Both the position numbers and the translations under genes were made by a program. A stretch of 64,000 bases of DNA, taken from assembly GCA_963753345.1 (NCBI GenBank), contig CAVWBU010000032.1, positions 1 to 64,000 on the forward strand. The letters run 5' to 3'. Origin of the DNA: an uncultured Fibrobacterota bacterium. Its GTDB lineage: Bacteria; Fibrobacterota; Chitinivibrionia; Chitinivibrionales; FEN-1185. The notes beneath the pieces are model-generated. The model saw only the letters and a list, made by a program, of their open reading frames with translations. It did no database searches and was not told where the DNA came from. Positions 1 through 64,000 of this stretch are shown here, piece by piece (the stretch's first letter is position 1; each line of letters starts with the position of its first letter).

Positions 1-137
1 CACCCACTCATTCTTTGGCAATTTTTCCCCGCCGATACTATATTTGATCGTTAAAAATTCGTGCTTTTTTTGCGGCAATAGTGTTCGGCCGCAATGGAGC
101 GCATCGGCAGCAATCATCAGCGTCCCGAACATTTAAA

Positions 138-554
138 ATGTCGCACCTGCAAACCTCCGATATCGTTATCTACGTGTGCAAGAATTGTATTCCGCAGGCC
201 GCAGACCTTCCTGTCCAATGGACCGACCAGGGCATGCACGTCCGCACAAAAGAAATTCCCTGCAGCGGGAAGATCGACGCCCAGTACATGCTCCACGCGC
301 TGGAAGGCGGGGTGCAAGGGGTGTGCATCGTTACCTGCCCGTTGGGAGAATGCACGCTGTCACAGGGAAATTACCGTTCCGAAATGCGGGTCAATACCGT
401 CAAGCGCCTGCTGGCCGAGGTCGGACTTGACCCGGCACGCGCCGAACTCGTGCACTGCCCGGCCGGCGTGACCGCGGAACAGTTCGGCACAATCGTCCGC
501 GAAGCTGCGCGCCGGTTTGCGGCAAAAGCGTCGGCAACCCCACAGGAAAGTTGA
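138..554 (+). CDS. mvhD: MvhD-like hydrogenase Fe-S subunit (divergent)
   Basis: EIPCSGKID...HALEGGVQGV...TCPLGEC...GNYRSEMRV matches the MvhD/FlpD pattern; ATG at 138 within ORF 81..554. Confidence 0.75.
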   Translation: MSHLQTSDIVIYVCKNCIPQAADLPVQWTDQGMHVRTKEIPCSGKIDAQYMLHALEGGVQGVCIVTCPLGECTLSQGNYRSEMRVNTVKRLLAEVGLDPARAELVHCPAGVTAEQFGTIVREAARRFAAKASATPQES

Positions 555-558
555 TATT

Positions 559-1476
559 ATGCAACAAGAGAAATCGAACCTGCAGAATCGGATCGAATCC
601 GGCAAGCCGATCGTCACGGCTGAAATCGCCCCGCCCGCGTCGTCTGACCCTGCAACCGTCCGCTCCCTGGTCAAAGGCTTTAGCGGCAAGGTCCATGCGC
701 TCGGCATCAGCGACAACAGGGACGGGGTTGCCATGTCGGCTGTTGCAGCCTCGGCCATTGCAGTCTCCGAAAACGTCGAGCCGATTTTGCACATGACCAC
801 GCGCGACCGTAACCGCACCGCGCTCGTGTCGGATTTTCTGGGCGCCCGGGCCCTGGGCGTGCGCAACATGCTGTGCACGAGCGGCACGCACCAGACCCTT
901 CATCCGTTTCGCGCGGCAAAGAACGTGTTCGACATCGACGCGACGATACTTCTTCAAAGCCTGCATAACCTGGGAAAAAACGCTTCGATCGTTGGTGAAG
1001 AAAATATCGACGGCGATACATCGTATTGCCTTGGTGCCGTGGCTTCGCCGTTTGCCGATCCGATGGAACTGCAGTTGCCTCGGCTTGCCCAGAAGATTTT
1101 CGTGGGCGCGCAATTCATTGTTACGGAACCGGTCTTCGACCTCGATCGTTTCGGCCTGTGGTGGAAGGAAGTGACCAATCGCGGGCTTCAGGAAAAGGCC
1201 GCGTTCATCGCAGGGATAAGAATATTGACCAGTGCCGAGACCGCAAAGGCGTTTGTTGAAAAGCGGCCGTTGCCGCTCGTGCCGGCATCGATTGTCGAGC
1301 GCCTGACTTCGAAAAAGGACAAGGCCGCGTGCCGGTCCGAAGGAATCGCTGTTGCCCAAGAAATCATGAATAAACTTTCGGCAGTGGCCGGCCTGCGGGG
1401 ATTTGAAATCGTGTGCGATGAAGACCACAACGCGGCGCTTGAAGTGCTGGCAAGCCTGAAATCGAAGATCGGATAG
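559..1476 (+). CDS. metF: methylenetetrahydrofolate reductase (MetF-like)
   Basis: TAEIAPP, ISDN, PILHMTTRDRNR, KIFVGAQFIVTEPVFD motifs. Confidence 0.85.
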   Translation: MQQEKSNLQNRIESGKPIVTAEIAPPASSDPATVRSLVKGFSGKVHALGISDNRDGVAMSAVAASAIAVSENVEPILHMTTRDRNRTALVSDFLGARALGVRNMLCTSGTHQTLHPFRAAKNVFDIDATILLQSLHNLGKNASIVGEENIDGDTSYCLGAVASPFADPMELQLPRLAQKIFVGAQFIVTEPVFDLDRFGLWWKEVTNRGLQEKAAFIAGIRILTSAETAKAFVEKRPLPLVPASIVERLTSKKDKAACRSEGIAVAQEIMNKLSAVAGLRGFEIVCDEDHNAALEVLASLKSKIG

Positions 1477-1481
1477 GTTTC

Positions 1482-2888
1482 GTGCCCGCAAAATTCCACA
1501 TCAATACGCAGCCGACGCCGCCGCGCCTCAAGCCCGAAGGGAAGCTCGGCATTGTTGACTGGCGGGAAGACTGCGCAAGCTGCAAGAACTGCGTGAAGAA
1601 GGGGTGCGTCTACGGGCTGTACCGCGACGAGGCCGACGCCCTGCACGATGAACTCGGCTATCTCGACTACATTTACCAGTGCAAAGGCTGTCTCACCTGC
1701 ATCCAGAACTGCACCAAGAACATTCTCACCCGCGTTGAAAACCCGGAATACAAGAAGCTCGGCGACGCCTATTTCACGCCCGACATCGTGAGCACCACGT
1801 GGTATCAGGCCGAGACCGGCGCGGTCCCTGTGTCGGGCTGCGGCTACGGCGGGCCGTTTTCCGGCGCGGGCTTCGATTCCATGTGGACCGACATGTCCGA
1901 AATCGTGCGGCCCACGCGCGACGGCATCCACGGCCGCGAATACATCAACACCGGCGTCGACATAGGCCGCAAACAGGGCAGGCTCGTGTTTGACAACATG
2001 GAAATGCGCACCCCTGTCCTGCCGCGCCTGGTAAGCCCGCTGCCCATCATGTTCGACGACCTGCCGAAGCAATGGCGCCACAAACCCGTGGTGTCGGCGA
2101 TGGTGAAGGCGGGCGCGAACCTCGGCCTCTATTCCATGGTGTCCGGCGACCAGGTCGCGGCGCAGAGAAAAGCGCACCGCAATCACGTGGTGCCTCTTGT
2201 CAATCAAGACGGCACGTTTGCCGGGGAGAACATTGCCGATGCTCCCATGGTGATGGTTCCCGACTCTGAAAAGATCCTCGACGTCATCGCTGCGCTCAAG
2301 AAGGAGAACGGCACGCGGCTCGTTGGTGTGCGTGCAACGTCCGGGACCGAGGCGCATAACCGGGTGCTCTGGCTTGCACAGCAGGGCGTTGAAGTCATCA
2401 ATCTTGTATTTGACAGGCACGGCAGGGAAATCAATTCATCCACACCGCGCCACATGCGCGACGCGATACGGCAGGCGCATGGCGCGCTTGTAAAGACCTG
2501 CATCCGCGACGAGGTGACGCTGGTGACCTCGGGCGGCATCGGCCTGCCCGAGCACATGGCCAAGGCCATCATCTGCGGCGCGGACCTGGTGGCTGTCGAC
2601 GTGCCGCTCGTGATCGCGCTGGAATGCCGGCTGTGCGGCGAGTGCGAGCGCGGCGAGTGGTGCCAGGTGGACCTGGCGAACATCGACGAGGCATATGCGG
2701 TACGCAGGATAACCAACCTCATGGGTTCGTGGCACAGCCAGCTGCTCGAAATGCTCGGCGCCATGGGAATACGCGAGGCGCGCCGCCTGCGCGGCGAGGT
2801 GGGGCGGTGCATGTTCTTCGAGGACCTCGAGGCCGCCGCGTTCGGGAGAATTTTCGGGAAACGAAAAGATACCGTTGCAAGGGAATGA
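1482..2888 (+). CDS. 4Fe-4S + glutamate-synthase FMN-domain-like protein (degenerate motifs)
   Basis: N-terminal CxxCxxC and CKGCLTCIQNC; GFDSMWTDMSEIVRPTRDG; IRDEVTLVTSGGI...AKAIICGAD. Confidence 0.75.
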   Translation: MPAKFHINTQPTPPRLKPEGKLGIVDWREDCASCKNCVKKGCVYGLYRDEADALHDELGYLDYIYQCKGCLTCIQNCTKNILTRVENPEYKKLGDAYFTPDIVSTTWYQAETGAVPVSGCGYGGPFSGAGFDSMWTDMSEIVRPTRDGIHGREYINTGVDIGRKQGRLVFDNMEMRTPVLPRLVSPLPIMFDDLPKQWRHKPVVSAMVKAGANLGLYSMVSGDQVAAQRKAHRNHVVPLVNQDGTFAGENIADAPMVMVPDSEKILDVIAALKKENGTRLVGVRATSGTEAHNRVLWLAQQGVEVINLVFDRHGREINSSTPRHMRDAIRQAHGALVKTCIRDEVTLVTSGGIGLPEHMAKAIICGADLVAVDVPLVIALECRLCGECERGEWCQVDLANIDEAYAVRRITNLMGSWHSQLLEMLGAMGIREARRLRGEVGRCMFFEDLEAAAFGRIFGKRKDTVARE

Positions 2889-2900
2889 AGATGAAAAAGA

Positions 2901-2991
2901 TTCACCACGGAGCCACAGAGAGCACAGAGAAGAAAAAACAATAACAATCATCTCCGTGGATTTCTCTGTGTCCTCCGTGCCTCTGTGGTGA
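2901..2991. repeat. inverted repeat of 9-mer-periodic cacagag units
   Basis: tcaccacggagccacagagagcacagag ... ctctgtgtcctccgtgcctctgtggtga. Confidence 0.8.
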
Positions 2992-3026
2992 GTCCTGATT
3001 TTCAATAGAAATCCAAGCTTTGTCAT

Positions 3027-4591
3027 ATGACAACATCAACCAAAACACATCCCCAAAAAGTTGAAGATTTTTCCTCGCACCCGGACTTCGCCGAGGTTTC
3101 ACGCACGGTGCGGCAGGCGCTGCCGCGGTACCGCAACGAAATCGGCAAGTTCAGCATTCACCGTTCGTCGAAGTGCAAATCCTGCGGACGGTGCGTCGAG
3201 ATCTGCCAGCACGGCGTGCACAGCCGTCCGGCCGGGTACCGGCAGGTGATCCGGCCCTTCGATTACCGCTGCATCGGCCCGGATTGCGAGAAGACCGGCC
3301 GGTTCTGCATCACCAACTGCCCGCAGCAAGCCCTGTCGCTTTCCGAAAGCCCGGTCTTTAGGACCCTCGGCGATTATCGCTGGACGCCCGATCTGCTCTC
3401 GGCAAACTGGTTCATGGCCGAGACGGGCAAGAAGCCGCCGGCATTTCTCGAAAGTCAAATCGGCGCTTCGGGCGGCGGTTTCGACCGGATGCGGTTCGTG
3501 TTTCCCGACAAGGTCCCGGCGGGACTGCGGCGCGAGGACATCAACACCAAGCTGTTGCTTAACAAACGGAAAAACGATCCGCGGCCCAAGATCACCATCG
3601 ACGTTCCCTGGTACGGCGGCGGCATGTCGTTCGGCTCGACCAACATACGGGCGCAGCTCGGCAAGGTGCGCGCTGCAAAGGCCTGGAACACCTTTTCGTG
3701 CACCGGCGAGGGCGGGTATCCGGACCGATTTATTCCCTACAAAGACAACATGATCACCCAGGTCGCCACCGGCCTGTTCGGCGTGCGCGAGGAGACCATC
3801 CAGCGCGCGCGCATCGTGGAATTCAAGTATGCCCAGGGCGCAAAGCCGGGTCTTGGCGGCCACCTTCTGGGCGACAAGAACACGCCCGCGGTGGCGGCCA
3901 TGCGCGAGGCAGTGGTGGGCACGTCGCTGTTCTCGCCGTTCCCGTTCCACAGCGTGTATTCCATCGAAGACCACAAGAAGCACCTCGACTGGATCGCGCA
4001 TGTCAACAGGACAACGCTGCTTTCCGCCAAGGTGTCCACGCCCAACGACGTGGAAATGGTGGCGGTGGGAGCATACTGCGCCGGCGCGCACATCGTGCAC
4101 ATGGACGGCAGCTACGGCGGCACCGGCGCATCGCCCAACATCGCCAAGAAAAACATCGCCATGCCCATCGAATACGCGATAAGCAACGTTCACCAGTTCC
4201 TGGTGGACGAGGGCGTCCGCGACGAGGTCACGCTCATTGTTTCAGCGGCGGGATCCGCAATCCCTGGGACATCGCCAAGGCCATTGCCATGGGCGCGGAC
4301 GGCATTGTTATCGGCACCGCGGAACTGGTGGCGCTCGGGTGCATACGCTGCGGCTGCTGCGAAAGCGGCCGGGGATGCCCGCGCGGCATCTGCACCACCG
4401 ACCCCGAACTTCTCGAGCTGCTCACCGTGGACTGGTGCACGCAGCGGCTTGTCAATCTCCACAACGCGTTCAGGGAAATTCTTGTTGATATCCTTTACCG
4501 GCTGGGACTTGAATCGGTGACTGCGCTGCGGGGCAGGACCGATTTACTGATGCACCTTGATTACGACAACAAGAGAGACGGAACGAAATAG
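3027..4591 (+). CDS. 4Fe-4S + glutamate synthase FMN-binding subunit (archaeal GltB2 type); frameshift near 4243
   Basis: GGMSFGS, TGEGG, QVATGLFGV, EFKYAQGAKPGLGGHL; continues in another frame as SGGIRNPWDIAKAIAMGADG...GCIRCGCCESGRGCPRGICT. Confidence 0.85.
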
Positions 4592-4593
4592 GA

Positions 4594-7234
4594 ATGAGTA
4601 CGCACGCAAATTTTGACCGCGCACGCGCGTATGTCCGCAGCCGCGAAGCACTCCGGCCCGCCGGCGAGTGGTTCCAGAAGCCGCAGGAAGCGGAAGGCGG
4701 TTGCGGCGTCACGGGGTTTGCCTGCACCATTCCGGTGCGGCGGCAAGCACATCTACGAGCCGAGCATCCAGATGCGCAACCGCGGCAACGGCAAGGGCGG
4801 CGGCATCGCGGCGTGCGGGCTGGTGGCCGAGGATTTCGGCGTGTCGCGCAAGGTGCTCGAAGAAGATTACATTCTCCAGGTGGCGCTGCTCGATCCCACC
4901 GCAAAGGGCGAGGTCGAAAAGGAATTTGTCGAGCCGTTCTTCGACGTGCACCAAGGCGGGATGATCCCCACGGTCAAGGACTACCGCGACGTGCCGCTCC
5001 TTGTAGTCGAAGCCGCCCGACGTTGCGCGATATTTCGTGCGCGTAAAGCCCGGCGCTCTGGAAAAATTTGCGGTCGAGAAGAAACTGACCGGCCTTGCTC
5101 CGCGCGAGATCGAAGACGAGTTCGTGTTCCAGAATTCCGCAAGACTCAACAACCGGTTCTACGCGTCCCTCGGCGACAAGCGCGCGTTCGTGCTGTCGCA
5201 CGCCCGCAACCTCATCATTCTCAAGGTCGTGGGATACGCAGAGGCGGTAGTGCAGTACTACTGCATGGAAGATTCGCGGGCGCACGTATGGATCGCGCAC
5301 CAGCGGTATCCCACGCGCGGCCGCGTGTGGCACCCGGGCGGCTGCCATCCGTTCATCGGCATGAACGAGGCGCTCGTGCACAACGGCGACTTCGCCAACT
5401 ATCTTTCGGTGTGCGAATACCTTGCGCAGCGCAACCTGTTCCCGCAGTTCCTCACCGACACCGAAGCGTCCATCATGCTGTTCGACCTCATGAACCGCGT
5501 GTACAAGTATCCCGTCGAATACATCATCGAATCGCTCGCGCCCACCACCGAGCTCGACTTCGACCGCCTGCCGCCGGAGAAGCAGCATGTCTACCGCGAG
5601 ATCCAGACCACGCAGATCCACTCCTCGCCCGACGGGCCGTGGTTCTTCATCATCGCGCGCAACCTTGACAAAAAGGGATTCCAGCTCCTGGGCATCACCG
5701 ACACGGCCATGCTGCGGCCGCAGGTGTTCGCCCTGCAGGAGGGCGAGGTCTCCATCGGGCTCATCTGCTCCGAGAAGCAGGCCATCGACGCGACGCTGGC
5801 CAGCCTGCACGCCGAAGACCCGCGGTTTTCGCCCATTGCCGACAAATACTGGAACGCGCGCGGCGGAAGCTCCACCGACGGCGGCGCGTTCCTCCTCAAC
5901 GTGACGCCGAACGGCAGCGGGAACGGCCATGCGCCGTCGTACAATCTTTCGGTCACCAACAAGTTCGGCGCGAAGGTTTCTACAAGGCCAGGCCAGGTGC
6001 ATTGCGATTTGTCAAAACCGGCCGCCGTGCCCGCGGATGCGCACACCGACAGCGCAAAGATCGCGGAGCTTGCCGGCGTGGGCGACGCGGTTGCGCTGTA
6101 CGGGTTCCTGCGGGACGGCATTGACAAAATCGACTACGACCGCCTGCGCTTCCGTGCTGGCGGGATAGCCCTTGCGACCGCGCCGGCCAATCCGCAACTG
6201 GGCATTGACGCCCTCACGCTCGGAATAGACCGCAGGTATCCCACCGGCGCGAAGAAGCGCAGCTCGGTGGTGGCAATCTGCCGCCTTGGCCTGGAATCAA
6301 TTTTTGAAAAACAGCCTCTTTTCGGCGAAGAATCGAAAGCGGCGCTCCGCAGGATCACCTGGGAAACCCGCAAACGCCTGCGGGGGCCGGAGTCTCATGA
6401 GAAAACCCTGCTTGTTGACGCGCGCGGCTTTTCGGCCGAAGGCGAAAACAGCGACGCGTTTCTCGCCGTGGACGCGTATCATCTCGGATGGCGGCACATT
6501 ATCCACTATAATTCGCGCGGCACGCGTTTCCACGCAACCGGTTTCGGCCCGGCCACCGACGGACTGCGCATCGACTGCTACGACAATCCCGGCGACTACC
6601 TCGGCTCGGGCGTCGACGGCCTGGAGGCGTACGTTCATTGCAACGCGCAGGACCAGCTGTGCCAGATTTCCAAGCGCGGCAAGGTGGTGGTGTACGGCGA
6701 TGTGGGCCAGACGTTTTTGTACGGCGCCAAGGGCGGCGACATCTTCGTGCTGGGCAACGCGGCCGGACGGCCCATGATCAACGCCGTGGGAAAGCCGAAG
6801 GTCGTGATCAACGGCACGGCGTTGGACTTCCTCGCCGAATCGTTCATGGCCGGCGACGCGCTGGCGGGCGGCGGATTTGCAATTGTCAATGGCCTGCGCG
6901 TGGAAGACAACGGCGACATCGTAGCGCTCGACCTGCCGTATCCCGGCAGCAACCTGCTTGTCACTGGCGTCCGGCGGCGCGATTTACGTGCGCGACCCGC
7001 AAGCGCACGCTCGTGGGCGAGCAGCTCAACGGCGGCATATTCGGGAAGTTTGCAAATGAGGATTGGAAGCTCATCCTGCCGTATCTGCTGGAGAACGAGC
7101 GGCTGTTCGACATCAGGATTGAGCGCGACCTGCTCACCGTGGACGGTGCTGTCCGTAAGCCCGCGCAGGTGTACAGGAAGGTGATGCCGAAGGGAAAGTC
7201 GGCGGAGCTTGAGATCGAGGACGCAGGGGAATAA
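4594..7234 (+). CDS. glutamate-synthase-like Ntn amidotransferase + GXGXG domain fusion; frameshifts near 4740, 5005 and 6960-7005
   Basis: EGGCGVTG (Ntn Cys), RNRGNGKGGG, AHQRYPT, HPF, VHNGDFAN, TDTE; C-terminal GDVGQTFLYGAKGG...GNAAGRP. Confidence 0.85.
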
Positions 7235-7293
7235 CTCACCCCGCCTGTCGGCACCCCTCTCTTTCAAGAGAGGGGAAGCGAAGCGGGGGTGAG
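7235..7293. repeat. ctcacccc...cccctctc...gagagggg...ggggtgag hairpin repeat
   Basis: nested inverted repeats; related copies at 18184-18273 and 43030-43082. Confidence 0.8.
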
Positions 7294-7329
7294 TTGAAAA
7301 GATTTCAGAACGAAAAAGAAAACTATCAT

Positions 7330-8241
7330 ATGACTACCGAAACCGTAACTGTACAGAAATCAACCACACAAGCCAAGAAAGAGCCCGTGGGCGCGGTGCT
7401 CGTGTGCGGCGGAGGCATTGCGGGAATCCAGTCCGCGCTCGACCTCTCGGCCGCAGGGTTCTACGTGTATCTGGTTGAAGAAAGCCCCACCATCGGCGGC
7501 AACATGGCGCGGCTCGACAAGACGTTTCCCACGGGCGACTGCGCCACGTGCATCATTTCGCCCAAGGTTGTCGCGTGCATGCGCGACCTTAACATAGAAG
7601 TGATCACCATGGCCCAGGTAAAGGCGCTCTCGGGCGAGGCGGGGAACTTCAGGGCGACGCTTTCGGTGCGGCCGCGCTTTGTCAACGAGGACAAATGCAC
7701 CGGCTGCGGCGACTGCGTGGAGCGCTGCCCGGTGAGAAACATACCGCAGGCGGTTGCGGCGCCGGTCGCGGAGGCGGTGCTTGACAAACAAGACCAGGCG
7801 CTCCTTGATGATCTTATCTCCCGGCATGCGGGCGATCCGGGCGCGCTCATGCCTGTTCTGGAGGCGGTGAACAGGACGCGCGGCTATCTTCCGCGGCCGC
7901 TGCTCGAGCATGCGGCGGTGCGTCTCGACATTCCCCTTGCGCAAGTGCTCACGGTGGCGAGTTTTTACGATAAAATGGGGTTTAAGGCGCCGGGAAGGCA
8001 TGTGATCCAGTTGTGCAACGGCACGAGCTGCCATTCGCAGCGCTCCGGGGTATTGCTCCGGGCGCTGGAGAAAAAACTCGGCGTTTCCGAGGGCGGCACC
8101 GACAAATCGGGTCGCTTTACGTTAAAGACTGTCCGCTGCCTGGGCCTGTGCGCGCTGTCGCCGTCGATGCGCATCGACGACGTAAGCTTCGGCAAAGTAA
8201 ATGTAGACGACCTTGACGGGATACTGGGACAATTCAAATGA
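7330..8241 (+). CDS. HdrA N-terminal fragment (FAD Rossmann + 4Fe-4S) fused to NuoE-like 2Fe-2S domain
   Basis: GGGIAGIQSALDL...IGGNMARLDKTFPTGDCATCI...CTGCGDCVERCP, then LMPVLEAV...GYLP...VASFY...CNGTSCH...CLGLCALSP. Confidence 0.85.
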   Translation: MTTETVTVQKSTTQAKKEPVGAVLVCGGGIAGIQSALDLSAAGFYVYLVEESPTIGGNMARLDKTFPTGDCATCIISPKVVACMRDLNIEVITMAQVKALSGEAGNFRATLSVRPRFVNEDKCTGCGDCVERCPVRNIPQAVAAPVAEAVLDKQDQALLDDLISRHAGDPGALMPVLEAVNRTRGYLPRPLLEHAAVRLDIPLAQVLTVASFYDKMGFKAPGRHVIQLCNGTSCHSQRSGVLLRALEKKLGVSEGGTDKSGRFTLKTVRCLGLCALSPSMRIDDVSFGKVNVDDLDGILGQFK

Positions 8242-9979
8242 CCACAACGGTAAAATCCGCAGCTGATCTCGACCTGCTCGCACAGGCGGGCAGCGCTACG
8301 TTGTACCCCAGGGGGCTTAAAATCCTCGTTGGTTCCGCCACGTGCGGCCTTGCCATGGGCGCGGCAAAGGTCGAAGAGGCCGCAATCGCAACGGTCAAGA
8401 AGTTCAAGGCCGACGTTGCGGTAAAGCGCACGGGCTGCATAGGGTTCTGCAGCCAGGAACCGCTGCTCGACCTGGTGCTGCCGAACGGCCCGCGCATAAG
8501 CTTTGGTTCCATGACGCCGCAGAAAACGCGCGCCCTGCTCTCGGCATTTTTGACAAAAGGCGATTTCGGTGGAGTGATCCCGCTCGGCCGGTTTTCCGGC
8601 GAAGAGCACGTTTTGACGGGTGAGGTGCATCGCTACGGTTCCTCGCCGGTCGGCGGAAGGCATTCCGGAATGGTCGAGCCTCGATTTCTTCAGGCTCCAG
8701 AAAAAAGTAATCATGCGCAACTGCGGGTCCATAGACCCCATGTCGATTGAGGAAAGCGTTGCCCGCGGTTCGTACCGCGGCGCGCTCAAGGCGCTTTTGT
8801 CAATGAAGCCTGAACAGGTGCTCGACGAGATATCCGCCTCCGGCCTTCGCGGCCGCGGCGGCGCGTATTTCCCCACGGGCCAGAAGTGGCGGTTCGCGCG
8901 GAACGCCAAGGGCGATGTCAAATATGTGGTATGCAACGCAGACGAGGGCGCGCCTGGGTCGTCGATGGACCGCACCGTGCTCGAAGGCGACCCGCACGCG
9001 ATCATCGAGGGCATGATCGTGGGCTCGTACGCGATCGGCGCGCAGCAGGGCTTTGTCTACGTGCGCAGCGAATACCCGCTCGCCATCGCCATCCTCGAAC
9101 ATGCCATTGCCGAAGCGGAAAAGCACGGGCTCCTCGGCGACAACATCTTTGGAAGCGGCTGGTCGTTCTCACTGTCGGTCCGCCGCGGGGCAGGCGCCTA
9201 TGTGTGCGGCGAGGAAACCGGCCTCATCGAATCCATCGAAGGTCATGCGGGCGAACCGCGGGGCAGGCCGCCGTTCCCCGTGACCCATGGCCTGTGGGGA
9301 AAACCCACGGTGGTGAACAATGTAAAAACATGGGCCAGCGTCGCGCCCATCCTCACCAGGGGCAGTGCATGGTACGCATCCATGGGGACCAAGAACACTA
9401 CGGGCACCACGGTGTTTTCGCTCGAAGGGTCGGTAAACAACGCCGGGCTCGTTGAGGTGCCGTTCGGCATCACGCTCCGCGACATGATTTACAAAATGGG
9501 AGACGGCGTGCGCGGGGGCAAGGAATGCAAGGCCGTGCAGGTGGGCGGTCCGTCCATCGGCTGCATCCCGCCGTCCATGCTCGACCTCGCCATCGACTCG
9601 GTTGACGTTCCGGGAAAATCGGCAAACATGGGGACCGGCGGCATCATCGTGATGGACAGCGACTCGTGCGTGGTTGACATGACGAGATTCCTTCTCGGAT
9701 TTTTCGTCGACGAATCGTGCGGCAGGTGCACGCCGTGCCGCGAAGGCACCAAACAGATGTACGGCGTGCTCGAGAACAATTTGCGAAGGCAAAGGCGGCG
9801 CCGATTCAGTTGACAAATTGGAGCGGCTCAGCAGGGCCATGAACGCCGCCTCGGTGTGCGGGCTCGGCACCACCGCGTCGGGCCCGGTGACAAACGCGAT
9901 TCTCCATTTCCGCGATGAAATCGATGCGCACATAGCGGGCCGCAGGTGCCCGGCGGGCGTGTGCGCGATGGGGAAGTGA
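8238..9979 (+). CDS. NuoF/HydB-like NAD(H) dehydrogenase subunit with N-terminal 2Fe-2S domain; frameshifts near 8645 and 9780
   Basis: ATCGLAMGA...TGCIGFCSQEP; SGLRGRGGAYFPTG, CNADEGAPG..MDR, GAGAYVCGEETGL, ESCGRCTPCREG; ends CPAGVCAMGK* without a C-terminal 2x4Fe-4S domain. Confidence 0.85.
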
Positions 9980-10008
9980 GGAACCGGAACATTGCAATGC
10001 TCCTAATT

Positions 10009-10076
10009 GCCGTTCGTGCTGAGCTCCTCGTCGAAGCACGAACACCGCGCCCTTCGACAGGCTCAGGGCGAACGGT
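10009..10076. repeat. cttcgacaggctcag-type inverted repeat
   Basis: ccgttcgtgctgagc...gtcgaagc / cttcgacaggctcagggcgaacgg. Confidence 0.75.
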
Positions 10077-10119
10077 CATCGGTCATGCAGTAGATGAGTA
10101 TTGACGGAAAAAGAAACCA

Positions 10120-13100
10120 ATGGAACAGGTATCAACAGACAAAATCACCGTAACCATTGACGGACGCACATCAGACGTTCCACAGGGCACCACCATACTC
10201 AATGCGGCGCGGCAGATGGGCATTACCATACCCACGCTGTGCAATTACCGGGGCATGGAACCCATAGGCGCGTGCCGCGTGTGCATCGTGGAACTTGCAA
10301 CGCCGCGCGGCCCGAAAATCGTTTCGTCGTGCAATTACCCTGTGGAAAGCAACATGAAGGTCTCGACCGATACCCAGGGGGTACGCGACAACAGGAGGAT
10401 CATCCTCGAACTCCTTCTCGCCCAGGCGCCGGCGTCGAAGAAAATCGCGGAATTCGCAGCCGCGCTCGGCGTCACGTCCACGCCGTTTGAAAAAAATCCT
10501 GACGGCGATTGCATCCTGTGCGGGCTGTGTGTGAAAGTATGCGGCGACCTCATGGGCCGCGGCGCGATAAGCATGTTCGGCCGCGGGGCCGGCCGCGAAG
10601 TGAAACCTGCGTTCGACGAAAAGAGCGAGCAATGCCAGGTGTGCGGCGCCTGCGATTTCGTGTGCCCTGCGGGAACGTCCGACCACACAACGGTCGCCTC
10701 GCGCCGGACAAAGAAGCACGCCACCGCGTTCAACCAGTTTCTCGAAGCAAGGCCCAACATCGATTTTGCGCACCCGCAGGCGGTTCCGCGCGTGCCGGCC
10801 ATAGACCCGATGTCGTGCGTCAAATTGACAACAGGCGAATGCGGCCTGTGCTCGCAGGTGTGCGGCGCGGGCGCCATCGACTACGAGCAGAAAGAGACCA
10901 CCAGGGAAATCGACGTGGGCGCGGTGCTCCTCACGCCCGGATTTTCCGCGTTCGAACCGTCGCGGCGCCTCGAATTCGGGTCCGCCTACGACACCAACGT
11001 GATCACCAATCTGCAGTTCGAGCGGATTCTGTCGGCAGCGGGCCCCACCAAGGGCTACGTGCGCCGGCCCTCGGACGATGCGACGCCGAAGAGCATCGCG
11101 TTTATCCAGTGCATCGGCTCGCGCGACGCGCTGTGCGGCAACGACTACTGCTCCTCGGTGTGCTGCATGGCCGCCACCAAGGAGGCGATTCTCGCAAAGC
11201 AACACGAGCCCGCGACTGCGGTCACCATCTACTACATGGACCTCCGCGCCTACGGTAAGGATTTCGACCGTTACTACAACCGCGCAAAGGAACTCGGGAT
11301 TTCCTACGTGAGGTGCCGCCCTTCCTCGGTTGAGGAAGTGAACGGGAACAAGAACCTGCGCATCACCTATATGAGCGACGAAAACAGGAGCGTCACCGCG
11401 GAGCACGACCTCGTTGTTCTGTCGCTCGGGCTGGAGCCCAGCGCAAGCCTGCGGCAGCAGGTCGAGCGTTTCAACGTGATGGTGAACGACTGGGGATTCG
11501 TTGCCACGCGCGAACTTCATCCGCTGGAAACGTCGCGTCCCGGCGTGTTCGTGGGCGGCGCGATGAGCGAGCCCAAGGACATTCCCGACACCGTAATGCA
11601 GGCATCGGCCGTTGCGGCAAAGGCCATGGAGCTCCTCGCCCCCGCGCGCGGCACCCGCGTGAAGACCAAGGTCTATCCGCCGGAGCGCGATGTGACCGAC
11701 GAACCGCCGCGCATCGGCGTGTTCATTTGCCACTGCGGCAGCAACATCGCGTCGGTGGTCGACGTGGAAGCGGTTGTGCAGCGCACGCGGCAGCTGCCGT
11801 ACGTGGTGCTTGCGGAACGCAACGTTTACACATGCGCAGACGACACGCAGGACCAGATAAAGGAAAAGATCATAAAGCACCGGCTCAACCGCGTGATCGT
11901 TGCGTCGTGCACGCCGCGCACGCACGAGGCAATATTCCGCGACACGCTGCGCGACGCGGGGCTCAACCAGTACCTGCTCGAAATGGCCAACATCCGCGAC
12001 CAGTGCTCGTGGGTCCACGGCGGCGAGCCCGACAAGGCGACGGAGAAGGCCAAGGACCTTGTGCGCATGACCGTGGGCCGCGTGGCCGGGCTCATGCCCC
12101 TGGCCGAGGAGACCGTGCCGGTAAAGGGCGCGGCGCTTGTGATCGGCGGCGGCCTTGCGGGCATGACCGCGGCGCTTGCCGTTGCCGGCCAGGGCTATCC
12201 CGTGCACCTTGTCGAAAAGGAAGAAGTCCTCGGCGGCATGGCGGCCGATGTGGGGGTCACGCTCGACGGCGACAGCGTCCCGGCGCACGTGTCGGCGCTT
12301 GTCGCGCGGGTAAACGGCCACAAAAAGATATCGGTGCACCTCAATTCGCGCGTGACCAAGGTTGACGGCCACGTGGGCGATTTCACCTCGGACATTCTTA
12401 CGGGTCAATCAACCGCGCAGGTCGAGCACGGCGTGGTGATCGTGGCCAGCGGCGCAAAGGAATTAAAACCGCAGTCGTTCGGTTACGGAAAAAGCGACAA
12501 GGTGATGACGCAGCTCGAACTCTCCAGCCGCATCGCGAGGGACGAACTTTCTTTGCCGGAAAAATCGACCATCGTGATGATTCAGTGCGTGGAGCAGAGA
12601 AACGACGAGCGTCCGTATTGCTCCAGGGTCTGCTGCACCACGGCGGTCAAGAACGCGCTGCTTCTTCGCGCGCGATATCCAAAAGCGAAAATCCTGGTGC
12701 TGTACCGCGAAATGCGGACCTACGGGTTCCGCGAGGCGGCATACCGCGAGGCGCGGGAAAAAGGGATCATGTTCATCCGCTACGACGACAAGCGCCTGCC
12801 GGAAGTGGCTATTGACAACGGGCTCACCGTGCGCGTGACCGACAAGATCCTCGGCCGCGAGCTCATCATGACTCCCGACCTCCTCGTGCTCGCCGCGCCG
12901 ATCGTTGCGCGCGACGACCGCCAGGAGCTGTCGGAGCTGCTGCGCGTGCCGCTCAACGCCGACGGGTTTTTCCTCGAGGCGCACGTGAAGCTGCGGCCGG
13001 TCGATTTCGCGAGCGAAGGACTGTTCCTGTGCGGCACCGCGCACTCGCCCAAGTTCATCACCGAGACCATTTCGCAGGCCAGCGCGGTCGCCGGGCGCGC

Positions 13101-13440
13101 GGCGTCGATTCTCTCCCGTAAACTAATGCCCGTGGGCGCGCAGACCGCGTGGGTGGACCCGGACAAGTGCGTTGCCTGCATGACGTGCGTGCACGTGTGC
13201 CCGTACATGGCGCCGCAGATCGGCAAGGACAACAAGGCCGAGGTCCAGGCCGCGGTGTGCATGGGGTGCGGAAGCTGCACCGCGGCGTGCCCGGCAAAGG
13301 CGATTTCGCTGCACCATTACCTTGACGTGCAGATACTCGGCGCGATCAACAGCCTGCTCGCCGGGACGGTTGCGGAAAAGCCGGTCGAGGCCAATTACCT
13401 TGAACAGGTTGGCGTTGCGCAGCCGAGATGGAAGAAATAG
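10120..13440 (+). CDS. hdrA: NuoG-like N-terminal Fe-S module fused to the remainder of a long-form HdrA
   Basis: IPTLC..GACRVCIVE..SC, CILCGLCVKVC, CQVCGACDFVCP; then PQAVP, FIQCIGSRD, YCSSVCC, IGVFICHCG, ANIRDQCSWVH, GGGLAG, HVKLRPVD. Confidence 0.85.
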   Translation: MEQVSTDKITVTIDGRTSDVPQGTTILNAARQMGITIPTLCNYRGMEPIGACRVCIVELATPRGPKIVSSCNYPVESNMKVSTDTQGVRDNRRIILELLLAQAPASKKIAEFAAALGVTSTPFEKNPDGDCILCGLCVKVCGDLMGRGAISMFGRGAGREVKPAFDEKSEQCQVCGACDFVCPAGTSDHTTVASRRTKKHATAFNQFLEARPNIDFAHPQAVPRVPAIDPMSCVKLTTGECGLCSQVCGAGAIDYEQKETTREIDVGAVLLTPGFSAFEPSRRLEFGSAYDTNVITNLQFERILSAAGPTKGYVRRPSDDATPKSIAFIQCIGSRDALCGNDYCSSVCCMAATKEAILAKQHEPATAVTIYYMDLRAYGKDFDRYYNRAKELGISYVRCRPSSVEEVNGNKNLRITYMSDENRSVTAEHDLVVLSLGLEPSASLRQQVERFNVMVNDWGFVATRELHPLETSRPGVFVGGAMSEPKDIPDTVMQASAVAAKAMELLAPARGTRVKTKVYPPERDVTDEPPRIGVFICHCGSNIASVVDVEAVVQRTRQLPYVVLAERNVYTCADDTQDQIKEKIIKHRLNRVIVASCTPRTHEAIFRDTLRDAGLNQYLLEMANIRDQCSWVHGGEPDKATEKAKDLVRMTVGRVAGLMPLAEETVPVKGAALVIGGGLAGMTAALAVAGQGYPVHLVEKEEVLGGMAADVGVTLDGDSVPAHVSALVARVNGHKKISVHLNSRVTKVDGHVGDFTSDILTGQSTAQVEHGVVIVASGAKELKPQSFGYGKSDKVMTQLELSSRIARDELSLPEKSTIVMIQCVEQRNDERPYCSRVCCTTAVKNALLLRARYPKAKILVLYREMRTYGFREAAYREAREKGIMFIRYDDKRLPEVAIDNGLTVRVTDKILGRELIMTPDLLVLAAPIVARDDRQELSELLRVPLNADGFFLEAHVKLRPVDFASEGLFLCGTAHSPKFITETISQASAVAGRAASILSRKLMPVGAQTAWVDPDKCVACMTCVHVCPYMAPQIGKDNKAEVQAAVCMGCGSCTAACPAKAISLHHYLDVQILGAINSLLAGTVAEKPVEANYLEQVGVAQPRWKK

Positions 13441-13453
13441 GACATTTACGACA

Positions 13454-13936
13454 ATGTCCAAACAACCCATCATCCTCGCCTTCTGCTGCCACTACTGCGC
13501 GTACGCGGCCGCCGACATGGCGGGCTCCATGCGGCTTTCCTATCCGTCAAACGTGCGCGTGCTGCGGTTCCCGTGCACGGGCAAGATCGAGGAGAACCAC
13601 ATCCTCGCCGCGTTCGAGCGCGGGGTGGACGGCGTGATGGTGGCGGGCTGCCTCGAAGGCGGCTGCCACTTTCTCGAAGGCAACCTGCGCGCGCGCAGGC
13701 GGGTGGAGCGGGTAAAGCGGATTCTTGACGAAATCGGAATAGAGCCCGAGCGCCTCGAAATGTACAACCTGTCGTCGGCCGAAGGGCCGCGGTTCGCGGA
13801 GATCGCAAAGGAAATGGCGGCACGCATTGCGCCGCTGGGCGCAAGCCCGCTTGCCGTTTCCGAAGCGGAGCTGGAACAGGGGATCGGCGACATGCAGGTG
13901 GAGGCAATGGCCGCAATCCAGGGAGGATCAGCATGA
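13454..13936 (+). CDS. mvhD: MvhD hydrogenase Fe-S subunit
   Basis: AFCCHYCAYAAADMAG...PCTGK...GCLEGGCHFLEGN. Confidence 0.9.
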   Translation: MSKQPIILAFCCHYCAYAAADMAGSMRLSYPSNVRVLRFPCTGKIEENHILAAFERGVDGVMVAGCLEGGCHFLEGNLRARRRVERVKRILDEIGIEPERLEMYNLSSAEGPRFAEIAKEMAARIAPLGASPLAVSEAELEQGIGDMQVEAMAAIQGGSA

Positions 13937-14625
13937 TTGTTGCAGATCGGAAGAAAATTCCCGAAATCCGGGACATGGTAAAAGGCCACGACCGCGTGCT
14001 CATGGTGGGGTGCGGAACGTGTGTTACCGTATGCCTCGCCGGCGGCGAGCGCGAGACCGGCATCATGGGCTCGGCGCTGCGCATGGCGCTCAAGCTTGCC
14101 GGACGCGAAAAGGCCGTTGTTGACGAATGCACCATCGAGCGCCAGTGCGAGGACGCGTTCATCGACGTGCTCGCGCAGCGCGTGAACGACTACGACGCCA
14201 TCGTGTCGCTCGGCTGCGGCGCGGGCGTCCAGGCCCTGGCCGAGCGGTTCCCGGGCAAGGCCGTGTATCCGGGCCTCAACACGCAGTTCATGGGGATTCT
14301 CGAATCGCAAGGCGTGTGGACCGAGAAGTGCGCGGGCTGCGGCGCCTGCAGGCTGGGACAGTATTTCGGCATCTGCCCCATCACCCGCTGCTCAAAGCGT
14401 CAGCTCAACGGCCCGTGCGGCGGCTCGCGCAACGGCAAGTGCGAGGTGAGCGAGAACACCGACTGCGCATGGCAGCTCATGTACGATCGCGCAAAGTCCA
14501 TGGGCATAACATCGATGCTCGAAGCCGTGGCAATTGCGCAGGACTGGTCCACGTCCAACGACGGCGGCGTGAGGAAAGTGGTACGGGAAGACCAGTGCAT
14601 TGCCGGGATGGGACCGAAGGCATAA
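13933..14625 (+). CDS. metV: MetV (MTHFR small Fe-S/zinc subunit)
   Basis: GCGTCVTVC..GG, ERQCE, GCGAGVQ, CAGCGACRL...ICPITRCSKRQLNGPCGG...CEV..CAW. Confidence 0.85.
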   Translation: MIVADRKKIPEIRDMVKGHDRVLMVGCGTCVTVCLAGGERETGIMGSALRMALKLAGREKAVVDECTIERQCEDAFIDVLAQRVNDYDAIVSLGCGAGVQALAERFPGKAVYPGLNTQFMGILESQGVWTEKCAGCGACRLGQYFGICPITRCSKRQLNGPCGGSRNGKCEVSENTDCAWQLMYDRAKSMGITSMLEAVAIAQDWSTSNDGGVRKVVREDQCIAGMGPKA

Positions 14626-14632
14626 ATAAAAT

Positions 14633-14662
14633 TGTAGATTTTAGAATTTAGATTGTAGATTG
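14633..14662. repeat. heptamer tandem repeat (tgtagat-type)
   Basis: tgtagattttagaatttagattgtagattg; inverted copy at 17348-17377. Confidence 0.8.
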
Positions 14663-14694
14663 ATAAATGCAGAATTCACAAAGGTGATTATCCT

Positions 14695-15156
14695 ATGACA
14701 ACAACAAGATCGGACGTTATCGTCGTTGAGGAACTCGATCCGGGTTTCCGGGATGAAGTGGCGCTCATGCCGGGCGGGGAGAACATCAGGAAATGCTATG
14801 CCTGCGGCACGTGCGCGGCAGGCTGCCCGGTCACGAACATCGACGACGGCTACAACTGCAGGACCATCATCCGCAAAGTGCTGTACGGGATGCGCGAGGA
14901 AGTGCTGAGCTCAAAGGAAATCTGGCTCTGCATGATGTGCTACCGGTGCTACGCGCGCTGCCCCCAGCAGGTGAATTTCACCGACATCATGCGGGCGCTG
15001 CGGCACATGGCGGTGCGCGACGGGTTTGCGCCGGCGGAAATGCTTGCCAAAGAGGATGAGGCCGATAAAAAGGCCCAGACGCTCAGGCGTGACTTTGTAA
15101 AGGCAGCGACGGCCGGGAAGAAACCGGCAGCGAAGAAGCAAAGCAAGAAAAAATGA
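14695..15156 (+). CDS. hdrC: heterodisulfide reductase subunit C
   Basis: CYACGTCAAGCP and IWLCMMCYRCYARCPQ. Confidence 0.85.
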   Translation: MTTTRSDVIVVEELDPGFRDEVALMPGGENIRKCYACGTCAAGCPVTNIDDGYNCRTIIRKVLYGMREEVLSSKEIWLCMMCYRCYARCPQQVNFTDIMRALRHMAVRDGFAPAEMLAKEDEADKKAQTLRRDFVKAATAGKKPAAKKQSKKK

Positions 15157-18100
15157 CTATGCACAAGAAAGCAATGGTGATAGGCGGGGGCGTTGCCGGG
15201 ATTCAGGCCGCGCTCGATCTTGGCGACATGGGCGTGGAAACCTTCCTCGTGGAGAGCGAGCCGTCCATAGGCGGGCGCATGGCCCAGCTCGACAAGACGT
15301 TTCCCACCAACGACTGCGCCATGTGCATCCTCTCGCCCAAGCTGGTGCAGGCCGGCGGCCACCCCTACATCCGCATTTTGAGCAACAGCGTGGTGACCGG
15401 TATGACCGGATCGCCGCCCAGCCTTTCGGTGACGGTGAAGAAGAAACCGCGCTACGTTGACGAAAGCAAATGCACGGGCTGCGGCATCTGCGTCACCAAG
15501 TGCCCCACCAAGGTGCCCGACCCCTACAACAAGGGGCTGTCGCAGACCAGGGCCATCCGCATTCCCTTTCCGCAAGCAGTGCCCGCGGTCGCCGCTATCG
15601 ACGCATCGAAGTGTCTATACCTGAGGAAGGGCACGTGCAGGCTGTGCGAAAAGTCGTGCGGAACAGGCGCGATCGACTTTACGCAGAAGGAAGAGACGGT
15701 CGTCATCGACGTCGGCTCCGTTATCCTCGCCAGCGGCACAAAGGAGTTCGACGCGAAGCTCAAGGCCGAATACGGCTACGGTGTTTTCCCGAACGTGGTA
15801 ACGAGCATCGAGTATGAGCGGTTGCTCTCCGCGTCCGGTCCCACGGGCGGACACATTGTCCGGCCGTCCGACAAAAAGGAACCGAAGAAGATTGCTATTC
15901 TGCAGTGCGTGGGTTCGCGGGATATTGCCTCCGGCAACGAGCACTGCTCCGCGATATGTTGCATGCAGGCGGCCAAGGACGCCATTATAACCCAGGAGCA
16001 CCTGCCCAAGGCGAAGACGACCATCTTTTACATGGACATCCGCGCCTACGGCAAAGGGTTCGACAGGTTTATCGACAAGGCAAAGGACCGGCACGACACG
16101 ACGTTTACAAACGGCAGGATCGCGTCGGTTGAAAGCAATCCGGCCACCAACGACCTTGACATACGATATATCACGCAGGATGGGAAGACCGCCTCGGCGC
16201 GGTTCGACCTCCTGGTGCTCTCGGTGGGCATCCAGCCGTCGGCCGCGTCGATGACCACCGCGAAGGGCCTTTCGGTCGCTCTTGACGGATCGGGATTCGT
16301 GCGCATCGGCGAAATGGACCCGGTCTCCACGAGCGCGCCGGGCGTTTTCGTGTGCGGCAGCGTAAGCGGTCCCAAAGACATTCCCGAGTCGGTGATCGAG
16401 GCCAGCGGCGCCGCCTCGGCAGCGGCCTCGGCGCTGGGCAACCTTGCGGTTAAGGAGATCAAGGCCGACATGCCCGCGCAGAAGGACCTTCGCGGCGAGC
16501 CTCCGAGGATCGGCGTATACGTGTGCCGTTGCGGCATCAACATCGCCTCGGTGGTCGACGTGCCGTCCGTGGTAAAGTACGCAACGTCGCTCCCGGGCGT
16601 GAAGTTCGCGGGTGAGCTCATGTTTTCGTGCGCGCAGGATTCGCAAAAGGCAATCAAGGCCGCGATAGAGCAGCACAAACTCAACAGGCTCGTGGTTGCC
16701 GCCTGCACGCCGCGCACGCACGAGCCCCTGTTCCAGAAAACGCTCGAAAGCGCGGGCATCAACCCGTACCTGTTCGAATTCGCCAACATACGCGAGCATT
16801 GTTCGTGGGTGCACCAGAAGGAGCCCGAAAAGGCGACGGTCAAGGCGTGCGGCCTGGTGCGCGCGGCAGTCGCAAAGGTAAAGCTCAGCGTGCCGCTGTA
16901 CAAGAAGAGCATGGGCGTCAACAAGGGCGCGCTGGTGATCGGCGGCGGGCTTGCCGGCATGACCGCGGCAATCGACCTTGCCGACCAGAACTACCCGGTG
17001 ACGCTCGTCGAGAAAGAGGCGCAGCTGGGCGGCAACCTGCTGCACGTTTACACGACCCTGTCGGGCGAAGAGACAGCGCCCAAGCTCGCCGCCCTGATGA
17101 ACAAGGTGACGAAGCATGCAAACATTCGTACCTTCACGAACGCGAAGATCAAGAATGTTGCCGGATACGTGGGTAATTTCAAGACCGAACTCGAAAGCGG
17201 GCACACCTTCGAACACGGCGTGGTGATCCTTGCCTCGGGCGCGAACCAGAATGAGCCCGCCGAATACTACTTTGGTAAGGACAAACGCATCATCACCCAG
17301 CGGCAGTTCGAAGAGATCCTGCACGAAGAAACAACCAAAGGTAATTCCAATCTACAATCTAAATTCTACAATCTACATTCTATTGTGATGATCCAATGCG
17401 TCGGCTCCCGCGAGGGCGAGCGCGACTACTGCAGCCGCGTGTGCTGTTCCAATGCCATCAAGAATGCGATAAAGGCCAAGGAACTCAATCCCAAGGCTGC
17501 CGTTTATGTGCTGTTCCGCGACATCCGGAGCTACGGCTTGCGGGAGAAGTATTATCGTTTGGCAAGAGAAAAGGGAGTGATTTTCATCAGGTTTGACAAG
17601 GACAAAAAACCCTCGGTGACGATCAAGGACGGCAAACTCGCCGTATCCGTGCGTGATAATATTCTCGGCAGGAATGTTTCAATTCATCCGGATCTGCTGG
17701 TTCTCAGCACGGGCATCGTGGCGAACCCGGACAACAAGACGCTGTCGCAGTTTCTCAAGGTGCCGCTGGAGCAGGACGGGTTCTTCCTCGAAGCGCATGT
17801 CAAGCTGCGCCCGGTGGATTTCGCCACTGACGGCGTTTTCGTGGCGGGCCTGGCGCATTATCCCAAGGACATGGGCGAGACCATTGCGCAGGCGCGCGCT
17901 GCAGCCGGCCGGGCTGCCACGGTGCTGTCGAAGAGCACGCTTGAATCCGAAGGGAAAATCTCGCTCGTCCGCGCGGAACTATGCAGCGGGTGCGGCGCGT
18001 GCGAGGCGGTGTGCGCGTACAACGCAATAGAGGTTGATCCGGTGCGGAATGTCGCTGTTGTCAACGAAGCCCTGTGCAAGGGCTGCGGCGCGTGCGCCGC

Positions 18101-18176
18101 GTCGTGCCGGGCAGGGGCGGTGGATTTGAGCGGGTTCCGGAACGAGCAGATTTTGAGCGTGCTGAGTACGATATAA
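15153..18176 (+). CDS. hdrA: long-form heterodisulfide reductase subunit A (two Rossmann motifs)
   Basis: GGGVAGIQAAL, LDKTFPTNDC, QCVGSRD, IGVYVCRCG, ANIREHCSWVH, GGGLAG, C-terminal 2x4Fe-4S. Confidence 0.92.
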   Translation: MTMHKKAMVIGGGVAGIQAALDLGDMGVETFLVESEPSIGGRMAQLDKTFPTNDCAMCILSPKLVQAGGHPYIRILSNSVVTGMTGSPPSLSVTVKKKPRYVDESKCTGCGICVTKCPTKVPDPYNKGLSQTRAIRIPFPQAVPAVAAIDASKCLYLRKGTCRLCEKSCGTGAIDFTQKEETVVIDVGSVILASGTKEFDAKLKAEYGYGVFPNVVTSIEYERLLSASGPTGGHIVRPSDKKEPKKIAILQCVGSRDIASGNEHCSAICCMQAAKDAIITQEHLPKAKTTIFYMDIRAYGKGFDRFIDKAKDRHDTTFTNGRIASVESNPATNDLDIRYITQDGKTASARFDLLVLSVGIQPSAASMTTAKGLSVALDGSGFVRIGEMDPVSTSAPGVFVCGSVSGPKDIPESVIEASGAASAAASALGNLAVKEIKADMPAQKDLRGEPPRIGVYVCRCGINIASVVDVPSVVKYATSLPGVKFAGELMFSCAQDSQKAIKAAIEQHKLNRLVVAACTPRTHEPLFQKTLESAGINPYLFEFANIREHCSWVHQKEPEKATVKACGLVRAAVAKVKLSVPLYKKSMGVNKGALVIGGGLAGMTAAIDLADQNYPVTLVEKEAQLGGNLLHVYTTLSGEETAPKLAALMNKVTKHANIRTFTNAKIKNVAGYVGNFKTELESGHTFEHGVVILASGANQNEPAEYYFGKDKRIITQRQFEEILHEETTKGNSNLQSKFYNLHSIVMIQCVGSREGERDYCSRVCCSNAIKNAIKAKELNPKAAVYVLFRDIRSYGLREKYYRLAREKGVIFIRFDKDKKPSVTIKDGKLAVSVRDNILGRNVSIHPDLLVLSTGIVANPDNKTLSQFLKVPLEQDGFFLEAHVKLRPVDFATDGVFVAGLAHYPKDMGETIAQARAAAGRAATVLSKSTLESEGKISLVRAELCSGCGACEAVCAYNAIEVDPVRNVAVVNEALCKGCGACAASCRAGAVDLSGFRNEQILSVLSTI

Positions 18177-18183
18177 GGAAAAA

Positions 18184-18273
18184 CCTCACCCCGCCCTTCG
18201 GGCACCCCTCTCCGCTAGGAGAGGGGAAAATCTTTCACCCCTTCTCCGGGCGGAGAAGGGGAGGGGGATGAGG
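18184..18273. repeat. cctcacccc/cccctctcc hairpin repeat
   Basis: same family as 7235-7293. Confidence 0.8.
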
Positions 18274-18302
18274 TCAAGAGAAAAAACACGAGGAAGATAT
18301 TC

Positions 18303-18749
18303 TTGACTAAATCAACCACCAGCGAACCCACCATCGTTGCCTTTCTTTGCAACTGGTGCTCCTACGCGGGCGCGGACCTTGCCGGCGTGAGCAGGCTGCA
18401 ATATCCGGCCAACGTGCGCGTGATCCGCGTGCCGTGCTCGGGACGCGTGGACCCGCTTTACATAATCAAGGCGCTGCAGGAAGGCGCGGACGGCGTGCTG
18501 GTTTCCGGCTGTCATCCGGGCGACTGCCATTACATTTCGGGCAACCTGGTGGCGCGCAGGAAATTCGCCATGCTCAAGGGCTTTCTCGAATACCTCGGCA
18601 TCGAACCCGAGCGCGTGCAGTTTTCTTGGGTGAGCGCGTCCGAGGGAGGCAGGTTCGCTTCGCTGATCGAGAAAGTGGTGAGCGATGTGAAGAAGCTGAA
18701 CGCGCCGCCGAAGTTTGCGCGGCAGCGCGCGGATGCGGTGCCTGCTTGA
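18303..18749 (+). CDS. flxD: MvhD/FlxD Fe-S subunit
   Basis: AFLCNWCSYAGADLAG...VPCSGRVD...GCHPGDCHY. Confidence 0.85.
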   Translation: MTKSTTSEPTIVAFLCNWCSYAGADLAGVSRLQYPANVRVIRVPCSGRVDPLYIIKALQEGADGVLVSGCHPGDCHYISGNLVARRKFAMLKGFLEYLGIEPERVQFSWVSASEGGRFASLIEKVVSDVKKLNAPPKFARQRADAVPA

Positions 18750-18781
18750 CGGAAGATATTATTGGAAAAAGGGAATACAGG

Positions 18782-19696
18782 ATGGGCGACAGCGAAAAGA
18801 AAATGAAGGCAGCGGCGAAGAAGCTGCTGAGCGACGGCAAAGTCGATGTGGTCGTGGGGTTCCGCAAGGGCTCGCGTCCCGGTACGTCGAGACCGTTCTT
18901 TGCGCGCAGCGTTGCCGACATCGATAAGCTTGTGTGGGACGGGTTCTGCTTCGCCAACCTTGCCGCGTTTCTGCCGCGGCTTTTTGAAAAGCCCGCCCGG
19001 CCTAAGGACGACTACAAGCCGCCGCGCGTCGCCATTACGGCAAAGGGCTGCGACGGCCGCTCCATTGCCGGGCTTGTCAGGGAGAACCAGGTTCCCCGCG
19101 CCAATCTAGTGATAATTGCAATGCCGTGCCAAGGCATGTATTCTCCTGCGAAAGACGGGGCTGCACAGAAGAACGAAATTGCCCGCGCGTGCGTGGAATG
19201 CGTTGCGCCCGAGGCAAAGGACGCCGACATCCGCATCGAGGGGACTTCGCGGAAGGCGGCAAAGCCTTCCTACGGCCGCGTCAAGGCGTTTGCGGCCAAA
19301 TCCGCGGCTGAGCGGTGGAAGGCGTTTACAAAGGAAATATCAAAGTGCATCCGGTGCAATGCGTGCCGCGAGGCCTGCCCCAACTGCTACTGCAAAGTCT
19401 GCTTTGCAGACCAGCGAAAGCCTTCGTGGGTGTCGCCGGCGAACGAACTTTCGGAGACCATCGCGTTCCACCTGGGGCGAATGTTCCACCAGGCGGGCCG
19501 CTGCGTGGAGTGCGACGCATGCGTCAACGCCTGCCCCATGGGCATAGACCTGCGGCTGTTCACCCAGAAGCTCGCGGCCGACGCGGGCGAGCTTTTCGGC
19601 TTTGTGCCGGGCGTGTCCGGCGGCGACGTGCCCATGCTTCATACCTTTACGCAGGACGACAGCGAGCGCTTCATCACCGATCCCGAGGAGCAATAG
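18782..19696 (+). CDS. flxC: FlxC-like 4Fe-4S protein
   Basis: KGCDGRS, CIRCNACREACPNCYCKVC, HQAGRCVECDACVNACP; cluster context. Confidence 0.7.
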   Translation: MGDSEKKMKAAAKKLLSDGKVDVVVGFRKGSRPGTSRPFFARSVADIDKLVWDGFCFANLAAFLPRLFEKPARPKDDYKPPRVAITAKGCDGRSIAGLVRENQVPRANLVIIAMPCQGMYSPAKDGAAQKNEIARACVECVAPEAKDADIRIEGTSRKAAKPSYGRVKAFAAKSAAERWKAFTKEISKCIRCNACREACPNCYCKVCFADQRKPSWVSPANELSETIAFHLGRMFHQAGRCVECDACVNACPMGIDLRLFTQKLAADAGELFGFVPGVSGGDVPMLHTFTQDDSERFITDPEEQ

Positions 19697-19697
19697 A

Positions 19698-20699
19698 GTG
19701 GCATCAGTCGCGCTTGACAAAAAGAACCTTAAAAAATTCACGGCCGCGCTGGCCAAGCTTGGCAGGGTGCGCGGTCCGGTGCGGGACGCTACCGGCGTGG
19801 TGCTGGCGGACCTCACGCCGAAAACCGACCTCGCGCTCGACTATGTCAACTTCACCCTGCCGCCCAAACGGGAGCTTTTCCCGCAGTGCGAGGTGATTAC
19901 AAGAATCAGCAGCGGCGAGGTGGCAGAAGAACCGCTGCGCGGCCAGGCGCAGGTGATTTTCGGCATTCGTCCCTGCGACGCGCTCTCGTTTGCGCACCTC
20001 GACAAGGTCTTCTGCGACGACAAATACACCGACCCGTACTTCCGCGGCCGCAGGGATGCGGCTCTGGTGATATCCCTTGCATGCGACAAGCCCGGGCCGT
20101 CGTGCTTCTGCACCTCGGCAGGGGGCGGGCCGGCCTCCAGCCTTGGCGCGGACATAATCGCCTTTAACCTGGGCGCCGCGCTTCTGTTTGATACAGTAAC
20201 GCCCAAAGGCGAATCATTTGTCAAGAAGAACAAGAATCTGTTCCGGCAGCCTACCCAGGCCGAGCTGAAAAACAAGGAAAAACAAGGTGCGGGCGTCGAA
20301 AAGCAGATGAGCCGCGTGGACACAAAAGCCGTTGTTCCAAGCCTCGCAAAAGGAAAACCACCGGCCTTCTGGGAAGCAATCGCAGAAACCTGCCTGAGCT
20401 GCGGCGCGTGCACGTTCCTGTGCCCCACCTGCCATTGCTTCGACCTGCGCGACGACGCAAGGCAGGGCGGCCGGGTGCGCGTGCACGACGCCTGCATGTT
20501 TGCATCGTTTGTGACCGAGGCCTCGGGCCACAACCCGCGGAGCAGAAAAGGGGAGCGCATGCGCCAGCGGGTGATGCACAAATTTTCCTATGCGCCGGAG
20601 AATTACAACACCGTATTCTGCGTCGGCTGCGGACGCTGCGTAACGAGCTGCCCGAGCAACATAGACATTCGCGAGACCCTCGCCGGGGTGATCGCATGA
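19698..20699 (+). CDS. flxB: FlxB/AsrA-like 4Fe-4S protein
   Basis: GIRPCD, CFCT, CLSCGACTFLCPTCHCF, RMRQRVMHKF, CVGCGRCVTSCP. Confidence 0.75.
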   Translation: MASVALDKKNLKKFTAALAKLGRVRGPVRDATGVVLADLTPKTDLALDYVNFTLPPKRELFPQCEVITRISSGEVAEEPLRGQAQVIFGIRPCDALSFAHLDKVFCDDKYTDPYFRGRRDAALVISLACDKPGPSCFCTSAGGGPASSLGADIIAFNLGAALLFDTVTPKGESFVKKNKNLFRQPTQAELKNKEKQGAGVEKQMSRVDTKAVVPSLAKGKPPAFWEAIAETCLSCGACTFLCPTCHCFDLRDDARQGGRVRVHDACMFASFVTEASGHNPRSRKGERMRQRVMHKFSYAPENYNTVFCVGCGRCVTSCPSNIDIRETLAGVIA

Positions 20700-21553
20700 G
20701 CCCTACCGCCAACCCGTATATACCGTACAAGGTCCGCATCGACAAAGTGGTTGTCGAAAACGACGAGAAGGACCTCAAGACCTTCCGCCTTGCGTTCTGC
20801 GACAAGGCCGACGAAGCGAAATTCACCCATGCGTGCGGCCAGTTCGCCATGCTGCACGTGCCCGGTGCGGGGGAGATCCCCATCGGCATCGCCTCGTCGC
20901 CGCTTGACAAAGGCTATGTCGAGTTCACCGTCAAGCGCTACCCGGCCGGCGCGGTGACCTCCGCCCTGCACGACATGGCCGAAGGCGACACTCTGGGGCT
21001 TCGCGGTCCGCTGGGCAACAGCTTCCCGCTCCACGCACTCAAGGGGAAGAACCTCCTCATTGTGGGCGGCGGGTTCGCGTTCACCACGCTTCGTGCCGCC
21101 ATCCGCTACCTGCTGCACGATGCGAACCGGAAGGACTTCGGCACCATCACCATCATCTACGGCGCGCGCAGTCCCGGCGAGCTTCTCTACAAATCGGAGC
21201 TGGCGCAGTGGCAGCAGCGCTCCGATGTCGCGACCCACATCACTGTTGACAAAGGCGACACAGGGTGGAAAGGCCGCGAAGGCTTCGTCCCCGCCGTGGT
21301 TTCGCAGGTCGCTCCCTCATCCGTGAACGCGGCCTGCATTGTCTGCGGTCCGCCCATCATGCTCAAGTTCACCATGCCGCCGCTCCTTGCGCTCGGCTTC
21401 ACCCCGCACACCATCATCACCTCCCAGGAACGCAAGATGAGCTGCGGCATCGGGAAATGCGGACGGTGCAACATCGGCCCCAAGTACGTGTGCAAGGACG
21501 GGCCGGTGTTTACGTATGCGCAGATGATGGCAATGGAGAGGGCGGGGAGCTGA
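20696..21553 (+). CDS. flxA: FlxA/AsrB-like FAD/NAD-binding 2Fe-2S subunit
   Basis: GQFAML..GEIPIGIASSP, RGPLGN, GGGFAF, VCGPPIM, ERKMSCGIGKCGRC..CKDGPVF. Confidence 0.8.
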   Translation: MSPTANPYIPYKVRIDKVVVENDEKDLKTFRLAFCDKADEAKFTHACGQFAMLHVPGAGEIPIGIASSPLDKGYVEFTVKRYPAGAVTSALHDMAEGDTLGLRGPLGNSFPLHALKGKNLLIVGGGFAFTTLRAAIRYLLHDANRKDFGTITIIYGARSPGELLYKSELAQWQQRSDVATHITVDKGDTGWKGREGFVPAVVSQVAPSSVNAACIVCGPPIMLKFTMPPLLALGFTPHTIITSQERKMSCGIGKCGRCNIGPKYVCKDGPVFTYAQMMAMERAGS

Positions 21554-21581
21554 AGAACAATTGATGAATAAAAGATAAGAA

Positions 21582-21750
21582 TTGGGCGTTACCCCCATAC
21601 AGGGTCGCATTGATGATGCGCCCCTGTATGGGGGTCGGTCTCCCTCCAGGCTCGGCTATTCGCCTCGTTGCCGGTCCGCCCTAGTTGCCTTCGGCAAGGG
21701 TCGGCCGGCAATGCGCTCCTGCGCACCTTCCGGTCCGCCTGGCGCTTGGC
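21582..21750 (-). repeat. structured intergenic module B (REP-like insert in terminal hairpin)
   Basis: reverse complement shares ccggcaacgaggcgaatagccgagcc..gggagaccgaccc..aacgcccaa with the other B copies. Confidence 0.85.
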
Positions 21751-21863
21751 ATCAGATTGATTCCATAAATGTCAAGTTTGGCTGCCGCAAAATCGGACAC
21801 GACATTCCGTGGGTTCATCCCGCCCTCGGCACCACGTTTCACACATGGTCTGACTGGATATGG

Positions 21864-22637
21864 TCAATTCCGGAAAACGCATCCTGTAGATTGCGTTTCG
21901 ATCACATTTCTGTCGTCGGCCCAATGTGCGGGATTGTTGCGGATATATCGCCGGATGGCGAATAATTCGCGGTTGTTGCGGATGATGTGGTCGTAAAAAC
22001 GGGGTTGCCAATCGAATCCGGGCAAGACCGTTTTCCGGATGCGTTTTTTCACCATGTTTTTATATTGGCCGATGATGGCACCCAAAACGCCGGGGTTCCA
22101 ATTTTCCGGTTTGCGTTTATTCGAATGATTTGGTGTTTTTCCATTTTCCGTATCATCCGAATTTTTCGTAGAGACGTCGCGGTGCGGCGTCTCATCCCCT
22201 TGTCCGGATGTCACCGCATTTTCCATTGGTTCCAATGAAACGTTGCGGTGCGGCATTTCCGACGAAACCGTATTATTCGTTTCATCCAATGAGACGCCGC
22301 ACCGCGGCGTCTCTACAAAATCCACCGGATTTACAAAATCAATTGGATCCACAAAATCCACCGGCATTGATTTGATCCGTATAATGGCGTGAAAATGGTT
22401 CGGCATGATAACGTATTCGTCGATTGAAACGTTCCGGCGGATTTCGGGTGTTGCCAGCCATTCCTCGTTTGCGATGATTCCGGCAGGTTTTAAAACAATG
22501 GAACCGTCAATTATGTCGGAAAGAAAACATTTGCGATTGTGCGTGCATATCGTCACGAAATACCACGCCGGTGATGAATAATCCCATTTCGGCAGACGCG
22601 CGGATTCAATTCGATATTTTGAATGGAAGAGGGACAT
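21864..22637 (-). mobile_element. REP-associated tyrosine (Y1/HUH) transposase, RAYT-like
   Basis: SARLPKWDYS...YFVTICT, MPNHFHAII (HUH), WQPRFYDHIIRN, YIRNNP; GTAG-type REP hairpins at 22168-22193, 22291-22316 and 22733-22762. Confidence 0.88.
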
Positions 22638-22784
22638 GGTGTAATCAGGTTGGTGATGTGATGTTTATTGTTGATCTATTGACGGATACGAATGTTCCCT
22701 GAAATCCGAACAGCCGGCGCGCCGGGGTTTGCTGCAGAGACGTTGCGGGAAGCGTCTCTGCAACAAATGCGGTGACAAAAGGGA

Positions 22785-25457
22785 TCAGTAATCGCGGATG
22801 CAGCGGACGCTGTGGACCTTCACCTTTTCCGATATGATACCTGTCAACGAGAACCGCTATCATCTGCCTAGGCTATTATATCCCCATCGGTATTTAGCAT
22901 TAGCATCTTCAGTTAGCATGTCCACCAAATTCCCCAAAGACCCATATCAAGGGCAAATAGACCCCTGACTATACCGTGCACTTCCGGGCAGATCCTGTAA
23001 ATCCTGATGAGTTCGTTGCGCCAGTATTGGGACTAGTTCCAATGTGTGAATCCAGATTCCTTAAGTGGTCCGCCGGCAGTATTCCAACCGCCAAGAAATG
23101 ATATCAGAGTGTTCCATTCAGAATCAGTCGGCACATGCCATCCCAGGGGAGCCAGTTTGCCAGTATTCATCAGCATACCAGTTGTAGAGTGCTCCATAGG
23201 GATTCTTATAGGTGACTGAATCATTGTTAAACCAGCAATATCCTGGAGTTGAAAATGTGGCCCATGTTGCACTATCAGCCCCATTCGGAATCCCCGTCCC
23301 GTCATTATATTTCGTCGTCTTCAAATTCTCCACCATCCACACCTGTGTCCCGATGGGAACCTCATGTGTAAATATTCCCGTCAGCATCCTGGATTACCCA
23401 CTTCGCATACAGAGTAACAGCAGCCGTTATCGGCGTTGAAAAACTGAATGCTTTTGTCAACAACGAATCCGAATACCACCCGGCAAAGACATAGCTCCTC
23501 TTGGTAGGGAGCCGTTGGCGTTACGGCAGCAGCTCCATAGTTTACGGATTGCGATGCCACTGCGCTTCCGCCATTGGAATTGAAGGTGACGGTGTATTGG
23601 ATAATGGTCCATTTTGCATACAACACAATGTTCACCGACCCCATGGCAAACGTTGCGCCCGGAATCCGATCGGTGCCTGTGCCCGCGGCATTGGTGTTCC
23701 ATCCTGCAAATGTGTAGCCGGTTCTCGCCAGGTTGCCTGTATTGTCAAGCACCGTAACGGTTGTGCCATTGGTGTATTTGTTGGGATCGGCCGGAACGGT
23801 TCCGCCCGTGCTTCCGTTGCCATCGTATATCACGGTGTAAACAGGCGTCCATTTTGCATAAAGGGTGATGGAGGAGGTTATTGGTGTCAGAAAATTGAAT
23901 TGCATCGTAAACGCCTGGTCGGAATACCATCCGGCAAAGATGAACCCGCTTTGCGTGGGAGGCGTAGGCGCAGTGGCTGTCGCGTTGTAGGCGACATTCT
24001 GGCTGTCGACCGCGCTGCCGCCATTGCTGTTGAATTTTACGGTGAAGACCGCGACTGTCCATTTCGCATAAAGCGTCACGTTGGCAGGTCCCATGTTGAA
24101 TGTCGCGCCACCCATAAACGAAAACCCGCTGCCGTCGGCCGCGGTGTTCCAGCCGGCAAACGTGTACCCGGTGCGGACGAGGTTGCCGGTGTTGGCCTTG
24201 ACAGTCACGAGATCAAGCTGCTGATACGCGTTGGCGTCGGTCGGCACGGTTCCGCCGGTGCTGCCGTTGCCGTTGTAGGCGACCGTATACGTCGGGTTCT
24301 GCGTCCACACCGCGTAGAGCGTCACATTCGCATTTCCCATGCTGAAAGTCGCCCCGCCCGCATACGACGTTCCGTTGCCGTCTGAAGCCGTGTTCCAGCC
24401 CGCAAACGTGTAGCCGGCCCGGACAAGGCTTCCTGTGTTTCCATTGACATTCACGACAGCGCCCTGCTGATATGCGTTGGCGTCGGCTGGAACGGTTCCC
24501 CCGGTGTTTGCATTCCCGTTATACACGACCGCGTAGGTGGGGTTCTGCGTCCAGACTGCGTAGAGTGTCACGTTTGCCGCGCCGATGTTGAACGCGGCAG
24601 CCCCGGCGTACGACGTTCCGCTGCCGTCCGCCGCAGTGTTCCATCCCGCAAACGTGTAGCCCGCTCTGACGAGATTGCCGGTGTTCCCCTGAACCGTCAC
24701 GCTTGCTCCCTGCTGATACGCATTGGCGTCTGTTGGAACGGTTCCGCCGGTGTTTCCGTTGCCGCTATATGAAACCGTGTACGTGGGGTTCTGCGTCCAG
24801 ACCGCATAGAGCGTGACATTTGCCGCGCTCATGTTGAAGGTCTCGCCGCCGGAGTAGGATGTTCCCTTGCCGTCGGCTGCGGTGTTCCAGCCGGCAAACG
24901 TGTACCCGGCGCGGGCAAGACCGCCGATGTTTGCCTTGACAGTTACGACCGATCCTTGTTGGTATGCAGTTGCGTCCGTCGGCACGGCACCGCCCGTATT
25001 GCCGTTTCCATCATACGTTACAGCGATAGGTCGGAGCAGGTTTTGCCAGGATATTGATGGTTGCCGTATCAGTGTAATGACGTCCCCCCTGTATAGCGGC
25101 GACAGCAGTGACCGTTTTGGTCCCGCCGGTTGCGAACGTGTCGGCAATCCAGTTGGTATCCGTCCACGATGTTGATTTTCCGAAGGTGACGGCCTTCTCC
25201 GTGTCACCGCCGGTGCCCGTAACGATCACCGTCACAGAGTCCATGTACTGCGAAAGGTATGCATTGATTCCGATGCGCACCGGTTTGTCAACGCTGTCCG
25301 AAACCGAGGTCGTGCTGCGCTGGTGCGCCGAATTCTCGAGCGTGATTGATACGGCGGCGTTTGCCGGGGTGAAGGGGTTGGGTGAGTTTGAACAGAAAAA
25401 GAGAAAGGGTATGAGGGAGCAGGAGAGTATTACGGCAAATGCTTTCTTTGTTGACAT
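22785..25457 (-). CDS. lipoprotein with 7 Listeria-Bacteroides (InlB B-type) repeats and C-terminal FISUMP domain; multiple frameshifts
   Basis: FLFFC lipobox; YxVxYxGNG..GYTFAGWNT..LYAVW repeats; IGTQVWMVENLKTTKY, YGALYNWYA, PLGWHVPTDSEW, terminal SVRCIRDY*. Confidence 0.75.
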
Positions 25458-25572
25458 GGCGCATCGTCTCCGAAAATTGTTGATGGAAGGGCCCGGAGCC
25501 GGGCGGGAATGGATGGAAAGAATATAATATTGGGGGTAAAAGCGCGCTTGTGACGGATGTCACAAAGGAAAA

Positions 25573-25602
25573 AAGGAGGGCTTTTTTTCAAAAGCCCTCC
25601 TT
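25573..25602 (-). terminator. intrinsic terminator
   Basis: aaggagggcttt/aaagccctcctt stem followed by T-run on the minus strand, downstream of the 25628 stop. Confidence 0.7.
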
Positions 25603-25627
25603 AAAGAATCGAGACTCATAAAATGGA

Positions 25628-26980
25628 CTATCGGTAAACAGCTACCTTCCCTTGCAGCGTTTTTCCATTCGAAGTCACCTTGAGCAGATAGGTGCCGTTG
25701 GGAACAGTGCGGCCGAAGGAGTCTTTGTAGTTCCAGAAGGAGGCTTCGGAGCCAGACAAGCGACGGATGAGCTGGCCGGAAGGGGAAAATAGCTCAACGT
25801 TCATGTTGCCGGCATTATCGGCTTTGATTGAAACACCATTTTCTGCACGAACGAAACTGATACCGGAGCCGGAAATCGGAGTCTTTTGTGAAAAGGCGGC
25901 CGGATTGATTGCTGTTGAGACTGGGCTGCCATAGACTTCAAATTCGAAAATTGAAATACCCCATATATCTGGCGAACCAGCCGGAAGTCGTTCGGGTGGA
26001 ATTCTTATATATGAATGCATTCGCACATATTGTGTTGTTGTTGGTGGAACAGGGAATGATGACTGACTAAAATCCGGTGGCTTGGTATAAAGTAACGTGG
26101 TATCTCTAATTAGAAATGTCCAATTTGAATCTGCGGAATCTGCAGCCGTTAGTGCCCTATCCTTAGTCCAAGCCTGAATCACAAAGTCGCCTGAACCGGA
26201 GTGTTCCCAATAAAGCGCAACATACTTTACGTTATATTTTGCACCTAAGTCGACATAAAGCCAGTCTCTTCCTTTGAGCGAATCCGGCCTGCCATCGCCA
26301 TAGTTGTTTTCCCATCTTGAACCAAAATCCAGACCCCCGTTTTGAAACATTATTCCATCGGTAGCTAAACCGGGTGCGGCATCCGAACTACTTGCAACAG
26401 CTGTCTTGTTTAATGCTAGGTTTGTTCCCAATGTGTTGAATACTCTCATTTCCCACATCGAAAATCCCCACTGGAAATTTCTCTTTGTGCAACGAACTTT
26501 GAGATATCTGGCGCTTATTGGCGTGACAAATTTAATTCTTCTATGCAACGGGGTATGGCCGTCGTCCGGCCAGGGATAAACTTCACCAGTAATTACGGTA
26601 TCCGTATTCCATCCCGAATCGTTGGTTGTAGGGACTTCGGTATGCTGAATTTTGTAATTTAATGCAGCAGAGTGTTCCCAAAGAAGATCGAGCGAATCAA
26701 AGGTCGCAACATATCCAAAATCAATATAGAACCACGCGGAGTCCCGCTTGACGGTGTCTGCGCCTGTATATTGCGCATAATTGCTTCCCCACTTAGTCGA
26801 CGTATCGCCATCCACTATGTTGGCGCCGGACATGTTGGCGTTCTCGTTGCTCGAAGTCACAACCGTTTTCTTCAGCGCCAGGTTCGCCAACTGCGCAGAA
26901 ACATTGAAACACCACGCCGCCACGCACACACCCGCCAGCGCCGCAACCGCGACGCGCCTGTTCATCCGGGGCTTGATCAT
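25628..26980 (-). CDS. secreted protein with two discoidin (F5/8, CBM32-like) domains and C-terminal FlgD/T9SS-like tail
   Basis: signal peptide; NLALKK..SS..DGD.STKW..WFYIDFG twice; ..SPSGQLIRRL..WNYKDSFGRTVPNGTYLLKV. Confidence 0.8.
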   Translation of the reverse strand: MIKPRMNRRVAVAALAGVCVAAWCFNVSAQLANLALKKTVVTSSNENANMSGANIVDGDTSTKWGSNYAQYTGADTVKRDSAWFYIDFGYVATFDSLDLLWEHSAALNYKIQHTEVPTTNDSGWNTDTVITGEVYPWPDDGHTPLHRRIKFVTPISARYLKVRCTKRNFQWGFSMWEMRVFNTLGTNLALNKTAVASSSDAAPGLATDGIMFQNGGLDFGSRWENNYGDGRPDSLKGRDWLYVDLGAKYNVKYVALYWEHSGSGDFVIQAWTKDRALTAADSADSNWTFLIRDTTLLYTKPPDFSQSSFPVPPTTTQYVRMHSYIRIPPERLPAGSPDIWGISIFEFEVYGSPVSTAINPAAFSQKTPISGSGISFVRAENGVSIKADNAGNMNVELFSPSGQLIRRLSGSEASFWNYKDSFGRTVPNGTYLLKVTSNGKTLQGKVAVYR

Positions 26981-27523
26981 TTTCAATTTCCTTTCTGAAG
27001 AAGTCCTCAAGTAGGTTTTAAGAAATGACTTTAATTGAAGCCGAAATGACTGATCTTGAGGGGATAAGAACCGGATGGCACAAGACACTTGCAGAAACGC
27101 CCACATCGCCGTCCTCCCCCCGATCCGGCCGGTGTGCGCGTTGCGTGGTAATATACCTTTTTTTGGGGGTTTGTGAAGGGAAAATCTGAGGGACTGACGG
27201 GGCGGAATTGGTGAATTGCATGGAGATAGGCTAGGTGCGGTAAGAGAAGGTGGATTGACCTGCAGGAGGCAGGATTTGCTTTTTGGGGGGAGGAATGCTT
27301 AGTTTTTGAAGGGGTGGTGGCGAATGATTGCAGGAATGGGTAGGAGCGGAGATGGGCGGGATGCACAGGTTTCAGGGCGGTGGATTGGATATGCTGGCTC
27401 CATGAATATTGAATATGCCGACTGCTCCCTAATACATGTTTAGGCAAATGAATTATTTCGAACATGGCCAGATCGGATATACTGGCATGATTCACGATCA
27501 ACAAGAGACCGGAGAAAAATCTT

Positions 27524-28558
27524 ATGGAGTCTAAGTTCATTCGTACATTGGTTTCCCTTGGAGTGCCGGGTGTTGCGTTAGGGATTTTTTATCTCTTGTT
27601 GAAATCCTTCCATTTTGAGTTCTCTCAAGTGGATGCAAAATCGACTTCAGCGATTGTAGTAGTTTTCCTTTTGCTTGTGGGCGCTATTACAATCTTCGCC
27701 TTACATCGATGGTCGCCGAAAGGATCTAATTCACAGCCTAAGGCTCTTAAGGACATTCAGCCAGACAATAGTAGTCAGGACAGGTCAATTACGAATCTGA
27801 AGATCGGAGCCTACAGTGAGCAATCTAATTTGACAGTAAAGAGCATTATCGATGAACTTCATAATGCTGCCCCATTTCAACGAGATGAAATTGCTAAGAA
27901 TTACGTAGGAATAAAGGTAACATGGGAAGGTGGGCTTTGGAATGTCAAGAAAACCTCCCCGAACATTATCGGTGACATTGTAAATGTTGACATAAAGCCA
28001 ATACCCAATGAATGGCATTATTCTGCTTTTTTCAATGTGCCGCTTAAGAAATATCCTCAATTAAGGATAGCACAACAGAACGACCTAATCCGTGTTTTTG
28101 GTCGAATTATGGCTTGTAGCAGCGAAGGAATGTATGTGGAGCTAGATGTAGACCGAATTGAGTTCATTGAAAAACAGCAAAGCTCGTCTCGGCTCGTTGA
28201 GCCATCACCAAAACAATTAGAAAAAATTGGAAATATTTCTAAATTAACAAATCAATTTAATATCCCTTCCGTTCTAATCGGAACGTGGAATCATGTTTGG
28301 GATTACGCAAGAAATACTTGTGTTGCCGAAATAAAAGATAATGGCGACTATTTTGCTCATGGAGGTCCTCATACAAATTTCAAAATTACAAAAGCAGAAT
28401 ATGTAACAGGAACAAATCAAATTAGAATGGAATTATTTGATCTTCATACTAATCGCCTAGATACCGTGCAAATTTTGGAAATTAAGGATTTTAATTCATT
28501 AATAGGACATGTTGAAGGCCAGGCAGCCAATCCCAGAGAGTACAGACGAAAACTTTGA
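27524..28558 (+). CDS. hypothetical membrane protein (AT-rich, cassette-like)
   Basis: 344-aa ORF, two N-terminal TM helices, ggag RBS. Confidence 0.7.
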   Translation: MESKFIRTLVSLGVPGVALGIFYLLLKSFHFEFSQVDAKSTSAIVVVFLLLVGAITIFALHRWSPKGSNSQPKALKDIQPDNSSQDRSITNLKIGAYSEQSNLTVKSIIDELHNAAPFQRDEIAKNYVGIKVTWEGGLWNVKKTSPNIIGDIVNVDIKPIPNEWHYSAFFNVPLKKYPQLRIAQQNDLIRVFGRIMACSSEGMYVELDVDRIEFIEKQQSSSRLVEPSPKQLEKIGNISKLTNQFNIPSVLIGTWNHVWDYARNTCVAEIKDNGDYFAHGGPHTNFKITKAEYVTGTNQIRMELFDLHTNRLDTVQILEIKDFNSLIGHVEGQAANPREYRRKL

Positions 28559-28623
28559 ACAATAATGAACGACCGGACAGGTGGTCAACCCGCGACTGCA
28601 GTAACCGTCTGTAAAGAACCCTA

Positions 28624-29160
28624 ATGCCCCGGAATGGCCGAATCATGGGAAGACATTTTTTAAAGTATCTGGCAATCTTGTGCGTCATGCTTGGCGGTTG
28701 CAGCGCAGATTACCATTCCAAGGCATGGGCCAAGGAAAATCTGAAGAATAAGCAAACGGTAACCGTTGTAAAGAATTTCATCGATCTCGGGTTTGCGGAA
28801 AACAGGGGAATGGTGTTCGGAATTCTAAATGGGAAAATGCCGCATCTCGCCGGCATAGTTACTGCGGCTTTCAGGGTACTTATTATCTTTGCGCTTATGC
28901 TATTTATTGGGTTCAATCGCAGGAAACCATTTCTACTTCTTTTGCCTTTTCTTCTCCTTTTTGTCGGGGCAGCAGGCAATTTGATTGACCCGTTTTTGTA
29001 TGGGTACGTTGTCGATTTCATACACATTAAAGCCGGGAATGTACTGAATTGGCCGTTTTATTTCAATGTTGCGGATGCATTAATTACCATAGGACTGATA
29101 TTGCTTCTATTTCAAAGGGATAAAATTCGGTTCGAAAATCTGAAACTCAAGCGCGTATAG
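28624..29160 (+). CDS. lspA: lipoprotein signal peptidase II
   Basis: ENRGMVFG, GAAGNLID, GYVVDFI, FNVADALI. Confidence 0.88.
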   Translation: MPRNGRIMGRHFLKYLAILCVMLGGCSADYHSKAWAKENLKNKQTVTVVKNFIDLGFAENRGMVFGILNGKMPHLAGIVTAAFRVLIIFALMLFIGFNRRKPFLLLLPFLLLFVGAAGNLIDPFLYGYVVDFIHIKAGNVLNWPFYFNVADALITIGLILLLFQRDKIRFENLKLKRV

Positions 29161-29249
29161 CAAGCTGTTTATCCCATGGCCGAACGTGGGTCACAAACGC
29201 TCCCTTTGGTCGCGTTTCCCGCGTCGGCAGGTTAACCGCGGCGTTATAC
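29155..29249 (+). mobile_element. integron attC site
   Basis: GTATAGC (R'', overlapping lspA stop)...gttaaccgcggcGTTATAC (R'); imperfect hairpin, similar to the next site. Confidence 0.75.
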
Positions 29250-29272
29250 CAAAGAAAAGAGGAAGTACTGTG

Positions 29273-29974
29273 ATGCACTTATTTACTAGGAATGACTTGG
29301 TCTTCACAATTTTAGGAATTATAATCGGAGTAGTTGCAACTATTTTTATCCCAGTATCAATTGAAGCATTAAGGAAATCAAGAATCAAAATCAAGATATG
29401 CGAGCCAGATCAAACAAACGTGCAATATCCGGGTGGAAGGGCGGCAAGATGGCTCTTTTTGGAGATAGAAAATTGGGCTTTTGTCACACCTTTTTTCCGG
29501 TGGATGCCTAGAACTCCAGCGGTTCAATGTCATGGCACTATTGAATTTTACGAGTTGGACAGCCTAAAGAGATTTATGTCCCCAATGCCGGTCAAATGGC
29601 CAGGAAAAAGTCTTCAGACTGTTCCATTACTGAAAGTTAATGATCAAACATTCCTTGCAATAGATCCATCAGATAATTTCACTGTCGGAAATATCTATCC
29701 CGGGGAGAAGCAAAAAATATGCATTGCAGCTCGATTTGTTGAAGATGAGGATTGCTACGGGTGGACATGGGAAACCGAAGATAAAAAATGGCCAAATCCT
29801 GACTTTAAATTAAAACATAAGAACTATATTGCCAAAATTATTCTCAAAACATCCACGGAGAAATTTACCGAATTCGTAAGAATAATCAATGAAGTACCTT
29901 TTAATGAGTTCAGATTAGAAAAAATATTGGAAAGCGATAAAAAGACGATTAGAGAAATAGGAAAAATGGTATAA
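29273..29974 (+). CDS. hypothetical protein with N-terminal TM helix (gene cassette)
   Basis: AT-rich ORF with agagga RBS, bounded by attC sites. Confidence 0.75.
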   Translation: MHLFTRNDLVFTILGIIIGVVATIFIPVSIEALRKSRIKIKICEPDQTNVQYPGGRAARWLFLEIENWAFVTPFFRWMPRTPAVQCHGTIEFYELDSLKRFMSPMPVKWPGKSLQTVPLLKVNDQTFLAIDPSDNFTVGNIYPGEKQKICIAARFVEDEDCYGWTWETEDKKWPNPDFKLKHKNYIAKIILKTSTEKFTEFVRIINEVPFNEFRLEKILESDKKTIREIGKMV

Positions 29975-30063
29975 CAAGCGGTTCAGCTCACCACCGAACG
30001 CGGGTCCCGAATGCTTCCTTTGGTCGCGTTTCCGGCGTCGGCAGATTAACCGCGACGTAATCC
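29969..30063 (+). mobile_element. integron attC site (degenerate R')
   Basis: GTATAACaagcggttcagc...gattaaccgcgacGTAATCC; shares cctttggtcgcgtttcc..cgtcggcag with 29155-29249. Confidence 0.75.
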
Positions 30064-30076
30064 CCAAAAAAACACC

Positions 30077-30584
30077 ATGAATAAAAAAAACATCCCTTTT
30101 CATCATCCTGGCACTTCTTTTCATTTTCTGTCATTGGTATTTCGGAACAAAGGCGTTTACCTTATATTCTTATCCGATTTTCAACAAACAGCATTGGTAT
30201 GCCGAACTATTGAAGACCTGGATTCACGATGAAGACAAGGCAAGGTTGCGTGTTTGGAAAGACACTATTCCGGTTTTCATGAATGAAAGTGATATTGTAT
30301 TGCCGAAGGTGGAGGGCTTTGCCATAATTTCACTCAATCGAAAATCTGCATTATGGAACAGTTATCGTAACAGAAGATTATGCCAGATAATTGAAGCAAA
30401 AGTTCATCATAATCTGATGGGAAGGGAAATCAAATTGCGGATAAGGGATGATTACGTTGGAGATACCGCTGCATTCGATATGACAAAATCGCGCATTGCC
30501 GCGCCAAGGGATTTTGACTTTTTGCTGGTCGGGACAAAATACAAATGGCTTATTCAGAAAGACACAATGCCAAGGGCCGACTAA
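30077..30584 (+). CDS. hypothetical exported protein (cassette); homopolymer frameshift near 30085
   Basis: removing one A from the A-run joins MNKKTSLFIILALLFIFC to ORF 30210..30584. Confidence 0.55.
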
Positions 30585-30626
30585 CCGTCGCACGGCATAA
30601 CCAAATTATGAGGAGGAGGAAATATC

Positions 30627-31727
30627 GTGAATGATGGTCTGAAGAATGAAGCAGCGCAGAGAAACTTCACACCGCCGCCGTACTTAGTTTCGTATGCTTT
30701 TACAAAGAAATGCAATCTCAAGTGCAAGCATTGCTACAGCGATGCTGCGGAGGAGTGCGCGCAGGATGAACTTTCAACCGGTGAGGCGAAAAAAGTATTG
30801 GACGAATTTGCCGGCCTGGGAATAAAACTTCTGATTTTCGACGGCGGAGAGCCTCTTTGCAGGGAGGATATTTTTCTTCTCGCCCAATACGCATCGGAAA
30901 AGGGATTAAGAGTGGTTATCGGCAGCAATGGCACATTGATCAATGCGGACATGGCTCAGAAATTGAAATCTTCAGGCATCATGGCGGTGCAGATATCAAT
31001 TGACGGCGCCGGCGCCCGGACGCACGACTGGTTTCGGGGAGAAGACGGTTCCTTCAATAAGGCGATGGAAGGCGCCAGGGCATGCAAGGCAGCGGGATTG
31101 CCTTTCCAGTTCGGCATGACCATCAGAAGAGGCACGCTCAACGAAATACCCGAAATGTTGAAACTGGCGGTAGACTCCGGAGCGACCGCTGCGGAATTTT
31201 TTGATTTGGTCCAGGTTCAGAGGGTCAAGAGGGAGATCCCCAATGAGGTGTTGACGCCGGACGAAAGAAAGAACGTTATGGAATGGCTGGCGGATGCCCA
31301 GCGAGACTGCTCAATAATAATTAGGGTGCCCGGCTGTCCCATGTACACGTTGCTGCTTCAGGAGAAGGACATACAGCCCAAACATTTTCCCGCTGGTTTG
31401 CTTAAAAGAATTCCCTATCACGGAAGAGGATGCGCGGCCGGGATGCCGAACGGCTACTTGACAATCCTTCCAAACGGGGATGTGATATCTTGCATGCTTC
31501 TCCAGATAAAGCTGGGTAATGTCAAAAATGAAAGCATCACGCAGATATGGAACAATTCCCGGATTCTGCAGCGGCTCAGAAATCGGAACTTGTTGGAAGG
31601 AGAATGCGGCCGATGCGTCTACAGGGATAAATGTGCCGGGTGCCGTGGAAGAGCCTATGAAGAGACAGGCAATGAGCTGGCAACTGATCCCGGCTGTTGG
31701 GTTGCCAGTAAAGGAAAATTATTGTGA
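30627..31727 (+). CDS. radical SAM/SPASM protein (NirJ/AhbCD/PqqE-like)
   Basis: CNLKCKHC, DGGEPL, GCAAG, CGRCVYRDKCAGCRGRA..DPGC. Confidence 0.85.
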   Translation: MNDGLKNEAAQRNFTPPPYLVSYAFTKKCNLKCKHCYSDAAEECAQDELSTGEAKKVLDEFAGLGIKLLIFDGGEPLCREDIFLLAQYASEKGLRVVIGSNGTLINADMAQKLKSSGIMAVQISIDGAGARTHDWFRGEDGSFNKAMEGARACKAAGLPFQFGMTIRRGTLNEIPEMLKLAVDSGATAAEFFDLVQVQRVKREIPNEVLTPDERKNVMEWLADAQRDCSIIIRVPGCPMYTLLLQEKDIQPKHFPAGLLKRIPYHGRGCAAGMPNGYLTILPNGDVISCMLLQIKLGNVKNESITQIWNNSRILQRLRNRNLLEGECGRCVYRDKCAGCRGRAYEETGNELATDPGCWVASKGKLL

Positions 31728-32020
31728 AAAATTTAAGTTTGATCGGTTTGGCCCTGGGTTTCTTCATGGTATTACTCACCGGGTTTGGGCATATCATTAT
31801 CATAAAAGGGCATTATTATTTCGGCGTCAAATTCTGGCCCTTGTTCCTGATTTTTGGTCTTTTATCCGTCATGGCTTCTGTTTTTGTCAAGAATGTTCTC
31901 TTATCAGGTGTGTTGGGAATTGCCGGGTTCATATTTTTATGGTGTATTTATGAGCTTTTCGAACAGGAAAAGCGTGTCGAAAAAGGGTGGTTTCCCAGGA
32001 ACCCCAAGAGCAGGACATGA
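31724..32020 (+). CDS. small membrane protein (DUF4491-like)
   Basis: GHIIIIKGHYYFG..WCIYELFEQEKRVEKGWFPRNP. Confidence 0.7.
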   Translation: MKNLSLIGLALGFFMVLLTGFGHIIIIKGHYYFGVKFWPLFLIFGLLSVMASVFVKNVLLSGVLGIAGFIFLWCIYELFEQEKRVEKGWFPRNPKSRT

Positions 32021-32254
32021 CAGGCAATCGGCACATCGGTCGGGTGGCCGGCCCGCGATTGCAGTAACCGTCTGTAAAGAGCACCGTCAAGGACGAGAGT
32101 GACACACTATATGTTGTTTTTGGCCACACACGGCACCTGCGCGGAGCTCCAGAGGTATTTTAGGCTCGCCCATGATCCAACTCCTTGCATTTTCGTCTCA
32201 GCCGCACCTATTTTTTGTTAAGAAGATACCGGCAACGTTCTCAGGAAAAGAAGT

Positions 32255-32977
32255 GTGTTAATGATGTATCGGGGATGTGCAACGGCAATTCTCATGCTCT
32301 CATGGACCGCTTTCTGCGGCCCGGTCTTCAGCGTGGGGGCGAATGTGGGCGGCACGGCGTCCATGGTGGAAGTCGATAAGGTGCCGCAGGAGATCAGTAT
32401 CACGGCGACGAACTGGACAGGATACGTGAGTTTCGGGTTGTTTGGCGAGGTCAAATTGAACGAGTACTTTGGTGCTGGATTGGGGATCTCCTACGAGGGA
32501 CGCGGCGGGTCTGTGGACGGGTATTATCCAATTCCGCTTCTGGGTAACCTCACCGGGGAGGAAACGTATGAATACCGATACCTTCAAATTCCGCTCTATC
32601 TGAAAGGTACGATTCCCCTCATGATCCCGGGAAGCGTGTTTGTGACGCTCGGGCCGGAGCTTGGCGTGAAGCTCGAATCTCAAAGAACGCTGCATATTGA
32701 CAATTGGAACAACCCCAACAATCCAAAAACCGACGACATCGACACGCTTTCGGAGCCGATCGATTGCGGCCTCAGCGCAAGCGTGGGCTACGAGCTTCCA
32801 ATCTCATGGTTCGGCGGTCTTCGCGCGTATGTGGGATATTACTACGGCTTTATCGACATTTACGATGACAAATCCGTGACAACCACCGGCAGCAGTCTCG
32901 ACTACAACATCTTCAACCGCGCCTTCAAATACGGCCTTTCCTTCTACGTCAATATCAACTCCCCGCGCCGGCGCTAG
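32255..32977 (+). CDS. outer-membrane beta-barrel protein (PorT-like)
   Basis: signal peptide, alternating beta strands, YLQIPLYLK..LGPELG. Confidence 0.7.
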   Translation: MLMMYRGCATAILMLSWTAFCGPVFSVGANVGGTASMVEVDKVPQEISITATNWTGYVSFGLFGEVKLNEYFGAGLGISYEGRGGSVDGYYPIPLLGNLTGEETYEYRYLQIPLYLKGTIPLMIPGSVFVTLGPELGVKLESQRTLHIDNWNNPNNPKTDDIDTLSEPIDCGLSASVGYELPISWFGGLRAYVGYYYGFIDIYDDKSVTTTGSSLDYNIFNRAFKYGLSFYVNINSPRRR

Positions 32978-32995
32978 GCGCTCCCCGGACCACGC

Positions 32996-34580
32996 ATGGC
33001 ATTTTCCCTGGCCGACTACAGCGACATAACGCCCCTGGGCAAAGGCGGCATGGCGACCGTGTACCGCGCGGTGCAGACGTCTCTGGGCCGGCAGGTGGTA
33101 ATCAAGAAACTGGGCGGGGAGGAGCCACCGGAGCCGGACGTTGCACGGCGGTTCGAAAACGAGGCGCGCGCGGCCGCAGGCGCTCGAGCACGACAACATC
33201 ATCCGCATCTACGACTACGGCGTGGACAACGGCGCGTTCCACATCGTGATGGAGTATGTTGACGGGTGCGACCTCGAGGGGCTGCTTGCGGAGCCGGAGT
33301 TCCCGGTGGACACGGGGCTGATGATCGTGTCCCAGGCGCTTCGGGGCCTGCACTTTTCGCACGGCCGCGGCATCGTGCACCGCGACGTGAAGCCCGCCAA
33401 CATCCTGGTGGCGGCGACCGGCCGCGTCAAGATCGCCGACTTCGGGCTTGCGCTGTCCGATGCGCAGTCGGCGCGCTTTACCCGCACGGGCGCCGTGGTG
33501 GGCACCCCGCATTACATGGCGCCGGAACAGCTCGACCTCGAGCACGTGCGCGACCGCCGCGTCGATGTGTGGGCGGCCGGCGTGGTGCTGTACCGCGTGA
33601 TTGCGGGGCGGCTCCCGTTCGACGGGGATTCGCTCCCGGTCATCGCGTACAACATCGTGCACCGGAAGGAGCGCGACATCGCGCTGTACGGCCGCGGGCT
33701 GCCGCGCGACCTCATCCGCGCAATTGACAAATGCCTTGCAAAGGACCCGGCAAAGCGGCTTCCGTCGCTCGAGCCGCTTATCGGGTCCATCGACGACATG
33801 CTGTATAAAAAAGGCGTGCGCGACCGGGCGGGCGCGATAGCGGCGGTGATTGCGCAGAAGAGCTGCAAGGGGCGCGAGGTGGTGTGGGACGGCAGGTCGG
33901 AAACAAGAATTACGTCCCCGCTGCGCGCCGTGCGACCGGCCGCGGGGAGTGGGAGATTGAAGAATTCGGTTCGGCCGATTCTTGTGGCCGCGGCCGTGCT
34001 GTGCGCTGCGCTGGCGCTCGGCGGAGCACTCTACTTCGGGACAACCCATAACCGCGCCGCACCGGAAGACGGCGCGGAAGCACCGGCCGTGACGCACCCG
34101 GCGCCTTGGCCGAAGCCTGCACCCGCTCCACAAGCGCCGGAATCGCACACTGTCAAGCAGCCGGGCAAGCCTCTTGCGACGCAGCGCGCGATCGCGCACG
34201 CGCCTCGCGCCGTCCCGCACGCCGAGCAGGAAAAGCCCGCGGCTCCCGCCGCCCAGGCCGCGGTCCGCGAAACTGCGGTCGCGGCGCCTGGCAACGGGCC
34301 TGTACCGGACACGCAGCAGGCCGCGCATCCGGCTGCGCCCCTGCCGCAGGCGGGAGCGGCCGTCGGCACGGGTGGTCTGTGCGTTCTGTCGTTTCCCAGG
34401 GCAACCGTGTCCATTGACGGCAGGAGCGCTGGCTCCACGCCCATCGAGACGCCGCTTGACATAGCGGAAGGGAAGCATACGGTGTCGCTTGATGCGCCGG
34501 GGTACGAGACAAAGGAGATACCGGTGAATATAAAGAAGAACAAGGTGGAATGGGTGAAGGCAAGGCTGGAGAAGAAGTAA
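32996..34580 (+). CDS. Hanks-type Ser/Thr protein kinase with TM, Pro/Ala linker and PEGA domain; frameshift near 33175
   Basis: LGKGGMATVY, HRDVKPANIL, DFGLA, GTPHYMAPEQ; ATVSIDG..GSTP..GKHTV. Confidence 0.9.
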
Positions 34581-34592
34581 TAAAGAAAAGAC

Positions 34593-34622
34593 TTGAAAAT
34601 GGGTAGTAATATTTACTATACT
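34593..34622 (+). promoter_or_regulatory. sigma70-type promoter with overlapping palindrome (likely TA operator)
   Basis: TTGAAA-18 nt-TATACT with tagtaatatttacta in the spacer. Confidence 0.55.
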
Positions 34623-34645
34623 TAAGTCGTAGGTACTATAGGAAG

Positions 34646-35023
34646 ATGATGATTGTCTGCTTGAATAGGGTGTTTGCCCGTCTCTTGAAAAAGGCGAGCA
34701 TTGAAAATGACAATATCAACGAAGCCATCAGTGAAATTGTGCAAGGAAATTGCATTCCATTGGGTCATAAGCTTTTCAAGAAGCGAATTGGTTCGCGGTT
34801 TCAGGGGAAGCGGGGTGCGTACCGGAGTATTCTATACTATCGAAACGGTGAGCTCATGGTGTTCGTATATCTGTTTGCCAAAAGTGATCGCGAAAACATA
34901 ACATACAAAGAAATGAAGGAGCTGATACAGCTGGCCCGTCTTTACGACACTCTGGACAGTCGTGCGGTAGAAGCTGCGATCAAAGAACAAAGATTTTGGA
35001 GGTGGCCCCGTGAAAAAGAATAA
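34646..35023 (+). CDS. RelE/HigB-2-like toxin
   Basis: LFKKRIG..GKRGAYR..VYLFAKSDRENI. Confidence 0.8.
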   Translation: MMIVCLNRVFARLLKKASIENDNINEAISEIVQGNCIPLGHKLFKKRIGSRFQGKRGAYRSILYYRNGELMVFVYLFAKSDRENITYKEMKELIQLARLYDTLDSRAVEAAIKEQRFWRWPREKE

Positions 35024-35345
35024 CGGAAGAAACAAAAAATGGCCCGCAATAACCGAAGTTGTACGCGAGTCGGTGAAGGATCTGTATGGAATTGTTGACA
35101 TCTCGGAGACAATGAAGAATTTCGACAGGCTCCAATACGAATGCCCGAAGACCTATACACCCGACAGAATTGTGCGTCTCCGGAAGCGCAGGCTTCACAT
35201 GAGTCAGCCTGTTTTCGCCTCTGTCTGCAACATCAAACTGCCAACCCTTCAAAAATGGGAACGCGGTTACTCAAAACCAACGCCGCCGGTGAACCGGCTG
35301 TTTCAGCTCGTGGAAAAAGGTGGGCTTGACCTGATAGCACGATGA
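35010..35345 (+). CDS. XRE-family HTH antitoxin (HigA-like)
   Basis: LRKRRLHMSQPVFA..TLQKWERG..P; overlaps toxin. Confidence 0.8.
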   Translation: MKKNNGRNKKWPAITEVVRESVKDLYGIVDISETMKNFDRLQYECPKTYTPDRIVRLRKRRLHMSQPVFASVCNIKLPTLQKWERGYSKPTPPVNRLFQLVEKGGLDLIAR

Positions 35346-35452
35346 CCGTAACCCCGGCCCCTGGTTTTCTGCCAGAAAACGATTTTTTTCCGATAATCCC
35401 AATTTGCCATATTAAAGAGGTATATTGATGAGGACAGAGGAACCTGGTCCGG

Positions 35453-36235
35453 TTGCATCCTTACGAACGGCGGCATCAGCAAAGGAGGATGGTTATGCCT
35501 GGGGAAATGCTGGCGCTATGCACACTACTGCTTGTCTCCAGTCTATTTGCTGAGATAACCCATGGAACCGTCACCATGCCCACCACAAAATCGGGATTTA
35601 TCATAAGCAAAGATTCGTTGATAACCTCATTCCCTTCACTATCTCCGCCGGTGGATGTACTCATTCAAATCGGAGGCTGTACGCTTTCGTGCCCGGGGAC
35701 ATGTTCCTACGGTATTTCGGGATGCAACGGCATATGGGAATTTCAGGTCCCGCTTGATTCGATAGATTTTAATAATACCATCGATACGTTAAATGCAGCC
35801 GTCATAAAGAGAAGAGACCCGGGAATTTCGATCATAGCGCAATACCTTTACGGAAAGGAATCGAACCCGAACATTTCCTTCATGGTGAGGGATTGCCTCG
35901 GCAACTTCGCGGTTTTTCAAGTTGTATCGGTTGAAACAAAACCGCAAGTCCCTGCCGGTCAGGAATGCTTTGGCTATGAAGTATTGACCATCACTGCAAA
36001 TTGGGTTTATCAATCGGATGGCAGCTTGAGGTTCCAGCCGCCCACTGCCGTTGCACAAAATCCGGCCTGCAGGGCCTTGAACATGTCACGCAAGGGGGGC
36101 TTTGAAATAGTTCCGTCGATGTTCGCCAAGGCGAACAGGCCCGCCTATGATATTATGGGACGCCCTGTAAAACCATCAAATGTCAAGTCGGCTTCCATGG
36201 TCATTCAGGAGAGAAACATACCTGTCGGCAAGTGA
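35453..36235 (+). CDS. hypothetical secreted Cys-containing protein (start probably 35489-35507)
   Basis: signal-like LALCTLLLVSSLFA; C-terminal YDIMGR tail. Confidence 0.6.
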   Translation: MHPYERRHQQRRMVMPGEMLALCTLLLVSSLFAEITHGTVTMPTTKSGFIISKDSLITSFPSLSPPVDVLIQIGGCTLSCPGTCSYGISGCNGIWEFQVPLDSIDFNNTIDTLNAAVIKRRDPGISIIAQYLYGKESNPNISFMVRDCLGNFAVFQVVSVETKPQVPAGQECFGYEVLTITANWVYQSDGSLRFQPPTAVAQNPACRALNMSRKGGFEIVPSMFAKANRPAYDIMGRPVKPSNVKSASMVIQERNIPVGK

Positions 36236-36293
36236 GGGAGGGCTTTTCTCGGGACATAGTTGGCAGGGACTCACTCAATACCGGCGTGGTCCC

Positions 36294-36353
36294 TCTGCTG
36301 GCGCGCCAGGCAGTACCGGAGGGTGAGCCGCCGCAAAGTGGCGGGGCGCCCAA
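36294..36353 (+). repeat. internally deleted module B
   Basis: gcgccaggcagtaccggagggtgag joined directly to the ccgccgcaaagtggcggggcgcccaa end. Confidence 0.6.
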
Positions 36354-36577
36354 GACTAGACAGTTATATAAATATGCGCTTTTCCCCCTTTTCTTTAATA
36401 TATTAATGGCTGGAGGGGGGACTTTTCGAAACGGGCAAAGGCGCGCCCGACACCATTCTTTAATTTTTTCCCCCGCTTCAGTTCAATAGATCGACAGACC
36501 GTGCGCAGAGCTCGTACCGGGCGGGTCATTTTGAACTTGCAATTAAACGATTAATGAGGACGCAAGGAGGGGGAATC

Positions 36578-39361
36578 ATGGTGGTGAAAAGATTGATGAT
36601 CGCGGCGTTGTTGGGCGCAATGGTTGCGGCTATCGCAGGATATGCGGAAACATTTGTCTTGGACCCGTCAATAAGGCCGAGGATAAACCTGGGTTCAACG
36701 CCGTGGAAATTCACCAGGGGCGATCCTATCGGCGCGTCAACCGTTGCCTTCAGCGACGCGGCCTGGGGGACCGTGGGGATTCCGCACACGTGGGGCGACA
36801 CGCTTTCCTTCCTGAACATGGGCGCGGGCGGACCGGGCAATGGATACGATGCGAGCACCTGGTACAGAAACCATTTCACGCTCGACAACGCCTATGCGGG
36901 CAAGAAAATTTTCGTCGAATTCAGGGGCGCGGGAATCGGCGCCGCGGTGTATATCAACGGCACCTTCATTCCGGGCAACAGCGCGTACAACCCGAGCGCC
37001 ACGCACGTGATCGCCTTTATTCCCTTTATCGTGGACATCACACCGTATGTCAAGTTCGGCGGAACCGACAATGTTCTGGCGGTCAAGGTGAGCAGCACCG
37101 GCGGGATCTACAACGACCCGGGCTTTGCGGAGGCCTTCAAGTACGGCATGGAATGTGTGGGGCTTTTTAGGCCCGTGTACATGCATATCTGCAACAAGGT
37201 CTATATTCCCGCCAATGTGTACTCGGTCGTCAACAACTGGGGCACGTATGTGGGCGCCGTTTCCGCCACCGACGCGTCGGCCGACGTGCGCATTCTCACC
37301 CACGTGAGGAACGAAAGCGGCGCTGCGGCGAACGTGACCCTCACCACCAAGATCGTGGACGCAACGCACACGGTGGTGTGGACCGAGGACAAAACGCAGT
37401 CCATTCCCACCGATTCGGCCTTTGTGTTCGACCAGACCGCCACGGTTGCCAATCCCACGCTCTGGTATCCCGCGAACAGCCCGTACGGCAAGCCGTACCT
37501 GTACAGGGTGTACCATATTGTCAAGGTAGGAACCGCGACGGTGGACGTTTTCGAGACCCCGCTCGGCATCCGGGTGATCACCTGGAGCGCCGATTTTCCC
37601 GTTATCAACGGCCACCCGCATTACCTGTGGGGCGGCGCCTCGCGGTACGACTACCCGGCGCTGGGCAGCGCCCAGACCGAGGAACAGCAGTGGCGCGACG
37701 CGAAACTGATGGCCGACTGCGGCGGCAGCCTCTGGCGGCCGGGGCACGCCACGGCCAGCGGCGAATTTACCGAGGCATGCGACCAGTTCGGCGTCATGAT
37801 CATGCAGCCCAGCGGCGACATCGAGGGCACCCTCAACAACCCGTCGGCCTACCAGTACGGACTCAAGAAAGAGCTCCACAGGGACATGGTGATCCGCGAC
37901 AGGAACAATCCTTCGATTCTCGGGTGGGAAGTGAGCAACGGCCCCATCAGCGCGGCGCTGGAGACCGACATCCGGCAAACCGTCGACAGCGTATGGGACC
38001 CCGTCCATACCCGGGCGATGTCCGACCGGGGATACTGGAACGCCATACCGCAGTTCACCGCCGGGATCGTGAGCACCATTTCCTGTTCGTACACCGGGTG
38101 CGAGATCGCGTTTCATCAGCAGTATCCCGCCATACCGTCGTGGGGCGCGGAATCGTGGAGCGGCAGCAGGGGATTCCGGTTCGATTACGACAACGAATTG
38201 ACTTATGCAAATGAATATATCCAGAACTGGAAGAACAGCAAGAAGGGGAAATGTTTCGGTCTCACCCAGTGGTACATGGCCGAAACGCCGGGCGAAGACG
38301 GCGTGGGCAGGTCGTTCGGCACCTCGATGATGGACTGGAACCGAATCCCTAAAATGCTGTATTACATCTACCAAGCGTGCTGGATGAATTATTCCGTGAA
38401 GCCCGTGGTAAGGCTCGCGCATCACTGGAACCGCGCAGGCAACATAACCGAGAACGCATTTTCAAACTGCCCCTCGGTGCGGCTGCTCATCAACGGGACC
38501 AAGCAGGGCAACGATCAAATACCCTATCCGGACACGGGCAACGGCACCGCGCTGATGCCCAGACAATGCCAGTGGAATGTGACGTGGGCCACGGGAACGG
38601 TGACGGCCGAAGGACTTGACGCAAACGGAAACGTGGTGTGCACCGACCAGAAGGTGACCGCCGGCGCGCCCGCGTGCGTTGCGCTCACCGTTGCTTCTCC
38701 CATTGTAAAGCCGTGCGACGGCGACACCTTTAAAATCTATGCAAACGGCTCCGACGCGGCCTTTATCCTCGCCACGATTGTCGACGCGCAGGGCAACTGG
38801 TGTCCCACGTCCACCCCCAATGTAACGTTCAGCGTGTCCGGGCCCGGCAATTACCGCGGCGGCGCGGACAACAACACTTCGGGCGCCGGCGGTCAGTTCT
38901 ACCATTCGCCCGGCGACCACGAGCTCACCGCCGAAGGCGGCATGTGCAAGGTCGCGGTGCGGTCGACGTTTACCGCTGGAACAGTTACCGTGAACGCCAA
39001 TTCGCCCGGGTTGTGCCAGGGCACCGCAACGTTTACCACGCTCCCTGTTCCGCCGCCTCCGCCCGTTGCAGTGCTTGGCCCGAAATTTATTCAAAGAAGT
39101 GCAGCGGCGAGCGTGCAGATGCGGATGATAGGCCGCACCCTGCGCTATTTCCTCAACGTGCCCGCAACGGTGTCGTTCGATATTCTCGACGCGGGCGGCA
39201 GGGTGGTGCGGCATGTCGCGCGTTTCAGGCAGACCGAAGGCTGGCACCCGCTGATGCTTGGTGATGGGACGAGCGGCGCCAGCGGCGACGGTGTTTATTT
39301 TGTACGGTGCAGTGTGGATCAGGGGAGCTCATTTGTAAAGAGGGTAATAGTTCTCAAGTAA
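36578..39361 (+). CDS. secreted GH2-family glycoside hydrolase, copy 1
   Basis: WYRNHF..KKIFVEF, GLFRPV, LGIRVITW, RDRNNPSILGW, DUF4982-like AFSNCPSVRL; C-terminal sorting-like domain. Confidence 0.85.
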   Translation: MVVKRLMIAALLGAMVAAIAGYAETFVLDPSIRPRINLGSTPWKFTRGDPIGASTVAFSDAAWGTVGIPHTWGDTLSFLNMGAGGPGNGYDASTWYRNHFTLDNAYAGKKIFVEFRGAGIGAAVYINGTFIPGNSAYNPSATHVIAFIPFIVDITPYVKFGGTDNVLAVKVSSTGGIYNDPGFAEAFKYGMECVGLFRPVYMHICNKVYIPANVYSVVNNWGTYVGAVSATDASADVRILTHVRNESGAAANVTLTTKIVDATHTVVWTEDKTQSIPTDSAFVFDQTATVANPTLWYPANSPYGKPYLYRVYHIVKVGTATVDVFETPLGIRVITWSADFPVINGHPHYLWGGASRYDYPALGSAQTEEQQWRDAKLMADCGGSLWRPGHATASGEFTEACDQFGVMIMQPSGDIEGTLNNPSAYQYGLKKELHRDMVIRDRNNPSILGWEVSNGPISAALETDIRQTVDSVWDPVHTRAMSDRGYWNAIPQFTAGIVSTISCSYTGCEIAFHQQYPAIPSWGAESWSGSRGFRFDYDNELTYANEYIQNWKNSKKGKCFGLTQWYMAETPGEDGVGRSFGTSMMDWNRIPKMLYYIYQACWMNYSVKPVVRLAHHWNRAGNITENAFSNCPSVRLLINGTKQGNDQIPYPDTGNGTALMPRQCQWNVTWATGTVTAEGLDANGNVVCTDQKVTAGAPACVALTVASPIVKPCDGDTFKIYANGSDAAFILATIVDAQGNWCPTSTPNVTFSVSGPGNYRGGADNNTSGAGGQFYHSPGDHELTAEGGMCKVAVRSTFTAGTVTVNANSPGLCQGTATFTTLPVPPPPPVAVLGPKFIQRSAAASVQMRMIGRTLRYFLNVPATVSFDILDAGGRVVRHVARFRQTEGWHPLMLGDGTSGASGDGVYFVRCSVDQGSSFVKRVIVLK

Positions 39362-39374
39362 TCAAAGTTCGCTT

Positions 39375-39882
39375 GGGGGGGGAAGGCTCCCCCTCGCTCC
39401 GGCCCGGCATGCGCGCTCAAATTTCTGCTCGCTGATTATCGCATGCCGGTCCTCCGCTACCCCCTCGTGGGTGGCCCCCAAGGGAGTTGATTTGCAAGAA
39501 AGAAACATTTGCTGCGGGGGCGCCGAGAAAGAGCGTTGAAAAGTTGAAACGTAGAATTGTTGAATAGTCAAGGCCGGAAAACTGAAAAGCAAAAAAGCAA
39601 AGTGTCATTGCGAGCAAAGCGAAGCAATCACCCGAAGCAATAGTCAGCGGTAGTTGTTTTGAGGATTCGGATTGGCGCGAAAAGAAGTAATTGACTGAAG
39701 AGAATTCCGTTGCCGCGCGTTAGGTGGACCGGAGGGTGAGCCAGAGCGAATTGCCGACTGATCCCTAGCCGAAGGCGGTAGGGACAGGCGGCAACGAGGC
39801 CGGAGGCCGACGACCCTTGGAAGCACCCGAAGGGGTGGACCGAAGGGAGACCGGCCCGAGCGTAGCGAGGGAAACGCCCAAT
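39375..39882 (+). repeat. composite element: module A (39375-39530) + gttgaa tandem spacer + module B (39711-39882)
   Basis: homologous to 42757, 46158, 52214, 56537 and 57012 copies. Confidence 0.85.
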
Positions 39883-39936
39883 TTCTTGCTATCTATGGGA
39901 AAATTATTATAACACAAAAAGGGGGGAGAGGCAAGC

Positions 39937-42736
39937 ATGACTCACAAAACAATTCTTTCAGCTGCCATTTGTATTGCGCTGGCGGCCTCATTTTGTCGGG
40001 CCGAAACCTATTCGCCCGATCCGTCGATCCGGCTCAAGATCAACCTGGGCGCGACGCCGTGGAAGTTCAACATCGGCGACCCCGTGGGAGCCTCCACCGT
40101 CGCTTTCAGCGACGCGGCGTGGACCACCGTTGGCATCCCGTACACATGGGCCGACATGCAGTCGTTTCTCAACATGGCCTCGGGCGGGCCGGGCAACGGC
40201 ATAGGCGCAATCGTCTGGTACCGGAAGCACTTCACCCTTGACAATGCGTATTCCTCGCGGAAGATTTTCGTCGAATTCGAGGGCGCGCATATCGGCGCGC
40301 AGGTGTGGATCAACGGCACCATGATAAAAACCAACAGCGCATTCAATCCGCAGGCCACCCACGTGATCGGGTTTGAACCCTTTATCGTGGACATCACGCC
40401 CAATGCGGTTCTCGGGGGAGGGGACAACGTTCTGGCGGTCAAGGTGAGCAACGTCGAGGGCTTCTACACGTACCCCCATTTTTCGTGCGAATTCAAGTAC
40501 GGCATGGGTGACGGCGGTCTGTTCAGGCCGGTGTGGATGCACGTCACCAATAAAGTTTATGTGCCGAACAACGTGTACTCGGTTGTCAACAACTGGGGCA
40601 CGTATGTCGCGGCAATCACCGCCACCGACGCCTCGGCGGACGTGAAGATTCTTACGCATGTCCAGAACGCAAGCGGCGCCGCTGCCACCGTCACCCTCAC
40701 CACAAAGATCGTGGAGGCCGCCACCGGCATCGTGGCATGGAGCGGGGACATGACGCAGGCGATAAGCGCGGACAGCAGTTTTGTTTTCGACCAGACCGCC
40801 ACCGTGCTCAATCCCAAGCTGTGGTATCCCGCCGCCAGTCCCTGGGGCAAGCCCAACATGTACCGGGTTTACCATATTGTCAAGATCGGCGCAACGACGG
40901 TTGACATTTTTGAAAGCCCGCTCGGTATACGGGTGATAACCTGGAACAACGATTGCCCTGTTATCAACGGCCACCCGCATTACGCGCCGGGCGGCGCCTC
41001 GCGGTACGATTATCCCGCGCTCGGCTCGGCCGTGCCCGAAGAAGTGCAATGGCGCGACGCGAAACTGATGGCCGACTGCGGGGGCAGCCTCTGGAGGCCG
41101 GGACATGCCACAAGCAGTTCCGAATTCGTGGCAGCGTGCGATGCGTACGGCGTCATGCTGATGCAGCCCAGCGGCGACATCGAGGGAAGTTTCATGACAT
41201 CCCAGATAGCGCCGTGGACCGCAAACTACAATGCCGGACTCAAGTACGAAACCCACAGGGACATGCTCATACGGGACAGGAACAATCCTTCGATACTTGC
41301 ATGGGAAGTGAGCAACGGCCCCATCGATATCGATTTTGCAAAAGCAATTCGTTCACAGTTGGACAGCGTATGGGACCCGGTTCACACCCGCGCCAGCTCC
41401 GATCGGGGCTACTGGCCCGACGTTCCCAATGTGCAAGCCGGCGCCACCAGCATCATTTCCTGCTCGGGCGCAGGCTGCGCCACGCCGTTCCATCAACAAT
41501 ATCCCACCATACCTACCTGGGGCGCCGAGGAATGGGGCGCAGGCACGGACTTCAGGTTCGACTACGATGGCGAGCTCGCCTTCGCGAACGGGTATGTGAA
41601 TAACTGGAGAACCATGACGAAGGCTCATGTCTTCGGCTATACCCAGTGGTACATGGCCGAAACGCCGGGAGAAAACGGCATCGGCCGGTCGTTCGGCTGC
41701 GCAATGATGGACTGGAACCGCCTTCCCAAAATGCTGTACAAGATCTTTCAGGCGTGCTGGAACAATTATTCGGTGAAGCCTGTTGTCAACCTTGCGAACC
41801 ACTGGAACCGCGGGGGCGCGGTGACGGTAAACGCGTTTTCCAACTGTCCGAGCGTCCGGCTCAGCATCAACGGCGTCAGCCAGGGGACCCAAACGCCGTA
41901 TCCGGACACGGTGGGCACCGCGCTGCTTCCCGGCCAGTGCCAGTGGAACGTGAACTGGGCATCGGGAACGCTCCTGGCCGAGGGACTTGACGCCAGCGGA
42001 ACCGTGGTCTGTTCCGACCAGAAGAAAACCGCGGGCGCGCCCGCGTGCGTCGCGCTGACCGTTTTGCCGCCGATTGTCCGGCCCGACAACGGCGACACGT
42101 TCAAAATCTACGCCAACGGTTCCGATGCGGCCATTTTCCAGGCCACCATTGTCGACGCTCAGGGAAACTGGTGCCCAACGTCAAGCCCCAACGTTACCTT
42201 TGCCGCTTACCACTCCCACGACCGGCAATTACCGGGGCGGCGCGGACAACAATATTTACAACGGGACGCCTTCCCATTCGCCCGGCGATTACGAATTGGC
42301 GGCTGAGGGAGGCATGTGCAAGGTGGCGGTGCGCTCGACATTCACCCCGGGAACGGTCACCGTGACCGCCAATTCACCCGGGTTGTGCCAGGGCACCGCT
42401 TCGGTCACCACGGTTGCGATGCCGCCGATTCCATCGGTTTCGGTGCAGGTCCCCGTGTGCGGTCAGAAGGTCTGTGCCGCTGCAACGGTGCAGATGCGGA
42501 TGATAGGCCGCACGCTGCGGTATTTCCTCAACGTGCCCGCCATGGTGACGTTCGACATTCTCGACGCGGGCGGCAGGGTGGTTCGTCATGTCGCGCGTTT
42601 CAGGCAGACGGAAGGCTGGCACCCGCTGATCCTTGGTGATGGGACGAGCGGCGCCGGCGGCGACGGTGTTTACTTTGTACGGTGCAGTGTGGATCAGGGG
42701 AGCAGTTTTGTGAAGAGGGTGATAGTGTTGAAATAA
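39937..42736 (+). CDS. secreted GH2-family glycoside hydrolase, copy 2; frameshift near 42200
   Basis: collinear with copy 1; C-terminus in ORF 42074..42736. Confidence 0.85.
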
Positions 42737-42756
42737 TAAGCGAGAATAGGATTTAT

Positions 42757-43290
42757 GGGGGGATGTTTCCCCCTCGCTGCGGCCTCCTCGGCCTTCGGCC
42801 TGCGGTGTCCTCCGCTACCCCCTCGTGGGTAGCCCCCAAGGGAGTTGATTTGCAAGAAAGAAACATCTGCTGCGGGGGCACCGAGAAAGAGAGTTGAATA
42901 GTTGAAAAGCCAAGAATCCAAGAGCAAAAAACGAAAAAAGAACCATCATTCTTGTTTTTTCAGCCACATAGTGGCGCGATATTCTTAGCCCGGGGCAACG
43001 CCCCGGGAATGTAAAGATAACAACGTCATTTCCCCTCTCCACTTGTGGAGAGGGGTGGCCGCGAAAGCGGCCGGGGTGAGGCGACGGTTCTGAGCATTCC
43101 GATTTGCGCAAGGAAGTAAATCGACTGAATAGAATTCTGTTGCCGCGCGCTAGGCAGGACCGGAGTGGTCCCGCCGTGGCGGGATTGCCGGCCGACCCCT
43201 CGCCGAAGGCGACTCGGGGCGGATCGGCAACGAGGCGAACAGCCGAGCCCGGAGGGAGGGCCGCCGCCGCGAAGCGGCGGGGCGCACAAG
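42757..43290 (+). repeat. composite element A (42757-42890) + extra hairpins + B (43141-43290)
   Basis: as above, with nested cccggggcaacgccccggg and cccctctcc hairpins. Confidence 0.85.
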
Positions 43291-43345
43291 TTCTTGCTAT
43301 TTAAGAATTGAAAAATATTATAACACAAAAAGGGGGAAGGCAAGC

Positions 43346-46138
43346 ATGATTCACAAAACAATTGTTTCAGCGGCGATAATTCTTGCTCTGGCGGCCTCAT
43401 TCTGCCGCGCAGAAACCTACGTCCCGGATCCTTCTATCCGGCTCAAGATCAACCTGGGCGCCACGCCATGGAAGTTCACGAAAGGCGACCCGATAAGCGC
43501 GCAAACCGTGGCCTACAGCGACGCGGCATGGCGAACCGTGGGAATTCCCTACACCTGGGACGATTCCTGCTCGTTTCTCAACATGGACGCTGGAGGCCCG
43601 GACGCCAACCTGAGCACCGTCGCCTGGTACCGGAAGCATTTTACGCTTGACAATTCGTATTCATCGCACAAGATCTTCGTCGAATTCGAGGGCGCGCATC
43701 AGGCCGCCGCCGTCTACATCAACGGCACCTTTATCAAAAACAACGACACCCTCAATCCGAATGCCACGCATGTCGTCGGCTTTATCCCTTTTATCGTGGA
43801 CCTCACGCCGTACGTCCAGTTCGGCGGCCCCGACAACGTTCTTGCGGTGAAGGTGAGCAATGCGGGCGGCGGCTTTTACCAGGACCCCGGTTTTGCCGAG
43901 GCCTACAAGTACGGCATGGGCGACGGCGGGTTGTTCAGGCCCGTGTGGATGCATGTGACGAACAAGGTGTATGTTCCCGTCAACGTATACTCGGTTGTCA
44001 ACAACTGGGGAACCTACGTGGGGATCGTCTCGGCCACCGACGCTTCGGCGACGCTCCGCATCCTCACGCACGTGCAGAACGAGAGCGGCGGCGCTCAAAC
44101 CGTCACCCTCACCACCAAGGTGGTCGATTCGGCAAACGTGGTCGTGCTCAGCATGGACGCGACCCAGGCCATTCCCGCCGACAGCAGCTTTGTATTCGAT
44201 CAGACCGGCGATGTCGCCAGCCCGCACCTGTGGTATCCGGCCAACAGCCCATGGGGCAAGCCGTACATGTACAAGGTATACCATATTGTCAAGCTCGGCG
44301 GCGCGACCGTCGACGTTTTCAGGAGTCCGCTGGGCATTCGCGTCATCACCTGGAACAGCGACTTCCCGATTATCAACGGGCATCCGCATTACCTGTGGGG
44401 CGGCGCGTCGCGGTACGATTATCCCGCACTGGGCACCGCCGTGCCCGAAGAAGTGCAATGGCGCGACGCCAAGCTCATGGCCGACTGCGGCGGCAACCTG
44501 TGGCGGCCCGGACACGCCACGGCCAGCCCGGAATTCACGGCCGCCTGCGACGCGTACGGCGTCATGATCGTTCAGCCGAGCGGCGACATCGAAGGAAATT
44601 TCCAGACCGTCTATATCGCCAGTCCCACCACCAAGGTGCCTCTCAAAAAGGAATTGCACAGGGACATGATAATCCGCGACCGGAACAATCCCTCGATTCT
44701 GGCCTGGGAAGTGAGCAACGGCCCCATCGACTTTGATCTTGAGAAATACATACGGATCAACATCGACAGCGTGTGGGACCCCGTTCATACCCGCGCGATG
44801 TCCGACCGTGGGTATTGGCCGGACATTCCGGCGTTTACTGCGGGTATTGCGAGCACCATTTCCTGCTCGGCCACGGGCTGCGAGATTCCGTTCCACCAGC
44901 AGTATCCCGCCATTCCCTCCTGGGGCGCCGAGTCGTGGAGCGGCAACAACAAGGGATTCAGGTTTGATTACGACAACGAGCTCACCATCGCGAGTCTCTA
45001 TATCCAGAACTGGAAGCTCAGCAAGAATGCAAAGTGCTTCGGCCTTGTCCAATGGTATATGGCCGAAACGCCCGGCGAAAGCGGCATCGGCAGATCGTTC
45101 GGGACCGCGATGATGGATTGGAACCGCATTCCCAAAATGATGTACAAGATTTATCAGGCATGCTGGACCTACTACGCGGTGAAACCGGTTGTAAACCTCG
45201 CCTACCACTGGAATCGCGGCGGGGCCGTGACGGTGAACGCGTTTTCCAACTGTCCGAGCGTGCGGCTCAGGATAAACGGCGCGGACCAGGGCACAAGGGT
45301 TCCCTACCCGGACACGGGCACCGGCACCGCGCTCATGCCCACCCAATGCCAGTGGAACGTTACCTTCGCGGCCGGAGTGCTCCGGGCGGAAGGACTTGAC
45401 GCAGGCGGGAACGTGGTGTGCACCGATTCGGAAATAACCGCCGGCAACGCGGACCACATCCAGCTCACCGTCCTGCCGCCCATCGTGAGGCCCGACGATG
45501 GCACGACGTTCCAGATCCAGGCCAACGGCACCGATGCCGCCTTGATTCTCGCCAAGATTGTTGACGCCCAGAACAATTGGATTCCCACGGCAAGCAACAA
45601 CGTCACGTTCGCGGTGAGCGGCCCCGGGTACTACTGCGGCGGCGCGGACAACAACACCTCGGGCGGCGGAGCATACCATCATGCGCCGTTCGACCCCGAG
45701 CTCACCGCCGAAGGCGGCATGTGCAAGATCGCGGTGCGGTCGACGTTTACGCCGGGAACGGTGGGCGTCACTGCCACGTCCGGCGGGCTTTCGGGCACTG
45801 CCTCGTTCACCACGGTTGCGATGCCGCCGATTCCGTCGGTGGGCGTGATAAGCCCGGTGCACCATCAGGAGGTCTATGCCGCCGCGACGGTGCAGATGCG
45901 GATGATCGGCCGCACCCTGCGGTATTTCCTCAATGTGCCCGCAACGGTGTCGTTCGACATTCTCGACGCAGGCGGCAGGGTGGTAAAACATGTTGATCAT
46001 TTCAAGCAGGTTGAAGGGTGGCATCCGCTGGTTCTTGGCGACGGATTGACGGGTGCGAACGCTAATGGCGTTTACTTTGTGCGCTGCAGCGTGGATCAGG
46101 GGGGCAGTTTTGTGAAGAGGGTAATTGTCATTAAGTAA
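43346..46138 (+). CDS. secreted GH2-family glycoside hydrolase, copy 3
   Basis: collinear with copies 1 and 2. Confidence 0.88.
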   Translation: MIHKTIVSAAIILALAASFCRAETYVPDPSIRLKINLGATPWKFTKGDPISAQTVAYSDAAWRTVGIPYTWDDSCSFLNMDAGGPDANLSTVAWYRKHFTLDNSYSSHKIFVEFEGAHQAAAVYINGTFIKNNDTLNPNATHVVGFIPFIVDLTPYVQFGGPDNVLAVKVSNAGGGFYQDPGFAEAYKYGMGDGGLFRPVWMHVTNKVYVPVNVYSVVNNWGTYVGIVSATDASATLRILTHVQNESGGAQTVTLTTKVVDSANVVVLSMDATQAIPADSSFVFDQTGDVASPHLWYPANSPWGKPYMYKVYHIVKLGGATVDVFRSPLGIRVITWNSDFPIINGHPHYLWGGASRYDYPALGTAVPEEVQWRDAKLMADCGGNLWRPGHATASPEFTAACDAYGVMIVQPSGDIEGNFQTVYIASPTTKVPLKKELHRDMIIRDRNNPSILAWEVSNGPIDFDLEKYIRINIDSVWDPVHTRAMSDRGYWPDIPAFTAGIASTISCSATGCEIPFHQQYPAIPSWGAESWSGNNKGFRFDYDNELTIASLYIQNWKLSKNAKCFGLVQWYMAETPGESGIGRSFGTAMMDWNRIPKMMYKIYQACWTYYAVKPVVNLAYHWNRGGAVTVNAFSNCPSVRLRINGADQGTRVPYPDTGTGTALMPTQCQWNVTFAAGVLRAEGLDAGGNVVCTDSEITAGNADHIQLTVLPPIVRPDDGTTFQIQANGTDAALILAKIVDAQNNWIPTASNNVTFAVSGPGYYCGGADNNTSGGGAYHHAPFDPELTAEGGMCKIAVRSTFTPGTVGVTATSGGLSGTASFTTVAMPPIPSVGVISPVHHQEVYAAATVQMRMIGRTLRYFLNVPATVSFDILDAGGRVVKHVDHFKQVEGWHPLVLGDGLTGANANGVYFVRCSVDQGGSFVKRVIVIK

Positions 46139-46157
46139 TTGACAAGAGCCTCTAGGA

Positions 46158-46610
46158 GGGGGAAGTCTCCCCCTCGCTTCAGACCGGCGCGCGATTCTTG
46201 AGTCCCTTGAGACCGTCAATCGCGCGCCGTTCTTTCGCTACCCCCTCCTGGGTGGCCGCCTTGACAAAGCAGATGCTGGAACATGTATTGCTGCGGCGGC
46301 ACCCACGAGCGATAGTTGAAAAGAAAATGCGTTGAAGAGTTGAAACGTTGAATAGTTGAACAATCAAAGAAGAAGCCATCACTGATTTATTGCGGATATC
46401 GAATGGCGCGGGACGAGGTAATTGACAGAATAGATCTCCTCTGCCGCGCGTTAGGGGCGACTGGAGGCCGCGCTGGAGCGCGGTGCTGCCTGACCACGGC
46501 CCACAGGGCCATCGTGGCAGGCAGCCCGAGGCCAAAGGCCGAGACCGGAAGGAGAACCGCCCGTACGTAAAGCCGCGGAATTCCGCGGCTTTACGTACGG
46601 GAACGCCCAG
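46158..46610 (+). repeat. composite element A (46158-46310) + B (46441-46610)
   Basis: gggggaagtctccccct...; ctgccgcgcgttagg...gggaacgccca. Confidence 0.85.
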
Positions 46611-46633
46611 ATTTCTTTCCAAAGGGAACTTTA

Positions 46634-48040
46634 TTATTTAGCAAGATCCTCAATCATACTCTTCGCCGCATTTCTCCCCGCGCCCATTGCGAGTATGACT
46701 GTTGCCGCTCCGGTCACAATGTCGCCGCCGGCGTACACAAACTTCTTTGATGTCCTGCCGTCGGCCTCGGTCGCGACAATGGTGCCGTGCTTGGTGACGG
46801 CGATGTCGGGCGTGGTTTCGCGGATGAGCGGATTGGTGCTGTTGCCGATCGCGACGATCACCACGTCGCAGGGGATGTCGAATTCGCTGCCCTTGAGCGG
46901 CACGGGCCTCTTGCGGCCCGATTCGTCGGGCGCGCCCAGCTCCATGTGCAGGCACCGCATGCCGGTGACGAAGCCCTTGTCGTCCGCGAGTATGGCAACG
47001 GGATTGGTGAGCAGGCGGAACACAATGCCCTCCTGCTTTGCGTGGTGCACCTCTGCGCTGCGTGCGGGCATTTCAGCCTCGGTGCGGCGGTATACTATGG
47101 TGGAGGTCTCTGCGCCCAGCCGCAGCGCGGTGCGCGCGGCGTCCATTGCAACGTTGCCGCCGCCAACGGTGATTACGCGCCTGCCGCGGATGATGGGCGT
47201 GTCCGCGCCCGGCTTGTACGCCTTCATGAGATTGCTGCGCGTGAGGTATTCGTTCGCCGTGTACACGCCGACGCTGTTTTCGCCCGGGACGCGCAGAAAC
47301 ACGGGCAGGCCAGCGCCCGCGCCGATGAATATCGCCGCGTATCCCTCTTCGGTAAGCAGGCCGTCTATGGTGGCGGTCCTGCCCACGATAAAATTGCGCT
47401 CCACGCACACGCCGAGCCGCTCCAGCCAGCCGATCTCCTTTTTGACAATGTCCTTGGGGAGCCGAAATTCCGGGATGCCGTAGGTGAGCACGCCTCCGGC
47501 CTCGTGGAACGCCTCGAACACGGTCACGTCGAATCCCTCTTTGACAAGTTCGCCGGCGGCGGTGAGGCCTGCCGGGCCCGAGCCCACCACGCCCGCCTTT
47601 TTCCCGTTTTTCGGCTTCACCGCGGGAACCGCGGAACCGCCATGCGCCATTTCCCAGTCGGCCGCGAAACGCTCGAGCCCGCCGATATTGATGGCATCGC
47701 CTTTCTTTCCGAGAATGCATTTCGCCTCGCACTGCGTTTCCTGCGGACACACCCGGCCGCATACCGCGGGCAGCGAGTTCGTCTCCCGTATCTTTTGGGC
47801 CGCCTTGGCGAATTTTCCCTCGGAAACCAGCTTCACGAACTGCGGGATCGCGACGCTCACCGGGCACCCTTCCACGCACAGCGGCTTTGTGCATTGGAGG
47901 CAGCGCTTCGCCTCGGCAATTGCCTCGGCCTCGGTGTAGCCGAGCGGAACTTCGTCGAAGTTCCGCGCCCGGACCTTCGGATCCTGTTCCCTCATGGGCA
48001 TGCGCCTGGCGCGCGCTGGTGTTGCGGGTTTTTGCGTCAT
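46634..48040 (-). CDS. nfnB: NfnB / GltD-like NADPH oxidoreductase
   Basis: EAKRCLQC..CVEGCPV, CGRVCPQETQCE, GSGPAGL, YGIPEFRLP, GGGNVAMD, GGDIVTGAATV. Confidence 0.88.
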   Translation of the reverse strand: MTQKPATPARARRMPMREQDPKVRARNFDEVPLGYTEAEAIAEAKRCLQCTKPLCVEGCPVSVAIPQFVKLVSEGKFAKAAQKIRETNSLPAVCGRVCPQETQCEAKCILGKKGDAINIGGLERFAADWEMAHGGSAVPAVKPKNGKKAGVVGSGPAGLTAAGELVKEGFDVTVFEAFHEAGGVLTYGIPEFRLPKDIVKKEIGWLERLGVCVERNFIVGRTATIDGLLTEEGYAAIFIGAGAGLPVFLRVPGENSVGVYTANEYLTRSNLMKAYKPGADTPIIRGRRVITVGGGNVAMDAARTALRLGAETSTIVYRRTEAEMPARSAEVHHAKQEGIVFRLLTNPVAILADDKGFVTGMRCLHMELGAPDESGRKRPVPLKGSEFDIPCDVVIVAIGNSTNPLIRETTPDIAVTKHGTIVATEADGRTSKKFVYAGGDIVTGAATVILAMGAGRNAAKSMIEDLAK

Positions 48041-48879
48041 GCCGGCCTGCCTGTCACGATGCAATGGTGCTTTTCGAGCGCGCTCTTTTCAAACGTGCGG
48101 TAGCCGCTTTGCCGCCGCATCATTTCGTCCCAGTCTATTTTGCTCGCGTCGAATTCCGGTCCGTCAACGCACGCGAATTTCGTCTCGTTGCCCACGGTCA
48201 CGCGGCACCCGCCGCACATGCCTGTGCCGTCGATCATGATGGGGTTGAGGGAGACCATTGTTTTTATTCCCGCGGTCACGGTGATGCCGGAGGTGACCTT
48301 CATCATCATGGCCGGCCCGATAATCACGCTGAAGTCGAATTTCGCGCCGCCATCGATGAGTTTCTTGGCGCTGTCTGCGGCAAATCCCTTTTCGCCGCGC
48401 GAGCCGTCGTCGGTGCATACGATGACGCGCTCAGAAACCTGCTTCATTTCATTCTCCAGTAAGAGCAAATTCGCGGCGCGGGCCGCCAATATTGTCGTGA
48501 TTTCGTTTCCGGCGTCTTTAAGGGCAGTAACAATCGGATACAACGGTGCTGCGCCGACCCCGCCGCCGATGCACAGGCATTTGCCGAAGTGCTCGATGCG
48601 CGTGGGCCTGCCGAGCGGCCCGGCAAGGTCGATAATGTTGTCGCCTTCGACAAGGATCGAAAGGATCGTGGTGGATTTTCCCGCGACCTGGAAAATAAGC
48701 TCGATCCAGCCTTCGGCCGCGTTCGCGTTTGCGATGGTGAGGGGGATGCGCTCGCCCTCGGTGGTGGCGCGCACGATCACGAACTGCCCGGCTTTTCGCA
48801 TCCTTGCAATGCGCGGCGCGTCGACCCGGTAGCGGTAGACAAGTTCGGAGAGCTGTTCTTTCTTGATGATTCTCTGCAT
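48037..48879 (-). CDS. nfnA: NfnA (FAD/NAD-binding, 2Fe-2S)
   Basis: AGQFVIVR..GERIPLTI, GPLG, GGGVG, SLNPIMIDGTGMCGGCRV..CVDGPEF; coupled to nfnB. Confidence 0.88.
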   Translation of the reverse strand: MQRIIKKEQLSELVYRYRVDAPRIARMRKAGQFVIVRATTEGERIPLTIANANAAEGWIELIFQVAGKSTTILSILVEGDNIIDLAGPLGRPTRIEHFGKCLCIGGGVGAAPLYPIVTALKDAGNEITTILAARAANLLLLENEMKQVSERVIVCTDDGSRGEKGFAADSAKKLIDGGAKFDFSVIIGPAMMMKVTSGITVTAGIKTMVSLNPIMIDGTGMCGGCRVTVGNETKFACVDGPEFDASKIDWDEMMRRQSGYRTFEKSALEKHHCIVTGRPA

Positions 48880-49036
48880 ATGTAGTAAGAGGGAAAATTA
48901 GTTCATGAGTGAAAATGGGTGGGAGGGAAGTTGGGGGAGATGTTGTCATTACAAGTCAAGAAGTTGGTCTTGGTGGGAGCACCGCTTCGCGTTTCCCCCT
49001 CGCGCCAGTTGTCTACACTCTATCAAATACAAAGAA

Positions 49037-49183
49037 TGGGCGTTCCCCTCGCCTTTGCTCGGGTCGGTCTCCCTCCGGGCTCGGCTATTCGCCTCGTTGC
49101 CGGACCGCCCCGATGGCCTTCGGCCGGGGTCGACCGGCAATTCGCTTTGACTCACCCTACGGTCCACCTAACGCGTGGGCAGA
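49037..49183 (-). repeat. module B (reverse orientation)
   Basis: reverse complement gcgttaggtggaccgtagggtgag...gggagaccgacccgag...gggaacgccc. Confidence 0.85.
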
Positions 49184-49351
49184 GGTTGAGTGCCACATCC
49201 TTTTCTAGGGCTGCCGCATCGTTTCGTCTTGACAATCCGCAATCGACAATGGGAAGGTGGGGCGCCCAGCTTTGTCTTCGTCTATCAAAAACCTTTTATT
49301 GGTGAGAGTTCTACATCCCACCTCCTTTCCGCACGGTTCTATATTTAGACT

Positions 49352-50545
49352 ATGACATCGAACAATCCCGCATCAATCAAACAAGCGTCCCTAAATACTG
49401 CGCGTTGTCTTGCTCTTGCCGGACTATTGATAAGTGCGACACTTTTTTCCTGCGGAAACCCGGCAAGCACCGGAGCCGCCGCCAAGCCGCCTGCTCCGCT
49501 CAGCATCAGGGCAGTCGGCTCGTCCCTGAGCGGCATTTGCGTGACGTGGGTGAGGGTGCTCGACGTCACATCGTACAATGTCTACAGGGGCAGCACCAGC
49601 GACACCGGGGCATCCGTGTTTGTAAAGAAGGTGGCGGCGGACACCTTTTTCGACACAGGCCTGGTCGCCGGAGCATACTATTACTATGAAGTAAGCTGCA
49701 TCAACAGCCTTGGCGAATCGCCGAAGTCGTCGGCCGTCGGCTCGACCACGGGGTTTCCCGGAAACGTGGCGGCGAAGGGGGTTTCCGCATCCGGCATTTC
49801 GGTTACATGGAATCCGGTTGCGGGCGCGGCGTTGTACAATGCGTACCGAAGCGAGTCGGATACGGGCGCGTTTCTCGCCGTGGGGCTGGTTGCAAACGAC
49901 ACCTTTGTCGATACGGGCCTCAGCGCCGGCAAGGTTTACTACTACGAGGTGAGCGCGACCGGCGGTTCGCAGGAGTCGCCGTTGTCGGGGGCGGTGTGGG
50001 GAATCACGATTGCCGCGGCGCCTTTCGGTTTGAAAATTGATTCTGTTTTTGCGAAGACGGCAAGAATCGTATGGCAGGCGGACACGGGCGCGTCCTCGTA
50101 CACGGTGTACAGGAGGCCGAATGACACCGCCGCTTTTGCCGCGGTGGGCGTCAGCGCTTCGGACACGTTTACCGACACAGGCCTTTCCCCGGCGACCCGA
50201 TACTCATACGCGGTCTCGGCGGTGAACCTGTCGGGGGAATCGCAGAAATCCGCGCCTGCAGGACTGCTCACCATTCCCGCCGCGCCGCAGATCGCTGTCG
50301 ATTCGGCCCTGTCGAGTTCGAGCGTGCTTGTACTTTGGAACGCGGTGACGGGTGCGACGGCTTACAGAGTCTACAGGAGAGATTCCACCACGACCGCGTT
50401 CGCGCTCGCGGGCGCAGCCGCATCAGATACGTTCTTTGTCGATACAGGTCTTTCAACCGGTATGAAATATTTTCACGAGGTGACTGCGCTTGACAGTTCG
50501 GGAGAATCCGCGCCGAGCGCGGTTGACAGCGTGACTACGCCATAG
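49352..50545 (+). CDS. fibronectin type III repeat lipoprotein
   Basis: LFSC lipobox; four W..V..A..Y.VYR...F.DTGL....Y.Y.V.A...GES repeats. Confidence 0.85.
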   Translation: MTSNNPASIKQASLNTARCLALAGLLISATLFSCGNPASTGAAAKPPAPLSIRAVGSSLSGICVTWVRVLDVTSYNVYRGSTSDTGASVFVKKVAADTFFDTGLVAGAYYYYEVSCINSLGESPKSSAVGSTTGFPGNVAAKGVSASGISVTWNPVAGAALYNAYRSESDTGAFLAVGLVANDTFVDTGLSAGKVYYYEVSATGGSQESPLSGAVWGITIAAAPFGLKIDSVFAKTARIVWQADTGASSYTVYRRPNDTAAFAAVGVSASDTFTDTGLSPATRYSYAVSAVNLSGESQKSAPAGLLTIPAAPQIAVDSALSSSSVLVLWNAVTGATAYRVYRRDSTTTAFALAGAAASDTFFVDTGLSTGMKYFHEVTALDSSGESAPSAVDSVTTP

Positions 50546-50625
50546 GCGGCGGGGGCTTCACCCCCGCGCCCCGACCTACTTTCTTTCTGCAGCGAAAGAA
50601 AGTAGGCAAAGAACGCCGCGCCTGC
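50546..50625. repeat. hairpin repeat (cctacttttctttc...gaaagaaagtagg)
   Basis: gcgggggcttcacccccgc plus cctacttttctttctgcagcgaaagaaagtagg stems. Confidence 0.7.
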
Positions 50626-50820
50626 AGCGCCGCCTGATCCTTCGGCCGTCGGGCCGCTCGTGAACTCGCCCGGCATGAAGCATCTGCCAAGAACCTTGCG
50701 CTTGTACATGGAAACCCATTCGTCAATACCAAACCTGCCGGGCTCAGACAACACGAGCAGCCAAATCCTCCGGCCTCAGGGTCGGCGCTGATGGCGAAAA
50801 AACAAAAACGGCAATGCTCT

Positions 50821-50962
50821 TCTGCCCAGCGCCAGGGCGGACGGCAGAGTGCGCTGGAGCGCAGGGCTGCCTGACCGCGCCGACAGGCATCGCGGCAGGC
50901 AGCACCGAGGCCTTGGCCGAGCTCGAACGGAGGCCCGCCGTCGCGAAGCGGCGGGGCGCCCA
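50821..50962 (+). repeat. module B variant
   Basis: gcgctggagcg..gctgcctgacc..gcaggcagc..ccgccgtcgcgaagcggcggggcgccca. Confidence 0.75.
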
Positions 50963-51005
50963 CGCTACTCTTATATTGTAAAGCACACTTTTATCAAAGG
51001 TCTCT

Positions 51006-52127
51006 TCACTCTAGCCCGGCAGGCTGCATCCTAACCGACGCAACAAGAAACGGCACGCAGAAAATAAAGTACGAAATATCGAATTTCGATTCGAAAAATC
51101 CCGTGTGCAACCCGCATTCGAGCCCGGCGAGCAGCGTTGACACGGCGACAATCGAGAACATGAGCACGCCGCACAACCGGAGGCACCCCTCGAAGGTCCT
51201 CACGAACAATCCGCCCGCAACAGAAATCGCAAGGAATGCCGCGGTAACGGGCATGGGCGAGAAGGCCGACTGGAGAACCAGCGGGTTCTTTTGCGTAAAG
51301 GCGTTCCATCCCCAGAAAAGAAGCGGAACAAAGGTGAGGCAGAACCCAACAGCCATTCCGCCCGCCACCTTTGCAAATGCGGAAACGTCCCTGCGCTTGA
51401 GCAGCCTGTAGGATAGAAAACAGGCCAGGGGCAGTGCCGCGACGGCGCGCGTCGAGATAAGAAGGCCTCCCGCCATGCCGATCCAGAATAGCCGTCTCCC
51501 TTGGGGCGCACTCTTTTCCAGCCAGAACAGGTACACCACCACAAGCGCCATGTTGGCAAAAATCGTGCTCCGAACAATGACTTCGTATGCGAGCGCCGGC
51601 GAGGTCACCAGAAGAACGGTTTGCACAAGCAATGTCCGCGAATCCGCCTGCCGCCGGGCAAATACCGCGAACAGCGCGGCGAACGCAGCGAGGGTAAGCA
51701 CCCCGATTTCTCTGATGAAATAAAACGGGAAGGCGATGACAAAGTAGAACGGGAACGGCCCGGGCTGGTTGGCCTGGTTCGATTGGGCGAGATAGGGGTA
51801 GGTGCCTGCCATAAGGTTGTCGAGAAACGCGTTGATCACGCTCCAGCGGTCGTTCATGATGGTGTCAACTTTGACAAAATGGAGCGCAATCAGAAAGAAG
51901 AGCGTGAATGCGGCGGAGCACACCACGGCATAGCGCCGTTTGAAAAAGCCGACATTCAGGCGGGCGGCAAACAGGGGAACAGCAATGCAGAAAAAGGCAT
52001 AGCCTGCGGCGAGCGCAAGTGCGGCACCTCCGCTTATCCGTGAGGCGTATTTTACAATAAAGAGAAGGTTGACGATGCAGAGAAGCGTCAGGGTGACCGT
52101 GTTTCCCGGGGAGATTGTCTTATCCAT
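51006..52127 (-). CDS. polytopic membrane protein (GT-C/GT87-like)
   Basis: many hydrophobic segments; DRW..GTYPY..PGPFP. Confidence 0.6.
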   Translation of the reverse strand: MDKTISPGNTVTLTLLCIVNLLFIVKYASRISGGAALALAAGYAFFCIAVPLFAARLNVGFFKRRYAVVCSAAFTLFFLIALHFVKVDTIMNDRWSVINAFLDNLMAGTYPYLAQSNQANQPGPFPFYFVIAFPFYFIREIGVLTLAAFAALFAVFARRQADSRTLLVQTVLLVTSPALAYEVIVRSTIFANMALVVVYLFWLEKSAPQGRRLFWIGMAGGLLISTRAVAALPLACFLSYRLLKRRDVSAFAKVAGGMAVGFCLTFVPLLFWGWNAFTQKNPLVLQSAFSPMPVTAAFLAISVAGGLFVRTFEGCLRLCGVLMFSIVAVSTLLAGLECGLHTGFFESKFDISYFIFCVPFLVASVRMQPAGLE

Positions 52128-52213
52128 TGGTGGATAAAATAAATTCGGTGCTTGTAGTTGCATTGGAAAAGAAGAGGCGGAAGGTCGTGCCTAAAAGAAA
52201 AAATAAGTTTAGT

Positions 52214-52608
52214 GGGGGAAGTATCCCCCTGCCTGCGGCCGCCTCCGGCGTCCTCCGGCACCCCCTCCTGGGTGCACCCCTGGAAAGGGTAGTTGCAAAA
52301 CCATACTCTGCTGCGGGGGCACCCATGGAGAGTGGTTGTCAGCTTGAGGAGTTGAGAAGAAAAAGCGTTGAACAAGTAGAAAATGCGAAGAACAGTCTGA
52401 GCGTTATCATTGCGAAGCGGATTCTGGCGGGCGAAGAAGTATAATTGACAGAATAAATATCTGTTTGCCGCGCGTTAGGTGGACTGGAGGCCGCGCTGGA
52501 GCGGAGTGCCGCCCGACACCCGGCCCGCAGGGCATAGGGCAGGCGGCAACGAGGCGAAGGCCGAGACCGGAAGGGAGACCGACCCTCGCGAAGCGAGGGG
52601 AACGCCCA
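52214..52608 (+). repeat. composite element A (52214-52335) + B (52466-52608)
   Basis: gggggaagtatccccct...; tgccgcgcgttaggtgg...gggaacgccca. Confidence 0.85.
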
Positions 52609-52667
52609 GCGTATCTTATGTTGTCAGGGATATTGAAACTTGTACTATTGTCCCGATCCCTGTGAAT

Positions 52668-52696
52668 TTGACTTTGACCCGCTGTGGAAGTATATT
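52668..52696 (+). promoter_or_regulatory. sigma70-type promoter
   Basis: TTGACT-17 nt-TATATT upstream of the LRR gene. Confidence 0.5.
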
Positions 52697-52747
52697 ATTT
52701 ATATACTTTACAAATAGCACATTATCCTCTTATTAAAGGGGGATTCC

Positions 52748-53446
52748 ATGAAACGAACCGTTTTTATTATTCTTGCGATTGCCTCAACCTGCGCTTTCGG
52801 CCAGGCAAATTCTGAGCAGGTTGCCGTGGTGCGGACCATTCTCGACAGCGCCGGACTGCAGGGCGTCACCGTGGAGAGCGTGACCAAGGCCGATTCGCTC
52901 GGCAGGATCACCTCTCTCGACTTGACAAACAAGGAAATGGAGAAGGCCGGCGTCAAGGTGCTCCCGCCGTCCATCGGCACCCTTACATCCCTCACGACCC
53001 TGCTTCTCGGGCGCAACAGCATCACCGATGTCCCTCCGGAAATAGGCCGGCTCACGTCGCTTGTCAAACTGGACCTCCAATACAACCAGATCGGCGAACT
53101 GCCTTCCGAACTCGGCAGCTGCGTTGCCCTGCAGGAGCTGGACGTTCGCCAGAACCAGCTCTCAAAACTGCCGCGAGAGCTGTTTACGCTCAAGTCGCTC
53201 AGGGTCCTGCAATTGTGGGGCAACCGGTTCACCTCGCTGCCCGAGGAAATAACCAAGCTCACCTCGCTGCGGGAGCTGTACCTCATGAACAACAGGCTTT
53301 TCACCCTTCCCGACGGCATCGTGAAGATGAAATGGCTCACCTACGTTGATTTTCAGGACAACAAGATCTGCGCGCCGTCGGCGGAACTATCGGCCTGGCT
53401 CAAGAAATGGGACGACCGCTGGAAATCCAAGCAGAAATGCTGGTGA
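52748..53446 (+). CDS. secreted leucine-rich repeat protein
   Basis: signal peptide; 23-aa LPxxIGxLTSLxxLxLxxNxI repeats. Confidence 0.9.
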   Translation: MKRTVFIILAIASTCAFGQANSEQVAVVRTILDSAGLQGVTVESVTKADSLGRITSLDLTNKEMEKAGVKVLPPSIGTLTSLTTLLLGRNSITDVPPEIGRLTSLVKLDLQYNQIGELPSELGSCVALQELDVRQNQLSKLPRELFTLKSLRVLQLWGNRFTSLPEEITKLTSLRELYLMNNRLFTLPDGIVKMKWLTYVDFQDNKICAPSAELSAWLKKWDDRWKSKQKCW

Positions 53447-53741
53447 GGCGGGCAGCGACCGAGGCCCGCTATTTTCCTCTGTAAGCCGTAAAAACCCGCT
53501 TTCGCAAAGCCGTCTTCCCTGCGTACGAAGGCGATCGTCGCCGTGAACGACTGCACGGCGGCATTCGGTCCCACGTACTCCTCGCTCAGCCCGTTGCCCT
53601 TTTGCCGCAGAAATCACATAATTTTCCTTTGAAGAACCCTGCCCCAAGGGGCAGGGTTCTTCCTTGCCTAAGGAAAATATATTTATAATCCGCCCGCTAA
53701 CCCCGCTCCAAGTCGCGGGGATTGCGCGGGCTGAGGCGTTC

Positions 53742-55515
53742 ATGGATGTCATCACGCAGAAACAGGCAGGAGTACCCCTGGCATTTCTTCCCACCACGCG
53801 CGAAGAAATGCATGGCACTGGGCATTGAGCAGCTCGACGTTATCATCGTAACGGGCGACGCCTACGTCGACCATCCCGCATTCGGCGCAGCCATGGTCGG
53901 ACGGTACCTCCAGTCGCTCGGAGTAACCGTGGGCATCATCGCAATGCCCGATGTAAACGACCCGTCGCAGTTTGCCGCGCTCGGGCAGCCGCGGTATTTC
54001 TTCGGCGTGACCGCGGGCAATGTCGATTCCATGGTGTCGCTGTTTACGGCCCAGAAAAAGCCGCGAAGCGACGACCCGTATGTTCCGGGCGGCAGGGCGG
54101 GCGTGCGTCCGCAGCGCGCCGTCATCGCCTATTGCAACGCGATCCGTCAGGCGTTCGGCGGCGCGGCCATCGTGATCGGCGGCGTGGAGGCGAGCCTGCG
54201 CCGCATCGTGCACTACGACTTCTGGTCCGATTCCCTTCGCCAGCCCATTCTGCTCGACGCAAAGGCCGACCTTCTCGCCTACGGCATGGCCGAGCACCCG
54301 CTGCGGGCCGTTGTTGCGCGCTGCAAGCGGGGAGAGCCGCTGTCCGGCATGCTCGACATTCCCGGTACCGCGGTACGCCTCGGCAAAGCCGCGCTTGACG
54401 CCGTGACTGCCGATCCGAAGAACAGATTCGTGCGGCTGCCGTCCTTCGAGGAGATCAGGAATTCGCGGGAGGCGTTTTCCCGCATGACAAGACTGTTCTA
54501 CGAAAACCCGGAGGCGGCGTTTCTGCAGGAAAGCGGCACCCTTGCAGTACTTGTCAACAAGCCCGCCGAACCGCTTACGCAGGGAGAAATCGACCGCATC
54601 TACGAACTGCCGTTTACCTACCATCCGCACCCGTCCTACAAACAGTCCGTTCCCGCGTACGAACAGATACGGGACTCCATCACCGCGGTGCGCGGGTGTT
54701 TCGGCGGGTGCAATTTCTGCGGCCTCGGCGCGCACCAGGGAAAAACCGTCCAGAGCAGGTCAAAGGAATCGGTGGTGCGGGAGATACGGAGGCGGTCGCA
54801 GCTTCCCGGATGGAAAGGGATCGTGTCGGACCTCGGCGGTCCCACTGCCAACATGTACGGCCTGTTCTGCAAACGGCCCAAGGATGGCAAACCCTGCACG
54901 CGCAGGAGCTGCCTCGCGCCTTCGGCGTGCGCGTTTCTGCACGCCAACCAGTCGGCGTTCGCCGATCTTATCCGCACGGTGTGCGGGCTCGACATGGTAA
55001 AGCATGTGTCAATCAACTCCGGCGTGCGCATGGACCTCGCCCTGCTCTGGCCCGAGATCATCGACGTTGTCGCGAAAAAGGCGACGGGCGGCCAGCTTTC
55101 CGTTGCGCCCGAGCACGTGTCGCGCGCCGTGCTTTCGGCAATGGGGAAACCCGAGGAAACCGGATGGCAGAGGTTCGAGGAACTCTTCGCGGCCGCAAGC
55201 GCGCGCGCCGGCAAGCAGCAGTTCCTTGTGCCGTATCTTATCGCGGGCCACCCCGGCAGCACGCTCAAGGACGCCGCAGATCTCGGCGAATACCTCCGGC
55301 GCAGGGGCCTGCGGCCGCGCAACGTGCAGGAATACATCCCCATCCCCATGACCGTGTCGTGCTCCGTGTATGCCACCGGCGAAGACCCGTTTACAGGAAG
55401 GAAAGTGCCGGTCACCTACAAGCTGAGCGAGGTGCGGCGGCAGAAGGAGCTCATCATGTGGTGGCAGGAACAAACGCCGCCCCCTCGCCGCGACCGCAGG
55501 GGAGGCCGGCGGTGA
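53742..55515 (+). CDS. ygiQ: YgiQ (UPF0313) radical SAM protein; frameshift near 53811
   Basis: FLPTTREEM / DVIIVTGDAYVDHP, GNVDSMV, RGCFGGCNFC, DLGGPTANMY. Confidence 0.88.
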
Positions 55516-55551
55516 AGAACGGTTCCGTGCCGCCCTTCCACGCAGCCCGCC

Positions 55552-56530
55552 GTGTCCGCGCCGCCGGGCCGTGATGCCCTAGTCCATGCCATTCACAAAG
55601 GCGAATTCTGGAAACCCTGCCCCGGCACGACGCAGGGGTATTTGTGCTGCGGCTACCAGATCCTCACCCCGCTCACGGGCTGCGGCATGTACTGCAGGTA
55701 CTGCGTTTTGCAGGCGTATCTCGAAAACCAGGCGCAGGTCGTATTCGACAATTTTTCCGATCTGGAAAGCGGAGGTCCGCGGCAAGCTTGCCGTATGGAA
55801 GGGCGTGGTGCGGTTCGGCACCGGCGAATTCGGCGACAGCCTGTACCTCGAAGACAAACTCCGTCTGAGCGAAAAAATCGCGGCACTGCTTGATCCCTTT
55901 CCGAATGCGCTCGTTGAATTCAAGACAAAAAGCACAAACATAGGCAGCCTTGCGAAGATAAGGAACCCGCAAAAAGTCATGGTCGGGTTTTCCATGAACA
56001 CGCCGCGCATGATCTCATTGTTCGAGCACGGCACCGCGCTGCTCGAAGACCGGCTTGCGGCTGCGCAACGCTGTCTCGACATGGGCTTCTGGGTCGCGTT
56101 CCACTTCGACCCGATTTTGTGGTATCCGGAATGGAAACAGGAGTACCTCGATGTCGTTTCCCGCATACTCGGCGCCGTTTCCGATACGTCAAGGATCGCC
56201 TGGTGGAGCCTGGGCGGCTTTCGCTCATCGCCTGCGCTCAAGGCGCTGCTCAAGAAAACGAACGCGCACCTTCCGCTGTTCGCCATGGGCGAGCTTGTGC
56301 AGGGAGAGGACGGGAAAATCAGGTATTACCGGCCCATTCGGGTGGAATTCTATTCGGCGATACGGGAAGAAGTAGAAAGGCGAGATCCGGATATTCCGCT
56401 TTATTTGTGCATGGAGAGTCCGGAAGTATGGGAAGAAGCGGGGATGATGAAGAGAATTCCAAAAGGATTAGTGAGATATCTTGATGAGAGGGCGGAGAAT
56501 ATGTTGGGCATTGCAATAAGTAAAGATTAG
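55552..56530 (+). CDS. spore photoproduct lyase-like radical SAM; frameshift near 55770
   Basis: KPCPGT..CCGY..GCGMYCRYCVLQAY; GTGEFGDSL, EFKTKS, FHFDPI, YLCMES. Confidence 0.8.
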
Positions 56531-56536
56531 TTTGGT

Positions 56537-56886
56537 GGGGGAAGTATCCCCCTGCCTGCGGCCCTGCGGTCCTCCGGCACCCCCTTCCTGGGCGGCCCCC
56601 AAGGAAGTTGATTTGCGAGAAAGTTGCTTGGGTTGGGGGGCACCCACGGAGAGGTGTTGAAAAGTACAAAGAAGAAGCTTTGATCATTTTCTTGATGATT
56701 CAAGATGGCGGGAAAAATGATCTTGACCGAATAGATTTCTTCTGCCGCGCGTTAGGTGGACCGTAGGGTGAGCTAGAGCGAATTGTCACTTCGTTCCCCA
56801 AGGTATGGAAATAGCGCTTCGCGCTTCATTATTGTGTCTCTTGCCTTGTGCCGGCCGACGACCCTTGGAAGCACCCGGCGGGGTGA
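56537..56886 (+). repeat. composite element A (56537-56656) + disrupted B
   Basis: B start at 56742-56785; cgacgacccttggaagcaccc fragment at 56856-56886. Confidence 0.75.
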
Positions 56887-57005
56887 TGGAGAGTCCGGAG
56901 GTGTGGGGAGAAGCGGGGATGATGAGAAGAATTCCAAGAGGGTTGGTGAGATATCTGGATGAGAGGGCGGAGAAAATGTTGGGAATTCCAAAAAGTAAAT
57001 ATTGA
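56887..57005 (+). pseudogene. diverged duplicate of the last ~39 codons of the SPL-like gene
   Basis: MESPEVWGEAGMMRRIPRGLVRYLDERAEKMLGIPKSKY* vs MESPEVWEEAGMMKRIPKGLVRYLDERAENMLGIAISKD*. Confidence 0.9.
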
Positions 57006-57011
57006 TTTGGC

Positions 57012-57397
57012 GGGGGAGGTTTCCCCCTCACTCCGGCCCGGCACGCGCGACATTTTTTCCATGACTTCCCGCGCGCCGGTTCTCCGCTACCCCCTCCTGG
57101 GTGGCCCCCAAGGAAGTGGATTTGCAAGAAAGAACCGTCGGCTGCGGGGGCACCGAAAGAAATAGTTGAAGCGTTGAATGGTTGAAAAGCATAGACTGAT
57201 TCATGGCGTATGCGGATTGGCGCGGGAAGAAGCAATTGACTGATAAGATTTCTTCTGCCGCGCGTTAGGTGGACCGTAGGGTGAGCTAGAGCGAATTGCC
57301 GGCCGACCCGGCCGACAGGCATAGGGCGGACCGGCAACGAGGCGAACAGCCGAGCCCGAAGGGAGACCGGCCCGAGCGAAGCGAGGGAAACGCCCAA
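57012..57397 (+). repeat. composite element A (57012-57160) + B (57256-57397)
   Basis: complete copy. Confidence 0.85.
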
Positions 57398-57442
57398 ATC
57401 TTATATTCATATTAATTACCATCAACCATTTTTATAAAGGCT

Positions 57443-58418
57443 ATGAATACTACAAACCCTCTTGCCATTGGATCAATTGCTCTCGGCGAAATTCCCCGCG
57501 TGGTCGCGGTCATCGACGAATTTCTCGACATGCACCGCATCGCTGCGCTTGCAAAGACCGGCGCGGACATCCTGGAAATGCGGTTCGACCTGCTGGGCGA
57601 CGACATCCCGTCGCTATGTGTATATGTTGACAAAATCAAGAAGACCACAAATTTCCCCTGCATCGGCACCATCCGCGAGACGGACGGCAACCGGCACAAG
57701 CGGATGGACATGTTCAAGTCGGTGATCCCGTTCGTGGACGCAGTCGACATAGAGATCGACGCATCGATCGCGCAGCAGGTGATCGCTCATGCGGCGGGGA
57801 AAACCGTGATCGTGTCGGAGCACGATTTCGAGAAGACGCCCGACATCGCGCATCTGCACGCCATTGCCGACAGGGCGCACGAGCCTCGGCGCCCACATTG
57901 TAAAGATCGCGGCAATGGCGCACAGCCGTCAAGATGTGGCGCGGCTGCTCGCGTTCGCGTCCGAATGCGCATGGCCGGTGGTGGTGATCGCCATGGGCGA
58001 TTTCGGCACCATCTCGCGCGTCCTGGCGCCGGTGTTCGGGTCGCTGTTCACGTACGGGTTTTTAAGATCGGCGGTCGCGCCCGGCCAGATTCCGGTTGGT
58101 AAATTGGTCGAAGAGCTGCGATTATATTATCCTCATATCAATAGTAAATCTAATCAGTTTTCAAATTCTGGTGGGGGCACCTCCTTGGCATCGGTTTCCC
58201 CCGGGCTCCGGCTTCCTCGCCTTCGCTTGCGGTGTCCTGCGCCTATCGCCCTTCCAGTTGGGCCGGCGCAACCGTCCGCGGGGCGGCAACGCTTGCGCGC
58301 TCGCGCGGCGTCACCCGTTCACGCTTCGCCCCTGCGCAAGAAATGCGCCTTCGCGCAATGTAATCAGTGCATTCGTCACTCGCAAATGCAACCATCGGTC
58401 GTGACAACAGACGATTGA
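57443..58418 (+). CDS. aroD: type I 3-dehydroquinate dehydratase; frameshift near 57880, homology ends near 58135
   Basis: ADILEMRFD, GTIR, DAVDIE, IVSEHDFEKTP, IVKIA, IAMG..G.ISRV, APGQI. Confidence 0.85.
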
Positions 58419-58445
58419 CTTATCGAAGATCTAAATTGCCGTTTT

Positions 58446-58627
58446 CTGCGTTAGGCAGGACTGGAAGTCCCGCTATAGCGGGATGCCGCCTGACCACGGC
58501 CCGCAGGGCCATCGTGGCAGGCGGCCCGAGGCCGAAGGCCGACGACCCTTGGAAGCACCCGAAGGGGTGGACCGGAAGGAGGGCCGACCCGACCCCGAGC
58601 TGTGTCGAGGGGGAGGGGAACGCCCAA
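58446..58627 (+). repeat. module B (preceded by an A-like variant at ~58170-58260)
   Basis: gcgttaggcagg...gccgcctgaccacggcccgcagggccatcgtggcaggcggc...gggaacgcccaa. Confidence 0.8.
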
Positions 58628-58643
58628 ATCATTTATCGGGATG

Positions 58644-59324
58644 TTATGTTGTGCTTCTTGACCCCTTTTTCTGGCTTCGAAAAACAAATATCCTCACCCC
58701 GATGGTAATGACAAGCGCGACAAGCGTAAAGATTATTGAAATTGTCAATTGGTAATCGATGTTTTTGTATACGCGGATATCGTGCCGCTGTTTGACCCCG
58801 TCCAGATAGCCCAGCAGGCTGTCGAGCGTTTCAAACTCGTGTTTCATCGGTCCGGTGATAACATCGACCGCCTCGCCCGTAGCCTCCGATTTCGACAATG
58901 CGATGAGTGAATCGATGGTGATTGCGCATTCTGCAAACGATGCGCCAGCCTCTCCGACAAGACGGGAGCTCTTTTTGGTGCCGTAGAACGGCTTGGACTT
59001 TGCAATCAGTTCTCCCACCTCACGCTTGTGGGTGAGGATTTTCTCGGTGACAAGGTACTTTTCGTCGACGTCGGTAAGCAGGAACAGATTGTTGATGTCC
59101 TTGTTGATGGAAAGAAGTTTTATCCGCGCGGTCTGAATGTAGTTCTGGCCGATAAGGTCGGTCTTGAACATGCCCTCCAGATTATTTTGAAGCGAAAAGA
59201 TGTATTGAATGGTGGAGAGGTTGGCGATGAGCGCAATAACCACGGCGACCACCAGGCCCCAGGTGGGGTTGTGGATGAGGGCGGAAATGACAAAGCGGAA
59301 TAACGCGGCTATCTTCTTGATCAT
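58644..59324 (-). CDS. MCP four-helix-bundle sensor-like membrane protein
   Basis: TM - helical periplasmic domain - TM, with short cytoplasmic tail. Confidence 0.6.
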   Translation of the reverse strand: MIKKIAALFRFVISALIHNPTWGLVVAVVIALIANLSTIQYIFSLQNNLEGMFKTDLIGQNYIQTARIKLLSINKDINNLFLLTDVDEKYLVTEKILTHKREVGELIAKSKPFYGTKKSSRLVGEAGASFAECAITIDSLIALSKSEATGEAVDVITGPMKHEFETLDSLLGYLDGVKQRHDIRVYKNIDYQLTISIIFTLVALVITIGVRIFVFRSQKKGSRSTT

Positions 59325-59391
59325 CCTGCAGTCCTTTGTCCCAGGTCGGGGCACACGCCATGATCAATCATCCGCATCTTTTCTTTCGGCG

Positions 59392-60412
59392 TTATTTCCC
59401 GCCCGTCATTTCAACCAGCTTCCGCAGTTTCTCCATCGCCTTGCCTTTGTCAATCGCCTTCTGCGCCATCGCGATCCCCTCTTTGGGGTCTTTGGCCACG
59501 CCGCTTGCGGCAATGGCGAACGCCGGCGTTGAGCGCCACGATGTCGCGCCGCGGCCCCTTTTCGCCCGAAAGCACCGCCTTGACAATTGCGGCATTCTCC
59601 TGTGCCGTGCCGCCCGCGATGTCCGATAGAATCCCCCGTTTGAATCCGAAGTCCTCGGGCCGAATATCGTACGACCGTACCGCTCCGTCGGCAAGTTCGG
59701 CGACGTGCGTTTCCGCGGTGATGGTGATCTCGTCAAGGTGATCGGCGCCGTGCACCACATAGGCCTTGGTGCTTCCCAGGTTGAGCAGCACCCGTGCCAG
59801 GGTAGGGGCAAGGCCGGGCGAGAACACGCCGAGGAGCTGGCGCTTGGCCATGGAAGGATTGGTGAGCGGGCCGAGGATGTTGAACACCGTGCGGATGCCT
59901 ATTTCCTTCCTGGGCCCGATGGCGAACTTCATCGCTTTGTGTAGAGACGGCGCGAACAGGAAGCAGATGCCGATTTCGTCAAGGCACTGCTTCATGATTG
60001 CCGGGTCGGCGCCGATGTTCACGCCGAGCGCCTCAAGCACGTCGGCGCTCCCGCATTTGCTCGACACGCTTCTGTTGCCGTGCTTGGCCACCGTTGCGCC
60101 CGCGCCGGCCGCGACAAAGGCCGCGGCGGTCGAGATGTTGAACGTATGCGCGCCGTCGCCACCCGTGCCGCACGTGTCAACCACGTGACGCTCATCGCTT
60201 GCCAGAACGTGCGTGGCCTTCTCGCGCATCACGGTGGCCGCGGCCGTAATTTCGTCGGCGGTTTCGCCCTTCATGCGCAGCGCCACGATGAAGGCCGCGA
60301 TCTGCGCGTCGGTGGCGCTGCCGCTCATGATGTCGTTGAACACGTCCCTCGCCTCGTTCACCGCAAGGTTCGCGCCCGAGGTGACCTGCCGGATTGCCTC
60401 CACGATATTCAT
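59392..60412 (-). CDS. trpD: anthranilate phosphoribosyltransferase; frameshift near 59525
   Basis: ALRMKGET, DTCGTGGDG..TFNIST, KHGNRSVSSKCGSAD, RTVFNILGPLTNP. Confidence 0.93.
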
Positions 60413-60536
60413 GCCCGAGTCCTTTCGCGTGTGCCGTGCGCAAATGTGAACAAAATATATATTCTACCACGGCGCAGCCCGGATTCGGCATTGCCGCGCC
60501 GCTTGATAAACAATCACTAATGTAGTACAATAGGAT

Positions 60537-61139
60537 ATGTCCCTGGATAAGGAACAGTGCAGGCCCTCGGCGGTGTTTGCGTCGTCTGCCGCGAACATTC
60601 GCGACATTCCCCAAGGTTCTGAACGGGAATTTTGCGTTTTCGGTAGGTCGAACGTGGGGAAGTCGTCGTTTATCAACCATGTGTTCTCCAACGGGTCGCT
60701 GGCGCGGGTCTCGAAGACGCCGGGCAAGACCACGCTTGCCAATTTCTACAGGGTGAGCGACGGGAGTGTCTGGGCCGACCTCCCGGGCTACGGATACGCG
60801 CACAAGGCCAGGAGCGAACAGGTGCGATGGTCGCGCCTAGTGGCCGATTACTGCGAAAAGCGGGGAAACCTTTGCGGCGTGATCTGGCTTTGCGACAGCC
60901 GGCACCCGGGGCTGCCCCTTGACAAAGAGGCTTTGGCCTGGCTCTCGTCGCTGTCGCTGCCCGTGCTTGCGGTGCTCACCAAGGCCGACAAGCTGTCGGC
61001 GCGGGAGCGTGCCGAAAATCCTGCACGGTTCGTGCGGGAACTGCGTCTTGCGGAGCCTCCGGTCCTCTATTCCACCCGTCACGAGGAGGCGCGGCAGAGG
61101 TTCTGGGAGCGATATGAGGCCTGGGCGAGTGGCCGATAA
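60537..61139 (+). CDS. engB: ribosome biogenesis GTPase EngB/YsxC
   Basis: GRSNVGKSS, SKTPGKT, DLPGYGY, TKADK. Confidence 0.92.
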   Translation: MSLDKEQCRPSAVFASSAANIRDIPQGSEREFCVFGRSNVGKSSFINHVFSNGSLARVSKTPGKTTLANFYRVSDGSVWADLPGYGYAHKARSEQVRWSRLVADYCEKRGNLCGVIWLCDSRHPGLPLDKEALAWLSSLSLPVLAVLTKADKLSARERAENPARFVRELRLAEPPVLYSTRHEEARQRFWERYEAWASGR

Positions 61140-61157
61140 CGAAAAGGGATGTTTTGC

Positions 61158-61960
61158 ATGGGGCGGCTTCTGCGTTTTGTAAACAGGATGGGCGACTGGG
61201 TTGTGTCGCTGTGCAGGACCGTGTTCGACGTCACCGGTCTTTTCTACGACATTCTCACCGTGCTCTTCGTGGGCGGCAGGCAGGGCATCGCCTCGTCCTT
61301 CAAGCAGATCGTGAGCCAGGTGCTGTTCACCGGCGTGGAGGCGTTCTGGCTCGTGGGCGTCATCGGCCTTCTGTGCGGCATCACCATCATCATCCAGGCC
61401 ATGACCAACATGCCCAAGTTCGGCGTGGGCGAGTATTTCGGCAACATCCTCATCATCGTTGTCATACGGGAACTCGGCCCGTTTTTCACTTCACTCGTGG
61501 TGGTGGGCAGGTCGGGCTCGGCGCTGGCAACGTACATCGGCAACATGCGCGTGTCAAAGGAGCTCTCGGCGCTCGAGGTGATGGGCATCGACCCGGTGCA
61601 TTTCATCGTGATGCCGGCGTTTGTGGGCATGGTGATTTCCATGGTGTGCCTGTCGGTATACTTCGACATCATCGCCATCATCGGCGGATACTTTATCGCG
61701 CAGGTCAAGGTGAGCGATCCCGTTCAGGTACTTTATGAGCACGGTGCTCGGCGCGCTGCACCCGTGGGACATCATCGAATCGGTCTTCAAGAACGTGATG
61801 TTCGGCGCGATCACCGCGCTGGTGAGCTGCCATTACGGCCTTGCGGTCACCAACACGCGCGAGTTGCCGCAGGCCGCGCTCAAGAGCGTGGTGAGCTGCA
61901 TGATCGTGACGCTCTTGATCAACATTCTGATAACGGTGAGCGTATTTTTGTATTCGTTAT
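61158..61960 (+). CDS. mlaE: MlaE-family ABC permease; frameshift near 61725
   Basis: IRELGP..VVGRSGSA..GNMRVSKELSALEVMGIDP; C-terminus in ORF 61735..61962. Confidence 0.85.
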
Positions 61961-62111
61961 GAGGGATAAGACAAGAATCACCCTAAAGGCACGTGGGACG
62001 CGGAGAAGAATGAGGTGACTGGTATGTTTTCAACTCTCAACTTTCAACTGTCAACTTTCAACTTGTTTGTCAGGGATACTGGAATTCTTTCAAAACATAA
62101 GTGTATGATAT

Positions 62112-62843
62112 ATGACTGACGCATTGCGGGTCGAGAACGTGCGGTTTTCGTTTGGCGGCGAGCCGCTGCTTGCGGGCGTGAGCCTGAGCGTGGCAACGGG
62201 CGGCATGCTTGCCATTGCCGGCCGAAGCGGATGCGGCAAGACCACGCTGCTGGAAATCTGCGCGAGCCTGCGGCAGCCGCAGGACGGTGCGGTGTTCTGG
62301 GACGGCGTGGAGCTGGCGACCCTGCCGCGCGCAGAGATAATGCGCAAGCGTCAAGGCATCGGCTATGTGTTCCAGAAGCACGCGCTCATTCACAACTTTA
62401 CGGTGTACGACAACGTCGCGCTGCCGCTGCGGTACCACCGGCACATGGCTGAGCATGATGTGCGGCGGGCGGTGCGCGCGTGCATGGAGGAGCTGGGGCT
62501 CCATGACGTTGACAAACGGTTTCCCAACGAGCTATCCGCTGCGGAGTCGCGGTGCGCCGCGATCGCGCGTGCCGTGGTGATGGGGCCGTCGCTGCTGTTC
62601 CTCGACGAGCCCACGTCGGGCGTGGACCCGGTGACCGCGGAGGCAATCGGCCGGGCGCTTTTGTCCATGAACGCATCGCGCAAGCTCACGGTTGTTGCCG
62701 CGTGCAACAACGTCGACGTTCTGAAAACGCTTTCGTGCCCGGTTGCGGTGCTCGACAGCGGCACGCTGCGCGACTACCGGGATGCCGCAGCGGCCCAGGG
62801 CGGGGGCGCGAACATGTTCAAGGTGTTACGGGAATCGTTATGA
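62112..62843 (+). CDS. mlaF: MlaF-family ABC ATPase
   Basis: GRSGCGKTT, GYVFQ, NVALPL, FLDEPTSGVDP. Confidence 0.85.
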   Translation: MTDALRVENVRFSFGGEPLLAGVSLSVATGGMLAIAGRSGCGKTTLLEICASLRQPQDGAVFWDGVELATLPRAEIMRKRQGIGYVFQKHALIHNFTVYDNVALPLRYHRHMAEHDVRRAVRACMEELGLHDVDKRFPNELSAAESRCAAIARAVVMGPSLLFLDEPTSGVDPVTAEAIGRALLSMNASRKLTVVAACNNVDVLKTLSCPVAVLDSGTLRDYRDAAAAQGGGANMFKVLRESL

Positions 62844-63769
62844 ATACAACGACCGACGACTTGCGGCTGACGGACGAGCCGTTCCACCGGAAGTACCGGA
62901 ACCTCTTTGTGGGGCTGTTTATCGCGGTCCCGCTCATGGTGCTGCCCGTCTTTCTCATCTACACGTTCTTCAGTTCCGACCTGTTTGCGAAATGGGATTA
63001 CCTGTATGTAAAGTACGAGACCGCGGGCGGCGTGGCGCCCAACGGCGCGGTCACCATCCTCGGCATGAACGTGGGCCGCATTGAGGACGTGTCGCTCAAC
63101 CCGGGCGGGTTTGTGGACGTTAAGCTCAAAATAAAGCGCGAGTACATGCCGTATGTAAGGCGCGACAGCAGGGCGCGGCTGCAGCAGAAAAACGTTGCCA
63201 TCGGCGACTGGGAAATAGACATTACCCGCGGCACCGTGGGCTCGTTGCCGGCGCAAAGCGGCGACACGCTCGCGTCCGAGGTGCAGGCGCCCATCGCTAA
63301 AACGCTTGACCAGGTGACAAAAACAGTGGAGACCCTCCAGAAAATATTGCAGAACATTCTCGACGGAAAAGGCACCGTTGGCCGGTTGATAAAGGAGGAC
63401 ACACTCATCAACGCGGCCAACAGCATAGCCAGAAACGCAAACGGCCTGGTGCTACGGGCATACGGAACGCTCGGCCGCGTGGACACCATCCTGGTTAAGG
63501 TGGCTGCCATCGGCGAAAAGGGCAAGGGCATTGCCGACTCGGTCGCGGGCCTCTCCTCGAAGGTTGGCAGGCTCATCACCGACGTCAACAGCCTTGTCAA
63601 CAGCATCCAGACCTCGGCGAAAGACCTTCCGTCTTTGATGAACAGGGTGCAGGCCGATCTGTCCGAGGTGGAGCTTATTCTAAAGGGCCTCCAGGCCAAC
63701 TTTTTGGTAAAGGGTTTCATCAACGGCCAGCCCGACCCGATGCTCAACGACAATCCGAAAACAAAATGA
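62840..63769 (+). CDS. mlaD: MlaD/MCE-family protein
   Basis: TM then GAVTILGMNVGRIEDV; GKGTVGRLI coiled region. Confidence 0.85.
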   Translation: MNTTTDDLRLTDEPFHRKYRNLFVGLFIAVPLMVLPVFLIYTFFSSDLFAKWDYLYVKYETAGGVAPNGAVTILGMNVGRIEDVSLNPGGFVDVKLKIKREYMPYVRRDSRARLQQKNVAIGDWEIDITRGTVGSLPAQSGDTLASEVQAPIAKTLDQVTKTVETLQKILQNILDGKGTVGRLIKEDTLINAANSIARNANGLVLRAYGTLGRVDTILVKVAAIGEKGKGIADSVAGLSSKVGRLITDVNSLVNSIQTSAKDLPSLMNRVQADLSEVELILKGLQANFLVKGFINGQPDPMLNDNPKTK

Positions 63770-64000
63770 CTTCGCGCATGACAAGACAACTCGTTTCACT
63801 TGCCGCCTGCGGCGCGGCGCTCCTCGCATGCTCGTGCGCGAATGCACTTGCAGGCAAACCGCCGCACTGGTCCAGCGGGTACGTGTTCGGTTCGCGGGGC
63901 GCGGCCAGCTTTTCCGAGGGAAAACTCGCGAGCGCGCTTGCCTTTTACGAAAAGGGCCTGAAACAGGCCGAAATCCACGACATTCCCGAGCAGGCGGGAC
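63766..64000 (+). CDS. TPR-like lipoprotein (partial, runs off window)
   Basis: LLACSC lipobox-like; GKLASALAFYEKGL. Confidence 0.55.
   Translation, partial: MTSRMTRQLVSLAACGAALLACSCANALAGKPPHWSSGYVFGSRGAASFSEGKLASALAFYEKGLKQAEIHDIPEQAG

Follow-up and report, generated by a model that had tools for sequence, protein, structure and literature searches.

What becomes of HdrA when its gene is cut in two by genes for a NADH dehydrogenase is the question raised by a 64,000-nt stretch of DNA (hereafter the window) from an uncultured Fibrobacterota bacterium (GCA_963753345.1 CAVWBU010000032.1:1-64000), in which such an arrangement occupies positions 7330-13440. A preliminary description had placed a three-gene NuoE/NuoF/NuoG(N) module inside the ferredoxin insert of HdrA, giving two reciprocal fusions, and Pfam, BLASTP and alignments to the solved HdrA 5odc_A agree with this layout. 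Our reading, to which we give a probability of roughly 70%, is that the cassette takes the place of the segment joining the two [4Fe-4S] motifs in a type II HdrA and feeds NAD(H) in at the ferredoxin branch.

Anatomy of the two reciprocal fusions

7330..8241, + strand: HdrA(N)-NuoE fusion (P0001, 303 aa), assigned by Pfam, BLASTP, PDB alignment and invariant columns
8238..9979, + strand: nuoF, HydB/BfuB-like; PF01512, and PF10589 matched at 1-39 and then at 35-85 in the next frame
9980..10119, no strand: spacer of 140 nt with a perfect 9-bp inverted repeat (read by eye)
10120..13440, + strand: NuoG(N)-HdrA(C) fusion (P0002, 1106 aa), assigned by Pfam, BLASTP, PDB alignment and invariant columns
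15153..18176, + strand: intact two-domain HdrA paralogue (P0003, 1007 aa); NF040770 1002 bits, under the cut-off of 1100

P0001 consists of the first ~136 residues of HdrA, a FAD-binding fold with the GxGxxG Rossmann motif (G27-G32) and the DCxxC pair (C71, C74) of the TrxR-like domain, followed by the first CxxCxxCxxxCP motif (C123-C133), and then continues as NuoE with the 2Fe-2S cysteines C229, C234, C270 and C274. In the corresponding 315-aa ORF (7294/7330-8241), Pfam finds FAD_oxidored/Rossmann at 35-72, one Fer4 motif at 130-148 and 2Fe-2S_thioredx, that is NuoE, at 172-314 with 126 bits. P0002 begins with a NuoG-type part carrying a 2Fe-2S (C41, C52, C55, C71) and two 4Fe-4S sites (C131-C141, C172-C182) and, after a linker, resumes HdrA with the second Cys motif (C233-C248) and the remainder of the first thioredoxin-reductase-like FAD domain (TrxR1) with K354; an HdrA N-domain-like module (528-~660), the second such FAD domain (TrxR2, 672-~1000) and a C-terminal 2x4Fe-4S domain follow. 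Pfam matches in the ORF 10120-13440 are Fer2_4 (7-85), Fer4_7 (131-185), HdrA-type Pyr_redox_2 and a C-terminal Fer4. Two TrxR domains flanking an N-domain-like module, with a ferredoxin domain at the C-terminus, are the layout of type II, BamE-like HdrA, while the two CxxCxxCxxxC ferredoxin motifs that an HdrA carries in one chain are here divided between P0001 (C123-C133) and P0002 (C233-C248).

The intact paralogue P0003, proposed earlier as an internal control, serves as such, being without split or insert, and the motifs quoted in that description are present. Residues 24-136 of P0001 match its residues 8-120 (50% identity, E 2e-35) and residues 162-1079 of P0002 its residues 98-1007 (45% identity, E 0). 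On 5odc_A, P0001 23-139 aligns with 146-261 and P0002 204-443 with 264-500, and as the first match ends at 261 and the second resumes at 264, the break separates the two Cys motifs of the inserted ferredoxin domain; further along, P0002 528-760 and 901-1080 align with 2-235 and 468-650. K354 of P0002, invariant in 18 sequences, aligns with K409 of 5odc_A, which we take to be the lysine beside flavin N5.

Genes around the cassette

81..554, + strand: MvhD-like protein, first of two in the operon; PF02662 FlpD 86.8 bits, syntenic with L005:2712-3269 and L017:210-722 in related genomes
517..1476, + strand: divergent MetF-like methylene-THF reductase of the MetFV type; PF02219 77 bits, true start probably near 560-580
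1482..2888, + strand: GltB-like protein 1, 2x4Fe-4S N-terminus and weak glutamate-synthase FMN domain; PF01645 46 bits, Fer4_9
3027..4591, + strand: GltB-like protein 2, Fer4 and glutamate-synthase FMN domain; PF01645 194 bits, frame change near 4244-4246
4594..7184, + strand: class-II glutamine amidotransferase fused to a GXGXG domain; PF13522, PF01493, three-frame reading against the related loci L005 and L010
13454..13936, + strand: MvhD, 2Fe-2S adaptor; PF02662 170 bits, start set by alignment to L005
13933..14625, + strand: MetV, partner of MetF; PF12225 112 bits, comes after mvhD in related loci
14695..15156, + strand: HdrC-like 2x4Fe-4S protein; Fer4_8/Fer4_17, L005 orthologue 90 bits to TIGR03290 HdrC, under the cut-off
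~18803-19696, ~19728-20699 and ~20699-21553, + strand: three Flx / sulfhydrogenase beta-gamma-like genes, starts approximate, limits from L048

MetF, MetV and the two MvhD are thus co-encoded with HdrA (77, 112, 170 and 87 bits), as in the MetFV-HdrABC-MvhD type; the MetF orthologue of L005, the closest relative, reaches 152 bits to the MTHFR half of NF006396, under the cut-off. The gene for GltB-like protein 1 is kept upstream in most related loci, the C-terminus of GltB-like protein 2 is in a different frame from L005, and a PDB sequence search gave no match of the GltB-like proteins to any solved structure. The Flx-like genes (Pfam Fer4_22, FAD_binding_6, NAD_binding_1 and DHODB_Fe-S_bind; NCBIfam ShyB/HydG/AsrAB-like, all under cut-offs) would, judged by these family matches, be a second, FAD/NAD-type input module adjoining the intact HdrA. 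As the genome has AcsB/CdhC and FTHFS, a folate C1 pathway is present. PF02754 (CCG/HdrB) has no match in the whole genome (94% completeness), the control being positive in 12 of 14 genomes; HdrB is present in the related locus L017, and an HdrC-like match lies upstream in 61 of 80 related loci.

Frameshifts and the soundness of the assembly

The nuoF start overlaps the stop of the P0001 gene by 4 nt, and the gene encodes an N-terminal Trx-like domain, the FMN/NADH domain and the N3-type 4Fe-4S cluster. That nuoF lies between the two halves had been stated before and stands, with the Trx-like N-domain to be added; what does not hold is that it is one ORF here. In the assembly it occupies three frames (8238-~8650, ~8659-9775 and 9779-9979) owing to two +1 frameshifts, near 8650 and ~9774, the second of which drops the fourth N3-cluster Cys from the main frame. 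Broken twice in nuoF, the cassette is unable to work as written in the assembly. The amidotransferase-GXGXG gene, a single gene of 879-888 aa in relatives, equally has two +1 frameshifts, near 4741 and 5006. In L005, nuoF and the NuoG(N)-HdrA(C) gene abut and the 140-nt spacer is absent.

It is conceivable, if doubtful, that the operon is decaying in the source organism, the frameshifts in nuoF, amidotransferase-GXGXG and gltB-like 2 being real and the split HdrA a relic here that is functional elsewhere. The six extra letters, at five sites within 4244-9774, would fit this course, as none of them falls within a long homopolymer, and the letter at 9774, although missing from public contigs in three of four runs, is retained in the contig of run X5 (0 of 5.31 depth) and in about half the depth of run X1 (8.1 of 15.1); a real frameshifted nuoF variant may exist at this site. 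Every covering public contig, however, is without the window's letters at 4244, 4246, 4741 and 5006, L005, L006 and 29 further loci have intact orthologues, and P0001, P0002, MvhD, MetV and HdrA2 are unbroken over 8 kb. Among the 31 intact nuoF orthologues, 29 are single ORFs of 580-637 aa and two have 1059 aa. That the public contigs are short and fragmented over the stretch, as with mixed strains, favours consensus errors in the 55-contig MAG instead, the break near ~8650 lying outside the pieces listed.

A proposed NAD(H) input at the ferredoxin branch

The inserted ferredoxin domain of HdrA is, in the literature, the ferredoxin-reduction site, at which methanogen HdrA reduces ferredoxin, and it is therefore proposed that NAD(H) takes the place of ferredoxin on this branch. 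In the cassette of NuoE, HydB-like NuoF and the NuoG Fe-S N-terminus, with a piece of HdrA at each end, NADH would reduce the FMN in NuoF, from where electrons would travel via the N3-type cluster, the NuoG-type 2Fe-2S and the two 4Fe-4S clusters of P0002 to the rebuilt ferredoxin insert and on to the HdrA FAD. To the binding of the TrxR1 FAD, P0001 would contribute the Rossmann motif and the Cys pair, and P0002 the domain remainder including Lys354, and both chains would ligate each of the two ferredoxin-insert clusters. The other branches, namely the 4Fe-4S adjoining the FAD, the ferredoxin domain at the C-terminus and MvhD, may serve two enzymes encoded alongside, the MetF/MetV methylene-THF reductase and the split glutamate-synthase-like Fe-S flavoenzyme, and, in most phyla, HdrBC too. 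With no HdrB in this genome, HdrA is deprived of its customary high-potential outlet, and any acceptor named for it is conjectural. Both MetFV-type and glutamate-synthase-type reductions are exergonic with NADH, which leaves an HdrA-type coupling device without an evident purpose and counts against the proposal. So does the divergence of the operon MetF (77 bits), the genome having a canonical MetF (307 bits) at another place.

NuoE, NuoF and NuoG(N) are most similar to BfuC, BfuB and BfuA (best PDB matches 9n5u, 7t2r, 7q4v and 9mqx) of the BfuABC family, whose description gives an invariant BfuBC core with five clusters in BfuB (PMC9304861). An unlikely alternative is that NuoE/NuoF are a true Bfu-type bifurcating core like BamGH, oxidising NADH and reduced ferredoxin together and passing electrons of about -400 mV to HdrA, with two coupled bifurcation sites. 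Besides the precedent of BCRII, the best PDB matches of the L005 NuoF orthologue, Bfu B subunits (9n5u_B 563 bits vs ~373 bits for complex-I-type Nqo1), speak for it. Through this orthologue, as the window gene is frameshifted, the N-terminal Trx-like 2Fe-2S domain, FMN domain and N3-type cluster of BfuB are recognised; the Trx-like domain (8238-~8640), which has no Pfam match, aligns with the N-domain of the Bfu-type NfnB chain 9n5u_B, and its three Cys are among those conserved in 31/31 orthologues (C36, C67, C71, C494, C497, C500, C540). A ferredoxin-like two-motif C-terminus, read by eye from the last 45 residues, is moreover present in 11 of the 31. The NuoF of the window, L005 (580 aa) and L006, on the contrary, ends shortly past CPAGVC, in the window at 9979, and the alignment of L005 28-576 to 9n5u_B 6-535 stops at 535 of 602. 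No C-terminal 2x[4Fe-4S] domain was found in this NuoF lineage, 18 of the 31 orthologues are short (two are of neither kind), and true Bfu cores, by the same source, all retain clusters that non-bifurcating homologues lack (PMC9304861). The Bfu core is hence incomplete in this lineage, and HdrA pieces are attached to both the BfuA- and the BfuC-like part; the BfuA-like part is without the His-ligated cluster, as given for type 2 BfuA in that source. The earlier statement that NuoF lacks this domain is accordingly true for this lineage, while the simple NADH input deduced from it would apply at most to the short-NuoF lineages.

Comparison with characterised systems

The likeness to BamE/GHI and HdrL pointed out before is apt, as BamEFGHI and HdrL are the closest characterised systems. 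In a cryo-EM preprint on BamBCDEFGHI, the class II benzoyl-CoA reductase of Geobacter metallireducens (10.64898/2026.04.10.717634), the second BamE FAD is present and judged non-bifurcating, and BamE Lys280 is the analogue of the flavin-N5 lysine. On the same basis, both systems combine a tandem (fused-dimer) HdrA, a NuoE/NuoF/NuoG(N)-type module (BamG/H/I), whose NuoG-type subunit has N-terminal clusters only, and an MvhD adaptor (BamF). In Bam, however, the five proteins are separate genes, whereas here HdrA is interrupted in its ferredoxin insert, with NuoE and NuoG(N) attached to the pieces; electrons from BamI enter BamE at its C-terminal ferredoxin domain, whereas the cassette enters at the ferredoxin insert; BamH retains the C-terminal ferredoxin domain that NuoF of this lineage is without; and the Bam acceptor is a tungsten enzyme, whereas the partners here are MetFV- and GltB-like. 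A Pfam scan of 15 ORFs between 1482 and 21553 found no family of the tungsten aldehyde oxidoreductases (BamB/BamC).

HdrL of Desulfobacterium autotrophicum (PMC2702500) and the type III, NfnB-inserted HdrA of ANME-1 and Bathyarchaeota (PMC9012536, PMC12054007) also have a NAD(P)H-oxidising module between the two cluster motifs of the ferredoxin insert, and MvhD adjoins. Their module is a single GltD/NfnB-like domain in one polypeptide, in contrast to three genes of complex-I/Bfu lineage and a split host gene here; Pfam found no Fer4_20 in P0001 or P0002, and a ~30-residue linker stands after the cassette here but before the module in the HdrL-type form. With the methylene-THF reductase MetFV-HdrABC-MvhD of Moorella thermoacetica (Mock et al., 2014, summarised in PMC5861303), compared by description and not by sequence, the locus shares the co-encoded MetF, MetV, MvhD and two-FAD HdrA and, as predicted here, NADH as donor. 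Most related loci have HdrC and HdrB too, as in the Moorella complex, unlike this genome, which is without HdrB. Different from Moorella are also the predicted NADH input via NuoEF(G) and the split glutamate-synthase-like enzyme and second MvhD in the operon.

Predicted reassembly of the halves

The earlier claim that the first FAD domain must assemble in trans gains from the multimer modelling suggested with it, as the complex of P0001 and P0002 scored 0.91 in three of three runs and the best of three controls 0.00. At least 84% of contacts agree between runs and partner pLDDT is at least 81; of 157 solved complexes, 116 attain the mark applied, as do 2 of 215 mismatched pairs, and a pass means likeness to solved intact HdrA structures and is silent on events in a cell. 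The model suggests that P0001 and P0002 reassemble and rebuild the TrxR1 FAD site from two chains. That the halves stay apart, P0001 being a NuoE whose N-terminal extension is vestigial and P0002 working by its second FAD domain only, is highly improbable. In its favour, HdrA domains can lose function, as the second BamE FAD illustrates. Yet each cofactor-binding residue of the N-terminal piece is invariant across phyla, and the first motif on P0001 and the second on P0002 are each without a partner in cis, since C131-C182 form their own complete pair. Invariant in the 18 P0001 and 18 P0002 sequences compared are the Cys of both motifs, GxGxxG, DCxxC, the NuoE and NuoG-type Cys and K354.

Spread of the split and interchange with another insert

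The domain-architecture search proposed earlier showed that 47 of 80 related genome loci, with about ten phyla represented, carry the HdrA(N)-NuoE fusion. Where at least 700 nt follow, nuoF is the next gene in 40 of 41 of these loci, and where at least 2.9 kb follow, the NuoG(N)-HdrA(C) fusion is present in 32 of 33. P0001 has 1644 database relatives (E<=1e-3), with PF12831 and PF01257 both in 119 of 120 among the matches listed, and residues 1-330 of P0002 have 1098 (E<=1e-30). Joining of unrelated contigs, for which only the local indel problems of the 55-contig MAG would speak, can be dismissed as the origin of the fusions, as these recur in the 47 loci from many independent assemblies, some with contigs >1 Mb, and in >1000 protein clusters per fusion. 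Of the two junctions for which support had been sought, 7740 is bridged by contigs of three public runs from two studies; 10720, spanned by none of the public contig pieces listed, is supported by the 32 of 33 related loci. The preliminary description knew of no account of this architecture, and our literature search likewise found none of a split HdrA with a Nuo cassette; it is apparently a widespread, undescribed wiring of NADH into the HdrA energy-coupling family.

In related operons the same stretch of HdrA contains either an NfnB/GltD-like NAD(P)H domain, as in HdrL / type III HdrA, or nothing. In 25 related loci HdrA is a single ORF of 1483-1690 aa (stop-to-stop frame) that has an insert between the same two motifs, and Fer4_20 and Pyr_redox_2 were present in all six insert-bearing relatives tested. 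In a 55-row tree built from the part of HdrA common to both, split and insert forms interleave; its starred branches force at least six changes, and the AU test rejects a single split clade (p 6e-29), the group having been named after the tree was seen. In otherwise near-identical operons the cassette swaps with the NfnB/GltD-like NAD(P)H domain. Based on the alternative inserts at the same stretch, the interleaved tree and one such operon pair of ~91% identity, we regard the NuoE/F/G module as an exchangeable NAD(H) unit connected to HdrA at its ferredoxin-reduction site; in this pair, L010 (split) and L049 (insert), both flanks share 87-92% DNA identity and the cassette is the sole difference.

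Organization of the operon and the division of HdrA

From about position 80 to 21,550, the window consists of a single series of closely packed genes in the same direction on the plus strand.

Genes of the operon (window positions, strand, product)
81-554, +, MvhD-like gene
517-1476, +, divergent MetF
1482-2888, +, GltB-like Fe-S/FMN protein 1
3027-~4591, +, GltB-like Fe-S/FMN protein 2
4594-7184, +, amidotransferase-GXGXG gene
7330-8241, +, P0001, HdrA(N)-NuoE fusion, 303 aa, NuoE as PF01257 with 126 bits
8238-9979, +, nuoF, in three frames in this assembly
10120-13440, +, P0002, NuoG(N)-HdrA(C) fusion, 1106 aa
13454-13936, +, MvhD
13933-14625, +, MetV
14695-15156, +, HdrC-like protein
15153-18176, +, intact two-domain HdrA
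up to 21553, +, three Flx/sulfhydrogenase beta-gamma-like genes

Residues 24-136 of P0001 are 50% identical to the intact HdrA, with NuoE following, while P0002 begins with a NuoG-type 2Fe-2S domain and a 2x[4Fe-4S] domain and from about residue 200 to its C-terminus tracks the intact HdrA with 45% identity over 929 columns. On the solved HdrA chain 5odc_A, P0001 matches residues 146-261 and P0002 picks up at 264, so that the cut separates the two Cys motifs of the inserted ferredoxin domain. The preliminary description of an HdrA split by a NuoE-NuoF-NuoG(N) module is thus correct, including its coordinates, by alignment to both the intact HdrA and 5odc_A.

None of 17 operon proteins reaches a curated NCBIfam cut-off, so that no protein name derives from NCBIfam, and GltB-like protein 1 and the amidotransferase-GXGXG protein have no PDB match by sequence. 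The 140 nt spacer between nuoF and the P0002 gene (9980-10119) contains a perfect inverted repeat of 9 bp around a 14-nt loop; the two genes abut without this spacer in L005, a related Fibrobacterota locus. Directly downstream (14695-21553), the second, intact HdrA lies beside the HdrC-like protein and the three Flx/sulfhydrogenase beta-gamma-like genes, so the locus has two adjacent HdrA systems with different NAD(P)H-type input modules.

Reality and spread of the split form

A pattern scan with one genome per species yields 591 relatives, and among the best 80 of these the HdrA(N)-NuoE fusion is present in 47 loci. Where at least 700 nt are available downstream, nuoF is the next gene in 40 of 41 loci, the sole exception, L038, having a run of N at this place; the NuoG(N)-HdrA(C) fusion follows in 32 of the 33 loci with at least 2.9 kb downstream. 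By record title, the related loci belong to Fibrobacterota/Chitinispirillaceae (the kin of the window, 75-77% identity), Planctomycetota, Deferrimicrobium, Desulfuromonadaceae, Geobacteraceae, Armatimonadota, Gemmatimonadota, Verrucomicrobiota, Acidobacteriota and others. A large protein collection contains 1644 relatives of P0001, with PF12831 and PF01257 together in 119 of the 120 listed, and 1098 relatives of P0002 residues 1-330 (E<=1e-30). In a sample of the phylum of the window, full-length fusions occur in 8 of 151 genomes.

The check for fusions elsewhere that had been proposed at the outset is therewith answered by 47 of 80 loci and more than 1000 protein clusters. Read support had been asked for across both junctions; that at 7740 is bridged by public contigs of three runs, while 10720 is spanned by no listed contig. 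Among the public runs listed for this stretch, none is an RNA run. Misassembly is nevertheless excluded, as the same fusions recur in the loci of other genomes and in the protein clusters and 7740 is bridged. The split HdrA is a real and widespread variant, and a common one; its carriers, from peat, soil and sediment, include Planctomycetota, Fibrobacterota and Desulfobacterota-like lineages. The database names of both fusions are merely generic ('NuoE', 'heterodisulfide reductase subunit A', 'FAD-dependent oxidoreductase'), and genome-based redox models of these anaerobes consequently miss the split HdrA.

Cofactor ligands and predicted reassembly of HdrA from two chains

In 18 P0001-type and 18 P0002-type sequences from several phyla, every cofactor ligand is invariant. 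This comprises GxGxxG, the DCxxC pair, the first motif and the four NuoE Cys in the P0001 set, and in the P0002 set the Cys of the NuoG-type 2Fe-2S and 2x[4Fe-4S] domains, the second HdrA motif, the FAD-adjacent cluster, the ligands of the second HdrA unit and C-terminal ferredoxin domain, as well as K354, which is aligned to K409 of 5odc_A. The first motif finds no partner within P0001, nor does the second within P0002, where C131-C182 are a complete pair by themselves; rebuilding the ferredoxin insert hence takes both chains. With HdrA in two pieces, the FAD site and two Fe-S clusters have to form at the interface between subunits.

Multimer modelling of P0002 186-520 with P0001 1-150, FAD and two clusters scores 0.91 (three runs), the highest-scoring of three controls 0.00, with a run agreement of at least 84% of contacts and a partner pLDDT of at least 81; among solved complexes 116 of 157 reach the mark applied, among mismatched pairs 2 of 215. 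In the model, the two chains share the Rossmann sheet, with strand pairing between them. The predicted complex agrees with the earlier expectation that the halves rebuild the FAD site, although, as structures of intact HdrA exist, the pass reflects likeness to solved HdrA and not binding.

Alternative cassettes at the same HdrA site

The remaining 33 of the 80 loci possess the same operon with HdrA as a single ORF, in the gene order mvhD-like, metF, two gltB-like, amidotransferase-GXGXG, hdrC, hdrB, hdrA, mvhD and metV. In 25 loci this HdrA has 1483-1690 aa (stop-to-stop frame) with an insert of about 470 residues, which in all six insert-form proteins tested contains Fer4_20 and Pyr_redox_2, a GltD/NfnB-like domain; L053, L080 and L083 encode HdrA without insert. 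By alignment, the Nuo and the NfnB-like cassettes both lie between the two Cys motifs. An identical insertion point is ruled out, though, since a linker of about 30 residues follows the Nuo cassette, but precedes the NfnB-like cassette. The 'IPQAVAAP' after the first motif of P0001 resembles 'PQAVP' of this linker, which may be chance.

In the maximum-likelihood tree of the shared HdrA part, 24 split, 25 insert and 6 plain forms make up the 55 rows; loci in which no single match covers that part, 29 of the 80, are left out. Split and insert forms are intermixed on the tree, and its starred branches force at least six changes of split state. One common origin of all split forms is rejected by this interleaving and by the AU test against one split clade, a group named after the tree had been seen (p 6e-29). 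DNA identity between L010 (split) and L049 (insert) is 87-92% over the flanking genes and both HdrA ends, with the difference confined to 10358-13352 of L010 versus 7009-8538 of L049. As these two loci differ only in the cassette, cassettes are exchanged between near-identical operons, which argues that the Nuo and NfnB-like cassettes share one job, the coupling of NAD(P)H to this HdrA site.

A second MvhD, MetF/MetV, a split divergent glutamate-synthase-like enzyme and HdrA form a conserved operon across many phyla. The glutamate-synthase-like enzyme consists of two Fer4-FMN proteins and an amidotransferase-GXGXG fusion, and the partnership is independent of the HdrA form (L005, L017, L053, L058 and most other loci). 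A far-reaching reading, which we consider rather unlikely, is that the ferredoxin-reduction site of HdrA is a recombination hot spot where NAD(P)H cassettes (NfnB-like, short NuoEFG, Bfu-type NuoEFG or none) are swapped between near-identical operons, the products being an undescribed enzyme class with NAD(H) on the 'ferredoxin' branch and the other two branches leading to the MetFV folate reductase and the split glutamate synthase. If so, the glutamate-synthase-like module would be a candidate for the second acceptor that has long been sought for Hdr-type methylene-THF reductases, and C1 reduction would be tied to nitrogen assimilation within one flavin-based coupling machine. The natural cassette swaps offer ready matched pairs for probing the effect of the input module on HdrA chemistry.

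Proposed electron path and relation to known systems

To our knowledge, HdrA is one of just four known flavin-based electron-bifurcating scaffolds, and its electron supply determines what it can drive. Judged from the parts of the split-HdrA system, electrons would pass from NADH via FMN, an N3-type cluster, the NuoG-type clusters and the rebuilt insert to FAD, with MetF/MetV and the GltB-like Fe-S flavoproteins as putative outlets via MvhD and the remaining clusters. The HdrBC outlet, present in most phyla, is missing from the genome of the window; this genome, 94% complete, has two large HdrA systems and encodes no CCG-domain (HdrB/HdrD) protein, and hdrCB is also missing upstream of the split HdrA in the Fibrobacterota loci L005, L006 and L029. 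The same genome, a MAG from a peat-like habitat, carries as Wood-Ljungdahl markers an AcsB/CdhC-like gene (open frame 1174 aa; G000:C52:36487-36951) and FTHFS (G000:C42:26941-28560), so that a folate C1 pathway is at hand.

The closest characterised system is the BamE-BamF-BamGHI part of class II benzoyl-CoA reductase; the BCRII entries named in the preprint on this enzyme are not among the PDB matches of P0001, the NuoF orthologue and P0002. Closest in design is HdrL or 'type III HdrA' (PMC2702500, PMC9012536, PMC12054007), the form to which the GltD/NfnB-like insert of the single-ORF loci corresponds, and PMC12054007 names the HdrA insert its ferredoxin-reduction site and describes it as 'repurposed' for NADH in the type III protein. 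Desulfotignum phosphitoxidans has nuoEFG-mvhD-hdrA gene neighbourhoods without fusions (PMC4046663). No account of an HdrA interrupted by NuoEFG was found in the literature covered, which extends neither to the Bfu-survey supplements nor to the HdrA(BC) review of Appel et al. (2021), possible places for such a cluster; the split HdrA is apparently undescribed so far. The locus represents a third NAD(H) wiring into HdrA besides BamGHI as a separate arm and the insert of NfnB/GltD type, and among the wirings met here only the Nuo cassette cuts the flavoprotein in two.

Frameshifts and domain composition of nuoF

While nuoF is spread over three frames in the window, its pieces share one frame in 37 of 40 related loci. 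Two further frameshifts affect the amidotransferase-GXGXG gene and one GltB-like gene 2; in total, six surplus single letters (4244-4246, 4741, 5006, ~8650 and 9774) disrupt three genes within 5.6 kb, whereas the large genes over the next 8 kb are unbroken. Logan contigs from public peat and freshwater-sediment metagenomes (four runs of two studies, 90-99% alike) are exactly one letter shorter than the window at 4244, 4246, 4741, 5006 and, depending on the run, 9774, where the depth without the window letter is 8.1/15.1 in X1, 10.9/10.9 in X2, 10.5/10.5 in X4 and 0/5.31 in X5; the first nuoF frameshift (8609-8655) lies outside the coverage of the listed contigs. The surplus letters cluster where public assemblies are fragmented, and the frameshifts are probably consensus errors in a strain-mixed stretch, true decay of the operon in the strain of the window being the less probable explanation.

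The N-terminal Trx-like domain of nuoF (8238-~8640) has no Pfam match; its counterpart in the L005 orthologue can be aligned to the N-domain of 9n5u_B, an NfnB chain. This chain heads a series of Bfu-type B subunits among the PDB matches of L005 NuoF (563 bits versus about 373 for the complex-I-type Nqo1). The FMN domain comes next, in the +1 frame, and the final 66 residues, in the next +1 frame, cover positions 35-85 of the NADH_4Fe-4S model, of which the main frame covers 1-39. The C-terminal two-cluster domain, held invariant in bifurcating cores by the Bfu survey (PMC9304861), is missing from NuoF of the window, L005 and L006. The 31 intact orthologues from the related loci are all single ORFs (29 of 580-637 aa, two of 1059 aa); 18 are short, 11 possess two terminal Cys motifs, called by eye without a Pfam scan, and the other two are those of 1059 aa. 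As L029, the nearest outgroup of the clade of the window, has a long NuoF, the domain was probably lost in this lineage. The simple NADH input suggested in the preliminary description is reasonable for the lineage of the window with its short NuoF, but does not extend to the whole family with 11 of 31 long. In the split-type operons of the Acidobacteriota loci L050 and L052, the nuoF ORF of 1059 aa extends about 470 residues beyond the usual length, with about 1.7 kb from the last nuoF match to the next gene.

Follow-up and report, generated by a model that had tools for sequence, protein, structure and literature searches.

Module B, a repeat that recurs through a 64-kb window of bacterial DNA (the whole stretch of 64,000 nucleotides analysed here), is on balance probably one family of interspersed, structured, non-coding elements that recently were, or still are, non-autonomously mobile. 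Its behaviour is that of a structured repeat that moves, rather than of a switch for genes. The family is confined to the Chitinivibrionales (Fibrobacterota), and in this genus it is amplified to roughly 300 copies. Its reading as a mobile repeat follows from those roughly 300 filled gaps, and from copies that come and go between relatives.

The unit and its copies

The first-pass annotation of the window had counted about 11 copies. A covariance model built in this analysis from Module B copies (R1), together with motif matches and repeat families, arrives at the same number: nine full copies and two damaged ones. These are only a sample, of course, of the ~300 in the whole genome. The full copies are 143-188 nt long (the unit is elsewhere given as 135-190 nt), GC-rich and non-coding. 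R1 matches all nine, and the internally deleted copy as well.

21580-21751, minus strand: full copy, long terminal hairpin (R1 100 bits, E 1.1e-20)
36297-36355, plus strand: internally deleted copy (R1 34.8 bits, E 6.8e-6)
39665-39710, plus strand: conserved 5' module, TTGGCG ... TTGACnGAA.AG (repeat families D17 and D18, motif matches, logo positions -45..-1)
39711-39883, plus strand: full copy with optional arm at 39808-39837 (R1 81.8 bits)
43095-43140, 46396-46441, 52421-52465, 56697-56742 and 57210-57255, plus strand: further 5' modules (evidence as for 39665-39710)
43141-43291, plus strand: full copy, intermediate P1 type, GCGCU/GGCGC (R1 113.5 bits)
46442-46612, plus strand: full copy, long terminal hairpin (R1 134 bits)
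49034-49180, minus strand: full copy between divergent genes, directed towards gene 48037-48879 (minus strand; Pfam) (R1 97.7 bits)
50823-50965, plus strand: full copy, CC/GG P1 type (R1 111.4 bits)
52466-52611, plus strand: full copy (R1 91.6 bits)
56743-56885, plus strand: broken copy (5' motif, repeat family D18 and arm; no R1 match)
57256-57399, plus strand: full copy (R1 99.1 bits)
58442-58629, plus strand: full copy with arm at 58540-58569 (R1 100.3 bits)

The unit has three parts. It begins with a conserved 5' module, which slightly more than half of the copies have; continues with an eight-helix core, closed by a 5-bp helix (P1) and carrying near-invariant purine-rich junctions; and ends in a T-rich trailer. 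In a genome-wide logo, the 3' boundary of the element is sharp and the 5' boundary is diffuse. The conserved ends first described are recovered, with the 5' motif giving seven matches at two or fewer mismatches where 1.08 are expected (none of 100 shuffles reaches seven; six of the seven are at copies). Taken by itself, the 3' motif is weak: it matches seven times where 3.42 are expected, 4 of 100 shuffles attain that number, and six of its seven matches are at copies. The optional 30-nt arm, said to occur in three copies, indeed occurs three times in the window against none expected.

The internally deleted copy retains P1, P2, the 5' junction and the terminal hairpin, and a direct repeat of the GGAGGG type lies at its break. 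The broken copy at 56743 has an intact 5' end and first hairpin (to ~56800; repeat family D18 holds ~58 nt of this 5' core), followed by unrelated sequence and then by the detached arm at 56856-56885.

The TTGACWGAATAG motif lies ~20 nt upstream of six window copies, and genome-wide TTGAC falls within the -30..-21 bin in 144 of 252 copies. This stretch had been called a leader. Its conservation stands, but the motif travels with the element whatever gene follows, and is no gene's leader. A consensus scan raises no canonical sigma-70 flag in the 5' module. At the other end, the trailer (+5..+22) is 49% T and 21% A, and contains TTTT in 111 of 255 copies against AAAA in 19; tested as an intrinsic terminator, it starts 4-6 nt after P1, and the consensus scan flags no copy's 3' end as a terminator.

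Across the genome, ~280-330 full copies are found (277 to 328 with both ends, depending on the rule used), about one per 15 kb, and by our estimate they make up roughly 1% of the genomic DNA. A search with the core pattern gives 293 matches in the genome, against four for the reversed control, and each of 150 scored candidates matches R1 at E <=2.4e-17. The host is an uncultured wetland bacterium.

The fold and its strand

The fold comprises 44 pairs in eight helices, with strongly conserved junctions. Selection on structure had been claimed for it at the outset, with covariation as the evidence to seek, and every set of rows delivers both-sided changes. Among 25 copies, 89.4% of cells pair, against 39-51% with partners slid, and 18 of the 44 pairs change on both sides. 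With relatives included (35 distinct rows), pairing reaches 91.2% and both-sided changes are seen in 34 of the 44 pairs, in an alignment fitted to the model. Rows from the order's other families (23 distinct ones) give 89.1% against 35-50% slid, with both-sided changes in 41 of 44 pairs, and their junction sequences are unchanged. The alignments show, to this extent, a fold conserved across order-level divergence within the Chitinivibrionales.

Within the genome, however, much of the "compensation" consists of a few alternative helix modules recombined between copies; P1, for example, comes as two linked types, UU/AA in 146 of 277 copies and CC/GG in 85. Thus, the early claim of compensatory change holds in that pairing is kept, but independent covariation comes mainly from copies in the other families of the order.

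Which molecule folds is a more subtle matter. An RNA, or at least single-strand, form of Module B is likely, given that the purine-rich junctions, the 5' module and the T-rich trailer all lie on one strand. The sense fold is the more stable one in 222 of 255 copies, and single helix mismatches are purine-purine in 108 cases against pyrimidine-pyrimidine in eight. On the sense strand, however, G-U mismatches are no more numerous than A-C ones (21 against 36), nor is there a G-U excess on either strand, so an RNA-specific constraint is not supported. The element had first been proposed to be either a non-coding RNA or a mobile element folding as single-stranded DNA; its multiple copies and selected structure agree with that proposal, in which either RNA or single-stranded DNA may be the folded form.

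The lack of a G-U excess on either strand would also suit a DNA-level architectural repeat of the BIME type, whose duplex or cruciform would bind host proteins such as gyrase or nucleoid proteins and whose pairing would be DNA palindromy. So would the extragenic location, the enrichment in convergent gaps, and the GCGAAGC mini-hairpin that the terminal hairpin often contains, a mini-hairpin unusually stable in DNA. Such a repeat is nevertheless improbable here, as eight helices with conserved purine-rich unpaired junctions exceed the needs of a DNA palindrome, and both the mismatches and the trailer are strongly strand-asymmetric.

It is rather unlikely, but conceivable, that the core represents a novel structured-RNA class, spread or retained by virtue of its own fold. 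The order-wide invariant junctions would then be an active or protein-binding core. Such an RNA might recruit a host enzyme that copies or integrates it, or the unit might be a self-contained promoter-RNA-terminator cassette, amplified much as Alu was from 7SL RNA. Were this so, hundreds of gene boundaries would have been rewired in the genus, with operons split and new transcript ends.

Placement between genes

Copies lie between genes, most commonly in convergent gaps, and their orientation to neighbours is not fixed. By a crude gene caller made here (2730 genes, 72% coverage), copies occupy 70 of 226 convergent gaps, 108 of 849 co-directional gaps and 29 of 293 divergent ones. A called gene is overlapped by 26 of 300 copies. 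For the others, where a downstream neighbour lies within 150 nt, 127 face a convergent gene, at a median of 26 nt from its stop, and 90 precede a co-oriented gene, at a median of 88 nt from its start. The 5' motif is not enriched before co-oriented genes (40 of 95 cases) relative to convergent ones (36 of 106; Fisher p 0.25).

The window illustrates both arrangements. The 3' ends of four copies lie close to the stop of a convergent gene: 26 nt past that of an oxidoreductase gene (20408-21553; Pfam) for the copy at 21580-21751, 21 nt from that of gene 46634-48064 (minus strand) for 46442-46612, 40 nt from that of gene 51006-52163 (minus strand) for 50823-50965, and 14 nt from that of gene 58644-59354 (minus strand) for 58442-58629. 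Conversely, GH2 paralogues begin 53 nt downstream of the copy at 39711-39883 (gene 39937-42306; Pfam) and 54 nt downstream of that at 43141-43291 (gene 43346-46138), a leucine-rich-repeat gene (52748-53446; Pfam) begins 136 nt downstream of 52466-52611, and a dehydroquinase-like gene (57443-58102) begins 43 nt downstream of 57256-57399.

No linked gene emerges. Similarity clustering of 382 flanking genes gives clusters of at most eight, with no linked ORF overlapping or adjoining the copies, in agreement with the original statement that no ORF is conserved. Housekeeping genes flank the copies in low-copy genomes. Integron attC sites were rejected as an identity for the element: most contigs have copies in both orientations, flanked by ordinary genes, and the copies form no co-oriented cassette arrays.

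These placements bear directly on the view that Module B is a cis-regulatory leader, a riboswitch or attenuator, of a very large regulon. The 90 co-oriented copies are what such a leader would give, and the combination of variable helices and conserved junctions is reminiscent of an aptamer. But roughly every second copy is directed towards the 3' end of a convergent gene, and neighbouring genes are unrelated to one another; copies come and go at orthologous sites; and a canonical promoter-like site (TTGCTA-16-TATTAT, 43294-43321) stands between the copy at 43141-43291 and its GH2 gene. A leader is therefore very improbable, and is largely refuted by the orientation counts (127 convergent against 90 co-oriented, from crude gene calls). 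"Mobile promoters" (Promoter reuse in prokaryotes, PMC3575422) likewise place the same upstream block before unrelated genes; the Module B block differs in travelling with a structured core and in being as frequent without a following gene, and its promoter activity is only putative.

Turnover, and the search for a mobiliser

Between related genomes, copies are gained, lost, inverted and internally deleted. The comparison of empty sites that had been suggested turns up all of these states at the same sites. Upstream of the dehydroquinase-like gene, loci L053 and L058 carry a copy, L054 has a rearranged variant, L057 an inverted copy, and L055 no copy. In G003, a congener that is 99% complete and has no Module B matches at all, a ~45-nt spacer separates the gene pair at this site; in G000, the pair is separated by 912 nt of modules, and both genes are intact. 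The insert must therefore let the downstream gene be expressed, or supply that expression itself. At 58442, the alignment with G001 shows an internally deleted copy in that genome. At 50823, G001, the closest relative, has no copy, and between G000 and G001 the spacers show no alignment whatever, so the difference may equally be a loss or a gain. Beyond these, one site is filled in the low-copy genome G033 and empty in its congener G143. No pair of empty and filled sites is clean enough to set the ends of the element at base resolution.

Sites that stay filled also change. In all three same-site pairs from G000 and G001, identity is 64-75% for the element and 82-93% for the flanking genes; the two copies differ in their helix modules; and the nearest paralogues of the three G000 copies, within G000, are 85-94% identical to them. 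Same-site copies that are more diverged than their genes, and closer to paralogues, indicate that copies overwrite one another, presumably by ectopic gene conversion or replacement. No two copies with unrelated flanks exceed 97% identity (the median nearest neighbour is at 90%), and thus there is no sign of a current burst.

Turnover also weighs on the possibility that Module B is a multi-copy gene for a small RNA, or transcript "punctuation", with a host function, its amplification in the genus being secondary. Here, the unit would be transcribed from the 5' module, fold, end at the T-rich trailer, and act in trans or as a signal for the processing, stability or termination of neighbouring transcripts. 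The complex fold and invariant junctions are kept in families with only 1-18 copies, the 5' module and trailer are both strand-specific, and the 912-nt insert left both genes intact. Against this, single copies do not keep their sites, even in genomes with few of them (G033 and G143), a congener lives without the family, many copies are deleted or broken, and the promoter-like and terminator-like parts both fail the canonical scan. This reading is possible, but we find it doubtful.

The favoured reading, a non-autonomous mobile element, would have propagation depend on the folded "sense" strand: preferably an RNA, made from the element's own 5' module or by read-through, alternatively single-stranded DNA. 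A factor supplied in trans, unlinked to the copies, would recognise the fold. For the host, the copies would act as bulky, hairpin-rich punctuation at gene ends, not as sensors for particular genes.

A partner protein family had been expected to co-occur with the motif, and the genomes searched yield no Y1, RVT_1 or TnpB partner. The Y1 transposase (PF01797) has no match in G000 (94% complete) or G001 (73% complete), and is found in many genomes without Module B. Reverse transcriptase (RVT_1) has none in G000, G003 and G005, and the TnpB zinc ribbon (PF07282) none in five of five genomes. The single IS110-type gene of G000 lies ~2.8 kb from the nearest copy, and IS110 is absent from G004, a genome with many copies. 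Nor does the element match a known RNA family, just as first stated: Rfam 15 gives no match at the gathering threshold across the window or on 13 loci, and at E up to 10 only noise (351 nt; 13 loci including distant copies).

These searches make it hardly credible that copies are relic guide-RNA scaffolds, of the omega-RNA or bridge-RNA type, left by RNA-guided transposons. The element is, of course, multi-copy and structured, with a sharp 3' and a diffuse 5' boundary, and HEARO elements behave similarly. HEARO and omega-RNAs have a complex conserved fold, many copies, often no adjacent ORF, and one sharp boundary, all of which Module B shares. Yet no TnpB- or TnpA-type partner (five and two genomes) and no IscB-type partner was found for Module B, IS110 is missing from G004 despite its many copies, no ORF overlaps or adjoins the copies, no core was seen directly after a nuclease or recombinase gene in the loci examined, and Rfam is silent. 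An IS200/IS605 omega-RNA or PATE was rejected on PF01797 (none in G000) and PF07282 (none in five of five genomes).

Correia (CREE) and ERIC elements are ~100-170 nt long, number hundreds of copies and lie close to genes, with possible promoter or terminator effects. Module B is like them in size, copy number, gene-adjacent location and possible effects on neighbours. They, however, have long terminal inverted repeats and target duplications. Module B has no terminal inverted repeats, as first noted, beyond the complementary 5 bp of P1, and no duplication: flanks of one copy score a mean of 4.86 against 4.81 for flanks of different copies (p 0.19). MITEs of this and similar kinds were rejected on these two results.

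REP, BIME and REPIN repeats of proteobacteria resemble Module B in their hundreds of extragenic copies, kept pairing, lack of coding capacity, and within-genome populations that persist and turn over; their enrichment at gene 3' ends is also matched by its occupancy of convergent over divergent gaps (crude gene calls). But a REP is a single short imperfect palindrome, and a REPIN two inverted REPs, where Module B has 44 pairs in eight helices. REPs also go with the RAYT (Y1) transposase, for which G000 and G001 have no PF01797 match. The pneumococcal BOX element is modular (boxA-boxB(n)-boxC), intergenic, without a known dedicated transposase, and presumed to be transcribed and folded. Module B shares these traits, including optional or repeated sub-modules and a transcribed, folded form that is likewise presumed. 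It is presumably unrelated to BOX in sequence, and is set apart, by description, in having a fold far more elaborate and conserved over an order.

Bacterial interspersed repeats are usually simple hairpins. Module B pairs a very high copy number with a fold as elaborate as that of a riboswitch or small ribozyme, throughout an order, and it displays concerted evolution of non-coding repeats in measurable form. Should it work as RNA, it would be an RNA class absent from the catalogues, and its hundreds of natural variants would lend themselves to structural study. If it acts as folded DNA, it implies an undescribed mobilisation system. Either way, gene boundaries have been reshaped in an abundant group of wetland polysaccharide degraders.

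Copies, anatomy and fold

The first-pass annotation described a multi-copy folded element, Module B, with about 11 copies in the window. The element is real, as counts of its end motifs against shuffled sequence and matches to a covariance model both show. The model, R1, was built from alignment A2, which holds 25 copies from G000, the genome to which the window belongs, with the structure drawn by hand. Here, R1 recovers nine full copies and an internally deleted one; the "broken" copy at 56743 proves to be a 5' part and a detached arm only. The 5' end motif, with up to two mismatches allowed, occurs 7 times in the window where 1.08 occurrences are expected, a count that none of 100 shuffles attains. 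Taken by itself, the 3' motif is weak (7 occurrences against 3.42 expected, with 4 of 100 shuffles reaching 7); six of these seven lie at copies. The leader motif that had been reported, TTGACWGAATAG, stands upstream of six copies, and the 30-nt optional arm said to occur in three copies was found at three places.

Occurrences of the optional arm in the window
39808-39837, optional arm
56856-56885, optional arm
58540-58569, optional arm

The core is 127-200 nt long, with modes near 134 and 150-165, and the window copies are 66-78% G+C, against 55.9% for the genome. A helix of 5 bp, P1, encloses the whole element. The second helix from the 5' end, P2 (3 bp), is separated by a conserved junction, GGAC.GGAGG, from the hairpin P3, and P4 is a long hairpin in three parts with a 3-nt bulge. 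The P5 hairpin opens with a C-G pair followed by two G-A mismatches, and 3' of it lies a mini-hairpin, P6. After P6 comes a conserved GGAG..CCGACC stretch that includes the 3' strand of P2, then the terminal hairpin P7, whose length is highly variable, and then the 3' strand of P1. Conservation ends sharply downstream, after CGCCCA. Upstream, it extends genome-wide to about -45, with TTGAC found in the -30 to -21 bin of 144 of 252 copies.

Among the 25 seed copies, 89.4% of alignment cells are paired; sliding the partners by 1-3 columns lowers this to 39-51%. Both sides have changed in 18 of 44 pairs. In other families (23 distinct rows) the corresponding figures are 89.1% against 35-50%, with both sides changed in 41 of 44 pairs; having been fitted to the model, these alignments are biased towards the structure, and the slid controls come from the same alignments. 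Between families the helices are rewritten, while the junction sequences are nearly unchanged. The fold is, to judge from these alignments, old. The compensatory stem changes that had been claimed are seen as independent changes mainly in copies of the other families; within G000 the variation is less independent, much of it coming from a few recombined modules. There, P1 is of the UU/AA type in 146 of 277 copies and of the CC/GG type in 85, and P3 and P4 each come as a few alternative modules, in many combinations that are not random.

The annotation had recognised no known family, and the window has no Rfam match at gathering thresholds. Searches at E up to 10 gave only noise, for one copy and for 13 loci that included distant relatives. 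A possible likeness of the element's 5' end to the glmS ribozyme was rejected, as these searches brought up no glmS match. Locus L038 of genome G022 has two matches to the Acido-Lenti-1 RNA motif that stay below threshold (1631-1684 and 2047-2093, minus strand; 23.0 and 25.5 bits, for a gathering score of 37), one of them directly upstream of an element copy.

Abundance, strand and genomic surroundings

The G000 assembly (4.52 Mb, 55 contigs, of which the window is C32; 94% complete) holds 293 matches to the core pattern, and a reversed control 4. Copies with both ends number 277-328, depending on the rule used in the scripts, and R1 matches all 150 of the candidates scored in the genome search. 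At about 150 nt per copy, the element would make up an estimated 1% or so of the genome. Five other genomes of the genus were searched, and in four of them every candidate that was scored matched (76 of 76). The exception is G003, 99% complete, which gave zero matches in two R1 searches and, in a DNA search, genes only. In a sample of the phylum, 24 of 151 genomes have matches, nearly all in the same order, with 1-18 matches per genome outside the genus; all such wider searches used R1, built from one genome's copies, so distant copies are probably undercounted. Four of the 24 matching genomes, from one family of another order, give weak hits. Across the genome collection, just three assemblies contain an exact 3' pattern, and their titles give them as Fibrobacterota, Fibrobacteres or Chitinivibrionales MAGs. 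No match came from plasmids, phages or viral contigs.

The annotation had offered two readings, a non-coding RNA and an element folded as single-stranded DNA. Of the single mismatches inside helices, identified with wobble pairs forbidden, 108 are purine-purine and 8 pyrimidine-pyrimidine on the strand designated sense. In 222 of 255 copies the antisense fold is the less stable of the two, the mean difference being 3.7 kcal/mol. The 5' module, a conserved block just upstream of the core, is strand-specific, as is a T-rich trailer: positions +5 to +22 are 49% T against 21% A, declining to 30% against 27% by +31 to +60, and TTTT is found in 111 of 255 trailers, AAAA in 19. These four features favour a single-stranded form of the sense strand and, with the trailer taken in, favour RNA as that form. 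Other results speak against this. G-U mismatches do not outnumber A-C ones in unbiased folds (21 to 36); in the model-fitted alignment they stand at 34 to 15, and as a test for RNA the comparison is not decisive. Scans for canonical promoter and terminator consensus called neither a promoter in the 5' module nor a terminator at the 3' end. No strand bias appeared: the G-rich strand carries 128 of 227 copies (p 0.06), and 116 of the 227 agree with the local gene majority.

By our own crude gene caller (2730 genes, 72% coverage), 26 of 300 copies overlap a called gene. For the others, the downstream neighbour within 150 nt is convergent for 127 copies, at a median of 26 nt from its stop, and co-oriented for 90, at a median of 88 nt to its start. 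In a census of the 207 copies that have a neighbour within 600 nt on each side, copies occupy 70 of 226 convergent gaps, 108 of 849 co-directional gaps and 29 of 293 divergent gaps; in the 108 co-directional gaps, 70 copies follow the gene orientation and 38 oppose it. The 5' motif does not favour co-oriented genes: it is found before 40 of 95 of these and before 36 of 106 convergent ones (p 0.25). Window neighbours, by Pfam, are GH2 hydrolases, a leucine-rich-repeat protein, a dehydroquinase-like protein, oxidoreductases and a chemoreceptor-type protein. No recurrent neighbouring protein emerged from 382 flanking genes genome-wide, whose similarity clusters hold at most 8; four cluster representatives were ordinary by eye, and in low-copy genomes the flanks are ordinary housekeeping genes. 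A canonical promoter-like site, TTGCTA-16-TATTAT, lies at 43294-43321, between a copy and its GH2 gene, so that copy is upstream of the site and may not be within the 5' UTR. The element is not a leader or switch for adjacent genes.

A second repeated module, Module A, accompanies some copies. It begins directly after stop codons with a GGGGG-loop-CCCCC hairpin, which leads into a tract of 8-nt periodic GTTGAANN repeats. Where present, it is always upstream of Module B in the same orientation.

Occurrences of Module A in the window
39372-39664, Module A
42750-43094, Module A
46150-46395, Module A
52205-52420, Module A
56530-56696, Module A
57000-57209, Module A

Genome-wide, by a strict motif with 70 copies, it accompanies 36 of 277 Module B copies in that arrangement and none in any other. 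The stretch between Module A and the 5' module holds a recurrent short palindromic motif, GTCATTGCGAGC..GCGAAGCAATC, at 39603-39640 in the window and at about 548-575 in L053, a locus of a relative. Three GH2-family paralogues stand in tandem at 36554-46138 (68-79% DNA identity), each with an element copy upstream. The middle ORF ends at 42306 and similarity to the other two continues to about 42690, which suggests a frameshift or premature stop. Elsewhere, the gene at 23381-25207 (minus strand) carries four or five tandem 246-nt repeats of 60-75% identity, a repeated protein domain.

Turnover and concerted evolution

Comparison with empty sites had been proposed as a check, and the state of a site does differ between relatives, both before the dehydroquinase-like gene and at other sites.

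State of the site before the dehydroquinase-like gene in relatives (locus, protein identity of the gene to that in the window, state)
L053, 90%, filled, same orientation
L058, 68%, filled, same orientation
L054, 82%, rearranged variant
L057, 81%, inverted copy, further away
L055, 83%, empty

The two genes at this site are about 45 nt apart in G003 and 912 nt apart in G000, where the gap is full of modules. Around the genes at 46634-48879, G005 retains one of the two window copies, G002 has one deleted copy and another in opposite orientation, and G004 and G003 have none. In G001, the closest relative, whose genes are 75-93% identical by DNA search, the 50823 gap holds no copy; its spacers in the two genomes do not align, so loss and gain are indistinguishable there. 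At the 58442 site, the G001 copy carries a deletion between two CCGACCC repeats; in the window, the deleted copy at 36297 has its break at a repeat of GGAGGG type. In a low-copy genus, one copy of G033 is missing from G143. The syntenic site there (L135, about 1330-1480) has another sequence, which includes a long inverted repeat rich in G+C and is possibly a further repeat family.

In 3 of 3 same-site pairs from G000 and G001, the element copies are 64%, 68% and 75% identical, while the flanking genes are 82-93% identical; of the short spacers at the element 3' end, two of three are 86% and 95% identical. The differences are of whole helix modules, in one case of the P1 type. The paralogues of these same copies within G000 reach 86%, 85% and 94%. 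Genome-wide, the nearest paralogue with unrelated flanks has a median identity of 90%, and none exceeds 97%. Shared flanks mark all 11 near-identical pairs as segmental or assembly duplicates. Identical copies with identical flanking genes recur across G000 contigs (C4, C5 and C16; C38, C42 and C19), which points to segmental duplications or redundant assembly contigs. Ectopic gene conversion among hundreds of copies accounts for the mosaicism and also for the lack of identical copies; the alternative is repeated replacement at hot spots.

A solo 3' end lies some 25-35 nt downstream of about 10-14 of 255 copies, and upstream of none of the 255. The pattern is consistent with insertion into older copies or recombination with them. 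The optional arm, of which the genome has 57 copies, shows much stronger conservation than other parts of the element (41 of the 57 are identical over 26 nt). Its position within the element is not fixed, although it always follows a CCGAC-like motif, and it may be a tiny insertion spreading among copies.

Mobility and standing of the family

The search for a mobilising agent covered several gene families. No Y1 transposase was found in G000 or G001, and many matches were found in genomes without the element; reverse transcriptase is absent from G000, G003 and G005, and the TnpB zinc ribbon from all five genomes searched for it. IS110-type genes are present in G000, G002 and G005. IS110 was rejected as mobiliser, since G000 has a single such gene, about 2.8 kb from the nearest copy and not adjacent to it, and copy-rich G004 has none. 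Metagenome assemblies, of course, often drop repeated mobile genes, which makes all these absences weak evidence. No target-site duplication was found. TTGAC as a duplicated target was likewise set aside, as downstream TTGAC is barely enriched and is unlinked to upstream TTGAC.

In the literature, the titles and abstract openings covered describe no element of this kind from Chitinivibrionales or Fibrobacterota; it is uncatalogued in Rfam and, to that extent, in the literature searched. The description that fits the element best is a family of structured intergenic repeats of Chitinivibrionales that are mobile or were so until recently. Its fold is unusually elaborate and anciently conserved, and its copies evolve in concert within genomes.
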